A DNA stretch of 64,000 bases from positions 992,001 to 1,056,000 of the forward strand of contig NW_026782366.1 in NCBI RefSeq assembly GCF_031769215.1, read 5' to 3'. The stretch is from Ylistrum balloti. Taxonomy: Eukaryota. The notes under the pieces were generated by a model. The model searched no databases. It saw nothing but the letters and a program-made list of their open reading frames with translations, and was not told the origin of the DNA. Made by a program: the position numbers and the translations under genes. Shown piece by piece: positions 1 through 64,000 of the stretch; within the stretch, counting starts at the first letter, position 1, and every line of letters starts with the position of its first letter.

Positions 1-69
1 ATTTAACATTCATATGTACCTAAATGTATTTATTAATTTTTACTTAGTGTTGATGATAAAGAAACTCAC

Positions 70-3000
70 GCATGCAGTTGGGGAGAGGCAGATCCCATGA
101 CAAGCTACCATCATCATTACAGATAAGTAGATCAACGGCAGTGCTTCTAACTGAAATATCGTATCCCATCTGGCACTGCGGCTGACAGAATCGCCCCCCT
201 AACCAGTAGTCACAAGCCAGTGCTCCATTATCAGGCGCTTCAGGAAGCTGACAATTCTCTGACACTTAACAAAAAACATACGATATGTCGTTAGAAGATT
301 TATGAACGATATTTCTCTATGACAAGATAGTTTTAAACAAATAATGAAATTATCAATTGTTTTTAATGTTTCATTGAGACAATGGAATAACACATGATAA
401 GCAATCGAACGTAGCATTTTCAAGTTAAAATATTCTAATGTCTGCTGCCACTTTCACATTTGTCACGCTTAAGGATGGAATAACTGATCCATCATCGTTA
501 TTGTGGAAGTGAAACTAATTAAATTAAACTCACATTCACAAAATGGTTGTTGTGTTCCCCAGTCCCATAGGCCATACGGAGGAGTTCCCTCTTGCTCACA
601 GCTGGTTATAGATGAGGAAGCATTCAGTGTGGCGCCATCTGAACACTCAAATCGACACGTAGATCCTAGACGGTTACCCGTACAGGTAACAGATGTATAT
701 GGCGTTGGATACACGTGGAAACACCTGATTTCTGTGTCATATAATGAAAACTACGTTTTGTATTTCCGCCAATGCTACATCGTATATTACTTCAAAGTAA
801 TCGAGAATAAATCTGACTATGCTATGTATTAAGATTAATTTTGTACACTGTTTGAACCATTCATCTAAAAAGGATTTATTTAGTATCGGAAAGGTTGTAA
901 TGGGAAATAACTTGCTAGTTTTGCATTTAAATGTGCATGATTTGAAAATATTTATATACCTCTGACGGTGATTTTGAAGTTGAGAGGCCTTGCGGTATTG
1001 CCAGCACTATCGGTTGCTGTATATGTTACAGTATATGTGCCAACCTCCAGAGCATCACCTTGAGAAGGGCCTGCAATCTGTACTACAGCTAAAATGTCTC
1101 CAGAGTTATCCTCCACTTCCGGGGCCTCCCAGTATACCGCTACAGTGACGTCATGGCGAGCAATATAGAAGGTCTTCGACGACGGATATCGTTTAAAACT
1201 CGGTCGCTCAATGTCTGAATATGTATACATCATACTAGATTAGATTACCTGCCTTAGTATAAATTTTCTCCGCTAAACTGCACTTGTGTTTTCGAAGCGA
1301 GGTCTAGTGGAGAGCAGAAACAGAACTAACATCATCTACTATAAAAAGGAAACGTTATGAAATACTAAGACATTTTAGAGCTAGGTTTGAAGCACGCCTG
1401 TAGATCAACAATGGAGAACAATATATTCGATACTGGTCACAATTCTTCAATCTTTTTGAACATCAAATTAACGCAAAACTGGTCAAACACAGATAGTGAT
1501 ATTCTTTGCATGCCTGAAAATATGTTCCTAAGGCAATAGGAAAAAAATGTAGGTAGGAATTTCTAATTGCACACATGTATACTACAGATGTACACACATA
1601 CAATCTACATAATATAACGCTGACGTTAAACCATTGTTACCATGATTGTATTAAAGACAATACTTGCCTACACAGTTAGGAACAGGAGCACTCCATAACT
1701 GATCAACTCCACACACCGACACTCGCCTCATGCCCACAGGTACGTCATACCCACTGGTACAAGTGAACGTAGCGATAGATCGAAACAAATTACCATTGGT
1801 GTATGTGATGCTTAGCAGTGGTGAAGGTAACAGTGGACCACAGGAATGCTCTACACAATTATATAAATCAGTTTAATATGCCAATTGAAACTGTCATTTT
1901 CTTAATAATTTACACATTCCACAACAATTTGTTTCCTTTATAGTTGCGAAACACCTAATATACGACATTTTGACAATACAATAATTTTTTAACTAGTTCA
2001 GACAAAATTCCCTTTAGAAATTAGAATACATAAATTGATTAGCAAATACGGAGATTTTACTTGAATGCTTAAGAGGCCTGACAAATTTTTATTGAACAGA
2101 TATGTGACTCTAACAAATCTTGTTGAAATGACTTTGGAAGAACGGGATGTGTTCCCTACTTTGGCAGCCAGGTTGTTGAATTGTCCATGACGACCAACGT
2201 CCCGTAGACAAGCATTCGGTATAGTTCGGTCCAATGAGTTCATGCCCTTCGTAACATCCGAATTCACAGTAAGAACCAAGCACCATGTCATCACTTCTAT
2301 GGCAGATGACATAACCGTCGGTCATCCGTTTTAGAACTGGACACCGTATCACTGGCAACAAATTGATAAAAACCATGAATTCAAGTCATTTTTTCGAAAA
2401 TCCAAAACATAAACCAACATTTGAAAATCTGGCAAACACGATATGTACCTTTCGATCAGTAGGCACTAAACTCGCTCTTTAACCCTGATAATCGGATTGG
2501 TTTTCCGGAACAGATGAGATGATATAAGAACTATTTGTTCGCAACAAGTGTTTCCCCCGAGTCTTTCCAACACCCGTGCTCTCTTGGTTTAGCTAACATT
2601 AGTCAGTATCTCAATAATTATTGTTGTGATTTGAGTTAGTTACTTTCCTCTGATATAAAACAGAATGATTGACACGCAACGTAGCAACATACCAGTGACG
2701 TATATATTAAAGTTGCATTTTGCCATGTTTCCACTCCTGTCTCTTGCGTAGAAACCAATTGTCGCGCCAGGTTCAGAAATGGGGTATCCAGAGTTACGAC
2801 TGGAGGATTTTTGAACACTGTAAATATAATTGAGAAGCGATAGGGACAAAATAGTCAGAATCCAATTTTTATTTAAGAAGTTTTTCATGTAAAAATAAAA
2901 TTTCGCGTACTTTCTAAACATCGTACAGGACATCTTGACGAGTGAAGATACAAGAACTTGTCCATCTTCGATCGACTAATAAGTTGTAAAAATAATTAAT

Positions 3001-4426
3001 TCTAACTGAAAAATGAGAGACTAAATGCTTATTTCTGAAGCAAAATGGAAGAATTTTTCACTGATGTAACAGACCAGACTATAGATATTTTCATAGATTT
3101 TATTTTCAATTTATCTTCAGCAATTCCATCTCCAAAACATAGCAACCTTAAGAGTACATATCGAATACCAGGATAAAATCAATTTAAAAAGTTGACTAAA
3201 ATTTTGAGGCAAGAGCGTAAGGTGACTTAACCTTACAATAACATTCTTGCGGATAAGCCAGTGAAATGTTACTATACTATTTTGAGTTTCAGTCAGACAA
3301 CTTGTAAAGTCACATTAAGTTAAACTTTAGACACAACTGAATTACATATGTATATTCCTGATAAATATACATAACTGTGTCGTGTCGGACGTCGACGTAA
3401 GGTGTAAATGTACACAATTTACTAAACCAGTGTTAAAGTGAAGGATACTGAATTCGATAAGGCGGAGTCTAAATATTGGACTTACCTCACGGTACCATCC
3501 GGAAAGTCCCATGCGGTAGGCGTGATCCAGTTCACCTTGGCATGAGTCTGGAAAGGGTCGCCATATACATGTTGGTCAGGTGGGCATTCAAGCTGAGGGG
3601 GAGTGATGTCTTCTGTATTTGTATTAAGAGACAGTGTAGTTATGAGTAACATCAACACAAACAACTTACACATTAAGAAAACGTACTTAGTTTTGGCACA
3701 ATGAAATTCAGTGCATTATCATATTCTGGCAAATAAGCGCAAAGATGATTTTTTGCAATGTTACATTTCAGATAGTTATTTAAAAGCAAAAGGCCACCGG
3801 AGTTAGATTATGTCCTACAGGAATATTCACAATCCATTTTTCACATATCATTCTTAACTTTGTTCCTGCATAACAGGCTTTATTAGTTATTTTCGAGGCT
3901 AATGGTATTTTTTTTTCAAAAAAAAAGCTCTTTCATTAACAAGCAGTAAAATGATTCGAGGATAGGGAAAAAAATGTAAAAAGCCAAACGATCATTAGTT
4001 TTAACAAGCTTGAAGCTGCATATAAACTAAATATGATTTTAATACCTAAACTCGCTTATTTGATTATCTATTGTAATTTATGGAGATATATTTGAGAATG
4101 TTTTTTCATACTCATTGCTGTTGTTAATATTATACAATTTTCCTCCAAATAACTATTTTTCCATAGTCAAGATACAATCTAAGAAATTTGTTATATGTTG
4201 ACGTCACTTTTCAATATCTTATGTATATCATAAAGCACATGTACGTACTGGGCTGTCTGCTTCTCTTGCTACACCGGGTAAACGTACATTTGACACCTCG
4301 GAATACTCGTCTGAAGAAGCGGCCCCACCTCCTTGATCTGGGACGAATTATAGGTAATGGATCTTCTCGACCTGTTTGTATAGAGATTCCTATTAGGATT
4401 GAAAGGGGAATATATACGCATCTCAT
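70..4426 (-). CDS. Gene A (5' part, continues beyond position 1): signal peptide, cationic propeptide, HYR-sushi-sushi-HYR-sushi-sushi; SVEP1/polydom-like extracellular protein
   Basis: Exons 4426-4249, 3612-3486, 2817-2693, 2351-2160, 1850-1668, 1214-960, 731-534, 258-70 join in frame (phases 1,2,1,1,1,1,1). All acceptors are AG; donors are GT except one GC (1667-1666). Start MRCVYIPLSILIGISIQTG is signal-peptide-like. HYR motifs DITPPQLECP..VNW..P.AWD and YARDRSGNMAKCNF. Sushi C..C..W..C patterns. The 1850-1668 exon is missing from the ORF track (EHSCGPLLPSP...LWSAPVPNCV). Confidence 0.9.
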
Positions 4427-6559
4427 AAAAACACACGATGTTTGCGTTGCTTTAAGGAGGAATAGTCGCGTTGAAAAGTGAAAACTTTCTTGATAAAACG
4501 TGATAATTGAAGTATTTAAACGAAATGAGGATCGCGTTAAAACGAAATAATTTTATTAAAACAAAACGAAACGAAACACAATATTAATAATTTGATATAA
4601 ACTTAAGATGATAAATAACTAACGCGTTTAAACGAGATCACTGTTGCGTTTTAACAAGAAAAATAATTTTGTTTTGTGTTTCAAATGGCCTTAAAATGAC
4701 TAAATGGTTATATTTCATTACTTTCCCCATGCGTTTGTTTTCAGGCAAGCGTTGTAATTCTCAAAATTATACTCTTTATAAAATTATAAATTGATACAGA
4801 CTATCAACTTTAAACTAACGCTAGCTTTGATCGGAGATAGCCGCGTTCATCACGTGACCTTATAGAGCCTCGTTTTAACCCGCCGCTTTGATATGATTTC
4901 TTATTATATATAATTATGTATGTGCACATAGACCACGACTGCACTACCCTACAACAATGAAAATAGTGTTCGTGTTTTTGTTCTTCATCATCATTTAGAA
5001 ATCATTTATGTGGGAATACATGTACCAGTAAGATAACAGAAGACACACAACTGAATAGCACATTTAAATAATTTAGAGTAGATACAGTAGAGCCAAACAA
5101 TGACTTAAATTGAATCATATATTTGTTTCGTCCTTCTAAGACTTGTCAGTGATGTTAAGATCCTAAATGTTGAAGCCTTGTGGCGACTGAGGAAAATCAA
5201 GTGACCGAAAGAAAAGTCAAAATCTAGACTGGGAGGTGCAGTCCCATAATGAAGTAAATTTCTTAATTTTCATATATCAAATCATTTTAGAACAGCGTCA
5301 AATGCACATGTATACTCTGAACCGTGCCTCTGTTCGGTTGAGTTGAAACGTGGTAGGTTACTGCAAACCTTTCTTCGCCATTTTTAGACTTTATCGTTTA
5401 TTTTCTGCTTCTTGTAACTGTTTACTTACATATTTCAAGTTCACCTGACCATTCTCCATCTTTACAATATACCCATGTTTGCCGAGAATTCTGTGTACAA
5501 GTAAATATACAAATGTGTCCGGGACTGACAACATCCTCTATAGGGGTAACACGGTTGTTTTCCTCGTCCTGGCATTTTATGTTTGTCGACGGCAAGTCGG
5601 TGGTATCACAACCTCCCTTTACTGTACCCTACAATGGATATACGGGAAATTAGATCACAAATATATACAGTATTTGTAAATGATGCTGAAATTTTCAACT
5701 ACCGAAAGGAAGATGGTATTCAAATGACAAAACAAATGAAACAAAAAGACAAATGGCGAAATAGAAACATCAGCGACATACAATGTACCAACATTGACAG
5801 ATCGGCTGTATCGTACACAAGGAATAGATCCAAATTACAAATAGAATATAGTATATAAGGATTAAATAGAACTGTCAGGAACAGTGTTCTCGTCAACTAA
5901 CATACATGTAGAATTGAATTAGTTTTCGTTAGTTATTCCGAATGGTAACTATTTAGTCCACTTTTAATATGTCAATTTATCTTATTGTAACATACCTGTA
6001 CTGTAAATATCTCCCAAAAGGCTGCTACAATCCACAGATATACGTGAAACCTTGTCATGACGGGTCTTCGAACGGGCGTCTCTGCATAGGTATGAGTGTG
6101 CAGGTGGACATAAAACTAATTGATAAAGAACTTCCGGGTACGTTGTATTTATATCTGCGTATGTACATTTGTTCAAAATAGATTACTTGTATGACTGGAA
6201 ATCACTGTAACTTGTTCATTTGGAAGTGTTTGCCCTGAATTATATGTTTACCTGCTACAAAATTGTATTCGAGGCCTAGTTTAATACAATTATCTTAGAT
6301 ACTTGATGTTCCTAATCACAAAAGTTCTACCAGTGTTTAGATAATTGTATCGTAAAAGTATGAAGTCTGAATAAACTGATGAATAAAATTATGATTATTC
6401 TATCACGAACTCATCTGAAATACAAAACTTTAAATCTGCGATTTTGTCAAATTAAACAATAAAACGTGAATGTTAATGCAAAATGGTATTTAACATGCCT
6501 CTGTACAAACGCTCTTTCTTTTATGGCCAGTTCAATGAAGATGGAATGTCTTAAGCGTT

Positions 6560-7510
6560 TATCTATATTCAGATCAAGAATGATCATCTTAACGTGTTTT
6601 CCTATTGTCAGATCATGGTTAAATTATCTTAACGTGTTTTCCTATAGTCAGATCATGGTTAAATTATCTTAACGTGTTTTCTTATTGTCAGATCAAGGTT
6701 GATTTTCTTAACGTGTTAAATTATTTTAACGTGTTTTCATATAGTCAGATCATGGTTAAATTATCTTAATGTAGTAATGTTATTTTGTCATTATTTTAAT
6801 ATATGTGCTATATGCATTTGTTATTGTTTTAATATTATCGTTATGCGTTCGCGTATCAGAACCGGAAGTCAGCCTTTCGTATTATTCGGTACGTGGCGCA
6901 TTGCGACATGGATTTTACATTGACGCCCATGTAGGGACCCGAGAATAGTACTTAGCCATGTCCCACCAGCATCGCTGTAATCCCTGGAAACTCGAGGACG
7001 AGTTATTTCCTGAAGGGGGAATATGTAACCCTGGTATAATACTAGCCGCAATATACCACTCGACTAGAGAGAACTTCTCTTTAGCTCGAATGGTTGAGCG
7101 TCAGACTAGTCAGCCAGGGGTCCCGGGTTCGATTCCTGGCGGAGGCATTGCGATGAAAAATGACCTCTGTTACATTAACGTGTTTTCCTATAGTAAGATT
7201 AAGGCTAAATTATCTTAATTGTTTCCTATAGTCAGATCAAGGTTAAATTATCTTAACGTGTTTTCCTACAGTCAGATCAAGGTTGATTTTCTGAACGTGT
7301 TATCTTACAGTCAGATCATGGTTAAATTATCTTAACGTGTTTTCCTACAGTCATATCATGGATAAATTATCTTAACGTGTTTTCCTATAGTCAGATCAAG
7401 GATGATTGTCTTCACGTGTTTTCCAATAGTCAGATCAAGGTTAAATTATCTTAAAGTGTTTTCTTATAGTTATATTGAGGATCGTTATCTTAACGTGTTT
7501 TCGTATAGTC
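6560..7510 (+). repeat. 40-bp minisatellite A (ttatcttaacgtgttttcctatagtcagatcatggttaaa), interrupted by a 405-bp insertion
   Basis: Tandem units read directly at ~6560-6769 and ~7175-7510. Confidence 0.9.
6770..7174 (+). mobile_element. 405-bp solo-LTR-like element with an internal tRNA-derived Pol III promoter
   Basis: Ends are TGTAG...GTTACA (TG..CA), flanked by TTAA at 6766-6769 and 7175-7178. The homologous site in copy 3 (~21646-21690) has one TTAA and no insert. A-box TAGCTCGAATGG (~7083) and B-box GGTTCGATTCC (~7126). Confidence 0.8.
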
Positions 7511-8817
7511 AGAATAAGCATTACGCACTCAGTAACTGTTGTTATATAACTAAATTTCCAAAAGTCAAAATTAATGTTAAAGAATACAAATATTTATGAA
7601 GCAATTTAAGTTCTTTTTATAATTCAACGTTTTACTGCATTTGCATTTTTTTAAAGAACCAAAATGAATTACATATTTGTTGTCAGCAAATTCGATTCAT
7701 TTGAAAAATTCCCAGTTTATGTATGTGTTATTTAATGTTTCTGATAGGCTTTTGTACATTGTATCCATTTAAAACTAGCCAAAGTTCATGTTTAACCACA
7801 ATAGTTTAAATGTGTATACATATGTAAAAGTTCGCTGTCTGGTAATTCCACAACTGTCTGGTAATTCTACATGGTAACCCATGATTAAAATAGGACTTTA
7901 TTTTGATGGCCGTTCGAAATCACGTGGACATCATTCTAACGTGTTACATAAAATCGATACAAGTTATTATCACTATGGCTTATTGTAAGATATGTAGTAT
8001 TGCCTACTTAAGCCACTCCTTCTATTGATAACCTTTGGATATCTTAATACGCTGGATTTCCACGACGGTAATTACTTCCTCGTTCTGATTAATATATCTA
8101 CAATCTATGTCATGAACTTTTTAAGAAGTCTATTGTTTACCAAAATATTTATTCAATGGTGCCATGGATTCTGAGGACTATAACCTACGTCAGCTAAATC
8201 ATGCGACTTACTTCCTGGATCGTAGATACTGTAAACAAAAACTAAATCTAATTAGATTTGAAAAAACTCCGGTCGTAAAATAGTATTGTTTTCTGCTCGT
8301 GAAAGGGGAGTATTGTACGTGTATATAAAAGAAAAATATATATCAAGGTCTAAGCTGTGATAGTTTACTCGGAAACAAGAAATAAAAATTAGATAAAGCT
8401 TTCGTGGAAGGGGTATATCTTTCATAAAACCTTCTAAAATATCGTAGTTGAATTAACAGCATTTGCATGTGGAGATGAAATATGTCATCGAGTTTAACAG
8501 TTTATTCTGCAATGAACACTTCCCGTAAGAAAAGACTGTAAATTACCACAGGTCGTAGGCATAGAGACATTTAAATAGCCCCTCACGTGAAAATTGCCTA
8601 AAGGCGCATAAATAGTAAGTATTTCAATTCAAGTGGTCTAGTATTTAAAACGCCAAGGACGGTTAAATTCCCAATGCCAAAATTTCTAACAGAGTGCTTA
8701 AAATGTCAACGACATCTACGCGAAAAAGTGGAGAGTAGTGAAAGGCAATAAACTGATTTCCACAAAAGTAATATTGCATTGGCGGTTTTAAACAAAGGAA
8801 AGTAGTAGCTAAACCCT

Positions 8818-9249
8818 TTTATTACATCTTTAGCAGTGAAATATAGGGATATATCAAACTGATAAAAGTGACAAATATAAAAAAGTGATATTTTTCACTG
8901 GTGAAAAAATATCACTTTGAGGATTGACCAATCAGAGAGCCCGATACAAAGCTTCTCCAATTCCAGGCAGTACTACTTTTTTCCCCTTTTAACAAATTTT
9001 ATTGTGTATAAGTGACAACAATAAATAACAAAATCCATGTCCAAACACAAATAAACATTCATTATGATTTATTTATGAGTCAGTATATTTTTAATGATTT
9101 TTCATAAAATGGACTTTTTTTTGCCGCGCACAACATCGTTGTATAATGAGTGAGTAATGTCTGGAAAAAGCATGATCAACTTACCCATTTTATAGTTATT
9201 GTAAGGTTGCCATTGTTTTGGTTTATTTTTGCGAAGAAAATGTAATAAA
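8818..9249. mobile_element. MITE-like element present only in duplication copy 1
   Basis: Terminal inverted repeats TTTATTACAT...ATGTAATAAA and an internal near-perfect hairpin at 8882-8918. Absent at the homologous positions in copies 2 (~15195) and 3 (~23093). Confidence 0.6.
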
Positions 9250-9571
9250 CCTATATTTATCACCCTTTGGTCCCTGTGACATTTTTGATGCTCTCTGGAG
9301 AAAAAGTAACTAGGTGATGCAAGAATGATGATCATATGGCACAGTATTTATTGAATAACTCTCGTATTCTCACATTTTGCTCATTCTCTGTCATATTTTT
9401 ATTCATACTAGTTCTCTAGTCTCCTGACTTCGCTTTGATTTAAACATATTTCATTGGTATCAAATATACAGGTAGGATTGGGCACAAGTTTTCTTAAGCC
9501 CATTCCTATAAAGTGTGACAAAATACATTTTAACAAGAAAAGACGACATGTTTAAATACAATTATTATGCG

Positions 9572-9574
<3 letters not shown>

Positions 9575-9646
<72 letters not shown>
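9575..9646 (+). repeat. (GA)n microsatellite, about 35 units
   Basis: Read directly; the homologous site in copy 2 (~15915) has only a short GA-rich run. Confidence 0.98.
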
Positions 9647-9648
<2 letters not shown>

Positions 9649-10944
9649 TAATCAGTTTCTTGTAAATCGGTCTCTCCTACAATGAACAACACAAGCAAAA
9701 ATACAAAACATTTAAGTGTTAAATGTCTTAAACATCGTAATTGGTACATCTATCTACTACTAACAATACTAGACTGAAAATTTTCCGTATAGTTTATCAA
9801 AATTTCATTGTGTTGTGAGTTAATCCTGTGATTCTTTAAGGCATACCCGACAAAACAAAATGTTTTAAAAATTGTATTTAGCACGTCAACAGGTCAACTG
9901 ATAATATTCCAGAGATACCAGGAGTCTTTAGATCAAAATCAGTACATATATCAACTGCTTATAATCCTAGACGGGAATCCAGATACTTAAGTATGTTTGT
10001 TATAGCATTACGTAAGGAGAATATTGTGTTTATTAACAACTTTCTCAGAAACCAAAACTTAGAGACTAAAACACTTTGATACTGACTTGCTTTTGTACAA
10101 TTTTAACTTCAGCTTAATTAAATGTTATCAGAGCTGTCATATCATGGTGAAAAATAAACATGTAAATTATATTTAATTTAATGTTTGTTTTCATTTCATT
10201 CTACCCCCTCTGAGTATTCTATTTTTTATTTTGACATTATACATGTGCAATATCTTAACTGCTTTCAATTACAAAACTTCTTCGTTCTATATGTAGAAAT
10301 GACACGACAATTGTTTTCGAGAGAGATTTTATCTACTTCTTATTACCATTAACTACATACTGTATAATCTATTATAAGATTGAGAATTCTCGTAACATAC
10401 ATGAAATAAACGATTTCATCGGCAAGTAGCCTTGTCCTCGCTGATTCACTATTAATCATTGGACTTTGTAATGACTTTCACACAAATATTACCAACTCTG
10501 ACTTGTTGATTTCTCGTTACTCTTTGTAATATGGTGCATTTTAAACATTTGAATAAGGTATTTGATTATGCACAATAGACATAATCAATCAATCTTCAAT
10601 GTTTCCCTGCCATCCGTGTTTATTTAAACTTTAAATGTTTATTTAAATACAATATCGAGTTGTATTTAAATATCTTCCAAATCCAATGAAATAATCGTGC
10701 CTAAAACTCTATTCAGTGTAGGAGGTATATGTTGAAAAGGGACAGCATAGGGAGTTTCTGGTTTTTAACTATATTCCTTATACTGTCACTGAACAATTCA
10801 TATCAAATTACTATGTAAAGATAAAACAAACTTTCGGGCTTTATTTCAATTTCAGTCATTTCAGCCATATTTTTACCTATCCTGAGTCACAGTCCAATAA
10901 TATTGATACATCATAGATATGTCCCTATGACCTTCAGTCATTCT

Positions 10945-11810
10945 GTCATTACCTACCTTTTGATTGGTGTGTCTATTCATTTATGGTTCACTCCGCCATA
11001 ACCTACCTTTTGATTGGTTTGTCTCATCACTTACGGTTTACTCCGCCATAACCTACCTTTTGATTTGTGTCTCATCACTTATGGTTAACTCCGCCATAAC
11101 CTGCCTTTCGTTTGGTGTCTCATCACTGATGATGTACTCCGTCATTACCTACCTTTTGATTGGTGTGTCTCATCACTTATGGTTTACTCCGCTATAACCT
11201 ACCTTTTGATTTGTGTGTCTCATCACTTATGGTTCATACCGCCATAACCTACCTTTTGGTTGGTGTGTCTCAACATTTATGTTTTACTCCGCTATAACCT
11301 ACCTTTTGATTTGTGTGTCTCATCACTTATGGTTCATACCGCCATAACCTACCTTTTGGTTGGTGTGTCCCATCATTTATGTTTTACTCCGCCATAACCT
11401 ACCTTTTGATTTGTGTGTCTCATCACTTATGGTTCATACCGCCATTACCTACCTTTTGATAACTCATCACTTATGGTTTTGCTATAACCTACCCTTTGAT
11501 TTGTGTGTCTCATCACTTATGGTTCATACCGCCATAACCTACCTTTTGGTTGGTGTGTCTCAACATTTATGTTTTACTCCGCCATAACCTACCTTTTGAT
11601 TGGTGTGTCTCATCACTTATGGTTCATACCGCCATAACCTACCTTTTGGTTGGTGTGTCCCATCATTTATGTTTTACTCCGCCATAACCTACCTTTTGAT
11701 TTGTGTGTCTCATCACTTATGGTTCATACCGCCATAACCTACCTTTTGATTGGTGTGTCTCATCACTTATGGTTTACTCCGCCATAACATACCTTTCGAT
11801 TTGTGTGTCT
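10945..11810 (+). repeat. 50-bp minisatellite B, about 17 units (copy 1)
   Basis: Unit ccgccataacctaccttttgattggtgtgtctcatcacttatggtttact. Confidence 0.95.
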
Positions 11811-13079
11811 CATTATTCATAATTATTGCTTCTAATATGCTTTTGAACAACCGCTTTGTATTGTCGTGGTTTCAGGTCCAAACGTTGGCATAGTTAGACT
11901 TAAAACTATTAAACTGACCACCGTATACAAATACCAGTTTATCTGTATACCAAGTATTGAAAATGTCACTTAGATTAAGAAATTATCAGAATCGGGCCTA
12001 CTTCAGATATTTTCCAGGACTTCGATCCGAATACTTTCACATTTTCAGTAAATAAAAATTACTATTTATAATGACTTCAAAGTGCCTAAGGTGCATGTTT
12101 TGTGTAATCTACCAGTAAACGCTGTCTCTGTTTTCATGTTTACTCTTCAGTTTAACCTTCCAGCTTAATTCTTCTCTTGCCAACTGTATATGACAATATT
12201 CTCTTTTGAGTATTCCCTATGTTGTGCATGGATGTCATTTACCAAGTCTTGTAAGTATCGAAGATACATTTACTGTTCATGACCAAATAATGAAAAATCT
12301 CCCCATTCTTACCCGTGTCTTCATCTAGGTGGAATCAGTATCTTTTCCAAGCTATACGCGCAAAATACTGAACAGATACCATGTACTTATAACTCCAGTT
12401 TCGAATTATCAATTGTAAACTTTATACAAATTACAGTGCAAGCTAAAATGCAAATTGTATGCAAGATGTACAGCTAATATTATCTTCTGACCTGATCAAA
12501 CGTAATGGTACATGAGAAGCTGGGAACTATTGTGTTTATCGTGTAACATACGGCAAATGTACTTAAGATCACTCATTATCACATTTTATCAATAAGCCCA
12601 ATGACGATTTTGTGCATCCACACTAATTGTTATAGAAATCACGATGACTATAAAGATATATAAATATTTTAGAGCAATATTGTCGTAGTGGAAATGGCGA
12701 ACACTAGAAAATAGCAGATATGTATAAATGTCCAATCTTCACATCTAAAACACTGTTTGAAAACAAAACTAGCCAGATCAGATTTTATAATTTATTTCAA
12801 AGAATTGTATTAGATTCGGCTTTTGGTATTGATAGTGCACGAGTATCATATGTAGTAAGAACGCCGCACGCAGGTCTACTATTTCTTACTGTTGATATTT
12901 GTTTACGGCCTTGACAGATATGTCGACAATACCGATCTATAATTTACACTAAACCAGCTGAAATACGTCATAATGGTATTCCTATTCTATGTTCCAGTTA
13001 AATCCCTTCAAAACTTCCTGCTTTTGACAATGGTATGGTTCACAGAATATTACCTGTCCTAAACAGATGTTAAACAACA

Positions 13080-13320
13080 CGCCTCCAGTACTAAATGCCT
13101 TTGGGTATCTGGATATTCTTTACTGGCGTCAGTTGCGAAAATCGAAATCGACCGACTAAGGGGAGCTGAAGTTGGTTCAAAATTCCTAGTTCCGGAACTG
13201 GGAGCCAGATCCAAGTTCCATTTAAGGAAAACTTATATGTTGACAAAACGAAAGTCCAATACGCATGATATAATTCTAATTCGGTACAGGAATCGAACCC
13301 ACAATCTTTCAGATAAAAAT
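13080..13320 (-). mobile_element. Degenerate tRNA-derived SINE-like fragment; homologues at ~20200-20420 and ~25740-25960
   Basis: Minus-strand B-box GGGTTCGATTCCTG (plus strand caggaatcgaaccc, ~13288) followed by a GC-richer body. A-box not recognisable. Confidence 0.45.
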
Positions 13321-13429
13321 TAAGACTATCATAGCTTTTGAAACGAAATATGTCTGATATGAAACTTATGTTTAAATCCAGTTCTATATAAGACCTATCT
13401 CACTATTTATAGGGAGTGTAGTACGCATC

Positions 13430-13640
13430 GTATAAAAATCAGTGTTAACATGGAGTACAGTACAGAACGTGTTGACATCAGTGTTAACATGGAATACGGT
13501 ACAGAACGTGTTTACATCAGTGTTAACATGGAGTACGGTACAGAACGTGTTGACATCAGTGTTAACATGGAGTACGGTACAGAACGTGTTGACATCAGTG
13601 TTAACATAGAGTACGGAACGCATGGTATAAAAATCAGTAC
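13430..13640 (+). repeat. 39-bp minisatellite C (cagtgttaacatggagtacggtacagaacgtgttgacat), about 5 units
   Basis: Read directly; reduced to about 1.5 units in copy 2 (~20545-20595). Confidence 0.9.
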
Positions 13641-16600
13641 ATTAGTATCGTGATAGTTCCACTACGCAATAGTACACCATGGGTTTTTACGTTACCAAAC
13701 TACAAGAATGACGTGTTGTGTTTACGACAGATAATTGCCATTACTCAATGTCACAACTGTAGTCATTATATAATCATATTTGGTCTTATTATGCACAATG
13801 CAATTATTTGTCTGGAAAACTTCCAACTCACTAACGAATTGATTGACCTGAGAAGGTTGACCGACTTCTTCCTGTTTCCTTATATAGAAATGATAATAAA
13901 AACAACTCGCAAGGATAATTACTTACTGACTGCAAATAAAAAAAATATCATTTCATTTCAGAATATGTTATTGCACTGATATTGGTACAATTGGAATCGG
14001 ACAGCAGGAATAGTCTACACAAACTATCTCCTTAAAGTAATAACACTGCATACTACGTGGTTGGGAAAGTGACCCCATACCTTGTCGCGTCCATTCGTGG
14101 GAATTGAACCCTGAATTGTATTCAAGGCCTAGTTTAATACAATTATCTTAGATACTTGATGTTCCTAATCACAAAAGTTCTACCAGTGTTTAGATAATTG
14201 TATCGTAAAAGTATGAAGTCTGAATAAAATGTTCGCATTCTGGTAATCCCACAACTTCTAGATTCTACATGGTAACCCATAGTTAAAATAGGACTTTATT
14301 TTGATGGCCGTTCGAAATCACGTGGACATCATTCTAACGTGTTACATAAAATTGATACAAGTCATTATCACTATGGCTTATTGTAAGATATATAGTATTG
14401 CCTACTTAAGCCACTCCTTATTCTATTAATAACCTTTGAATATCTTAATACGCTGAATTCCAACGACGGTAATTACATCCTCGTTCTGATTAATATATCT
14501 GCAATCTATGTTATGAACTTTTTAAGAAGTCGATTGTTTACCAAAATATTTATTCAATGGTGCCATGGATTCTGAGGACTATAACCTACGTCAGCTAAAT
14601 CACGCGACTTACTTCCCGGTTCGAAGATACTGTAAACAAAAACTAAATCTAATTAGATTTGAAAAAACTCCGGTCGTAAAATAGTATTGTTTTCTGATAA
14701 ATGTGTTAGCATCGTGAAAAATATATATCAAGGTCTAAGCTGTGATAGTTTACTCGGAAACAAGAAATAAAAATTAGATAAAACTTTCGTAGAAGTGGTA
14801 TACCTTTCATAAACCTGCTAAAATATCGTAGTTGATTTAACAGCATTTACATGTGGAGATGAAATATGTCATTGAGTTTAACAGTTTATTCTGCAATAAA
14901 CACTTCCCGTAAAACAGACTATGAACTACCACAACTCGTAGGCATAGAGGGATTTAGATAGCCCCTCATGTGAAAAATGCCTAAAGGCGCGTAAATAGTT
15001 AGTATTTTAATTCAAGTGGTCTAGTATTTAAAATACCAAGGACGCTTAAATTCCCAATGCCAAATGTCATAACAGAGTGCTTAAAATGTCAACGACATCT
15101 ACGCGAAAAAGTAGAGAGTAGTGAAAGGCAATACATTGATTTCCATAAGAGTAATATTGTATGGGCGGTTTTAAACAAGGGGAAGTGGTAGCTAAACATT
15201 TTTATCACACCTTGGTCCATCTGACGTTTTTTGATGCTCTCTGGAGAAAAAAAGTAACTAGGTGATGCAAAAATGGTGATCATGGCACAGCATTTTCGTT
15301 ATGGAGAGCAAAATCAGAAAGGGCGTTTCTGCCCAGATTTCTTTTTAAATTCTCCATTTGATTAATGACACTATCGGCAGAATTTATTGAAGAACTCTCG
15401 TATTCTCACAGTTTGCTCATTCTCTGATATATTTCTATTCATACTAGTTCTATGTTGTTATATACGATATGATGGTTGCAATAGATTTACCACCAAATTT
15501 CCAGGTGGGAGTTCCTAGTCGATGGAATGTTATAACAATGACTTCTGAATCACCGAACATATGTGTGATCACTGTCGTACGATAATATCAGCAATGTTTT
15601 GTTAGGTAGTAATACCAATCTTCCCGGGAAATTTTAATCATTATAACTAAGGCTAAACACTTCCTTCTTCTCTTCGTGGAATCCATGTCATGGATGTTTT
15701 GAAGAAAATTATTGTAAAATAATACCTATTTAAAATGGCACCTTGGAATGAATCCAGATTTATTCTCTTGACTTTGCTTTGATTTAAACATATCCATTGG
15801 TATCAAATATACAGGTGGGATTGGGCACAAGATTCTTAAGCCCTTTCCTATAGAGTTTGACAAAATACATATTAACAAGACCAGACAACATGTTTAAATA
15901 CGATTATTATGCGAAGAGAAAGAAAGAGAGAGCGAATATAATTAATTTCTTGTAAATCGGTCTCTCTTTCAATGAACAACACTAGTAAAAATACAAAACA
16001 TGTGTTATATGTCTTAAATAGATCGTAATTGGTACATCTATCTACTCCTAACAATACTAGACTGAAAATTCTCCGTATAGTTTATCAAAATTTTATTGTG
16101 TTGTGAGTTAATCCCGTGATTCTTTAAGTCATATCCCTACAAAACAAAATGTTGTAAAAATTGTATTTAGCACGTCAACAGGTCAACTGATAATATTCCC
16201 GAGATACCAGGAGTCTCTAGATCAAAATCGGTACATCTATCAACTGCTTATAATCCTAGACGGGAATCTAGATACTTTAGTATGTTTGTTATAGCATTAC
16301 GTAAGGAGAATATTGTGTTTATTAACAACTTTCTCAGAAACCAAAACTTAGAGACTAAAACACTTCGATACTGACTTGCTTTTATACAATTTTAACTTCA
16401 GCTTAATTAAATGTTATCAGAGCTGTCATATCATGGTGAAAAATAAACATTTAAATCCTATTTAATTTAATGTATGTTTTCATTTTATTCTACCCCCTCA
16501 GAGTATTCTATTTTTCATTTTGACATTATACATGTACAATATCTTTACTGAATTCAATTACAAAACTTCCTCCTTCGATATGTAGAAATGACATGATATA

Positions 16601-17124
16601 TGTTACCGAGAGAGATTTTATTTACTTCTTATTACCATTAACTACATACTTGTATAATCTATTGTAAGATTGAGAATTCTCGTAACATACATGAAATAAA
16701 CGATTTCATCGACAAGTAGCCTTGTCCTCGCTGATTCACTGTTAATCATTGGACTTTGTAATGGCTTTCATACAAACAGTACCAACTCGAACTTATTGAT
16801 TTACTCTTTGTAACATGGTGCATTTTAAACATTTGAATAAGGTAATTGATTGTGCGCAATAGACATATCTTCTAAATCAAATGAAATAATCGTTTCTAAA
16901 ACTATTCAGTGTAGGAGGTATATGTTGAAAAGGAACAGTATAGGGAGTTTCTGGTTTTTAGCCATATTCCTTATACTGTCACTGAACAATTCATATCAAA
17001 TTACTATGTAAAGATCAATTTAACTTTCGAGCTTTATTTCAATTTCAGCCATATTTTTACCTATCCTGAGTCACAGTTCAATAATATTGCTACACCATAG
17101 ATATGTCCCTATGACCTTCAGTCA

Positions 17125-18950
17125 TTCTGTCATTACCTACCTTTTGATTTGTGTGTATGTGATGTACTCCGCTATAACCTACCTTTTGATTGGTGTGTCT
17201 CATCACTTATGGTTTACTCCGCCATAACCTACCTTTTGATTGGTGTGTCTCATCACTTATGATGTACTCCACCATAACCTACCTTTTGATTTGTGTGTAT
17301 CATCACTTATGATGTACTCCGTCATTACCTACCTTTTGATTGGTGTGTATCATCACTTATGGTTTACTCCGCCATAACCTACCTTTTGATTTATGTGTAT
17401 CATCACTTATGATGTACTCTGTCATTACCTACCTTTTGATTGGTGTGTATCATCACTTATGGGTTACGCCGCCATAACCTACCTTTTGATTTGTGTGTCT
17501 CATCACTTATGATGTACTCCGCCATAACCTACCTTTTGATTGGTGTGTCTCATCACTTATGGTTTACTCCGCCATAACCTACCTTTTTATTGGTGTGCCT
17601 CATCAGTTATGGTGTACTCCGCCATAACCTACCTTTTGATTTGTGTGTCTCATCACTTATGATGTACTCCGTCATTACCTACCTTTTGATTGGTGTGTCT
17701 CATCACTTATGGTTTACTCCGCCATAACCTACCTTTTGATTTGTGTGTATCATCACTTATGATGTACTCCGTCATTACCTACCTTTTCATTGGTGTGTAT
17801 CATCACTTATGGTTTACTCCGCCATAACCTACCTTTTAATTGGTGTGACTCATCACTCATGATGTACTCCGCCATAACCTACCTTTTGATTGGTGTGTAT
17901 CATCACTTATGGGTTACGCCGCCATAACCTACCTTTTGATTGGTGTGTCTCATCACTTATGATGTACTACGCCATAACCTACCTTTTGATTGGTGTGTCT
18001 CATCACTTATGGTTTACTCCGCCATAACCTACCTTTTTATTGGTGTGCCTCATCAGTTATGGTGTACTCCGCCATAACCTACCTTTTAATTGGTGTGACT
18101 CATCACTCATGATGTACTCCGCCATAACCTACCTTTTGATTGGTGTGTATCATCACTTATGGGTTACGCCGCCATAACCTACCTTTTGATTGGTGTGTCT
18201 CATCACTTATGATGTACTACGCCATAACCTACCTTTTGATTGGTGTGTCTCATCACTTATGGTTAACTCCGCCATAACCTACCTTTTTATTGTTGTGCCT
18301 CATCAGTTATGGTGTACTCCGCCATAACCTACCTTTTGATTTGTGTGTCTCATCACTTATGATGTACTCCGCCATAACCTACCTTTTGATTGGTGTGTCT
18401 CATCACTTATGATGTACTCCGTCATAACCTACCTTTTGATTGGTGTGTCTCATCACTTATGGTTTACTCTGCCATAACCTACCTTTTTATTGGAGTGCCT
18501 CATCAGTTATGATGTACTCCGCCATAACCTACCTTTTGATTAGTGTGTCTCATCACTTATGGTGTACTCCGCCATAACCTACCTTTTGATTTGTGTGTAT
18601 CATTACTTATGATGTACTCCGTCATTACCTACCTTTTAATTGGTGTGACTCATCACTCATGATGTACTCCGCCATAACCTACCTTTTGATTTATGTGTAT
18701 CATCACTTATGATGTACTCCGCCATAACCTACCTTTTCATTGGTGTGTCTCATCACTAATGATGTACTCCGCCATAACCTACTTTTGATTGGTGTGTCTC
18801 ATCACTTATGGTTTACTCCGCCATAACCTACCTTTTGATTTGTGTGTATCATCACGTATGATGTACTCCGCCATAACCTACCTTTTGATTGGTGTGTATC
18901 ATCACTTATGGTTTACTCCGCCATAACCTACCTTTCGATTCCTGTGTCTC
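17125..18950 (+). repeat. 50-bp minisatellite B, about 36 units (copy 2)
   Basis: Same unit as 10945-11810; contains a 250-bp (5-unit) internal duplication. Confidence 0.95.
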
Positions 18951-21494
18951 ATTATTCATAATTATTGCTTTTGATATGCTTTTGAACAACCGCTTTGCAT
19001 TGTCGTGTTTTCAGGTCCAAACGTTGGCATATTTAGACTTAAAACTATTAAACTTTCCACCGTATACAAATACCAGTTTATCTGTATACCAAGTACTGAA
19101 AATGTCACTTAGATTAAGAAATTATCAGAATCGGGCCTACTTCAGATATTTTTCAGGGCTACGATCCGAATACTTTCACATTTTCAGTAAATAAAAATTA
19201 CTATTTATAATGACTTCAAAGTGCCTAAGGTGCATGTTTTGTGTAATCTACCAGTAAACGCTGTCTCTGTTTTCATGTTTACTCTTCAGTTTAACCTTCC
19301 AGCTTAATTCTTTATTTCTTTAATTCAATATTCTCTTTTGAGTCTTCCCTATGTTGTGCATGGATGTCATTTACCAAGTCTTGTAAGTATCGAAGATACA
19401 TGTACTTTTCATGACCAAATAATGAAAAATCTCCCCATTCTTACCCGTGCCTTCATCCTTCATCATTTCCAAACTAAACGCGCAAAATACTGAACAAATA
19501 CCACGTACTTATAACTCCAGTTTCGAATTATCAATTGTAAACTTTATACAAATTACAATGCAAGCTAAAATGCAAATTGTATGCAAGATGTACAGCTAAT
19601 ATTATCTTCTGACCTTATCAAACGTAATGGTACATGAGAAGCTGGGAACTATTGTGTTTATGTACTTAAGATCTCTCATTATCATATTTTATCAATAAGC
19701 CCAATGACGATTTTGTGCACCCACACTAATTGTTATAGAAATCACGATGACTATAAAGATATATAATTTTTTAGAGCAATATTGTCGTAGTGGAAATGGC
19801 GAACACTAGATAATCGCAGATATGGTTAAATTTTCAATTTGCACATTTAAAACGCTGTTTGAAAACAAAACTAGCCAGATCAGATTTTATAATTTATTTC
19901 AAATAATTGTATTAGATTCGGCTTTTTTTATATTGGTAGTGCACGAGTATCATATGTAGTGAGAACGCCGCACGCAGGTCTACTATTTCTTACTGTTGAT
20001 ATTTGTTTACGGCCTTGACAGATATGTCGACAATACCGATCTATAATTTACACTAAACCAGCTGAAATACGTCATAATGGTATTCCTATTCTAGTTCCAG
20101 TTAAATCCCTTCAAAACTTCCTGCTTTTAACAATGGTATGGTTCACTGAATTGCACCTGTCCTAAACATACGTAAAACAACACGCATACAGTACTAAATA
20201 CCTTTGGGTATCTGGATATTCTTTACTGGTGTCAGTTATGTAAAATCGAAATCGACCGACACAAGGGAGCCTGAAGCTGGTTCCCAATTCCTAGTTCCGA
20301 ACTAAGAGCCAGATCCAAGTTCCATTTAAGGAAAACTTGTATGCTGAAAAAACGAAAGGTCCAACACGCATGATATAATTCTAATTCGGTACAGGAATCG
20401 AACCCACAATCCTTCAGATAAAAATTAAGACTATCATAGCTGTTGAAACGGAATATGTCTTATATGGAACTTATGTTCAAAATCCAGTCCTGTATAAGAC
20501 CTATCCCACTGTTTATAGGGAGTGTGGTACGCATCGTATAGAGAGCAGTGTTAACATGGAGTACGGTACAAAACGTATTGACATCAGTGTTAACAATAGT
20601 ATCGTATTACATATTGTAGTGGTGATTAAGATACACAACGATAGTGTCCATACCAGTAATTTTTACTCCTGAGCGGAGGTTTATTTGTAAGGACATGTCA
20701 TAGTTCCACTACACAATAGTACACCATGGGTTTTTACGTTACCAAGCTACAAGAATGACGTGTTGTGTTTACAACAGGTAAAGCTATTACTCAATGCCTC
20801 AACCGTAGTCATCATATGATCATATTTGGTATTAATTATGTACTATGCAAATATTTGGTCTGGAAAACTTCCAACTCACTAACGAATTGATTGACCTGAG
20901 AAGGTTGTCCGACTTCTTCCTGTTTCCTTATATAGAAATGATAAAAACAACTCGCAAGGATAATTACTGATTGCAAATAAAAAAAATTATTATTTCATTT
21001 CAGAATATGCTATTGCACTGATATTGGTACAATTGGAATCGGACAGCAGGAATAGTCTACACAAACTATCTCCTTAAAGTAATAACACTGCATACTACGT
21101 GGTGGGGAAAGTGACCCCATACCTTGTCACGTCCATTCGTGAAATTGAACCCTGAATTGCATTCAAGGCCTAGTTTAATACAATTATCTTAGATACTTGA
21201 TGTTCCTAATCACAAAAGTTCTACCAGTGTTTAGATAATTGTATCGTAAAAGTATGAAGTCTGAATAAACTGATGAATAAAATTATGATTATTCTATCAT
21301 GAACTAATCTGAAATACAAAAATTCAAATCTGCGATTTTGTCAAATTAAACAATAAAACGTGAATGTTAAGAATAAATACTGCAAAATGGTATTTTACAT
21401 GCCTCTGTACACACACTCTTTCTTTTATGGTCAGTTCAATGAAGATGGAATGTCGTAAGCGTTTATCTATATTCAGATCAATAATGATGATCTT

Positions 21495-21820
21495 AACGTG
21501 TTTCCTATAGTCAGATCATGGTTCAATTATCTTAACATGTTTCCTATAGTCAGATCATGGTTCAATTATCTTAACGTGTTTCCTATAGTCAGATCATGGT
21601 TCAATTATCTTAACGTGTTTCCTATAGTCAGATCATGGTTCAGTTATCTTAACGTGTTTTCCTATGGGAAGATTAAGGTTAAATTATCTCAATTGTTTCC
21701 TATAGTTATATCGAGGATCGTTATCTTGTTTTCCTATAGTCAGATTTAGATTTTATCGTGTTTTACTATAGTCATATCGGGGATGGTTATCTGAACGTGT
21801 TTCCGTATAGTCAGATTTAG
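21495..21820 (+). repeat. Minisatellite A in copy 3 (mostly a 39-bp variant, no LTR-like insertion)
   Basis: Units ttatcttaacgtgtttcctatagtcagatcatggttcaa. Confidence 0.9.
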
Positions 21821-23691
21821 CATTACGCGCTCAGTAACTGTTGTTATATTACTAAATTTCCAAAACTCAAAATCAAAGTTAAAGAATACAAATATTTATG
21901 AAGCAATTTAAGCACTTTTTACAATTCAACGTTTTATTGCATTTGAATTTTTTTAAAGAACCAAAATGAATTATATTTTGTTGTCAGCAATTTCGATTCA
22001 TTTGAAAAATTCCCAGTTGATACATGTGTTATTTAATGTTTCTGAGAGCCTTTTGTACATTGTGTTCATTTAAAACTAGCCAAAGTTCGTGTTTAACCAC
22101 GATAGTTTAACTATGTATATATATGTAAATGTTCGCTGTCTGGTAATCCCACAACTTCTAGATTCTACATGGTAACCCATAGTTAAAATAGGACTTTATT
22201 TTGATGGCCGTTCGAAATCACGTGGACATCATTCTAACGTGTTACATAAAATTGATACAAGTCATTATCACTATGGCTTATTGTAAGATATATAGTATTG
22301 CCTACTTAAGCCACTCCTTATTCTATTGATAACCTTTGAATATCTTAATACGCTGAATTCCAACGACGGTAATTACATCCTCGTTCTGATTAATATATCT
22401 ACAATCTATGTTATGAACTTTTTAAGAAGTCGATTGTTTACCAAATGTTTATTCTATGGTGCCATGGATTTGAGGAAAATAACCTACGGCAGCTAAATCA
22501 CGCGACTTACTTCCCGGTTCGAAGATACTGTAAACAAAAACTAAATCTAATTAGATTTGAAAAAACTCCGGTCGTAAAATAGTATTGTTTTCTGATAAAT
22601 GTGTTAGCATCGTGAAAAATATATATCAAGGTCTAAGCTGTGATAGTTTACTCGGAAACAAGAAATAAAAATTAGATAAAACTTTCGTAGAAGTGGTATA
22701 CCTTTCATAAACCTGCTAAAATATCGTAGTTGATTTAACAGCATTTACATGTGGAGATGAAATATGTCATTGAGTTTAATAGTTTATTCTGCAATAAACA
22801 CTTCCCGTAAAACAGACTATGAACTACCACAACTCGTAGGCATAGAGGGATTTAGATAGCCCCTCATATGAAAAATGCCTAAAGGCGCGTAAATAGTTAG
22901 TATTTTAATTCAAGTGGTCTAGTATTTAAAATACCAAGGACGCTTAAATTCCCAATGCCAAATGTCATAACAGAGTGCTTAAAATGTCAACGACATCTAC
23001 GCGAAAAAGTGGAGAGTAGTGAAAGGCAATACATTGATTTCCATAAGAGTAATATTGTATGGGCGGTTTTAAACAAGGGGAAGTGGTAGCTAAACATTTT
23101 TATCACACCTTGGTCCATCTGACGTTTTTTGATGCTCTCTGGAGAAAAAAAGTAACTAGGTGATGCAAAAATGGTGATCATGGCACAGCATTTTCGTTAT
23201 GGAGAGCAAAATCAGAAAGGGCGTTTCTGCCCAGATTTCTTTTTAAATTCTCCATTTGATTAATGACACTATCGGCAGAATTTATTGAAGAACTCTCGTA
23301 TTCTCACAGTTTGCTCATTCTCTGATATATTTCTATTCATACTAGTTCTATGTTGTTATATACGATATGATGGTTGCAATAGATTTACCACCAAATTTCC
23401 AGGTGGGAGTTCCTAGTCGATGGAATGTTATAACAATGACTTCTGAATCACCGAACATATGTGTGATCACTGTCGTACGATAATATCAGCAATGTTTTGT
23501 TAGGTAGTAATACCAATCTTCCCGGGAAATTTTAATCATTATAACTAAGGCTAAACACTTCCTTCTTCTCTTCGTGGAATCCATGTCATGGATGTTTTGA
23601 AGAAAATTATTGTAAAATAATACCTATTTAAAATGGCACCTTGGAATGAATCCAGATTTATTCTCTTGACTTTGCTTTGATCTAAACATAT

Positions 23692-24475
23692 CTCCGCCAT
23701 AACCTACCTTTTGATTTGTGTGTATCATCACTTATGATGTACTCCGCCATAACCTACCTTTTGATTGGTGTGTCTCATCACTTATGGTTAACTCCGCCAT
23801 AACCTACCTTTTTATTGGTGTGCCTCATCACTTATGGTGTACTCCGCCATAACCTACCTTTTGATTTGTGTGTCTCATCACTTATGGGTTACGCCGCCAT
23901 AACCTACCTTTTCATTGGTGTGTCTCATCACTTATGATGAACTCCGCCATAACCTACCTTTTTATTGGAGTGCCTCATCAGTTATGGTGTACTCCGCCAT
24001 AACCTACCTTTTGATTTGTGTGTCTCATCACTTATGATGTACTCCGCCATAACCTACCTTTTGATTGGTGTGTCTCATCACTTATGATGTACTCCGTCAT
24101 AACCTACCTTTTGATTGGTGTGTCTCATCACTTATGCTTTACTCTGCCATAACCTACCTTTTTATTGGAGTGCCTCATCAGTTATGGTGTACTCCGCCAT
24201 AACCTACCTTTTGATTGGTGTGTCTCATCACTTATGATGTACTCCGCCATAACCTACCTTTTGATTGGTGTGTATCATCACTTATGATGTACTCCGTCAT
24301 TACCTACCTTTTGATTGGTGTGTATCATCACTTATGGTTTACTCCGCCATAACCTACCTTTTGATTGGTGTGTCTCATCACTTATGATGTACTCCGCCAT
24401 AACCTACCTTTTGATTGGTGTGTATCATCACTTATGGTTTACTCCGCCATAACCTACCTTTCGATTTGTGTTTCT
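23692..24475 (+). repeat. 50-bp minisatellite B, about 15 units (copy 3)
   Basis: Same unit; the array is joined directly to upstream sequence by a copy-3 deletion at ~23690. Confidence 0.95.
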
Positions 24476-26601
24476 CATTATTCATAATTATTGCCTGTAT
24501 TATGCTTTTGAACAACCGCTTTGTAAAGTCGTGTTTTCAGGTCCAAACGTTGGCATATTTAGACTTAAAACTATTAAACTTTCCACCGTATACAAATACC
24601 AGTTTATCTTTATACCAAGTACTGAAAATGTCACTTAGATTAAGAAATTATCAGAATCGGGCCTACTTCAGATATTTTCCAGGACTTCGATCCGAATACT
24701 TTCCCATTTTCAGTAAATAAAAATTACTATTGATAATGACTTTAAAGTGCCTAATTTGCATGTTTTGTGTAATCTACCAGTAAACGCTGTCTCTGTTTCC
24801 ATGTTTACTCTTCAGTTTAACCTTCCAGGTTAATTCTTCTCTTGTCATCTGTATATGACAATATTCTCTTTTGAGTGTTCCCTATGTTGTGCATGGATGT
24901 CAAGTCTTACCAAGTCTTGTAAGTATCGAAGATACATTTACTGTTCATGACCAAATAATGAAAAATCTCCCCATTCTTACCCGTGCCTTCATCTAGGTGG
25001 AATCAGTATCTTTTCCAAACTAAACGCGCAAAATACTGAACAGATACCACGTACTTATAACTCCAGTTTCGAATTATCAATTGTAAACTTACAAATTACA
25101 ATGCAAGCTAAAATGCAAATTGTATGCAAGATGTACAGCTAATATTATCTTCTGACCTTATCAAACGTAATGGTACATGAGAAGCTGGGAACTATTGTGT
25201 TTATGTACTTAAGATCACTCATTATCACATTTTATCAATAAGCCCAATGACGATTTTGTGCATCCACACTAATTGTTATAGAAATCACGATGACTATAAA
25301 GATATATAAATATTTTAGAGCAATATTGTCGTAGTGGAAATGGCGAACACTAGAAAATCGCAGATATGTATAAATTTTCAATCTGCACATTTAAAACGCT
25401 GTTTGAAAACAAAACTAGCCAGATCAGATTTTATAATTTATTTCAAATAATTGTATTAGATTCGGCTGTTTTGTATTGGTAGTGCACGAATATCATATGT
25501 AGTGAGAACGACGCACGCAGGTCTACTATTTCTTACTGTTGATATTTGTTTACGGCCTTGACAGATATGTCGACAATACCGATCTATAATTTACACTAAA
25601 CCAGCTGAAATAGGCTACGTCATAATGGTATTCCTATTCTAGTTCCAGTTAAATCCCTTCAAAACTTCCTGCTTTTAACAATGGTATGGTTCACTGAATT
25701 GTACCTGTCCTAAACATATGTAAAACAAAAAGTCTCAGCACTAAGTGCGGTTGGGTATCTGGATTTTCTTTACTGGTGTCAGTTGCGAAAATCGACCGAC
25801 ACAAGGGAGCCTGAAGTTGGTTCCCAATTCCGAGCTCCGGAAATGGGAGCCAGATCCAAGTTCCATTTAAGGAAAAAAATTCTGTTGACAAAACGAAAGA
25901 TCCAACACGCATGATATAATTCTAATTCGGTACAGGAATCGAACCTATAATCTTTCAGATAAATATTAAGACTTTCATAGCTTTTGAAACGAAATATGTC
26001 CCATATTGAACTTATGTTGAAAATCCAGTCCTATATAAGACCTATCCCACTGTTTATAGGGAGTACACATCGTATTACGTGATCACGGTATAAGCGGCGG
26101 AACAAATATTATCATTTAGTTTAATGTTACTGTCTGTTCGATTCAATTTGGGACGAAATCACAAGCACAGTGTCGATCATTAAAATGAAAAAGGAAGGGT
26201 TGCGCCCAGCTGTCTTTCTATATATATTTTTATTCTGATAAAAATCGAAATGTCAACACATAATGACACAAAGTAAATGAGGATAACAAAAGTGATTTAA
26301 AACAGGAAATGTAACGATCACTTTCTCCCCAGACACCAATCAATCATTCAAACTATTACATACACGTATTATGTTATAGTATTTACCATTACGCCTTAAC
26401 TTATGGCGTAAACAAAACACACGGGGTACAGAACAAGTCAACTTTGGATTAGCGTTGATTGTGATAGAAACGGATGCTGTGATTGTTATATATATATTTC
26501 TTGAACTCTTGTTAGATTTTTTTTACTGGAAGTTACAAAAACATCGCTCGTGTTTTTTATGTTCGGTCTGTTTTTTCCCTGGGTTTGTTTTACATGTAAC
26601 T

Positions 26602-29600
26602 TTAACAAGCTATATTAACATTGTTAGTATTGCACAAATCCCTGTGGTCGTCACAAATTTTACTGAATGCGGACGATTTGAGTTTGGCGATGAATTCAGT
26701 CTTTGCAGATAATATGAAAGTGGAGTCGGTACAGTTGATTGCACTACTTGTATTCGTACTTGTAAGAGAATATGCTGAAATATAGAAGACGTGATGTAAT
26801 CAGTTGGAAATATCATTTGAGAATGAATAAAAGGCATAATATATTGTGGTATTGTACACTTGTTCATGACAAACAAGACAACACTTTTTTACAAAAGCTG
26901 CGATGTCAATATCGCGCATAAGTCTAATGTGTTAATTGTCTGATTAACTTACATTTTATACATACCAAATATTTTGTAAATTACTTCTATAGAGATAATA
27001 CATATACGATATTATATAATGAATTGATGTACATCTATGAATTTTTATTGCTTTACTTTTTTTTTTTTTTTACATAAATCTGCACACATAGTATTCAACT
27101 TACATCTGCAGGTGAGCGGTTCCTGGGTGATAGGGGCCCAGTCTCCGGATGCCCCGCAGACATACCATTGGTCAGGGTCAACAGAGACGGGAAGAAAGTA
27201 ACCAGTGTGACAAACAACTTGGCAGTACCGACCGAAGTCTGTCTTCCAGTCGTTACACACTACAGCACCGTTCTCGGGCACCAGCAGGTCCTCACACGGC
27301 GTAGCTGAATAGAGGACAGTAGACTATGACTACGACTCTATTTAGGCTGCACATGGCATAGTCACAAAGGAGTCAGAAAATATTCAAATCATCTTGTCCA
27401 ATAGATATCTGAAGTATTGTTTACAACATACATGTACAAACATTTCTCTCATAGCGTGCGTTGTACTCTGATTAATTCTTAAAATCATATTTGACATGTT
27501 TTGTGTTTTAAAACCAAGCACAATACTTACGTTTCACATCAACATTTATAATACATTCTGCAGTCTGTCCGTTAGAGGGTTTCACTGTTGCATATTGTAT
27601 CACAAAATCACCCCAGTGAAATTCGCTTTCCGGTTTGGGATAATTTGTGAAAACTTGTACCTCGTTCCCAAAAGGATCGAAGATTGTTGGTGCCGTCCAG
27701 TTGACGAAATGTAGTGGGGACGTGGCATTGGCACTAATGTTGAAATCACAGCCTGTGATCACAGGGGGCTGTATATCTGGAGTGATATATTCATTTAGAT
27801 TTGATTATAATTATCGAGATACTATTAACTATACTGCTCTAATTGGACGTACCTTCATGAAAACGGAGACGTGCTAACCTTTTATTTGAAAAGACTTTAC
27901 CTTTGTCCAGTTTGATGAGCTTGTTTATAACGTGTCTCCTTTCAATCACTTTTACATATCAAATATACCATGGTATTTCAATTAGAAATATACGTTATCG
28001 ATCAATTAAAAAAATTTGTGCTTGTGCATTGCATTGAACACGTTCCGATTCGAAATAAACAGTCACTCAGTTACCATTTGTTTGTACATCTGTAATCTAT
28101 ACAACAATGTCTATTTACAAACCTTCTGCACATGTTAAACCACTCCAACCAGGCAGACAGGAACAGGTAAACATCTCTACATTATTAGTACACGTGCCAC
28201 CATTAGCGCACGGGTTACTGGAGCAAGTGTTCGAAACTGATGAATAAACACAAGAGCACATTGTTATTAAATTTGTAAAACACTGGATGGAATTAAGTTA
28301 ATAACCAAGAAAAGTACATATAATTCAAAATGTTAGATGTTTATTTCTAAATATAGTATATACTTATATTTCTCTACGTACATGCGCATCTTGGGTTAGT
28401 CCCACTCCACGTTCCGGACAGCTGACATGTCCTCGTCTGTCCACCATCCACCAGCGTGTAATGAGTGTTACAAGAATATCCTACACTTGCCCCATACGTG
28501 TACACACTTCCGGTCACCTGACCATTATCTGGAGGTCCCGGGTGACCACAGTTTATTTCTTGTAAGAGAGAAAACAAATAGCATTTACGGTATGACATAC
28601 TGACTTTAAAAGTTAAATTGAAGAATGAAGTGATGACATAACAACTTTGTTTAATGTTTAGTTTTTCTTATGTTTGTCGGCTTGAATCGAAGCACGTGCA
28701 AATGATAAAAAAAAGTGTACACACTTTATGTACACGAAAATATCAGTTCATTACAACATATACTATTTTTACGACAAAATGAATTTCATAAAAATCTCCC
28801 ATCGCACCAAATACCCATCGCACCAAATAAAATGCTACACCTCTCATCGAAAGCGTCCGAGCACAAGATGTGATAGTAAGATATAGTCATTAAAAATATC
28901 CATTTAAATGTCCCTTTCGTATCAACAAAAATGTAATAAAGAAGAAAAATTGTCTGTATTAGATTCCCAGTTATCATCAACATCAGCTTCGGATTAATAT
29001 TGCAATGTACCAGTTCAAAGCTTGTTTGTACATCGCGTGTAGACGATGGTGTATAACAGTTTCATCAGGAGACATTGCAATAAAGTGCACCACTCACTTT
29101 AGATATAAAAGTATGTAAACAAGTAATAGCGACTGGTGGTGAACAGTTATAAAACTGCGATTAGACATAATGTGTCCTACTTGCAGCTATCAAAATGTTT
29201 CAAGAAAACTGGACAAAAATTACACTAGGTGTCGAAGGGCTGTCAAATACTATTCAAATAAAATCAAGCCAAACTCTGAACATAAACAAGATTGTACTAA
29301 AGAAGCACAACTGCATAGCACCTTAACACAATTGAATAGCACATTCAATACAGCTTAAGAGTAAGATACAGCCAAGCAATGAACTCAGCTGCATCATACA
29401 GCTATTTCGGCCGTGTAGGACTCGTCAGTGATGCTACATCATACTGCTGTCTCGTCCTTCTAGGACTCGTCAGTGATGCTACATCATACTGCTGTCTCGC
29501 CCTTCCAGGACTCGTCAGTGATGCTACATCCTACTACTGTCTCGCCCTTCCAGGACTCGTCAGTGATGCTACATCATACTGCTGTCTCGTCCTTCTAGGA

Positions 29601-30729
29601 CTCGTCAGTGATGCTACATCATACAGCTGTCTCGCCCTTCCAGGACTCGTCAGTGATGCTACATCATACTACTGTCTCGCCCTTCCAGGACTCGTCAGTG
29701 ATGCTACATCATACTGCTGTCTCGTCCTTCTAGGACTCGTCAGTGATGCTACATCATACTGCTGTCTCGCCCTTCCAGGACTCGTCAGTGATGCTACATC
29801 ATACTACTGTCTCGCCCTTCCAGGACTCGTCAGTGATGCTACATCATACTGCTGTCTCGTCCTTCCAGGACTCGTCAGTGATGCTACATCATACTGCTGT
29901 CTCGCCCTTCCAGGACTCGTCAGTGATGCTACATCATACTACTGTCTCGCCCTTCCAGGACTCGTCAGTGATGCTACATCATACTGCTGTCTCGTCCTTC
30001 TAGGACTCGTCAGTGATGCTATTGGCCTAAATTTTGAAACCTAGAAGGCGGTTGAGGAAATTCAATGTGATCGAAAGAAAAGTCAGTTACCAGATGGGGA
30101 GGTGAACTAGCCTTATAATTTAAGAAATTTTGTAATTTTAAGCACGCTTTTACATAAACATACACAGGTGTAATTGCTAGCGTGACATGGTATTATCTGA
30201 ATACTGCATTTAAAGATCACACCTCAGATATTATCTTAAATTGGCATACCATAAATTGAAAACTCCTACTTACGGTAATTGCAGCAATTTCCATAATAAC
30301 CAGCAACGCATGTGCAGCCACTTCCGAAACTACTGCCACCGTTGTGGCATACCTCGTTACATCCGGAGTAACTATAAGCAAGATCACTTGTCGCACAGTC
30401 ACTGAATTCGTCACATCCTTCGTAAAAGAAGATATTCACCAGTCTCTCACGTTGTCTCTGACCGAAGCAAGCGCTAGTACAGTCAGACCATGGTTGCCAA
30501 GCAACCCAAGAACAGTTGCAGTGGTTCCAGGTTGCAGCACGTCCTCCTGATACAGAGCGGTATGACAGCTGCCATTGTGTCAGCAGAACCAGAGATCCGC
30601 CGATGAACAACGCTATCTGAATTAATAAGTGACTTATCGGATACAGATTTAACAGAGACAACAAGTCACACCACCAATTTATTACGGGTTAGCTTGATAA
30701 GTATGTACCCAGAAGAGAGAAAATCCCAT
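26602..30729 (-). CDS. Gene B: complete 386-aa secreted protein, signal peptide-TSP1-EGF-sushi-HYR-sushi-partial SEA-like Cys domain
   Basis: Exons 30729-30709, 30616-30274, 28558-28382, 27776-27531, 27304-27104, 26774-26602 total 1161 nt, all GT-AG and in frame. The spliced start is MGFSLFW|[27 protein letters not shown]1 [14 protein letters not shown]...RQRER; EGF CHNGG...[12 protein letters not shown]; ends ...[12 protein letters not shown]-stop. The last exon uses a frame not shown in the ORF track. No transmembrane segment. Confidence 0.88.
29417..30020 (+). repeat. 45-bp minisatellite (about 13 units) in gene B intron 2, organised as a 135-bp three-unit higher-order repeat
   Basis: Unit ggactcgtcagtgatgctacatcatactgctgtctcgcccttcca; variants cycle every third unit. 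Confidence 0.97.
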
Positions 30730-31543
30730 TATCGGCTCTACTCGAAACAAGACAGCAAGTAAAAATCGAAAGATTCGTATGAAAGTGATAGTTTTTTCAG
30801 TAGTTATTGAAAACGGTCGTATTTGTATACAAATGAACAAAAAACATGAACTCCGAAAGAGGTACATGTTATTAACAATATTTCGATTACCAGGGTCATC
30901 TATACACGTGTGCAGTGTGTTGTTTTAAATCAAATATAAAAGCTATGGCATATAATATACGCGAAAGTTAAACGATGAAGGATCTATGTAACTAGAAAAG
31001 TTATTATGACATTCTTAACGGCCCGTCAACACATAAAAGGTCATTAGGTCCATCAAACGGTAAAACACACAGCGAAACTAGAGAAGAACTATTATATAGG
31101 CACGATCAAATCAATAAGAATGGAGATTTTAGTGGGCATATCATCATCAAGAATAAAAACATACTTACATTTAGTTCCCCCATATCTCAACTGCACTTGG
31201 AAATTTTACAGGATACTTCCGGCTTGGTGGTTTATCTAATACATATTTCAAGCTACCTATAAATAATTTCACGTTAACACGTGCATGGTATTTCCAGATA
31301 ATATAGGGATCATTAACCAATCAAATATATCGGTCTAATGTTCAATAGATATACGTACCCGTGCACGCCCATTCGGAAATACAAAACTTGATAGGTATAT
31401 ACCGATATCATGTTTACACATTGAAAGGAGAATATAACGGGTTGTTTGTAAAATATTTGAAGTATTATCTTGATGTTTAAGGAAGTGATCTTTCTGTACG
31501 AGATAAAAACATCTTCAAAATAGACCGTCGTAGAATTGCCGAA
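30730..31543. promoter_or_regulatory. Candidate bidirectional promoter region between genes B and C
   Basis: 814 bp separate the two divergent ATGs (30729 minus, 31544 plus). No specific site is called with confidence. Confidence 0.55.
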
Positions 31544-34500
31544 ATGTTGCTGATATTCATTGGCCTGTTATGCTTATCAGGAACGCACGGATCGTTTTCT
31601 GACATTCAGCTGCGGGCTAAAGTAAGTAAATCTTCTTGTTTATTAATTATCTTTTTATTGGTTTGAAATCGTTTTACAAGTTTTAAAAAATGTGACGGTG
31701 TGATCGAACCTCTTTCGAGAGCAATGACATTTAGCCCACGGCCGATTTCAGTATATGCAATTGGATAACTTCTACGTAAATTCTGGTAAAAGTAGTCCGT
31801 CTGTTGTCATTTTCCTTCCTTACACTGCTCCTAATGATCCGCCATTAATTATTATCAGTATGAAATGGCAAACTCTCTAAAGGTGATTGATCTCTTTACG
31901 ACAGCAGTCGGCTTTAAGCTGAAGTAACTGAGATCTTAAATCTATAAAAAAAATATTATTTCATGTCTTTTTAAGGGAGATCATTTCCTTTAAAATATAC
32001 GGAATTGAATTGTTTTCTTTTTTGTGCCATGAAAAAGACGCTGAAAAATAGAGAGTATTTGTTTCTGCACGATTACTACTGCTTTAAGTAATATACGAAG
32101 TTATACTGTTTTCTTTCATACGGTAACAGAACAGTCGTGATTATTGTAGCAGTATATGACACACTTACTATACAGGTGATAGACAAGTACACATATTCTG
32201 ATTTGTGGTATTGGGTGGGTGAGAACTAGATGGACGCCGGTACTGGTGAGTGGCCATCTATTTACTGTACTGTCACCGGAGATGTCAGCAGTAAACTTAA
32301 TGGTCACGTGGAATTCATTTGCAAAACAAATGAAATTCTCAAGAGATTCTCGACCGAATGTCCACTTGATCTCAACGCCATCCTCGTGTGGGATGTTATG
32401 TATACAAAATTTAATGTAGCTTGAATTCGGGTGTCAGAGTCCTTTATGAAGATACATGTACAAATGAGCTTACAGCGGTTAGCTTGAAAGTCTAGCGGGA
32501 CCACAATTAGTATCAATTATATCTACTGACAACCAGCATATTGTATTTTTGAGAAAAAAAATTGCATATATGCATCGATATGTCTATTTCATTTTTGATG
32601 TATTAGACACCAGGTAATTGGATATGTATATCTTTTATATCGATTTGTCTGTTTATATTATAGAGTTTTTGCTCGCTTGCAACGTTCAACGATGTAGAGG
32701 ACGTTGTTTGCGAAAATGACGGTGTGCTTATAGAGACTGATTTGGTGCCATCCGGTGCGCACTGTGTCATTACGCGCAACAACGTTGACCAGAACCTCAA
32801 ATGCAAGACTGGTATCTGGTATAACGTGGACGCATATGAAGGTGAGAACAAAGGTCTCCAGTGCTATACTTATTATATGTTTAGTATACGTTTATTGATG
32901 TTTTCATTTTGTAATGGTATACGTTTTCATCATTGGGACATATATGTAAGAGGTTACCATCATTTCGGGATAAGTAGTGTATGATTTTGCAATAAATCTG
33001 AAATTTGCATGGCTGGTTGCCGTGTCGTAAATAAGAATGAAACGCTTAGCCTTCTGACATCGTATCGACCTATCATTACCAATAACCAAATTGTTCTCCT
33101 TAATGACTAAATTCGTTGACGCAGTCGCTTGATTTTGTTGAAACCGAAATTTTTTCATATAAATCTCTTCAGTTGTCAAAAGTTGTTTAATCTATGGTGA
33201 GGCAAACACTCCTTTCTTACTTGTTGAACTCAAAAAGTAAACGAATCGTGCCTTTGAAATCTTATTGAAAAATAATAGATCGCAATAATGAAGCTTTACA
33301 CAATTTTTTTTAGGAAAGATATTAAAGAGAGTGAGAAAAGGATGGTGGTGGGGTAAGTAATAAAATTAAAGTTGTGTACACTATTTCAGCATGTTAGCCT
33401 GCTTTACATCAATATGATAATACACTTTTCATTAAAGATTTAAAAGATATGTGACAAACAAATATATGTGAACATATATGTCAATTTCAACAGGGCAAAT
33501 TTTATATTGCTGCCTAAAAGCCATACGTAATGTGACATGCAATACGTTAAAATAATATTTCATCATTAAGAAAACACCTTACTCGTCTTTAGGTCGCCGC
33601 CGACGCCGACGCAGATACAGGGCGCCTACACCAAATAAGCCCCCTACAGTCACGTGTCCGACCGTCAACAGTCAATATTTTACAGATGCTCGGACAAAAA
33701 AGCAAGTGGTTACATGGAATAGCGCCACAGCAACTGACGTCGATGACACATTAATAACGTAAGTCTGTTATGTTTCCATTATTCATTCACTTATTTTAAT
33801 TAAAATGTTCGTAGTTATTCAGTAACAATATTCATTCTCATACCCTTTTCCATATATTACTGCATTGATGTATTAATGTACATATTACTTATTGATTAAG
33901 TAGCATTTAAACAAGATAATTTATGATTTTGTAAACATGTATTAAAACCTTTAATACTTTTTTAATTGCTGTTCAAGGTCTACATTGCATTGAAACAAGT
34001 ATAAACTCACTGTCAGCATGATGAATGACCAGAATATTACATTATAATTTCAGTTAATACAACTACTCTTTCCTGATACAGCTTTAAGCACCTTATAGAA
34101 CGTGAACAGGGTCTATGTATACCCGACATGTGTTCTGGTCATTACAATATTAAAAAGGACAAAAAATCAGAGTGAAGCTATTAAATTGGTTTCCTCAATG
34201 AAAGCCAATTTTTTTATATATAATAGTTTCAATTAATGATCGTAATAAATTGATCATATAAAGGAAGTTGAAACAAAATTACAAGCTTAGAACGTATCTG
34301 ACAGACATAGCATGTGGACATTATTTCATTTTCCCACTTACTTTCCAAATTACTCTGAAATAATAAATACTTTTACACAATTTCTAAACGGTGTTGCATT
34401 GTAAAAGCTATTCGGTTTTGATGCATTCATTTGTCAGAATTAAATGTTTTTTTAATGAATTCCTAATTTGAGTGGGTTTTGTTATCAGAATTACACAAGC

Positions 34501-37500
34501 ACATGGCTTAAAAAGTGGATCAGAGTTTAGCGAGGGATATCACTCATTTGGATATACTGCTAGGGACAGACATGGTAATGCTGATACTTGTTCCACACAG
34601 TTTGAAATTAAAGGTATGTAAATATTACCACAATCTATTTAAGAAAATTATATACAACCATAAAACAACTTTTCTGTTGTGTTAAGTCTAATATGCAACT
34701 GCGTAAAAATGTTTACTTGATATATCATTATATGTAGATTTTATTTCAAAGGTAAAACGTGAATGATATCTTAATAAAACATGTACGTATCTCTGAAGAA
34801 AGAAAGAGCCAACATACTAACGAAATCTTAATTGAAACCCATAATCAATGACATATGATCAAGAGAAAGAGTTCTGCCACGGAAACTCCAGGAAAAATAC
34901 AAAGATAACACGGAGTATTCCAACCAGGTAAAATACAATGATAACACTAGGAATTCTAAACGTTTAAAATACAAGGATAACACTAGGAATACTAAACGGG
35001 TAGAATACAAGGATAACACTAGGAATTCTAAACGTTTAAAATACAAGGATAACACCAGGAATTCTAAACGGGTAAAATACAAGGATAACACTAGGAATTC
35101 TAAACGGGTAGAATACAAGGATAACACTAGGAATACTAAACGGGTAGAATACAAGGATAACACTAGGAATTCTAAACGTTTAAAATACAAGGATAACACT
35201 AGGAATTCTAAACGGGTAAAATACAAGGATAACACTAGGAATACTAAACGGGTAGAATACAAGGATAACACTAGGAATTCTAAACGTTTAAAATACAAGG
35301 ATAACACTAGGAATACTAAACGGGTAGAATACAAGGATAACACTAGCAATTCTAAACGTTTAAAATACAAGGATAACACCAGGAATTCTAAACGGGTAGA
35401 ATACAATTATAACACTAGGAATTCTAAACGTTTAAAATACAAGGATAACACTAGGAATTCTAAACGGGTAAAATACAAGGATAACACTAGGAATTCTAAA
35501 CGTTTAAAATACAAGGATAACACTAGGAATTTTAAACGTTTGACATACAAGGATAACACGAGGAATACTAAACGGGTAGAATACAAGGATAACACTAGGA
35601 ATTCTAAACGTTTAAAATACAAGGATAACACCAGGAATGCTAAACGGGTAGAATACAAGGATAACACTAGGAATTCTAAACGTTTAAAATACAAGGATAA
35701 CACTAGGAATTCTAAACGGGTAGAATACAAGGATAACACTAGGAATTCTAAACGGGTAGAATACAAGGATAACACTAGGAATTCTAAACGGGTCAAATAC
35801 AAGGATAACACTAGGAATTCTAAACGGGTAGAATACAAGGATAACACTAGGAATTCTAAACGTTTAAAATACAAGGATAACACTAGGAATTCTAAACGGG
35901 CAAACGTCTTCTGCTATATCTAAAATCATTCAGCGTATAATTTCGTTTAAACAGGAAACGCTGAGTTCTTAAAAGATGCCGATGTAAACAACAACGACAA
36001 CAACCCATGTGTACTAACCAACACACGTTTACTATTCATCAAATATATATGTACACCTACTGGAAACCCTAGTCTGTCTGAATTGTTCCTATTTAAGACC
36101 TCATCTAAGAATTATTCTTAAAGTGGTTATTTGCAAATCAGGATAGTCATATATTATGTTTTGATTTTTTGTGATACAGTGAGGCGTTGTATCAGTATGC
36201 CACCTATACCAGAAAACGGGAAAATGTCTTGTGAACCCAGCTGGTACGATCCATTGCTTGGCAGTACCTGTACATGTAACTGTAATGCAGGATACTCATT
36301 GTCAGGAAGCTCCACAAGAACGTGCCAGAATACCGAAACCTTTGACGGAACACCGGCAGTTTGCTCCAGTAGGTTTGCTGTACAATGTATATACTGCAAT
36401 AGCCTTCCGGTATATTCTCAAGATTGTTGTCACATCTTCTAAGTTTTGTAAATAATGTCCACATGCTGTGTCTGTCAGATACGTTTTTAGCTTGTAATTT
36501 TGTTTCAACTTCTTATATATAATCAATTTGGTACAATCATTAAGTGAAACTATTTTATATCAAACATTGTTTTTTATTTATCTGATTTTTACCTATTACT
36601 CCTTATATTGTATTTTTATGGAGATGTTCAGAACGTCATTTTCTTGTCCTGTTTTGAAGAAATCCAATGTCCTGACGTTCCCGACCCTGAAAACGGACAA
36701 GCGGTCTGTTTGTTTGGTAATCTCTACCAAAGTGTTTGCATGACGTCATGCCCGGTCAATCAGGGTTACGGCACCGTAGCCGTATTCATATATTGTCGTG
36801 ACGACGGAACTTGGTCGGGTAGTCTGGAGCCATGTTATGGTAAGGAACCGTGGTATCATATTAATATTATAGATTGAGATCTGATGGTTCTGTTTGTATG
36901 TTTCTTTACAATGTTTAACAAAATCAATGACTAAGGGCGTAATATATAATTCATTTCTTTATGTGCTACAATACAATACTTTCTCGTCTTAAATGAAGGT
37001 GAATTTTACAGTTCGCCAATAATGCACATTTTCTGGAAATATATAGAAGATGAGGTTGATTCATAGAAAGTCTCAATTTTGTGGGTTCAATTTTTCCTGA
37101 AGCCATCAAATTCCCTCATGGCAATAACGCAAGTGCAAAACATGTACATAATGAAACCTCATGGAGGTGTCATCTTTCTCGATGATGAAATGCGAAGCTA
37201 TATTTTTTATCTATTTTTTAATAATCTTTAATCAAGTCCGCGCCCTAATGCATAAAACAAAACAAAAATCTCGTTTTCTGAAGTTGAACAATTTTAGATC
37301 AGAATAAAAATTAGATTAGAATAAAAATAGCATATTAGCAAGAACACGCGTTATCATGAGCATTCTTTACAAAACTTACACAACGATGTAGTAGTGTATG
37401 CATATATCAAGATCGGTTGAAGGGAGATCACTCGTATTCTAGGTGCATTGAGGTTACCAGAAATTAGAATGAAATAATATTTATCTACAGACATGTTACG

Positions 37501-40500
37501 TTGGCATGACGTTTCCTTATTAGAAGTTATCGGAAAAATCGTCAATTATCAGAATATATATACCATTTCAGGAACCATCGTTTCCACGTTATAATCTACA
37601 CCATGCTACGGCGACAGCACACAGATTTTAAGACATATTTATTCCTTAGATTTCATTTAAAAAGGACATCAAAATAAAAGACAAAAAAGAAGTTTGCGAC
37701 AGAGTACTATAATTGATGGATGCTGCGTAAATTGTGTTATTTATTACAATTAATAATCACTTGAAAATTTACCAGTAACTGCTAGGTATATATTTGCACC
37801 TTTCTCAGATTTCCGTGCACCATCCTTCACTGAATGCATATCAAGTCCAATAAAAGTATACACAGAAAGAGGTCAAACATCTGCCATCGTCTCCTGGCCA
37901 TCATTGAATGCCACCGACAACTCCGGTAACGCTACCATAGTGCAGACGTTAGGTGCTGCATCGGGGAGTGAATTTGCCGTGGGGTCCCACTCTGTCAGTT
38001 ACGTGGCTCGTGATGCTAACGGAAATCAGTCTCCAAGCTGTTCCTTCACTGTTGTAGTAGAACGTAGGTATTCTGTACTGATTTTATACTATCTGAAACT
38101 GCTGTGGAACACATATTTGAAAAATATATTAAAATGATAAGCATTCATATCAAAGGATATATTAGCATGGCAGTCTAATAGAAAATATTGCTGAATCAAT
38201 ACGCCTGAATAACATATAATGAATAATAGTCTTATTCTTTCGGAATAAAAAATGACATTTTAAGTGACATACTGTATATCGGGAAAGTTTTGCGGGTATT
38301 CAATGATTGCGAATTTAAAAACCCTTTCAAAATCAAATAAAAACTCCAGATTGCTAAAAGTTAATGTTTTCTTCTTTGTTTATTGTAAATGCATGAGTAA
38401 TACATCTATAGAGCTGATGTACCTACATGTATCTGAACATTTTCTAGTCGTGAACACTTCTATGATTATTAAATTCTCGTTGGTATGCAAATTTCATATC
38501 TAGTTTGACTGGTCAGTTTGATCGCCAATCGATGTTAGAATTTACACTAAAATATTCAGCCTTTTCAAAGTAGGCCTTCCAAAATTCTGAGACAATGTAA
38601 TCGCATAAAATAAAGCAAGCAGAAATTGCAAAAGGTACATTTTCAGATATTTCGCGAAAATTGCGCAGCGCAAAATATCTCGTTACGCGGTTTGTTGAAG
38701 TATTTGAAATATGAATATACAAGGCCATTATTTGCCTGACGTCCTTTATTTTACAGAACTGGAATGTGATCCCCCACATGGCATATTTGATGATGAACTA
38801 CTGCAAGTTGATTGTCCGGGGTCTGAGTACAAATACGGAATTGAATGTAGCATAAGTTGTATTCGGAATTATACTATCATAGGTAATACAACACTTACAT
38901 GTGAACGCGAGGGAACAACTTCCGGGACTTTGTGGGACTGGGGTGGAGGAGCACAGCCCGAATGTGATGGTAAGATTATAGACTTATTACAATACTGGAT
39001 ACATTTCTTTTTGATCGAATATGTTGGCGGTTGGGGAGAGAAGGGTGGGGAGGGGGTGGGAGGAGGATGGGGTGGGGAGAGAAGGGTGGGGAGGGGAGTG
39101 GGGAGGGGGGTGATACTTCCAATTTGATATATGGTCCATATTAAAAGTGATATAATTATCATCATCATCCATTGTAACTGCGAGATCACTGTTAACTTGT
39201 TCATAACATTTGTAGGGTTATTGCAGGTACCAACAGAATACAATTCCTTTGCCTGGTGCATAACAGATATATTCAATTGTAGATAAGTGTCCTGAGCTCA
39301 CACCACCCATCAATGGTGCCTTAGTATGCCAAACAGCTGCGAACTACTATTGTCGACAATCCTGCAATGCAGACTCCGGATATCCACGAGGAGTGTCACC
39401 GGGTCAGCTGTTTATTTGTACAAACACACAGGTTTGGGACCCTGTTGCCGTAGATGATTGTACAGGTATATATCATTGTAATGAAAAGCCCATCAGATAT
39501 TCATTCAATCAACAAAAGTTTAGATGTAGTTGTAGTATTGATTCAATTGTTATCAAATGCGATTTTCATTTTCTGTCCTTTTTTCTACAGATTTAGATAA
39601 AAACTTTCTTCTTTACAGGACGGAAAGTCCCAAGCTCAAATGTGATCAGTGGAGAAATGCATTACTTTGTTGGTGATTGTTCAGACACCACTGTCCAAGA
39701 GGGTCTGAAAATCAATTTTATAACAGTGTTGGAAGATCTGATTGCAACTGGATGGAACGATGTGTGTTCGTCATCTGGTAAGCACCAAACATATCCATAA
39801 CACATGCATTGGTCTGTATTGCACTTGTTTTTTAGTTATCCTTTTGAGACACAGGGAAAACGCTATCAACATGTTATCTAATCGTGAGGTGAATATGGCG
39901 TATTCAGTGAATAGACTCATGCCTTCCCCTCTCTGTACTTCTAGGGTGTTCAGTAGACGATGTCACCGTCACATGCGGTGCATTGTCAAGAAAGAAAAGA
40001 ACGACTGCACATAATGGAATGCAGTTCGTCGCATCCGTGCAATCGAGATATGCACGTAGCACCTCTGTCATCACAATTGAGTTCAGCGTCACGTTTCCAT
40101 GGCAAAACGGAACAACAGATTACAATGACAACCTGTTGTACGGAGTCATCGATGCTTTAGAAGAAGAGGCTGGCAAAACAGGTAGTCGATTAGACTATGA
40201 AGGGTTAACGCCCTCCCATGACATAGTTGCCGACCCTTATCCGATGATCAGTTGTGGACTTGGTGAAAATCCGTCATATGTAGGTGGTGAAGCTAACTGT
40301 GGTGAGTATAAAGTTATCAAATACACTAATCTAACTAGCTAGTGTGGTCCGGAAACATGGCTTTAAAAATTGCTTGGTAAATTTGTTTTACGGAAGAATA
40401 AAACGTTAATCTTGTTTGTTTATTACAGATGATAAAAGGGGTGGTGTCAGGATGTGTGAACAAAATGAGAATTGAAAATGTTTCTGAATCAAATTTAACA

Positions 40501-43500
40501 ATCCTAATCTAAGTAGGTAACATGTAAGTGTTACTGTTGGAAGCAATCGTTTTTCATTCGAATTACTGTAACAACCACAACAATTTCAGAGCGATATATC
40601 TCAGTCGAGGGCTAACATTCTGTAGCGAGGTCAGACACCGAGATGAATCCGTCGGAATCCGTCGGAAACATATACATGTATTAGGGTTTTTTTTTTTTTA
40701 CCAAAACCGCTAGTCTGCATATCCAAATTCTTGTTTGGACTAAATTACTCCCCTTTTCGCCTATAGGTCAGAGAGATAACTGGATATAATGACATGTTCG
40801 TTATGACATCACTAAATGTCACGTAAAAGTACCACACAGATTGGGTGAGACACAAAAATTATAACACTGAGAGCAAGAAAACCGATAAATTTCAATGACG
40901 AACTATGAAGATGAATTTTTCTTAATTCATAACTGTACACGTATTCATTCTGAATAAAAGTAATTATTTTCTTGTTTTGTTGCGAGGAAGCCCTCTTCGT
41001 TGAAATAAAATTGCCGGCAAATTGTTTTACAAAAGATCAGATGTTTCATCATTATAATCATAAGAATACAAAACACATAATAAATCATACCAATACATAC
41101 AATCATCGCAAATTGTTTAATATAATGAAGAATTATCAGTTTTGTCTTTTAACGGCAACAGAGGGATGTGCCACTGGGAAATACTTCGACTCTACGGTAG
41201 ATGATTGTGTGGTATGTCCAATTGGGACGTACCAGGACGAAAGTCACCAGACTACATGTAAACCATGTCCGTCTGACATGTCTACTAAGGAGACGAGACG
41301 GAAGAATATAACAGACTGTTTTCGTAAGTTTGTAATGGTGCACATGATAAGTAGAAATAATGCACAATGCAGTCGTTCTTAATTAATAAACATTCAAAGA
41401 AATCATATGATAAAACCTTATACATGTATCTGTTTAAAATGGTTTGGGCATTCAAGAAAATAAACCTTTTTCACGTTTCTTTTGTATGACTTGTCTTGAA
41501 AAAATAATATAGGGTGATTTTATGGAGGCAGTGGTTTTCTTAGATATGTAATTCATGTTTGTTTGAAATATCCATTTTCTTTCAACCGATTCAGATCCTC
41601 GTATACAATGCGACAAGGCAATGTATAGACCTTTAATCTATTTCATATATGTTCGTTAAGTAGTACAACATTTACTAAGTAAGCACATTACCTGTAATTC
41701 TAATTTAAGTAAATTTGGGTTACCTCTTCTATTTTTATAGCCAGGTAATTAAAATTAATATTACTCTAAAAAAATCGTTGATTTTAACTCCTTTATTTTG
41801 CTAACGTTAGTCTGAGGTAGTTTTTTGGTCCTGCTTTTGACGTGTCACTAAACGGCACTCAATGCTACTGAATATATTATTTTGACATACCATATCTGTT
41901 AGTTTACAAACATACTCAATACATCACACACAAGTTGAAAATCATGATACCTCCGATAATATACACACATGTGACCGCTAATGATAAAAATAAACCATGT
42001 TATTGGGAACACATTCCAAGTTATGGACATCAATTTGCGACAAATTAAGAATATAATGTTATAAATTACTGACGCGTTATGTTTCCAGAGGTCTGTAATG
42101 CTGGCACCTACTCAAACAACGGAGTTATTCCTTGTACCAGCTGTGCCATTGGGACGTATCAGTCGGCAAAACACAGCACTGAATGTCAACAGTGTGACGT
42201 GGCTTTAACAACCGTCAACCGAGGAGCACAGTCTTCGTCTGAATGTATCGGTAAAGATTGTTGAATGACCAGATAAGGCAAAAACAACCATATAATAAGA
42301 TCATTTTCAGGAACAAATTATCCTACTCAAAAACGTTTCAAAATACATTTGATAATTAACTAACTAATCAATTCAAAGATATAAATCGATGTATTTCAGT
42401 TCACAGGATAGACATGAATGGGTCTAACGCTGACAAGGCTCTAAATGGAATAACACAATCTTTATTTTATAGGGTTCGACTTGATATTGGGATCAACTGG
42501 AGGAAAAGTCACATTACCGAGGTTAACTTCCTCGCTGAATGCTTTCTCAATGATGTTCTGGCTTAAGTGTCCTTTCGGAAATATCACAAGGCCTGCCATT
42601 CATTTTGTAGATAATGTACCTAATGTGGACGTTTTTCAGATCACCGACTCGCATATGCTTGAAGTGTTCGGGTAATATATTTATTTAGATATTCCCTACT
42701 TTCAAATTTTCTTCAAAGATTAAAATCTGATTCCTTTACTTTTAAGAGAAAAAATGTATCTTTAAAACAAACTAAATGGGAAACTTTCTAGTCACAGCAA
42801 AAGTATTTTAATTTTGGAAGTTGTAAAAAGGTTAATGAAAAGGGTACTTGGCAAATAATCTATGAAGAATTTGTTGAAAATGGTTTCACGTTTTCATTCT
42901 GGTTAGATTAGGTCAATTAATTCACTAAATCATATTTCCAAACGTCAGTACTTTCAGTGAAAATATTGATATGCCTGCAAACCAATAACTGATGTTGAAT
43001 TTCCACTACTTCAAACATCGCATGTTAAGCCAAAGTTGTATTGAGAATGCTTTCATCTAGATTTTATGTTTAATCTGCTCATCTTTGTGTAATGCATTGG
43101 GGTTCAAATATGAGGTAGATTCTAAAGAATTATATAACTCTGTCACAGTGCTGGCCTCGGTAACTTTAATTCATTTATTTATTCAATGAAAGTATAGATT
43201 TAATTTGATCCACGGTAAATTTCTATTGTTTCTTAAACATCTTTTAGAATTAGACACAGTATTGCCAAATTATGATCGAACTGCTTTTCACAACCTTTCG
43301 CTTTCGTTTAAGACAGTGTTGCTAAGAGGCAGTTACCAACTAAGACAACTAAATTTTGTGGAATTTAAACATCATATTCCAATTACATTTTTTTTATCTG
43401 GATGCAAATTATTTTCTATGTTATCAAGATCCTCGTATTCCGTTGCTTTTGATACCTGGACACACGTAACAATGAGATGGGAAGAGACAGCCGGAATAGT

Positions 43501-46500
43501 AGACCTGCTGATTAATGGAGTCAATAAGGCGTCTGTAACTTTCACAGAGAACACAGTAACAGCTGGAACCAGTATCGAGATAACTTCACACAACGGTTAT
43601 AATGCTGGTAGGTACACTGATTACATGAGAATCGTAAAGCTTGTTAGGAAAACCAAAGATTAACATTGCATGCACCAATCTGCCACTGAAATACTCATTT
43701 TGTAATGTTTTGAACAGTATGCGTAAATAGCGAAAGGAAATATATATTATTGTTATTTTGGAGTACTTAAAATATATATTAGAAGAAATCGAACCAAACC
43801 TATATTCTGAAGAGATTGCTACATTGCAATGATTCGTAGAAACAAGGAAAATGATAAAAGGACATCCTAAATATCATCTTTTAGTTTTTAACATATCTTT
43901 TACTTAATAACGTATAAAAGTAGATTTTTCGCCGTGAATTATTTTTATTAAGATTGAAGATACTGTTTAGAGATGTTTGGTAATCATACATGTTACAGAC
44001 TGCAGGCTATCGGGGTTTTGGATGACTGATACGAAAAGAGCTGATGCTGAATTACAAGATGACTTGATCACTTGCACGTCAGATTCCACTGCTAGTGCTA
44101 TCTACAACATGGATGATATTAAACGCCAGAATGGAGTTCTCCTAGACATTCCCTCTAAATGTGACGGTAGGTATGAGATACCGATCGTAGTATTCGTTAT
44201 CGTGTGACTTTGATCTGGTGGTTACATCACATCGGTCGATATCAAGATAGTGCTTTATCTTATACACATTTAACAAAATACATCTTATTGAGATTATGGG
44301 ATATAGCTTTGCCTTTACAAAGCACTGTATAATTATAAAATAAACACAGAAGCAAGTGTGTAATGTCACATACTACAAATTACACAACTATCACAAAATT
44401 CACCCAAAGACAATATTCTAAACATGATATATTTCTGTTTGACAGACTGATATTTTACCATTACGTATGTTATTAATATATGTTTTGTTTAACTGAGACA
44501 CATCATGAACAACATGTATTATATATCAATATGTACTAAACCATTGAGGCCTACGAATACATGCCCTAATGTTCTAGATAATTGTTTAGTCACTTATCAC
44601 CTCATACCTTGTGATCCAAATGATAATTGTGTTTTTGCAGCTGTTGATGAATGCGCCAGTAATCCTTGTGGAGTTCATGAATGTGAAAATCTTTTGAACT
44701 CCTACGCTTGTTCTTGTGTTGGCGGTTACACGGGCAGCAACTGTGATACTCCGCCTGATTTCTGTCTGGATAATGCTTGTGAAAATGGAGCTGTATGTTT
44801 AAATCAAGCTTGGAACTATACATGTCAATGCCTTGGTGACTTCAAGGGAGAACTTTGCGAAGAATTGATAGGTGAAGCATTTGAGGTTAAATTTAACTTT
44901 GTCAAGTGTACTGTTTACCTTACCTTTGTCCAGTAAGGAAATATCAATTTTCTCTGAGTCAGTGAAAACGTCCTTTCTGGTGTATCTGGCTTCATTACTA
45001 ACTCGAATTTACCAAGATTTACATTGGTGTCGTCGATGAAGCAGAAGACACCTACTCCTGAGGAACACCTGGTCTTATTATCCTTGTGTTTTTTTCCCAG
45101 GAGCCCCGTGTAAATGTTTCTTTTGTTTTGTTGCATTGGATTTAGGATTATGATTATGATCTTGTTGACATGTTGCTACTTTTTACTATTTTTATTAACA
45201 AGTTCTTAATGATAATTATATCGACTGACGTGTTTATATCACAGATATTTGTAACATATTCGTGTAACGATGTAACATGTGTAACGATTGACAATATAAA
45301 CTTATGAATTAAATATAGCATGTTTAATTAAACAGTACATGGACAATGGGCTGAATGGGGAGACTGGACACCGTGTAATGCTACGTGCAATGTTGGGCAA
45401 CAAACTAGAATTCGTACCTGTTCCAATCCCCCACCAGGACCAGATGGAAATAATTGCACCGGAAATGATCAGGAGATTCAAGCATGTAATACAGAACAAT
45501 GCCCCTGTGAGTCTTGGTAAATTTTATATAACTCTTAGATAAATGAAAATTTCTAAGTTTACTAATGCGTTATTGGTACATTTGTTTATTGGTCGCTCAG
45601 TTTAGTCTCTAGGAGTAAGGCTTCACCAATTTCACTTGCGAAATGTAAACATAATAGATTGGAGATGCAAGATTATTGCTATCCAGAAATGGAAAATGCA
45701 CAATAGGGAATTCGAAACCATCACGCTTACCAAACGGCTTTATGGAAGGCTGTCCTAGTTGGTTTCGTTGTAGGAAAAGACAGAGGATAACTAATGTAGG
45801 AAAGACTGTTGTGATCTTGGTTTCAAAATCTGGCGGACATGGTCAATAAGTATCTTGTTATTTAACGACAAAACGTAAACAAAATATATCTGAACGTGAA
45901 AGCTATATCGCTAAACAGTGATATATTTGTATCAAACAGCGTGTGAACCTATCGCATTTATACTGCTGAAAGCTAGGAAGGTCATTACGGATCACTGTGA
46001 CACAGTTGATGACTACATCAGATGCAACCTAACATGTGAAGCTGGCTATGACTTCAGCAATCAGCCTTTGGACTATTATGAATGCGGAGGAAACACATCT
46101 TATGAATGGAACGGGTACCCACCAAGCTGTGGACGTAAGTGTTTGTTGTATTCCCATTTTTAATTGTGAGTACTGTATTTTGTCATTGTTTTCAAGATGG
46201 AATGAAAATAAAATCGTACAAATGAATATAATGAAGAAATAGAATAATATGTAGTCCAAGTGATGGTTACGTGAAGAATAACGCCTTTTAGTATGAAGCA
46301 TTTGGTAAACTCGTTTAAATTTGGAACAATGCGTATTGCTTATATAATTTAATTATTAAGATATAATAAATACAAAATTCAGTCTGGTGCACCTCCTCAT
46401 TTAGAATTCGACATGTCCTTCAGTCATATGACAACCTAGCTCCTTAGCATCACTTATGAGTCCTAGAAGGGCGAAACAGCTGTATGATGCAATCTAACTC

Positions 46501-49500
46501 ACGAAGTTGTTCTATATAATTCTAAATCAATATCAAAAAGTGTTACTTACTTGTGTGTTTTTGTGCAGTTTATACCGATTTATATGAGATATGTACATTT
46601 TCATCCGCCGAATTGCAGTCCATAAAAGTGAAACTGGAATATACTATTGGCTGAAACTAGTTTCCGTTTCCTTTAGGTATTAGAGGTGGCAGAAGCTTTA
46701 ATATCAAAGCCTCCGTGAGATACACTGATACGCTAACATGCGGTTCCTCAACAAATACAGCTCTAATGGCGAATGCAGGGAACGCGCCATGTGTGGTTGA
46801 CAGTACATGTAATGTCACCATTACTACGGACACTTGTCATAAAAGGAAACGCAAGAGCGCGATCGGAACGACAGTAGAGATGTCGTTCGTGTTTAATCTA
46901 GAAAAGATAGGAGATTTAAACGTCACAGCGTTCATCGAGTCGAATATCAGTGAGTTTATTTCTCAGTACATTACATGTAAACGTTCGTTACACAAAAGTT
47001 ATTTGATTGCCTTGCTGCCGTACAAACTGAAAACTTTAAATAATTATTACATGAATTTCATTCAAAAGTATATACAAACATAACCATGACTAGAAATGTT
47101 TGTTTCACTTTAAGAATTAAGATACATGTATTTTGTATTGTGGTATGTAATATTCGTTTTGCACATAAATAAAAAAGTGGTTTAAATGTGAATAATACAA
47201 TTTATCATGTTTGCTATTCGACCTAATTTAATTTTTCTATCAGTAAGCTCAGAACTGCAGGCTTACCTTGCTATACTGGAGGATTATGAAGATACAGACG
47301 ACCTAATTAACAGCACGTCCGAGGCATTTTTCAACGTAATTATCAACGGCAATACTTACACAATTGATCCCGATACCCTCGTGATTGACAGTCACACAGC
47401 CTGTGAAAACGGAAGTGTAGACTTTGATGGTGGTTGTGGTAAGTCTTGTACACTGGTTATTTTTTCACTTTGATTCTTTTATTTCGAGATAATGAATGCA
47501 TCCTTTATCATTATTTTGATAAATTTAACATAACTAGTTAGTTTTCATTTGTTTAACATTTACAAAAATACTTACATTTCAACACAATTTCAATCTCAAG
47601 ATGTATGTAATATACAAGAACAAAACGACATGACAGCTTTCGAAGTACAACGAGAATAAAGACATCATGTTCCGGAAAGGGACGCGTCTATTACTTCATC
47701 GACGACAGATATCCTATGAATCATGATTAATCTTGTTAGTAAGAAATGTTAAGTTCGGAAATGAAAACTTGTTTAACAGCAACGAAAAGCAAGGCATCGA
47801 ATTTATCCAGCTACATATCAACAGTAAACTTCTCCGTCGTCATCATCGATCTGCATGTGGAGTACGTTTATCTGCAAGTGATCGAAATTCAAACGGCCGG
47901 GTGAAGAATTTTTCAACATGCTTGAAATGGTCATGTTTATCTCAATCGGTTACAAATAACTGTTGAATTATTTCGGTCAGATTGACAATAATATTTCAGT
48001 ATCGGTGATCGATATGTCACAAATCATTTAATAGAACAACCTCTGTTAAAGAATACACTATTTAACACTGATGTAAAATGGATGGACACCATATGTCTTG
48101 TGATTGATTATCGACCCATGTCTTGTTGACATAAATGCATGCACAGAATTACTTAAAATGGTGTCAATAAACGGAAATGTGTACATTTCTTCAGGAACAT
48201 GATTATACTTTCAGTTGAATGCCCGGTCGGAACAAGACAAGATGGAGTATGGTGTGTGTTTTGCGACTTTGGCACATACCAGAATGAGTCTGGACAATCG
48301 GTGTGTAAGCAGTGTCCAACTGGTTATACGACTGAATTCGTGGGGATGATAGAGGAAGAGAATTGTTCTAGTAAGTGGTGGTCACTAAATAGCAATTAGA
48401 TACAAAAAATGTCTGATGTCATGTTTCTATAGTCTTATCGAGAAGATATTCGTATCATAAACAAAACAAAACAAAACAAAAGTGTGTGTCTTTCAACGTT
48501 GATAACTGTTCCTATTGTACACCAGCATTTAGATCATCTGCAATTTTATCATTGTCATTGAGAAAAATCTGTAGCTTCTTTGTAACTTACTTAAGTGCAA
48601 AAACAACCGGGTACTGGTAGTCCTTTAGGCTTTAAAACTGTAATGTAACATATTGTATGCCAACATTAAGGTTCCAAATTATAAAGCAATGTGTCATATA
48701 CACTAGTATGTGGTGATCAGCAAATTGAATATCTCATTTATATAAGTGTGTTTAGATATAGAGATGGAGTGTGCCATAACATATATTCCACTTCGTTTTA
48801 AAGTAACTGTCGTAACAACTACATCAGCCATATCAACAACGTCCACTACCTCATCAGTGGCTTCTGCAGTGACGTCCACAACAACGACAACCACGCCCAT
48901 AACCACGACAGCACCGTCCACAACTACGACAACCACGCCAATAACTACAACAACCACACCCACAACTATATCAACTACACCAGCTACTGTGACTACCTCA
49001 CCCGAAACTACCACGAGCACGTTGATGTCTTCAAAACAGACATCAACTACACCATCTGAAAAGACTTCAGTTACAAGAGACAGGGCTCCGAATCTGAACT
49101 ATTCCCATACGGAAGAGTCTTTGAGTAATAATTTTATAAGATTCTCGTCGCTAAATAACATTCTTTTATTAGTACGAGATACTGTTGAACAAGGATCCAT
49201 TAATGTAAAATTAGTCCTTTTAGAAACATATTTAATTTGATAGAATAAACCTTCCTTTTTGGGATTGCGTTTCCTTGTTTCTCTCGAATTTGAATAGAAA
49301 TATTGTCTTCTGTTTTTGTGTTCTGTTGTAGGTTTACCAGTTGTAGCCATTATAGGGTCACTGATTGCTGTCCTGGTGTTAATAATCGTTGCCTTGACAG
49401 GGATTTTCATGTATAGACACCGACTGTCCGTCAGGTAACAACGTCCTTAGAAATATCATCAGCATAAAGAAACCTTGCTGTGGAAGTACGATTCTCCAGA

Positions 49501-50025
49501 AACAAACAGCCTTGGAGTTTGATGTTAAATAAGCTTTCACATGCTGAATTATATATATATTATTTAATTTATTTCTGAAACACAATTGGTAACAAACACA
49601 AAAGATGAAAATCATACTGGGAACCATTAACTTTGAATCAGACATATCATATAATTAATATGAAAACATTGAACATAAATACAAGAATTTAAGTTGAATG
49701 TGATGGTCCGTTTATTTTTATCACTGCTAATATAACCTTAGCTTCTTAACCCGAAGTATCCACAAAACATGTTTAGGTCTGCATACGCCAAATAAGCAAA
49801 TATTTTATTTTGATTTCTTACAGAGCACAGCCACCGGAAACCCGACAAATTCAAGACATTCATTTGAATATTAGAATGCATTCCAATATTCCAAATACTA
49901 CTTCAGATGTCGATCAGGGATTACCTCCCCATTACCTTGCTCGTCCATTACCATCCATAGAGAAGGGAGGATTGCCATCTGCACCAATTTGTATTACGCC
50001 TACACCATATAAGTCTGATTTTTGA
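31544..50025 (+). CDS. Gene C: complete ~1599-aa type I membrane protein, SVEP1/Uninflatable-like. Order: signal peptide, degenerate sushi-like, R7, HYR, 2 sushi, HYR, 2 sushi, SEA-like with RKKR, 2 GCC2/GCC3, pentraxin/LamG-like, 2 Ca-EGF, TSP1, sushi-like, SEA-like with RKRK, GCC2/GCC3, Thr-rich stalk, TM, short tail
   Basis: Exons 31544-31621, 32664-32841, 33593-33758, 34489-34613, 36180-36368, 36660-36839, 37809-38063, 38757-38969, 39283-39465, 39619-39777, 39945-40301, 41162-41323, 42089-42250, 42473-42671, 43429-43607, 43999-44166, 44641-44871, 45336-45506, 45940-46134, 46677-46949, 47244-47438, 48215-48370, 48804-49124, 49332-49434, 49824-50025 total 4800 nt, all GT-AG with consistent phases. 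Signal MLLIFIGLLCLSGTHG; TM GLPVVAIIGSLIAVLVLIIVALTGIFMY followed by RHR. The donor at 49124 is the least certain. Confidence 0.88.
32228..32400 (-). mobile_element. Degenerate Penelope-like reverse transcriptase fragment in gene C intron 1
   Basis: A minus frame reads DGVEIKWTFGRESLENFICFANEFHVTIKFTADISGDSTVN, matching the PLE RT motif DDIF.IWTHG.E.L..F...LN.FHPTIKFT.E.S...VNF. The catalytic YxDD is disrupted. Confidence 0.75.
34890..35900 (+). repeat. 36-bp minisatellite (about 28 units) in gene C intron 4
   Basis: Unit tacaaggataacactaggaattctaaacg(ttta/ggta)(a/g)aa. Confidence 0.97.
39025..39110 (+). repeat. G-rich purine tract in gene C intron 8
   Basis: Many G3-G6 runs, with the motif ggggagagaagggtggggagggg present twice. 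Confidence 0.85.
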
Positions 50026-51619
50026 GACTTAAAAGTGTCATATTAGGTATTTGAAAAAGGCTACCAGTTTGTAAGTAATACACCTATACCTGTGGCATCG
50101 ATATGACATAAGTTTGATTTTTGAGACTCAAAAGTGTAATATTAGGAATCTGACGTCTTGTGGGATGATTTTGCCTCGAAATTTAGGAGATACGACATTC
50201 TTTTCCATGGATGCCTAAAAGAAACGCCGCCAGGTTGGTCAGTATTAGACGAACACACTAACTCAACACCAACCAGCTATTCGTCTGTGCTCCTCGCCGT
50301 TATTTTGGACGACAGCGTACTTGTTGTGCTGTAACCACAGTATAATGAAAGTTTATTAATTGAATGCTGGATTTCTGTTCTATATATACGACCTACAGTG
50401 TATATATGGTATCACAATATGTGTGCTTCTTCGCCTGTATATAGGAGTAAACAACTGTATGTTATCAGACTAAACAATTGTACATAGTGGATTTCGTTCT
50501 ACCTGAGGGTGTCCTTGGCTATTTTAACATCATGTTGTATTCTTTTACTTACCATATTTTATATTTTTGTAATTAACATTTCTTTATAAAAACAAAAAGA
50601 TTTATTGGGTTGTTTTTTCAATAAAATTGTCAGCTAAAAATCTGTTTTTGTGAGGCTTTTTTCAGTGTTACTTTTGTACTAAAGGTTGCTATGAATGTGT
50701 ATGAATGATCTCTCTCGTGAGCAACAGGATTTTATCACATTAAATAAAAGTAGGTAGTATTTGTAGCACCTTGAGTGACTACCCATGCAATAGGATTGAA
50801 AATTGAAAAGGTCCGTGGGGCCTGTGCTACGACTCATTTAGTGTTGTAACCATAGGAGTATGACAGGGTTGTTTATCTGAAAAGAGTATTAAAACCATAG
50901 CGTACATTACCATATGATATACTGTTTGATTAACGACGACAAGTTTTACAATATGGTGGTAAATATGCGTGAGAATATTTCAAAAATGAAAAAAAAATTG
51001 TTTCAAAATTGAAAAAGTATTATTTTGTTTTGTATATTTTTGTTTTACATTTTTCGGGTAAGACAATGTTTCAAAGAAATTGTAGTTTGAGTACACCAGA
51101 AATCGTTTTATATAATTTGGTCCTTTTTTGTAAGAACATTTGGTGAACATTTCAGGAAAATCGAGAACCGTTGAAAGTGTCATTTAAAAGCCAAAAGATT
51201 GATATTTCAATTTTAGTAAGTTAAGTTGAGGTTCGACGGGTAAATGGCGCCTTCCGATACAGATTTAGAACTAGTAACAGTATCAACTGTTTTGTCTTTC
51301 TAGGACTTGTTAGTGACGCAAAGGACAGAAATTGTTGAAACCTAAGAAGTAACAGAGGAAAATCAATATTGGCAGAAGGGTTATGCGTGTGAAAAGGAGC
51401 TGTATATATAAAAGAATAAAATAGAATAACAGAGACAAATAATGAATTGAACTACATCATGTTACTGAGCTGTTTTGGAATGAAATAATGTATGCTAATA
51501 AGTGGTCGAGATGTATTTACCCTGACAAATCTTTGTTTCCTTTCAAGTAAAAAGAAAATCTCAGCCGATATAAATCACAGAAATTCCCTATTTTGCAAGT
51601 TTATATATTGAGTGTAGAT

Positions 51620-52630
51620 GAAAAACTTTATCAAATGCTTTAATAAAATCACACAAAATAGCATCGACACATCCACCTCTATCCAAACTTTCTGTCCACT
51701 CATCAATAACATTTAGAAGCGTAGATCTGCCATCAATGAATCCCAGTTCTCATATGGTTCATAATTTCTACTCCATTATCTTCAACGCAACGCTGGTAAG
51801 ACAGAAGGACCAATGATTAAAAAGCATCCTTGTGGTCTCCTTTTAAAAATATAGCCGGTTATGTTGGGACATCTCCAGTCTTCTGGTAGTTTCTCTGTAT
51901 TTAAGAATGTTTAGAATATCAACGAAGACGGATAACATCTACTATCGCATCTTTCTTTCAGTACTCTAACATCAATCATATCTGCTCCTGAAAATTTTGC
52001 AGATTCCAAGTAGTTAGGTTCCCATATTTACCGGAGTAATATCGAGTCTGGAATATGGTTCGTCGTTTAGTTTTTCAATCTTGTGCATTGCTTCCTCCGA
52101 GTCTCTAATGAACACGGTCTGAAGGAAGTTCGCGGGAATGTTAGCTTTTTCTAGATCAAATACAGCTATGTCTTCTTATTTAATGTTTAATCAGATTAGA
52201 AATATTTGGCTTTGTTTTAGATTTTGCATATCGCTAGATCTTTTAACTTGTAGCGCTATTTGAATTTCATGCAATTAAACAATCTTTCTAATTATTGTCC
52301 TTATTTGGTCATTAACTTTACAATATTCTTTGAATACCTCTTGATTCCCAGTCCATAAATATTATCTCCATAACTTACTCTTTCTTTTAAAATTTGATAA
52401 TGCTTGTCAAGGGGAGTTTTACAATTACGGCCCCCGGATTTCCGTCCTGGTTTATCAGTTTACCCGGAAAAATTTTTTTTGTACACATTGCTTCAGTTTC
52501 TTTCCTAAAAAGGTGCCATTGAATTTCCACATTCATATTCCAGTTTAAAAAATACTCTTGCAATATATTAAATTTTGCCGACAGTTCAAGGTAATTTCCT
52601 TTGTCATACCACCGTGAATATAACACATAC
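51620..52630 (-). mobile_element. Degenerate CR1-type LINE ORF2 fragment (linker to N-terminal half of RT)
   Basis: Minus frames give YDKGNY..L...W...VEIQWHLF, KLPEDWRCPNIT and GRSTLLNVIDEWTESLDRGGCVDAILCDFIKAFDKVFH, with stops and frameshifts. Confidence 0.85.
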
Positions 52631-52758
52631 GAATGATTTGCATGGGATGTGCATTAATGACAAGACTAGGTAATCGCAAAATGAAAGCAAAATTCAGATA
52701 GAAGTGGTGAATTGTGATCGGTTACGACTCAAGAGTTCGAAGCTCACCTGGGATATTT

Positions 52759-52762
<4 letters not shown>

Positions 52763-52790
<28 letters not shown>
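52763..52790 (+). repeat. (TA)n microsatellite
   Basis: Read directly. Confidence 0.95.
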
Positions 52791-52864
52791 GCAGCTCAAT
52801 GAAGGCGGAGATGATGAGTCTCTCCACTGAATTTTACTTTAAATTTTAAAATTAGCTTACCACA

Positions 52865-53867
52865 ATGGATATCGGGATATTCCTGCTACTTGTGGTAATG
52901 CTGAGCGTAATGCAACAAGGTCCCGGTGTATACCAGGGCCTTGTATGGTGAGTTTACAAGTTTTCTTTATAATGTCGCTGACAATTTTGACGAAACGCAA
53001 GATATTCCAAGTAGAAGCCAATGCTATTGCGAGCTTACTAAAATAATGCTACATTTCTTCAAAGAAATATTTTATCTCTAAATTTCTTTTTCTATTAAGC
53101 GTGGAACCCGAGCCAGGATATGTCCAAAGATTTTACCACTTTATCACCGCATCGGAATTCGATAAAATTTGTCCAACGTCTGCCGATGTTACACTGGCAA
53201 GGATATGATTTTCTTCATCTCGGATGTTTTCTGTCTACCTATTGTCTGTAACAATCATTATTCATATTTAAAAAAACATTTAATGCATGTTTCATTTATT
53301 TCAGCGAATTGGTAATGAGATATGGAGTACTCTCCTCTGTGCCCTTGTCAGCGTGGTGTTATGGAACGCTCCAGCCATTGGGAGATGTGCAAAAAAGGGA
53401 TATTCTACCATGATGTCTACGATCCATGAATGGAGAACTCGTAAGTAATATTGACAGATGAGGTACGCCACACTTTTTGTTTTATTTACTTGACATGTTT
53501 TACTCTATCATGATGTACGTTATAATGATGTATGTTATAATCTTGTATAGGTCCTTCACGGTGTCCTCACTGCGGAACGGTCCCGTGTCAGGTAAAAAGA
53601 AGATCCTTTTGGAAACCCTCAGGATCCCGGATGACGGACAAAGCAAATTTCGTCAAGCGTGCAAATGCAATGAAATTGTTCAATCATGGACTCGAGTTAT
53701 CAGTGGTGCTTACCAAAGAACTTCCCCAGGATGATCTCTACTGGAGGAGGAAATTCTGTCACGGTTTGAAGAGAAACACGTTGTGCTGTTTCCACTTTGC
53801 ATCCAGCGCCAGATCAAATATTGGTACCCAGTTCCTCGCTAGGTCGGTAGAGTATTCCTTAGATTGA
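52865..53867 (+). pseudogene. Gene D: candidate 4-exon gene or pseudogene for a small Cys-containing protein, with a probable frameshift in the last exon
   Basis: Exons 52865-52947, 53100-53196 (needs a GC donor, CTG|gcaagg), 53305-53440 and 53551 onward join in frame. Hydrophobic start MDIGIFLLLVVMLSVM. Last exon has CPHCGTVPC...N..KR...DDLYWRRK; a motif FPLCIQRQIKYWYPVP lies in another frame after ~53770. Confidence 0.4.
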
Positions 53868-55119
53868 AATAGGTAGATAGTTGTTGATAAGAAAGCAGTC
53901 TTCTGTCCTACTCTTCCTCCAAAAATATGCTTTGATATTAGCTATCTATCGAGAGAATCATTAGAAAGATTCTGAACATCATAACGTCATCTGAACGTTT
54001 GCGACTTACGGTTTCCTCTCTTTATTTGAGACAGGACGAAAAATAAACATATCACTGATTGAAATGCGTTCATGTCTCTATAACTGCAATTAATTCTGAT
54101 AGTTGCTGTATACGGTAGGAAGTTATATATGGTTTAGTTATGAGAAATCAGAACATTTATCAGTGATCACGGATACAATATTTGAATACACTCAGTTCTA
54201 AAAATACTAAATTGTTAAGATGAGAAGTTTTCCGTCGTTATTTTATATTTTGAATGAAAATATTTGACTCCAAATGATCTTATTTGTTGACGGATTCATT
54301 GTTAAAAGTAAGCTAACGAACAAAAGGTAGCGTACATTTCAGTAAATACCTTCCGTAAGATTATATCTACTATTGGCAGTATTGTTGACATTTCAGATTA
54401 ATTTCCTGTCCTCAGCGAAAGATGTTCAGGATAATCGAATGATGGAGATGTTGCATCGACGCCATCAGTTATGTGATGTTCCACTCGGTGTGATGTGTTT
54501 ATTTGTACTTTCGTTTCGGTCAGATGTAACCGAAGCAATCTTGATCATGAATGATCTTATCGCCTTTTAACCTTTGATTTTGATCTAAATTTGTCTTTTT
54601 TTGGTCACTGCGAGAAATTTTGAAATTGTTTCTACAATATCAACATAACTCGAATTGATATAGAATATTTCAGACAATATTACTCTCCATCATCCCATAT
54701 ACATGTGCTTTATTTTTAATATTTCCAATATGTACATTGCATTCATATCATATATTATGTAAGAAAAAAAGTCAATATTCAGTTTTATTTTTCTATATAT
54801 TGTATATGAATTAATGGTTTAATTTTATATGGAATTTCTGATAACCTCTAGATAAACTTCATAAAAATGTACTTTCCTTTTTAATGAATCGGCCAGAAGA
54901 GAAATTAAATACCCTGAATATCCATTATGTAGTTGTTGTGTTCAAGTTATAATTTCACATACATGCAGTTATATGTTCACACACACGCAGTTATAATTTC
55001 ACACACGCGCGCACGCACGTACACATCACAATTGATAACAGAACATAATAGTCTCATACAAAAACATGTAATGCTCTGTCAAACGTGCCATATACATAAA
55101 AAAGTAACCAATCTCTAAG

Positions 55120-56030
55120 TATCTTATACCGATAATAATTTGAAATACAAGGGGGTTTGACATAAGGGTTTTCTAAATCTTTTAATCTTTGGAAATTGGG
55201 TCTCACTACTAAATTGGTTTGAAAAGTATTTTTAAAATCGTAAAAACAGAGAGTTGGTACTAACGGCAAAAGTTCCAACTGGTCTGAAGTGAAAGCTGAT
55301 GTTCCCTAAGGCCCCATTCTTGTGCCTCTTTTGTTCTTATTTTTTACTAAGGATATTATTGAAGATACAAGTGTTATCTTGTACGCCGTTATCGACTCAT
55401 CAAGAATCAGTGCCAACATTTTTAATAACAAGCTTAGTAAAGTCCATTATTGGTTCAAGAAGTGGTCAGTAATTTTTAACCCTGCTGAAACTGAAACAGT
55501 TTTAAACAGTAGGAAATATATATTATCCTTTCCAACTGATTGCCATTGGAACAAAGACGTAAATATAAAATTATCTGTTTTCATACAATGGTTCATGTTC
55601 TCGCCCGCAATACCTACAATATATTATTCCTCGTCGTTACAACCCTATCCACGATCACTCTACCAGTGTCGGCAATGATTTTCGTCCAATTCCCAGTCTT
55701 ACGACTTTATAAAGTGAATCTTCTATGCCTTCTGTAATTGAACTTTTGAATTCCTTACCAGACTTAATTAAAGATTGTCCATAGATTCTTATATAGAAAA
55801 ATCACCTCTTCGATAGTTCCCACGAATTACCGCCTTTCTATTATATCGGTAGCAGGGTTTGTCAAATCCATCATTCCAGATTGAGAATGGAGTGTAGCCC
55901 TTTAATATTCTACTTATACTGTAGAAATCTAGCTGATAGCTCTTTATGTTCGTGTATGGAAAACGAAGATACTACTAAACGCTATTGTTACATTGCAGTT
56001 TTTCTGTGCACGTGCCTTTGCTGCAATAAA
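55120..56030 (+). mobile_element. Degenerate CR1-type LINE fragment (C-terminal half of RT and 3' end)
   Basis: V*HKG...LLNWFEKYF*NRK.RVGTNGKSSNWSEVKADVP*GPILVPLLFL (the VPQGSILGPLLF motif), then GSRVCQIHHSRLRMECS...RNLADSSLCSC. Confidence 0.85.
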
Positions 56031-57157
56031 TCACACAATCTCAACTAAATTGCTCTTATTCGGCTATGATGTTTTTTTTTGCTTGTTTTTGGTTTTGTTT
56101 TGTTTTTTTATACGCAAAATTTCCCCCTCAGATCGAAAAGGTTTGAATAAGTGTTTTTTTTCCTCTCAATACACGCATGTCTTTCATTTACCGTGGACTT
56201 TATATATATGCAGTTTGTATATATTTCAGATTTGTGTTATGGAAAATCATAGAGACTCAGTCCCCATTTCTCCCTCTTCTACACCTATAGACAATATACT
56301 ATGAGTATTACTGTTTTTTTCTCACATAGTATGGTAGTTTATGTCCTTAATTTAGATTGCATTTTCTCTAACTGGAGATGGATTTATATAAGTTGTAAAA
56401 CTTGTTTCCATTACATTTCAATTTCAATTATATGTTTGATGCTACTACTGATGCTATCCAAAGATAAAATAAAATACAAGCTTATAATAAATACATCTAA
56501 AAATAGACACATCAACCGGGACATAGATTTACAATTCTAAGTCCGGGATGTAACATCTATTGTTATTTTCTATATGTTACTTTTTCAGTATTGAAATTGT
56601 ACATGTTGTTTACAAACATGTATTGGTTTGTTCATAACTATTACATACGGCACACTGATAACGGCACATCCCAAACGGTGTATCACATCAAGTGTGACAT
56701 TTAAAAACTTTTCATTGAAAGTTAATTGTTAGTTGTGTAATTATTAAATATTTTAAAAAGAAAATATAATATAATATGTCAGAGGACAAAATTCTGACAA
56801 CCCCTTAGTCCGGTTACAAGTGAAAATCTAGATTAATCAGGAACTTAAATCGGGTGCCACCAAAAGAGTTGATTCTTCTGAAAAAAAACAGGGAACATCA
56901 CAAAATAGGCCATTTCTTCTTGATATCAAAAATTCTAATTTCTGATATCAAAGTATGATTTTTATATCAATCGTCGTTTTATATATCAAGTATATTAGAT
57001 ATTTAGTAATAAGCAGCGTATTATGTTTTACGTTATCCATATATATTCAACAGTTGCTGAAATTCCCAATACGGGAGTTTCAACAGCTTATTTACATAAT
57101 AATCTAGTCTGTAACAAAGTATCAGGTCCTTGTGTAGTCATTGTTGGCAAATTTTCA

Positions 57158-57188
<31 letters not shown>

Positions 57189-57254
57189 GCAGTGATCTGG
57201 TTCCGGATTATTTAATTCCGTCTCCGACTCCTTATGTGAAATGGAAGAACGCCA

Positions 57255-57270
57255 GTTCATACTTCCGGTG
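57255..57270 (+). promoter_or_regulatory. ETS/GABP-type motif (ACTTCCGG) just upstream of the proposed SGF11 start
   Basis: acttccggtg at ~57261, about 50 bp before ATG 57313; typical of housekeeping promoters or 5' ends. Motif match only. Confidence 0.35.
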
Positions 57271-57312
57271 TCTGTCATCTGTTTCTTATGTTGACAAAAA
57301 AGACAGCAAGAT

Positions 57313-60300
57313 ATGGATAACAAAACTCCGCACTGTCAACAGAATGGGGATATAGGTTTGCAGGTATTTACTCATTTGTTGGTGTTTTATAAGCGATCTC
57401 ATTCATAAAGCGAAAACGCTGTTGGTTATTTTCTTACCAACGTCGTACACATCCATCACACATAGGCAAAAGATCTGTTGACTGTAAAACACCTGCGTTT
57501 GTTTCAAAGCAGACAAAAAGAAAACCGTGCGATTGAGTTTAGATAACAATGTTTTGTTGAAAATAGATAGAAAATTATTTATGCACAGGGAAAATAAATA
57601 CACATTGATACTGAACATTTTTCGGTCTGACAAAAATGATCGTCACTCAAAATCATCCATTTGAGTCAAGTATATTGTATTTGAAGTCGGTACACAACAA
57701 TAAACACTAGCCTTTTATAACCGACTATAAGCATATGTGAAATGTTTTGAATCAGCATGCAACAAAATGACATATCTATAAAAACATACTACTTATAGTT
57801 GTAAAATAAGAATAATACATAAACACATATAACATTACATATAAAAGTTATCAGAATAAAATTAAGATATATCAATGAATACACACAGTGTAACAAAAAC
57901 TAACAAGAGCACAGCTGTGTTAGTTAAAATAAATAACTTAAACAACCTATGTGTAAGTTAAGCAAAACAAATAATCAGCACTTATACTACAGGTGTTACT
58001 AATTAATTTGAAATCCATAGCTACTGAAAAGTATAAGAAGCACTAAAATACAGTTGCTGAATTAAACAAAAGGCTACAATACATAAATAAGCTGTAAAGT
58101 AAGGAAACAATTAGTTAGAAATAAACTCTTCTGCATGTTTTCCCATTCCCCTGCCTGATTACAGCTTTAAATTCATTAAAAAGAATTAATTTTACACATG
58201 TAGTGGGGTAGGAAATTCCAAATATTGGCAGCAATCATTTGCACCATACCTCACTGTCTTGCTAAACTTTGTAGGTTTAAACTCTAGAATATTTGAATGT
58301 ATGATTAGAAAATTAAAACAAAGTATATAAACTACTATGATGAAAAAAGAGGAAAACAATAAATTTTATTGACGATAACACCACCATTACTCGAAGGTGT
58401 ACATATTGGAGATCACTACTCATGCTTGCCATTTGCCTTTTTATCATGCATGTCTGCTCTGAGCAAAAGAAAAGAAAATCTATACTGTGTAATGGAGTTC
58501 AGCTCATTAGGTTCTGGTATTTCTTGTTAATTTATCATTTGATGCTGATGAAACCAGCTGTCTATAGTCCCAGTTCTGCATCCTCTCGTGACAATGCAAT
58601 ATTAACATGATTATAAACTTTGTATACACTCTAGCAAGCAGTCATTTACTTTTTGCCATTTGGTTCATTGTTTTCTGGAGATATCAATATAGCCTTTGAT
58701 CTTTTAAAGATTATTAAGATATTTTGTTTCCAATTACTGACATGTACATATAGTTGAACTATGAAAAGAGACAAGACATTGCAGGTCAAGATCATTTTTT
58801 GTCTTGGTCACCTTTCTTTTTAGAGTGTTACATATGGATGTAGAAAATTTCAAGAAGCTATTATAGTTTGCTGTCATTTTCTCAGTCTGGATGGAGATAA
58901 TGAGCTTGGTCAACTAAAATTTGACAAAGTTGAAAAATCAAGTCTTGAGTTCAATTCTTAACATTAACCATCTACACTGTAAAGCTCCATATTATAAGTG
59001 TGTTTCTCATTGGTTAATGGTGAGGCCATCCATGCATGACAAACTGACACGGTTTTTATTTTACTATCCTTGTTGCCAAGAAAGTGAAGAAAGTAGGATA
59101 AGACATTTGTAATATGTAACTAATGCAACTTTATGGAACTTACTGATACATTCTTGGAACTTTAAATATTCAAGTAGCTAAACAAAAACAAAGTATTGAC
59201 ATTAATAATAATGAATTCAGATATCAAACTTTTCCATATTCAGAAATTTGTGACTTCCCTTTTTTGTTTTGACAGGGTATGCTGACAGATGTCATGAATG
59301 AGCTGATTGATGAGGTCACACTTGGTCTGTGCTTTGATATCCACAGAGCCTCAAAGATTGGCACATTGTTTTTAGGAGATACAGATCCAAAGTAATTTTT
59401 TTTTTTGCTTATATCAGATATCAATGAATTAACTTTGAATTGTTATACAGCTTTTTTCAATGAAAAATCTTTTGACTGCAACTACTGATTCAAGTTTTAA
59501 CACTATAGTGAGTTTTGGGACTCAAATATTTGAGTCCTGGACTCATGCTTTTCCTGTGTCACTCACCCAAATTTCAAGAATCTCTATATCTCTTTCTCAC
59601 TTTTGTGCTCTGGACTCCCTAGAAAAAAATCCTGCAGAGATTTCAGAACTGTCTGATGTAATAAAGTGAGATTAAGTTTTCGATCTCATGTAAAAGTAAT
59701 GCCTTCCTGCTACTTCGACTTTCCACTTTATATGTTTTACTAACTTTTCTTTTTTTTTCTGCTGATTAAAGGCACAAAAAATGAAAATACTAGATTTAAA
59801 TCCTATGCATGTTAAATGAATAAATTAACATTATATTTATAACTCATACCAGACAAATTCCAGTCTTTATCACTAATAAGATTACATGGACTACATTGCC
59901 TGATTCTGTGAGGATATTAAATTGGACATCACATGTAACAGAGTGAAAAACTATGATGATTAATTGTAAATTAATACAATATAAAGAATTTGAATCCTTA
60001 TGCGGATTCTCTAATCAACAAAGGTACTGAATTCCTTGTGGCCACTAGCAATCAATTGTACCCATTTTTCAGTCAAGTTTCAATACATAGTAATTTTTGA
60101 AGGATTTTTTCAGATGAGTTCAGAACACCTTTTCCAAAATTGTATCCTAAAGTTTGAGTAAATCTCAATAAAAGATATGGTGGTATGGGATCTCAGACTT
60201 TAAGTGAATCCCACTATTTAGAGATATAATGGGTTATCAAATTTGAGTGAGTCCCACTACTCATGGTATTTAGAGATATAATGGGTTGTCAGACTTTGAG

Positions 60301-62620
60301 TGAATCCCACTACTTATGATATTTAGAGATATAATGGGTTATCAGACTTTAATTGAATCCCACTATTTAGAGATATAATGGGTTATCAGACTTTAAGTGA
60401 ATCCCACTATTTAGAGATATAATGGGTTAAAAGACTTTGAGTGAATCCCACTATTTAGAGATATAATGGGTTATCAGACTTTGAGTGAATCCCACTATTT
60501 AGAGATATAATGGGTTATCAGACTTTAATTGAATCCCACTATTTAGAGATATAATGGGTTATCAGACTTTAAGTGAATCCCACTATTTAGAGATATAATG
60601 GGTTATCAAACTTTGAGTGAATCCCAAGGGAAATGCTTGAGTCAAGGCATCAATTAACTGAATCCTGAAAATCACTGATATACATACATACATACATGTA
60701 TGACTATCAATAGGCTTTACAGATGTAAAAACTAACATTATATCCAGTGTTTGATATAATATATTTGTGCTTTTAAGAACTCAGATTTTTAGCTCTACCT
60801 TGTTTCGCCTGTTTTCTGGATTGATAGGATTTGCCAGAAATATTCTAATGGTAAAAATCACTGGACTTTTCAGTGAAATATAAATGATCTTCATTTATGA
60901 CCTCAATAAAAAAAGAATATATCTTAGATTTGATTGAATGTCAGGTTTTAAGTCAAAAATAAAATCTAGGTAAATCAAATTCTGTTGAAAAGTGTTGTCT
61001 ATATTGCTGTTGTAACTGTATCAGATAATTGCTTACATGCAGGTGATGTGATGATGTTGGGAAAGTGACTACTAAGCCAAAGTATTATGTATATGTATGA
61101 AGTAGTTGTTAAAACAATTGTTGAGAAGAATGTATTTGTAGTTTAACATTAAAATCCATTAAATGTCTGTCACAATCTCATTGTAGGTCACAACGTGAAT
61201 ATGGTAAGTATACTTTTATTTTATTTTACTTTTGATTACCTGAGTAATTTCCGGAAAGGTGTTTATCTGTTATAAATTATAAGTCAATTAAATTCTGGAG
61301 AGTAATGTGATACATCATACAGAACATACCAGTACTAGTGTACTGCTTCTTGATATATATTATGTATGTACTCTGCACTAATACAGTACAAAATATGTTT
61401 GTATTAAATAAAACCATTTGTGTTTGCCTGCAAGTACAGGTGCAGTGAAATAAAACAAGTACCACTATTTGGTTTTGTTTGTAAAATGGTGAATAATTTT
61501 CTTCAACAGAAATAGTAGAAAAACTTGGAGTAGATGTGTTTGGCCAAGTGCCAACGAAAAAGCAATTTGAATGCGTCTGTCCAAATTGCCAGCGAAATCT
61601 TGCAGCATCCAGATTTGCTCCCCACCTAGAGAAATGTATGGGCATGGGCCGAAATAGTTCACGAATAGCCAGTCGCCGTCAGGCCCGCATTGCCAAGGAA
61701 AGTGAGACAAGGTACTCGATGCATGTATTATGCACTCTCTGGAAATTTTTTTAAGCTTCACTATTTCATTTGGCATTTACATCTTATGCACATTCTAGCT
61801 TTGTTTGAAAAGTTTTTTCAAAAGACATAGCTATCCTTAAATTTGTATCTTACAAATTGAGAATAGCAAGATTTTTTTTTAAAATTATTATTGAATTAGA
61901 AATAATTTAGTTATTTTAACAGAAATTGATTTTTATATCTTTGCTTAACTAGAAAGAGTGGAAACAAGATGATAAGTCAACTGTAATCCAACTGGACATA
62001 AAGAATTTGCATTTAGCTTAGTCTTTCAGGGAGTTTTATGTACTGTAGCAAAAAAAATGGTTTTAGTTTTAGCACAGATGTACCTTTATTGCAGAAATTG
62101 AGATTTTGAATACTTTGACCCAATTTTCAAGTGAATGTTTTAAGTTGGAATGAATCGCCAATTTGAATATTTAATTCTAATTTACTTGAATAGTTTTAAT
62201 ACAACTTGAGACTCGAATTTTAATGTATGGAAAATATTTTTGACTCTTTCAGCAATTTGTTTATTTCGTATTCCATCTACATTGTAAAATTTCAGGAAAC
62301 TGCATCACGCTCAATAATTCTTACAGATCATACGTATACAATCAGTCATTCAATATTTGTATTTTCAAAATAATTCTTTCAGTAGTTTTTCTGATTGCCT
62401 TTTGATTTTGTTCAAACATTCAACAAGTGATATACAATAATATCAAGCTAGTTTTTTCACTGTCAGATTGTTTTTCTGATGTTAATAGATGTTTAGATGT
62501 TGTTTGTCATGTAATTTTACAGTAGTCGAGTAGCTACACTTGGGAAGGTTGAGAGTGACGAACACGACAGTCCTGATGATGATAACGATGTTGACTGGAG
62601 TTACAATGTAGACAAGAAAG
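57313..62620 (+). CDS. ATXN7L3: SAGA deubiquitination-module subunit Sgf11 / ataxin-7-like 3 (5' part; probably continues beyond the window)
   Basis: Exons 57313-57363 ([17 protein letters not shown], least certain), 59276-59391 ([30 protein letters not shown]), 61187-61203 (17 nt), 61510-61711 (DVFGQ...[37 protein letters not shown], the Sgf11 zinc finger) and 62523-62620 ([10 protein letters not shown]). All GT-AG and in frame. Confidence 0.93.
60193..60625 (+). repeat. 44-bp minisatellite (about 9 units) in SGF11 intron 2
   Basis: Unit tatttagagatataatgggttatcagactttgagtgaatcccac; two units carry a 9-bp insertion (tact(c/t)atg(g/a)). Confidence 0.95.
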
Positions 62621-64000
62621 GTATTAATTAACAAGTAATAAGGAAACCATTAGACTTCCTTAATGTTTCTGATGTAAGTATTTGTATGATTCTGATATAT
62701 ACATGTACTAATAAAGTCAATTTAAGGAAGTCAAACCTACAAGGTAAGAATGACTTGTAGTGTTCATGTTTTGAGTGCTGTCATACCATCTAGAAAAGCA
62801 ATCTACAGTTATGGGTTTTATGTGAACAGTTTTATGTTTAAAGATAAAATCCCCTGGTCACCACAGGGATTGACATGAAACAGGAAAGATGTAACCAACT
62901 TATACAGAATTTTTTTAAGGGTTTGTAATTTTGTCTTTCCACAATAAATGAGAATTACAGAAACTATGAACATGCTACTTTTCCTTTGGTGTCTGTGTCC
63001 ACTGCAACATGAAAAAGATGTCTTACGTTCAGCCTTTCAGAAAGTATATACATTTTATACAGCTAAATTTATTGTATAGCTCATTCATGTGGCTTACAAC
63101 TTAAATCATGATACACATAGAGATTACGATACTGGGCTTCATTGATCACCATTTATCAGGTAAAATTTGATTTTGATGGATTTTTAGAATAATTTCATAG
63201 TATTCAAAAAGTTAGATGTTGTAGGATTTTTAATCTGTCCAATTTAATTGGAACAAGTAGGAGTGATACTAAAATTATTTTGTACAAGTCTGATTGTCCT
63301 TTTGTTTTTTTTTTAGTATAATTATAAAGTATAGTTTTTTGAGGTCAATGTGATAAAGTCAAAATTTGATACAAATGAATGATCATGAATATAAATATAT
63401 TGTATGCTTTGATTTGATTTTGGTATTTATGTAAATCACCTTGGAAGTACATCAATACATGTTGCTTAGGAGCATTTCATTTTCAGAACTCAGATTTCAC
63501 CGTTCAGGGTTATCTGCCCTTAGGTCACTCCAAAGGATTTAGACTGGCAGGTTGTTTAAACTTTTGATATGTGAATGTATTCACAAACTCTAATAGATTG
63601 ACTTTGAGATGGTGCTTACTCAAGTGTATGTGATTTGTTTATGACTAAATGTGAAGCCAAAATGGGGCAATCATGGATGTTATTTCAATATGTAGAATGC
63701 TGTATGTAATAGCAATGAAATAATGAATATATATATATATATCGAATGCTAGCTTTGCATTGTATTATGAATATCACTGCTGAGGAGATGGCATTTCATT
63801 GTGTTGACAAAGGTTGTGGTAGTCCTGGAAGCAGAGAATAGTGTAAAAATAAAGGGATGGTTTTATTGGGAAGGATCAATCACTTGGACAGCTATCAATG
63901 TTTCACGATATCTATTACCATAGATTTAATCACGCTCCTGTTGTTTTAAAGACTTTAAAATGTATAACATGCTACCAGTTGTTTGGTACTCTATTCTACA

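What the first reader, a model, noticed from the sequence alone, without database searches (positions are those of the whole stretch)
70..50025. Three-gene HYR/sushi cluster: secreted and membrane paralogues with predicted convertase processing
Seen: genes A and C share the same HYR-sushi-sushi-HYR-sushi-sushi order, including a phase-2 intron at the same point in the first HYR domain. Gene B uses the same modules plus TSP1 and EGF. A and C have strongly basic segments just before the first HYR domain, and C has furin motifs inside its SEA-like domains. The paralogues are very divergent at amino-acid level. Known: HYR, sushi, TSP1 and pentraxin modules are used in adhesion and complement-like recognition. 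Inference: a lineage-specific recognition locus (innate immunity, allorecognition or gamete/matrix adhesion) that makes a membrane receptor, a soluble partner and released peptides.
Basis: partly seen in the sequence, partly recalled or inferred. Interest (0 to 1): 0.75.

Follow-up and report, generated by a model that had tools for sequence, protein, structure and literature searches.

The report
Scallop mosaic receptor gene triad
Three real neighbouring scallop genes encode two giant membrane proteins and one small secreted relative built from adhesion-type modules, probably cut by furin-type enzymes inside SEA-like domains; the family is uncharacterised (auto-named "SVEP1-like") and shows no sign of being an immune or self-recognition locus.

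Summary
The window is Ylistrum balloti contig C509, and it carries three paralogous genes.

- **Gene C (+, 31544-50025)** is identical to a RefSeq protein named "SVEP1-like".
- **Gene A (-)** has the same module order, but it runs about 10 kb off the left edge and ends in a transmembrane helix. It is therefore not a short or secreted form.
- **Gene B (-, 30729-26602)** is the only secreted member.

The shared phase-2 intron in HYR1, the basic segments and the polybasic motifs are all confirmed.

New here:
- A second A'-B'-C' triad, in the same order and orientation, lies on contig C108.
- C has one-to-one orthologues in other scallops (57-64% identity). The C-terminal half is collinear with a Mya arenaria protein.
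- R-x-K/R-R occurs only at three homologous sites in five scallop proteins.
- The first unassigned module folds as a SEA-like sandwich (pLDDT 78), with the polybasic site in the disordered beta2-beta3 loop. Predicted SCUBE models are its best shape matches.
- B and B' both stop right after beta2 of that module.

Most likely these are convertase-processed, non-covalently held adhesion receptors plus a soluble "pre-cut head". The immune or allorecognition reading has no support. No RNA run was listed, so cleavage and expression are untested.

The parts
5996..6058 (-). Gene A exon 1: start codon and signal peptide (MTRFHVYLWIVAAFWEIFTVQ), phase-0 donor
   Evidence: Sequence read. ATG at 6058-6056, donor GTATGT after 5996. 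Position matches exon 1 of C.
5430..5628 (-). Gene A exon 2: small N-terminal Cys-rich module (no Pfam match), ends in phase 1
   Evidence: Counterpart of C exon 32664-32841.
4249..4371 (-). Gene A exon 3: basic segment REDPLPIIRPRSRRWGRFFRRVFRGVKCTFTRCSKRSRQP, holding R-S-R-R (polybasic site 0)
   Evidence: Acceptor AG|GT and donor A|GTACGT, phase 1 to phase 1. Required because a direct exon 2 to exon 4 splice gives TAA. The RRWGR motif matches RVKR-WGR in the A. irradians orthologue of C.
3486..3612 (-). Gene A HYR1, first half; donor in phase 2
   Evidence: Pfam HYR positions 2-39; splice sites.
2693..2817 (-). Gene A HYR1, second half
   Evidence: Pfam HYR positions 50-81; splice sites.
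2113..2385 (-). Gene A Sushi 1 (open-frame limits)
   Evidence: Pfam Sushi E=1.2e-7.
1654..1872 (-). Gene A Sushi 2 (open-frame limits)
   Evidence: Pfam Sushi E=1.5e-6.
955..1239 (-). Gene A HYR2, single exon (open-frame limits)
   Evidence: Own-genome HYR scan, 55.1 bits at C509:992964-993215.
472..750 (-). Gene A Sushi 3 (open-frame limits)
   Evidence: Pfam Sushi weak, E=0.035. 33% identical to C Sushi 3.
47..265 (-). Gene A Sushi 4 (open-frame limits). The gene continues left of the window in L001 (minus strand): X1 9747-9959 and 9145-9510, Ephrin_rec_like 8718-9008 and 8274-8468, LamG/pentraxin-like about 6066-8024, two EGF 5104-5451, TSP1 4640-4876, Sushi 4175-4522, X2 3827-4171 (RRKR) and 1762-2019, Ephrin_rec_like 1475-1645, transmembrane helix about 428-538
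26602..26799 (-). Gene B last exon: N-terminal half of module X1 (beta1-alpha1-beta2), ending ...NVNIAC then TAA
   Evidence: Alignment with X1 of A and C; DNA. B' ends the same way.
27048..27323 (-). Gene B Sushi 2 (open-frame limits)
   Evidence: Pfam Sushi E=8e-4. 51% identical to B'.
27511..27804 (-). Gene B HYR, single exon (open-frame limits)
   Evidence: Pfam HYR E=1.4e-7, positions 1-81 of 81.
28118..28297 (-). Gene B EGF (open-frame limits)
   Evidence: Pfam EGF E=1e-10.
28377..28667 (-). Gene B Sushi 1 (open-frame limits)
   Evidence: Pfam Sushi E=4.1e-13.
30274..30616 (-). Gene B exon 2: rest of the signal peptide, truncated TSP1-like motif ([11 protein letters not shown]...) and an EGF-like Cys pattern
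   Evidence: Pfam TSP_1 and TSP1_spondin below cut-off in B. The B' counterpart reaches the TSP_1 cut-off, 22.1 against 21.6 bits. Splice sites.
30709..30729 (-). Gene B exon 1: ATG and start of the signal peptide (MGFSLFW)
30730..31543 (.). 815-bp head-to-head spacer between the start codons of B and C (candidate bidirectional promoter)
   Evidence: B' and C' are also head to head: the first recognised B' exon ends at C108:1322387 and the C' ATG is at 1323487.
31544..31621 (+). Gene C exon 1: signal peptide
   Evidence: Exact match to P0024 residues 1-26.
32664..32841 (+). Gene C exon 2: small N-terminal Cys module (no Pfam match)
33593..33758 (+). Gene C exon 3: seven-Arg stretch (33595-33615, polybasic site 0) fused to the first half of HYR1; phase-2 donor
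34489..34613 (+). Gene C HYR1, second half
36179..36368 (+). Gene C Sushi 1
   Evidence: Pfam Sushi E=7e-7.
36660..36839 (+). Gene C Sushi 2: intact phase-1/phase-1 exon absent from RefSeq isoform P0024 but present in the A. irradians orthologue
   Evidence: (71% identity).
37811..38062 (+). Gene C HYR2, single exon
   Evidence: 65.8 bits in the own-genome HYR scan.
38759..39467 (+). Gene C Sushi 3 and Sushi 4 (exons 38759-38968 and 39282-39467)
39621..40300 (+). Gene C module X1 (exons 39621-39779 and 39947-40300): SEA-like alpha/beta sandwich with RKKR at 39989-40000 and a second R-Y-A-R in the beta2-beta3 loop
   Evidence: No Pfam match. AF2 model pLDDT 78.3 with a disordered loop at residues 70-90. 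Structural matches to SEA domains and predicted SCUBE models.
41161..42252 (+). Gene C, two Ephrin_rec_like repeats (41161-41322 and 42091-42252)
   Evidence: Pfam E=1e-13 and 6e-13.
42475..44165 (+). Gene C LamG/pentraxin-like module (exons 42475-42672, 43430-43606, 43998-44165)
   Evidence: Laminin_G_3 32.7 bits, over the cut-off. Pentaxin 17.6 bits, under the cut-off.
44640..45505 (+). Gene C, two EGF (44640-44870) and TSP1 (45335-45505)
   Evidence: Pfam EGF and TSP_1 (E=3.4e-16).
45942..46136 (+). Gene C Sushi 5
   Evidence: Pfam Sushi weak.
46679..47437 (+). Gene C module X2 (exons 46679-46948 and 47246-47437) with KRKRK at 46841-46855; fold not established
   Evidence: No Pfam match. 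AF2 pLDDT only 47. Polybasic motif conserved in orthologues and in A.
48214..48369 (+). Gene C third Ephrin_rec_like repeat
   Evidence: Pfam E=1.8e-9.
48806..50025 (+). Gene C Ser/Thr-rich stalk (48806-49126), transmembrane helix (49334-49435), cytoplasmic tail with LPPHY and C-terminal KSDF (49825-50022) and stop
   Evidence: The tail motifs recur in the M. yessoensis orthologue P0023 (LPPPY, KSAF).

Best explanation
The window (Ylistrum balloti, a scallop) carries one copy of a conserved three-gene unit.

Genes A and C encode type-I transmembrane mosaic glycoproteins of about 1,500 residues. Their order is: signal peptide, small Cys module, polybasic site, HYR, two Sushi, HYR, two Sushi, X1, two Ephrin_rec_like, LamG/pentraxin-like, two EGF, TSP1, Sushi, X2, Ephrin_rec_like, mucin-like stalk, transmembrane helix, short tail.

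Gene B lies head to head with C, 815 bp between start codons. It encodes a secreted protein of roughly 430 residues (my estimate from the exon sizes). Its order is: truncated TSP1-like/EGF-like, Sushi, EGF, HYR, Sushi, and then only the first half of X1.

X1 is a SEA-like alpha/beta sandwich. Its exposed beta2-beta3 loop carries one or two furin-type sites.

Most likely mechanism (inferred, not shown):
- In the secretory pathway, proprotein convertases cut A and C after the N-terminal pro-module and inside X1 and X2.
- The pieces stay together non-covalently, as in Notch (S1 cleavage), GPR126 and mucin SEA domains.
- The HYR/Sushi 'head' can then be shed from the membrane-anchored 'stalk' by force or ligand binding.
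- B is equivalent to a ready-made, already-cut head.

The general role is cell-surface or matrix adhesion and recognition. The ligand and tissue are unknown.
For: Gene structure and paralogy:
- Exon-level Pfam hits.
- A and C exons pair collinearly at 29-51% identity.
- RefSeq protein P0024 maps exactly onto C.
- The phase-2 intron in HYR1 is identical in position in A and C.

Conservation as a unit:
- A profile of the X1 first half finds exactly six places in the 648-Mb genome. These are A, B and C here, and A', B' and C' in the same order and orientation on C108:1293982-1342119.
- B and B' are 35-52% identical over all six large coding exons, with the cysteines aligned.

Processing:
- In five full-length scallop proteins, R-x-[KR]-R occurs only at the three homologous sites. 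My rough estimate from residue frequencies is about 0.2 chance occurrences per protein.
- The sites recur in A, A' and C'.

Fold:
- The AF2 model of X1 has pLDDT 78.3 and pTM 0.72. Its topology is beta-alpha-beta, a disordered loop at residues 70-90 that holds the basic sites, then beta-alpha-beta.
- VIA-align returns several independent SEA structures among its best rows: 1ivz Z 7.9, Gpr126 371-506 Z 7.8, TMPRSS6 82-207 Z 7.6, 2e7v Z 7.0 and MUC16 SEA5 Z 6.8.
- The best shape matches in the ESM Atlas are SCUBE clusters, TM 0.58-0.59.

Precedent:
- SEA domains of Mucin-1, Notch-2 and GPR126 are cleaved in the beta2-beta3 loop and stay associated (PMC6954182).
- The SCUBE spacer before the Cys-rich repeats carries furin motifs (PMC10214685).

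B:
- It has a signal peptide.
- Its stop follows the Cys that ends beta2, in both B and B'.
- No family exons lie downstream.
Against: - No expression or protein data. No RNA run was listed, so the splice models of A and B rest on sequence and paralogue conservation only.
- Cleavage is predicted from motifs alone.
- The structural matches have Z below 8.2 and are tied with generic ferredoxin-like folds, which the tool warns is a common score range. Foldseek against PDB gave nothing below E=0.001.
- X1 has no sequence match to Pfam SEA or to any PDB chain.
- The X2 model is unreliable (pLDDT 47), and X1 and X2 are not significantly alike by profile comparison (E=0.11).
- In the A lineage, the X1 site is only G-K-R, not a furin consensus.
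- B seems dispensable in some lineages. The A. irradians C locus keeps only a relic of B's last exon. The Pecten maximus C2 locus has no B-like exon within 10 kb upstream.
Confidence: 0.6

Rival explanations
1. The polybasic loops are not cleavage sites. They act mainly as electrostatic tethers to heparan sulphate or other anionic surfaces, as shown for the basic stretch in the SCUBE1 spacer. The proteins then remain single chains.
For: The best Atlas shape matches of X1 are SCUBE models. The SCUBE review reports that a positively charged stretch in the spacer binds heparan sulphate proteoglycans and anchors SCUBE1 to the membrane (PMC10214685). Site 0 in C is a run of seven Arg and in the orthologue is RIRIRIRVRV, longer than a convertase needs.
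Against: What is conserved is the minimal R-x-K/R-R pattern, placed directly before a beta strand. Charge in general is not conserved. Twin sites flank a variable linker in X1. The two roles are not exclusive, and SCUBE1 and SCUBE3 are also thought to be cut there.
Confidence: 0.2
2. The locus is a fast-evolving innate-immune, allorecognition or gamete-recognition cluster. Diversity in the HYR/Sushi head would be selected for discriminating self, pathogens or sperm.
For: The modules (Sushi, HYR, TSP1, pentraxin-like) are used in complement-like and adhesion systems; this rests on general knowledge. Paralogues are divergent. There is lineage-specific gain and loss: an extra C2 lineage in Mizuhopecten and Pecten and decay of B in A. 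irradians. The full architecture was found only in Pectinidae.
Against: The genome holds only six family genes, in two conserved triads. C has one-to-one orthologues at 57-64% identity with collinear exons, which is ordinary divergence for scallop genera. No polymorphism, expression or infection data could be obtained. Nothing in the sequences is specific to immunity.
Confidence: 0.1
3. Gene B is a truncated duplicate without a function of its own: a decaying by-product of tandem duplication that happens still to be open.
For: B lacks everything after the first half of X1. Half a SEA-like sandwich is unlikely to fold alone. Only a relic remains next to the A. irradians orthologue of C.
Against: B and B' diverged to 35-52% identity yet keep all six large exons open, every cysteine aligned, a signal peptide in B, and a stop at the same point within one residue. 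That is not expected for a pseudogene older than the triad duplication.
Confidence: 0.1
4. The genes are simply scallop orthologues of vertebrate SVEP1 (polydom), as the RefSeq name suggests, and work as a secreted matrix ligand.
For: NCBI names P0024, P0002, P0025 and P0026 'SVEP1(-like)'. They share module types with SVEP1: Sushi, HYR, EGF, Ephrin_rec_like and pentraxin-like.
Against: There is no von Willebrand A domain, at most seven Sushi repeats, a transmembrane helix and mucin stalk, and two unassigned modules with polybasic loops. The closest non-scallop hits cover only 20-56% of the protein at 24-30% identity.
Confidence: 0.03

Closest known systems
Furin-cleaved SEA-type domains of Notch (heterodimerisation domain, S1 site) and GPR126/ADGRG6
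   Same: A ferredoxin-like beta-alpha-beta-beta-alpha-beta sandwich in the ectodomain of a membrane receptor, with a basic convertase motif in the beta2-beta3 loop. The Gpr126 ectodomain (6v55 residues 371-506) is among the best structural matches (Z 7.8; Foldseek probability 0.98). GPR126 also has a pentraxin module upstream (PMC6954182).
   Different: There is no detectable sequence similarity to SEA. Two such candidate modules occur per protein. Twin sites flank an excisable linker. No GAIN/7TM or LNR/ankyrin parts are present. Cleavage is untested here.
SCUBE1-3: 'spacer region' followed by Cys-rich (Ephrin_rec_like) repeats
   Same: X1 and X2 are each followed directly by Ephrin_rec_like repeats, as the SCUBE spacer is. 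Predicted SCUBE models are the best Atlas shape matches of X1 (TM 0.58-0.59 over 139-147 of 174 residues). The SCUBE spacer holds a basic stretch and furin motifs and is the least conserved part of the protein (PMC10214685). Likewise, X is the least conserved part here.
   Different: There is no CUB domain and no nine-EGF N-terminus. The scallop proteins are membrane-anchored and carry HYR/Sushi heads. The similarity is between predicted models only. No SCUBE sequence was available by reference for a sequence test.
SVEP1 / polydom (the RefSeq name)
   Same: It uses Sushi, HYR, EGF, Ephrin_rec_like and a pentraxin/LamG-type module.
   Different: It lacks the vWA domain and the long Sushi array. 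It has a transmembrane anchor, a mucin stalk, TSP1 and the X modules. This is a shared module set, not orthology.
Autoproteolytic SEA domains of mucins (MUC1, MUC16) and type II transmembrane serine proteases
   Same: The same fold class by structure search: 1ivz Z 7.9, TMPRSS6 Z 7.6, 2e7v Z 7.0 and 7sa9 Z 6.8. The module sits next to a Ser/Thr-rich stalk near the membrane.
   Different: The G|SVVV self-cleavage motif is absent, and a polybasic motif stands in its place.

Membership tests
SVEP1 (sushi, vWA, EGF, pentraxin protein 1) | N-terminal von Willebrand factor A domain | tested here: not met
   The Pfam scan of P0024 and of all exons gave no VWA hit.
SVEP1 (sushi, vWA, EGF, pentraxin protein 1) | Long array of about 30 Sushi repeats; secreted, with no membrane anchor | tested here: not met
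   At most seven Sushi exons in C. A transmembrane helix lies at 49334-49435, and one in A at about L001 428-538.
SVEP1 (sushi, vWA, EGF, pentraxin protein 1) | Pentraxin domain | tested here: inconclusive
   P0024:745-925 gives Laminin_G_3 at 32.7 bits (over the cut-off) and Pentaxin at 17.6 bits (under the cut-off of 25).
SEA domain (Pfam PF01390) | Sequence match to the family profile | tested here: not met
   No Pfam family at E<=0.1 for X1 or X2. No PDB chain at E<=1 with the X1 profile.
SEA domain (Pfam PF01390) | Ferredoxin-like alpha/beta sandwich (beta-alpha-beta-beta-alpha-beta) | tested here: met
   For X1 only. The AF2 model (pLDDT 78.3) has strands 8-18, 57-67 and 95-106 and helices 25-46 and 112-131. 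Five SEA structures score Z 6.8-7.9. These rows are tied with generic folds of the same class, so the support is moderate. X2 could not be judged (pLDDT 47).
SEA domain (Pfam PF01390) | Cleavage in the beta2-beta3 loop (G|SVVV autoproteolysis, or furin as in Notch and GPR126) | tested here: inconclusive
   No GSVVV motif. RKKR and RYAR lie in the disordered loop between beta2 and beta3. Actual cleavage cannot be tested with these tools.
Proprotein-convertase substrates | R-x-K/R-R motif in an exposed segment, conserved among homologues | tested here: met
   The motif is confined to three homologous sites in five scallop proteins. It is present in A, A' and C', except that the X1 site in A and A' is G-K-R. 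The X1 loop has pLDDT below 50.
Proprotein-convertase substrates | Demonstrated cleavage | not testable with these tools
   This needs protein work. No RNA or protein data were reachable.
SCUBE family | Spacer region directly followed by Cys-rich (Ephrin_rec_like) repeats | tested here: inconclusive
   The arrangement X then Ephrin_rec_like occurs twice. The shape match to predicted SCUBE models has TM 0.58-0.59. The aligned SCUBE residues are not reported, and no sequence test was possible.
SCUBE family | C-terminal CUB domain and nine N-terminal EGF repeats | tested here: not met
   No CUB hit. Only two EGF in A and C and one in B.

The most novel reading that the evidence does not exclude
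Gene B (and B') is a naturally 'pre-cut' head subunit. It ends exactly after beta2 of the SEA-like module X1, so it carries only the half-domain that convertase cleavage would leave on the shed head of A or C. It could dock by strand complementation onto the membrane-bound stalk (X1 second half, Ephrin_rec_like ... transmembrane helix) once the original head is shed. That would swap the ligand-binding head of the receptor. This would be a genetically encoded split-SEA subunit exchange, kept together with its partners in a conserved head-to-head triad.
Probability: 0.12. Interest if true: 0.75.

Novelty: new variant of a known kind. Interest (0 to 1): 0.42.

Why it matters
It gives a concrete anatomy to a set of scallop genes that databases label only "SVEP1-like".

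- They form a distinct membrane-receptor family, with two candidate convertase-cleaved modules per protein.
- The first module is SEA-like in fold and resembles the structurally undescribed SCUBE spacer. This suggests that "spacer plus Cys-rich repeats" is an old supermodule with a SEA-type core.
- The conserved triad includes a secreted paralogue that stops at the cleavage point. That offers a simple, testable model for exchangeable receptor heads.

None of this is yet tied to a biological role, so the value is as a lead for protein biochemistry, not a finished finding.

Tried and rejected
- **RNA evidence.** The look-up of sequencing runs listed no RNA run for gene B, so read laying could not be used.
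- **Word-index search with the X1 exon.** Nothing found. The Atlas feature search gave only sub-threshold rows.
- **Exhaustive representative search with the X1 exon.** Only 5 hits in 1.84 billion proteins: one annotated scallop protein, Logan fragments and one marginal cluster.
- **Region search with X1 plus Ephrin_rec_like of P0024.** Only the five scallop proteins. The SCUBE link could therefore not be tested by sequence.
- **Foldseek against PDB.** No match below E=0.001.
- **X2 structure.** The model was too poor to search with. X1 and X2 profile comparison was not significant.
- **A hidden continuation of B.** The open frame at 26343-26522 looked like the beta3 strand. However, no donor/acceptor pair keeps the frame, and no family-like exon lies anywhere in 6300-26600. 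Rejected.
- **B's stop as intron read-through at A's splice site.** Rejected: A's intron lies three residues earlier and C's is elsewhere.
- **Single-exon trees (two-EGF exon, TSP1 exon).** Only the A-type/C-type split was supported (97/96). The rest was unresolved.
- **Genomic look-ups.** Those for P0024, P0023 and P0025 were not on record.
- **PPxY and SNIPN tail motifs.** Not found in A, A' or C'.
- **Joined models left out.** A and B were searched exon by exon, by reference. Full-length analyses used database proteins only (P0024 and relatives).

Full report
**Where the window lies.** The window is G000:C509:992001-1056000 of a 648.5-Mb genome. GC is 31-40% and coding sequence sits in short exons, so it is an animal genome. 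A database protein, P0024, maps with 100% identity onto 24 plus-strand exons from 31544 to 50022. P0024 is 1,539 residues long, is named by NCBI [quoted passage not shown], and comes from a contig of 2,186,502 bases, the length of C509.

- On the minus strand, from 3612 down to 47, the order is HYR (split), Sushi, Sushi, HYR, Sushi, Sushi.
- On the plus strand, 33593-39467, the order is the same.
- The intron inside HYR1 is phase 2 in both genes. A reads ...GTG AG|GTAAGT at 3486, resuming at 2817. C reads ...ATA AC|GTAAGT at 33758, resuming at 34489.
- Both introns lie 14 residues after the conserved Trp and 23 before the conserved Ala-Arg-Asp, so the position is the same.
- The intron is also present in A', C' and the Argopecten orthologue. 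It is therefore ancestral to the family.
- HYR2 and the HYR of B are single exons.
- A and C exons are 29-51% identical.

**Gene limits need correcting.** I fetched 20 kb to the left of the window. Gene A continues there with the same downstream order as C. In L001 (window coordinate plus 10000), on the minus strand, it has:

- X1 (9747-9959 and 9145-9510)
- two Ephrin_rec_like repeats
- a LamG/pentraxin-like region
- two EGF
- TSP1
- Sushi
- X2, with RRKR
- Ephrin_rec_like
- a transmembrane helix (ISYCFVTVGMIAGIVAGTGLVITFIAILTIKR)

A is thus a full-length membrane paralogue of C, not a short or secreted one.

At the 5' ends, C starts at 31544 with a signal peptide (MLLIFIGLLCLSGTHG), followed by a small Cys module at 32664-32841. 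A has the matching exons at 6058-5996 and 5628-5430.

A's basic segment is a separate exon, 4371-4249, phase 1 to phase 1. It must be real or the gene is broken. Exon 2 ends with a single T. T plus GT from the basic exon gives Cys, whereas T plus AA from the HYR1 exon would give TAA. Its RSRR-WGRFF motif resembles RVKR-WGRIRIR in the Argopecten orthologue of C.

The RefSeq isoform of C skips an intact Sushi exon at 36660-36839, with good splice sites and phase 1 to phase 1. The orthologue has this exon at 71% identity.

**Gene B.**

- B starts at 30729 (MGFSLFW|[12 protein letters not shown]..., a signal peptide split by a small intron).
- Its second exon holds a truncated TSP1-like motif and an EGF-like Cys pattern. 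This is below the Pfam cut-off in B and just over it in B'.
- Then follow Sushi, EGF, HYR and Sushi, each with Pfam support.
- The last exon (26799-26602) is homologous to the first half of X1 in A and C.
- It ends ...NVNIAC, then TAA.
- I looked for a continuation. No splice keeps the frame, and no family-like exon lies between 6300 and 26600.
- B has no transmembrane segment. It is the one secreted member.
- The start codons of B and C face away from each other, 815 bp apart.

**The triad is a conserved unit.** A profile of the X1 first half from A, B and C finds six places in the whole genome. These are the three here and three on contig C108. I fetched 80 kb of C108 and compared it exon by exon.

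- A' is on the minus strand at 1293982-1308008.
- B' is on the minus strand at 1318802-1322387.
- C' is on the plus strand at 1326434-1342119.
- The order and orientation match the window.
- A exons hit A' best, C exons mostly hit C' best, and B exons hit only B'.
- On the two-EGF exon, the A-type/C-type split has 97/96 support. The other forks are unresolved.
- B and B' are 35-52% identical over all six large exons, with the cysteines aligned. B' ends ...NVDVICS then stop, one residue from B's end.
- The three-gene block was therefore duplicated as a whole, and B was already truncated before that.

**Other species.**

- P0002 is an Argopecten irradians protein. The assembly GCA_041381155.1 is named in PMC11829576. 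Its exons are 39-80% identical to C and collinear with it.
- P0023 (Mizuhopecten yessoensis) is 63% identical to C.
- P0025 (M. yessoensis) and P0026 (Pecten maximus) form a further C-like lineage at about 47%. This lineage has no counterpart among the six places found in Ylistrum.
- Upstream of the Argopecten orthologue there is only a relic of B's last exon. It too stops after ...NAYVMC. No other B exon is present.
- The Pecten C2 locus has no B-like exon within 10 kb upstream.
- Outside scallops, a Mya arenaria protein (P0046, 855 residues) is collinear with P0024 579-1319 at 28% identity, E=2e-69. The stalk half is therefore old within bivalves.
- The full architecture was seen only in Pectinidae.

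**The unassigned modules.**

- X1 and X2 match no Pfam family and no PDB sequence.
- A word-index search with the X1 exon was blank.
- An exhaustive search found five proteins in 1.84 billion.
- An AF2 model of X1 (P0024:462-635, with an 11-row alignment) has pLDDT 78.3 and pTM 0.72.
- The model shows strand 8-18, helix 25-46, strand 57-67, a disordered loop at 70-90, strand 95-106, helix 112-131 and short final strands.
- Foldseek against PDB gave nothing below E=0.001. The Gpr126 ectodomain ranked second, with probability 0.98.
- VIA-align over 48,161 chains gave the following among the best rows:
  - the murine MUC16-type SEA domain (1ivz, Z 7.9, rmsd 3.5, 116 aligned)
  - Gpr126 residues 371-506 (Z 7.8)
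  - TMPRSS6 residues 82-207 (Z 7.6)
  - a transmembrane-protease SEA domain (2e7v, Z 7.0)
  - MUC16 SEA5 (Z 6.8)
- These rows are tied with generic ferredoxin-like folds, and the tool warns that Z 7-8 is a common best score. I take the fold class as supported and SEA kinship as likely but not proven.
- The ESM Atlas shape search puts two SCUBE clusters first, with TM 0.58-0.59 over 139-147 of 174 residues.
- SCUBE proteins have a "spacer region" directly before three Cys-rich repeats, which are Ephrin_rec_like. That spacer has no published structure, is the least conserved part of the protein, and carries a basic heparan-sulphate-binding stretch and furin motifs (PMC10214685).
- Here X1 and X2 are each followed by Ephrin_rec_like repeats. 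X plus these repeats looks like the same supermodule.
- The X2 model was poor (pLDDT 47), and X1 and X2 are not significantly alike by profile comparison. X2 is called SEA-like only by analogy: a Cys hairpin, then a polybasic motif, then a strand.

**Polybasic sites.** In five full-length scallop proteins, R-x-[KR]-R occurs only at three homologous places.

- *Site 0, before HYR1.*
  - C has seven Arg.
  - P0002 has RVKR.
  - P0023 has RVKR plus seven Arg.
  - P0025 has RRKR.
  - P0026 has RHKR.
  - A has RSRR.
  - A' has RTKR.
  - C' has LRLKR.
- *Site 1, in the X1 loop.*
  - This is often a pair of sites flanking 10-35 variable residues.
  - C has RKKR ... RYAR.
  - P0025 has RRRR ... REKR.
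  - P0026 has RRRR ... RVKR.
  - C' has RRRR ... RRRR.
  - The Logan fragments show the same pattern.
  - A and A' have only G-K-R.
- *Site 2, in X2.*
  - C has KRKRK.
  - P0002 has RRRRR.
  - P0023 has RRRKR.
  - P0025 has RRRR.
  - P0026 has RRKR.
  - A has RRKR.
  - A' has RFKR.

In the X1 model the sites fall in the disordered loop between beta2 and beta3. This is the loop cut by autoproteolysis in Mucin-1 and by furin in Notch-2 and human GPR126, after which the halves stay associated until pulled apart (PMC6954182).

**How it most likely works.**

- *Shown:* the gene structures, the module content, the conserved triad, the conserved basic motifs, and the SEA-type fold prediction for X1.
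- *Inferred:* A and C are cut by proprotein convertases at up to three sites. They travel to the surface as non-covalent assemblies of an HYR/Sushi head and a membrane-anchored stalk. They can shed the head.

The C lineage has a short tail with LPPHY/LPPPY and a C-terminal S-x-F. These look like WW-domain and PDZ-domain ligands; this rests on my knowledge of such motifs and was not tested. B stops exactly at the end of beta2, so it resembles a head that needs no cutting. Whether it docks onto a stalk is the most novel reading, which I rate at about 0.12.

A rival is that the basic loops mainly tether the protein to anionic surfaces, as in SCUBE1. The two roles could coexist.

"Membrane receptor, soluble partner, released peptides" is a fair description of what the sequences allow. 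A is also membrane-bound. The "lineage-specific recognition locus" idea gains nothing from my tests, for three reasons:

- There are six genes in two conserved triads.
- Orthologues are ordinary one-to-one.
- There are no data on polymorphism or expression, because no RNA run was listed.

The RefSeq name is also misleading. The proteins lack the vWA domain and the long Sushi array of SVEP1, and they are membrane-anchored.

**Limits.**

- The splice models of A and B are mine, built from splice signals, frame logic and paralogue conservation. They were searched exon by exon, by reference.
- I did not build joined A or B proteins for any search or fold.
- Full-length work used database proteins only.

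**Verdict.** The genes are already annotated but mislabelled and uncharacterised. The conserved triad, the SEA-like/SCUBE-spacer-like module with convertase loops, and the secreted half-module paralogue make it a new variant of a known kind, of moderate interest.

Noticed in passing
window 4249-4371 (-); 33595-33615 (+); L007 about 4646-4882 (+); C108:1310250-1310504 (-): The segment right after polybasic site 0 always starts with W or GW but differs sharply by lineage. It is a seven-Arg run in C and an alternating RIRIRIRVRV in the Argopecten orthologue. It is amphipathic and cationic with a Cys loop in A (WGRFFRRVFRGVKCTFTRC) and A' (GWFSSVIKGVVGTIKCISSLFILC). It is a Gly/Ala-rich hydrophobic stretch ending CEIFC in C', P0025 and P0026. 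All three types resemble membrane-active peptides (cell-penetrating, antimicrobial-like, fusion-peptide-like). After cleavage it would be the new N-terminus of the head.
   Followed up: partly
window 6200-24700: The 20-kb spacer between genes A and B is about three tandem copies of a 6-7 kb unit (87-92% identical; for example 7175-8830 matches 21493-23111 and 9625-11813 matches 15915-18003). Each copy holds a 50-bp minisatellite array (10.9-11.8 kb, 17.1-18.9 kb, 23.7-24.5 kb).
   Followed up: partly
window 34859-35920 (+) and 29405-29938: Two introns hold long minisatellites that stay open in one frame. One is in the HYR1-Sushi1 intron of C, where the frame reads as KYKDNTRNSKR-type units for 354 codons. 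The other is a 45-bp unit in the intron of B after exon 2. They are intronic, not coding, according to P0024.
   Followed up: partly
window 61497-61751 (+): An exon encoding an Sgf11-type zinc finger (Pfam Sgf11, E=3e-17). This is an unrelated SAGA/ATXN7L3-like gene to the right of gene C.
   Followed up: partly
L008-L009, C108:1336697-1340057 (+): Long open frames with the look of a non-LTR retrotransposon (endonuclease and reverse-transcriptase-like text) sit in the intron of C' between X2 and the last Ephrin_rec_like exon. Not scanned against Pfam.
   Followed up: no
window 49825-50022 (+): The cytoplasmic tail of C and of its Mizuhopecten orthologue share HSNIPNT, LPP(H/P)Y and a C-terminal KS(D/A)F. 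These motifs were not found in A, A' or C'.
   Followed up: partly
L011 7157-7285 (-): In Argopecten irradians only the last exon of a B-like gene survives upstream of the C orthologue, still ending at the same Cys plus stop. The other B exons are gone.
   Followed up: yes

What the first reader, a model, noticed from the sequence alone, without database searches (positions are those of the whole stretch)
4256..4345. Cryptic antimicrobial-like peptide at the N-terminus of gene A
Seen: after the signal peptide comes RPRSRR|WGRFFRRVFRGVKCTFTRCS|KRSR. That is a furin motif (RSRR), a 20-aa peptide with six basic residues, no acidic ones, helical spacing of W/F/V against R and one Cys pair, then a dibasic KR, all within exon 1. 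Known: cationic amphipathic helices starting (G)WG.FF are typical of pleurocidin/piscidin-class peptides. Inference: a large adhesion-type protein may release a membrane-active peptide on maturation.
Basis: partly seen in the sequence, partly recalled or inferred. Interest (0 to 1): 0.7.

Follow-up and report, generated by a model that had tools for sequence, protein, structure and literature searches.

The report
Conserved furin-site peptide in scallop adhesion protein
The arginine-rich peptide is real, conserved coding sequence, but it is the third exon of a large scallop membrane protein and not its start; it follows a cleavage motif kept in every scallop and mussel relative found, which makes protease processing likely and release of a free antimicrobial peptide unproven.

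Summary
The peptide RPRSRR-WGRFFRRVFRGVKCTFTRCS-KRSR is encoded at 4256-4345, on the minus strand. It is real coding sequence: the Mizuhopecten orthologue has RPRR-WGRFFRRVFRAIKCVFARCS at the same place, with 16 of 20 core residues and all six basic residues identical.

The "signal peptide" MRCVYIPLSILIGISIQTG is intron. The peptide lies in exon 3 (4371-4249). Before it come a signal-peptide exon (6058-5996) and a Cys-rich Sushi-like exon (5628-5430). After it comes the first HYR exon (3612-3486). The NCBI model for this gene (Ylistrum balloti, XP_060077180.1) omits all three 5' exons.

All 12 family sequences from scallops and mussels share one module:
- an R-x-K/R-R convertase motif;
- then an aromatic, mostly amphipathic segment;
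- then an invariant Cys pair;
- then an Arg just before the HYR domain.

My best reading is that a convertase cleaves after RSRR. That would expose a Trp/Phe-rich amphipathic helix as the new N-terminus of the membrane-anchored protein. Release of a free antimicrobial peptide is possible but weakly supported. No RNA run was listed, and nothing here was tested biochemically.

The parts
5996..6058 (-). Exon 1 coding part: MTRFHVYLWIVAAFWEIFTVQ, the real signal peptide. Donor CAG|GTATGT, phase 0.
   Evidence: It is the only ATG-started hydrophobic ORF with a good phase-0 donor in the 21 kb upstream of exon 2. It resembles the orthologue's signal peptide, which ends ..QILTVQ.
5430..5628 (-). Exon 2: N-terminal Cys-rich, Sushi-like domain (GTVKGGCDTT...GELEI). 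Acceptor ttgtag|GG. It ends with T|GTAAGT, so the last Cys codon is split (phase 1).
   Evidence: tblastn of P0151 residues 25-91 gives E 3.6e-24. Pfam Sushi is not significant: no hit for the window exon and E 0.46 for P0151. The AF2 beta-domain has pLDDT 87-92.
5369..5381 (-). The 'MAKK' start used by NCBI model XP_060077180.1. It lies 48 nt inside intron 2, has a weak donor (aaag|GTTTGC) and gives no signal peptide. It is probably a mis-annotation.
4372..4426 (-). This is the 3' end of intron 2, read through in frame.
   Evidence: The orthologue has no counterpart; its sequence goes from the domain's last Cys straight to LENPSS. The acceptor acag|GT at 4373-4372 restores the Cys codon T+GT.
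4249..4371 (-). Exon 3, the peptide exon: 123 nt, phase 1 to phase 1. It encodes (C)REDPLPIIRPRSRRWGRFFRRVFRGVKCTFTRCSKRSRQP(K).
   Evidence: - tblastn with P0151 gives 66% identity, E 5.8e-14.
- GC is 46% against 28-31% in the flanks, like the other exons.
- Joining exon 2 directly to exon 4 would give T+AA, a stop, so exon 3 is obligatory.
4328..4339 (-). RSRR, the proprotein-convertase (furin-type) motif R-x-K/R-R. Predicted cleavage is between R (4330-4328) and W (4327-4325).
   Evidence: The motif is present at the aligned place in 12 of 12 family sequences. The linker is modelled as disordered, pLDDT below 50.
4268..4327 (-). Core peptide WGRFFRRVFRGVKCTFTRCS: an amphipathic cationic helix followed by a C-x4-C ring.
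   Evidence: - Hydrophobic moment 0.76, shuffle p about 0.002.
- 16 of 20 residues are identical in Mizuhopecten, including all six basic residues.
- The Cys pair is invariant in the family.
- AF2 predicts a helix at low confidence.
4256..4267 (-). Only the last Arg is a family feature.
   Evidence: The orthologue has KGPR. The paralogues have R-x-R, RPPR or similar, mostly not a canonical furin motif.
3486..3612 (-). Exon 4: first half of the first HYR domain ((K)DITPPQLECPP...DGTV). Acceptor atacag|AA, phase 1.
   Evidence: Identical to residues 5-46 of P0009. Pfam HYR E 0.017 for this half-domain, and 5.7e-15 for the full HYR exon at 952-1233.

Best explanation
Shown:
- The stretch is exon 3 of a Ylistrum balloti gene for a large type I membrane protein. 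The order of parts is signal peptide, Cys-rich Sushi-like domain, linker, this peptide, then HYR, Sushi, EGF, TSP1 and ephrin-receptor-like domains and a transmembrane anchor.
- The same module sits at this place in every scallop and mussel relative whose N-terminus is on record. The module is R-x-K/R-R, then an aromatic and mostly amphipathic segment that usually starts G-W/F-F, then an invariant Cys pair (C-x4-C or C-x6/7-C), then an Arg before the HYR domain.

Inferred:
- A furin-type proprotein convertase cuts after RSRR in the secretory pathway.
- The cut separates the small N-terminal domain. It makes the Trp/Phe-rich helix WGRFFRRVFRGVK, closed by the CTFTRC disulphide ring, the new free N-terminus of the membrane-anchored ectodomain.
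- That exposed amphipathic end then acts as a lipid-binding or membrane-binding element. In this gene and its Mizuhopecten orthologue it is strongly cationic (+6) and resembles an antimicrobial peptide. Whether it is cut off by a second protease is open.
For: Gene structure:
- tblastn of orthologue P0151 maps its N-terminal domain to 5628-5430 (E 3.6e-24), its peptide segment to 4366-4244 (E 5.8e-14) and its HYR domain to exon 4.
- The phases fit: T+GT gives Cys and A+AA gives Lys.
- There is a unique signal-peptide exon candidate at 6058-5996.
- The GC profile of 4249-4371 is exon-like.
- Skipping exon 3 creates a stop codon.

Conservation:
- R-x-K/R-R is present in 12 of 12 sequences, both Cys are invariant and the Arg before HYR is nearly invariant.
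- The core is 16/20 identical between Ylistrum and Mizuhopecten. The neighbouring N-terminal domain is 48% identical.
- 9 of 12 family peptides have a helical hydrophobic moment that at most 3.5% of shuffles reach.

Expression in relatives:
- P0154 and P0157 sit on intron-free 5-7 kb contigs (ENA ERZ27229292 and Logan SRR26159595). These are therefore most likely transcripts that include the module.

Structure:
- In two AF2 models the flanking domains are confident, the linker holding the motif has pLDDT below 50, and a helix starts at the residue after the predicted cut.

Topology:
- Family members end in a transmembrane segment and a cytoplasmic tail.
Against: - There is no RNA or peptide evidence from this species; no sequencing run was listed.
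- The NCBI model of this gene lacks exons 1-3. If that model rests on real transcripts, an isoform without the peptide exists.
- Cleavage is inferred from a motif only.
- The donor of exon 3 (CCA|GTACGT) and its acceptor tract are weak by a generic consensus (score 0.94).
- The helix has low AF2 confidence (pLDDT about 45-64).
- Charge is not conserved (-1 to +6), so 'membrane-active' is not one uniform property across the family.
- The Cys pair could instead bond to the N-terminal domain.
Confidence: 0.6

Rival explanations
1. Two cuts, after RSRR and at or after KR/KRSR, release a free peptide of about 20-24 residues with a disulphide ring. The peptide acts as a soluble cationic antimicrobial peptide in mucus or haemolymph.
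For: - Charge +6, no acidic residue, and a hydrophobic moment of 0.76 that 0.2% of shuffles reach.
- All six basic residues are kept in Mizuhopecten.
- Two mussel relatives are also strongly cationic: GWFRRAVSRVGKFVGKFVC and GWFRFRFRFRTRSFVGRIVC.
- An Arg just before the HYR domain is nearly invariant, and in a few members it forms R/K-x-x-R.
Against: - The KR pair is absent from the orthologue (KGPR) and from all paralogues.
- The residues before the conserved Arg mostly do not form a canonical furin site.
- Half of the family peptides are nearly uncharged and very hydrophobic, which is unlike soluble antimicrobial peptides.
- There is no sequence match to any solved antimicrobial peptide.
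- The precursor is a membrane protein of about 1400 residues, an uneconomical way to make one peptide per molecule.
Confidence: 0.15
2. There is no cleavage. The basic and aromatic helix with its disulphide ring is a structural linker, or a glycosaminoglycan-binding or lipid-binding patch, between the N-terminal domain and the first HYR domain. The R-x-K/R-R motif is kept for binding and not for processing.
For: - Basic clusters next to aromatic residues are common in heparin-binding and lipid-binding sites (general knowledge).
- The module is always flanked by folded domains.
- No experiment shows cleavage.
Against: - A strict R-x-K/R-R in 12 of 12 sequences, while the rest of the linker and the peptide's own charge vary freely, is the signature of a protease site and not of a generic basic patch.
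- The motif lies in a linker modelled as disordered in a secretory-pathway protein.
Confidence: 0.2
3. The ORF is a chance open frame, or it is the true first exon with its own signal peptide.
For: - By my rough estimate, about two open frames of 113 codons are expected by chance in a 64-kb window of this composition.
- The opposite strand is open here as well.
- ATG 4426 is followed by a hydrophobic stretch.
Against: - There is orthologue-level conservation of exactly the part from 4366 downstream, and none of the part upstream.
- The exon 2 to exon 3 junction restores a conserved Cys.
- The 71-residue ORF has no relatives as such.
Confidence: 0.03

Closest known systems
Substrates of furin-type proprotein convertases that are cut between extracellular domains (for example Notch S1, integrin alpha chains, the insulin receptor; general knowledge)
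   Same: An R-x-K/R-R motif in an exposed linker of a type I membrane protein in the secretory pathway, conserved across species.
   Different: Here the residue after the cut starts a short aromatic amphipathic helix with a disulphide ring. No cleavage has been shown.
   Same: About 20 residues, +6 charge, Trp/Phe against Arg on a helical wheel, and a small C-terminal Cys ring as in brevinin or ranatuerin-type peptides (own knowledge).
   Different: - Those come from small dedicated prepropeptides; this one is an internal exon of a membrane protein of about 1400 residues.
- No sequence similarity was detected.
- Cationic charge is not conserved in the family.
- The releasing site on the C-terminal side is not conserved.
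Class I viral fusion glycoproteins and syncytins (a furin site followed directly by a fusion peptide on the membrane-anchored subunit)
   Same: The layout is the same: an N-terminal subunit, R-x-K/R-R, then a hydrophobic Gly/Phe-rich N-terminal peptide on the transmembrane-anchored fragment. Paralogues read RAKR-GFLGSIGGFFGGII and RTKR-GWFGSLF.
   Different: An Ig-like HYR domain follows the peptide, not heptad-repeat coiled coils. There is no homology. The gene A version is highly charged and not hydrophobic.
SVEP1/polydom-like and hyalin-like HYR-Sushi-EGF proteins
   Same: The domain set is HYR, Sushi, EGF, TSP1 and ephrin-receptor-like. NCBI names the gene 'SVEP1-like'.
   Different: No VWA or pentraxin domain is listed for this protein among the precomputed Pfam hits. 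The family has a transmembrane anchor and the N-terminal convertase-peptide module, which I am not aware of in vertebrate SVEP1.

Membership tests
Pleurocidin/piscidin-class antimicrobial peptides | Small dedicated precursor: signal peptide, mature peptide of about 22-25 residues, short propiece | tested here: not met
   The peptide is exon 3 of a multi-domain type I membrane protein. P0009 has 1317 residues as annotated and the orthologue P0151 has 1575.
Pleurocidin/piscidin-class antimicrobial peptides | Sequence similarity to family members | tested here: not met
   phmmer of the exon product against all PDB chain sequences gave only a ribosomal protein at E 1.4. This test is weak for such short peptides.
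Pleurocidin/piscidin-class antimicrobial peptides | Cationic amphipathic helix | tested here: met
   Charge +6, hydrophobic moment 0.76, shuffle p about 0.002. AF2 predicts a helix at low confidence.
Pleurocidin/piscidin-class antimicrobial peptides | Antimicrobial activity of the mature peptide | not testable with these tools
   Needs synthesis and MIC and haemolysis assays.
Furin-type proprotein convertase substrate | R-x-K/R-R motif, conserved among relatives | tested here: met
   RSRR here, RPRR in the orthologue, and RTKR, RVKR, RAKR, RKKR, RQKR, RIKR or RGKR in the others: 12 of 12.
Furin-type proprotein convertase substrate | Site located in the lumenal or extracellular part of a secretory-pathway protein, in an accessible segment | tested here: met
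   There is a signal-peptide exon at 6058-5996, a transmembrane anchor at the C-terminus, and a linker with pLDDT below 50 in two models.
Furin-type proprotein convertase substrate | Demonstrated cleavage | not testable with these tools
   Needs protein chemistry.
HYR/Sushi (SVEP1-like) extracellular protein family | HYR and Sushi domains detected by profile | tested here: met
   Pfam HYR E 5.7e-15 (952-1233) and Sushi E 1e-7 (2110-2376). The precomputed domains of P0009 agree.
Class I fusion protein | Heptad-repeat coiled coil following the fusion peptide | tested here: not met
   The HYR beta-domain starts about 10 residues after the Cys ring.

The most novel reading that the evidence does not exclude
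Scallops and mussels share a previously undescribed family of type I membrane proteins. These proteins would be 'armed' by furin cleavage: removing a small N-terminal cap domain exposes a tethered, membrane-inserting peptide at the tip of a long HYR/Sushi/EGF stalk. The peptide is fusion-peptide-like in some paralogues and antimicrobial-peptide-like in gene A. A cell surface could then attack or fuse with a bound microbial or cellular membrane. This would be a surface-anchored host-defence or fusogen device, not a secreted peptide.
Probability: 0.12. Interest if true: 0.8.

Novelty: new variant of a known kind. Interest (0 to 1): 0.6.

Why it matters
If the cleavage is real, this is a conserved way of building a membrane-active peptide into a large adhesion-type receptor. 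The module is kept in both scallops and mussels. It is directly testable by expressing the N-terminal fragment, mutating RSRR, and assaying the peptide on vesicles and bacteria.

It would add a class of 'encrypted' or tethered host-defence or fusion-like peptides in bivalves, animals that rely entirely on innate immunity.

In practice it also corrects two NCBI gene models in Ylistrum balloti. One lacks the signal peptide, the N-terminal domain and the peptide exon. The other lacks the peptide exon.

Tried and rejected
- RNA evidence: the look-up of sequencing runs listed no run, so read laying could not be used.
- Word search with the 71-residue ORF found nothing. That search is limited to proteins of 39-124 residues, so it says little.
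- Own-genome searches with the ORF on either strand, and with the DNA, found only the locus itself. It is therefore not a repeat or a transposon fragment.
- I first scored the region as a possible first exon. I found a weak phase-1 donor and an alternative in-frame ATG at 3673 (MCKLFVLM...). Both 'signal peptides' turned out to be translated 3' intron ends, as the genomic-ORF hits P0068 and P0130 also show.
- I considered an acceptor at 4449 (cttaaag|CA) joining exon 2 in frame. I rejected it because it would destroy the conserved last Cys and has no counterpart in the orthologue.
- A word search with the N-terminal module of P0151 found only itself.
- Pfam does not recognise the N-terminal domain as Sushi at a significant level, so I call it Sushi-like only.
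- Foldseek against the PDB gave only generic Ig-like matches.
- A PDB sequence search with the peptide exon gave nothing.
- Four literature searches found no description of the module.
- The exons were never joined into a spliced protein for any search or fold. The orthologue P0151 and single exons by reference were used instead.

Full report
**1. Observation**

The bases 4256-4345 read on the minus strand give RPRSRRWGRFFRRVFRGVKCTFTRCSKRSR. They lie inside a 71-codon ATG-ORF at 4426-4211, and the frame is open for 113 codons from stop to stop.

The 20-residue core has charge +6, no acidic residue and one Cys pair. Its helical hydrophobic moment is 0.76, against a shuffle mean of 0.30; 0.2% of 5000 shuffles reach it.

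An open frame of this length alone is not remarkable. By my estimate about two are expected by chance per 64 kb at 35% GC, and the opposite strand is open here too. The stretch is, however, a GC-rich island, 46% against 28-31% in the flanks, like the confirmed exons nearby. It is single-copy in the 648-Mb genome.

**2. What the gene is**

Downstream on the minus strand lie exons for HYR and Sushi domains. A full HMMER scan with the HYR exon next to the finding returned a 98-100% identical protein of 1317 residues. It is XP_060077180.1, 'SVEP1-like', from the scallop Ylistrum balloti, on a contig of the same length as the window's contig. Its exons map at 100% identity onto window 3612-68.

It has no signal peptide, although the protein ends in a membrane anchor. 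The donor of its first coding exon is poor, aaag|GTTTGC. Its 5' end is therefore suspect.

**3. The orthologue settles the structure**

The Mizuhopecten yessoensis orthologue is P0151, 1575 residues, 78% identical over the shared part. It begins with these parts in order:
- a signal peptide;
- a Cys-rich domain;
- LENPSSIIHHRPRRWGRFFRRVFRAIKCVFARCSKGPRG;
- the HYR domain.

tblastn places its Cys-rich domain at window 5628-5430 (E 3.6e-24). It places its peptide segment at 4366-4244 (66% identity, E 5.8e-14) and its HYR start at exon 4.

The splice logic fits exactly:
- Exon 2 ends ...GAAATAT|GTAAGT, leaving a lone T.
- The acceptor acag| at 4373-4372 is followed by GT, which restores the conserved Cys codon (TGT).
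- Exon 3 is 4371-4249, 123 nt.
- Exon 3 ends CCCA|GTACGT, and A joins AA of exon 4 (3612-) to give Lys.

Joining exon 2 directly to exon 4 would make TAA, so exon 3 cannot be skipped in a productive mRNA.

A signal-peptide exon lies at 6058-5996: MTRFHVYLWIVAAFWEIFTVQ, donor CAG|GTATGT. It is the only candidate of its kind in the 21 kb upstream, and it resembles the orthologue's ...FLCQILTVQ.

The orthologue and single exons by reference stood in for it.

**4. A conserved module**

Nine full-length relatives from scallops (Mizuhopecten, Pecten, Argopecten) and mussels (Mytilus) carry the same arrangement between the N-terminal domain and the first HYR domain. So do a fragment (P0149), the window gene, and a second Ylistrum locus at C108:1310256-1310378.

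The arrangement is:
- R-x-K/R-R, in 12 of 12 sequences;
- a segment that usually begins G-W/F-F;
- two invariant Cys spaced by 4 or 6-7 residues;
- a nearly invariant Arg just before the HYR domain.

Examples are RTKR-GWFGKVVKGFVRGIGCLLTLGLLC, RAKR-GFLGSIGGFFGGIIKGVACAATLGALC and RIKR-GWFRRAVSRVGKFVGKFVCNVFNC.

None of the other roughly 190 HYR proteins retrieved has the pattern. That regex was written from the members themselves, so this check is not independent. The Ylistrum genome holds just these two copies. The second copy's exon is again missing from its NCBI model, P0161.

Two relatives (P0154, P0157) lie on intron-free contigs of 5-7 kb from an ENA assembly and a Logan run. They are thus most likely transcripts that include the module.

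**5. What is and is not conserved in the peptide**

Between Ylistrum and Mizuhopecten the core is 16/20 identical. All six basic residues are kept, and the four changes are conservative ones at small or hydrophobic positions. The adjacent N-terminal domain is only 48% identical.

Across the family, 9 of 12 peptides have a helical moment reached by at most 3.5% of shuffles. Net charge, however, runs from -1 to +6 and mean hydrophobicity from -0.26 to +0.66. The family property is thus an aromatic amphipathic or hydrophobic N-terminal segment plus a Cys ring. Cationic charge is not a family property.

Mizuhopecten has KGPR, and others have GRDR, HRHR, RPPR or SSR, so only the last Arg is kept.

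**6. Structure**

I ran AlphaFold2 on the orthologue fragment 24-225 and on paralogue P0160 19-222, each with the family alignment. Both models give:
- confident beta domains on either side (clearly so in the orthologue model, less so for the N-terminal domain of the paralogue model);
- a linker with pLDDT below 50 around the basic motif;
- a helix of 17-18 residues starting at the residue after the predicted cut, at low confidence.

Foldseek found only generic Ig-like matches. Pfam does not significantly call the N-terminal domain Sushi.

**7. Mechanism**

Shown: the coding status, the exon structure, the conservation of the motif and the Cys pair, and the amphipathic pattern.

Inferred, at about 0.7: a furin-type convertase cuts after RSRR.

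Inferred, at about 0.5 given cleavage: the peptide stays on the membrane-anchored fragment as its new N-terminus. The reason is that no conserved canonical second site exists.

Free release as an antimicrobial peptide is possible, because a conserved Arg precedes the HYR domain and gene A and two mussel members are strongly cationic. I put it at about 0.15. A non-cleaved binding patch gets about 0.2.

**8. Comparison with what is known**

There is no sequence match to solved antimicrobial peptides. The precursor architecture rules out membership of the pleurocidin/piscidin class, so the resemblance is physico-chemical only.

The layout is convertase site, then a hydrophobic Gly/Phe-rich N-terminus on a membrane-anchored subunit. 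This parallels class I fusion proteins, but no coiled coil follows.

Full-text searches found no description of this module.

**9. Verdict**

The gene-structure part of the reading is wrong. The processing idea is strengthened by conservation. The free-antimicrobial-peptide idea remains a minority hypothesis.

Limits: no RNA run was listed for this species. The taxonomic range beyond scallops and mussels is untested. All functional steps are inference.

Noticed in passing
window 5369-5381 (-) and 5996-6058, 5430-5628, 4249-4371 (-): NCBI model XP_060077180.1 (P0009) starts at 'MAKK' inside intron 2. It lacks the signal peptide, the N-terminal Cys-rich domain and the peptide exon that the Mizuhopecten orthologue has. 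It is probably a truncated annotation.
   Followed up: yes
L011:1522-1683 (-) = G000:C108:1310256-1310417: The second Ylistrum locus has an intact peptide exon (..ALIRTKRGWFSSVIKGVVGTIKCISSLFILCGNRPR). Its NCBI model P0161 (LOC132543962) skips this exon, joining ..SLNVENG directly to DRDPPTIICPP.
   Followed up: partly
window 5394-5424 (-): Read through its donor, exon 2 ends ..EICK then TAA, with an AATAAA 20 nt further on (starting at 5402). A short secreted isoform consisting only of the signal peptide and the N-terminal domain is conceivable.
   Followed up: no
window 27048-30688 (-): A separate upstream minus-strand gene has TSP1-like, Sushi, EGF and HYR exons (open frames 30688-30269, 28667-28377, 28297-28118, 27804-27511, 27323-27048). 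It has no convertase-peptide module.
   Followed up: partly
window 36131-47500 (+): A plus-strand gene has Sushi, EGF, ephrin-receptor-like and further exons related to the C-terminal half of P0009. It looks like a neighbouring relative in a cluster.
   Followed up: no
window 29379-30044 (+ frame) and 34828-35923: Two long minisatellite-like tandem arrays give repetitive open frames ([11 protein letters not shown]... and LEFLVLSLYFKR...).
   Followed up: no
window 15070-15298 / 22968-23196, and 18889-19194 / 24415-24720: Near-identical ORF pairs about 5.5-8 kb apart point to a segmental duplication or repeated transposable element between gene A and the upstream gene.
   Followed up: no
window 4801-4900: A GC-rich and CpG-rich patch (44% GC, 8 CpG in 100 nt) lies inside intron 2 and has no detected coding similarity.
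   Followed up: no
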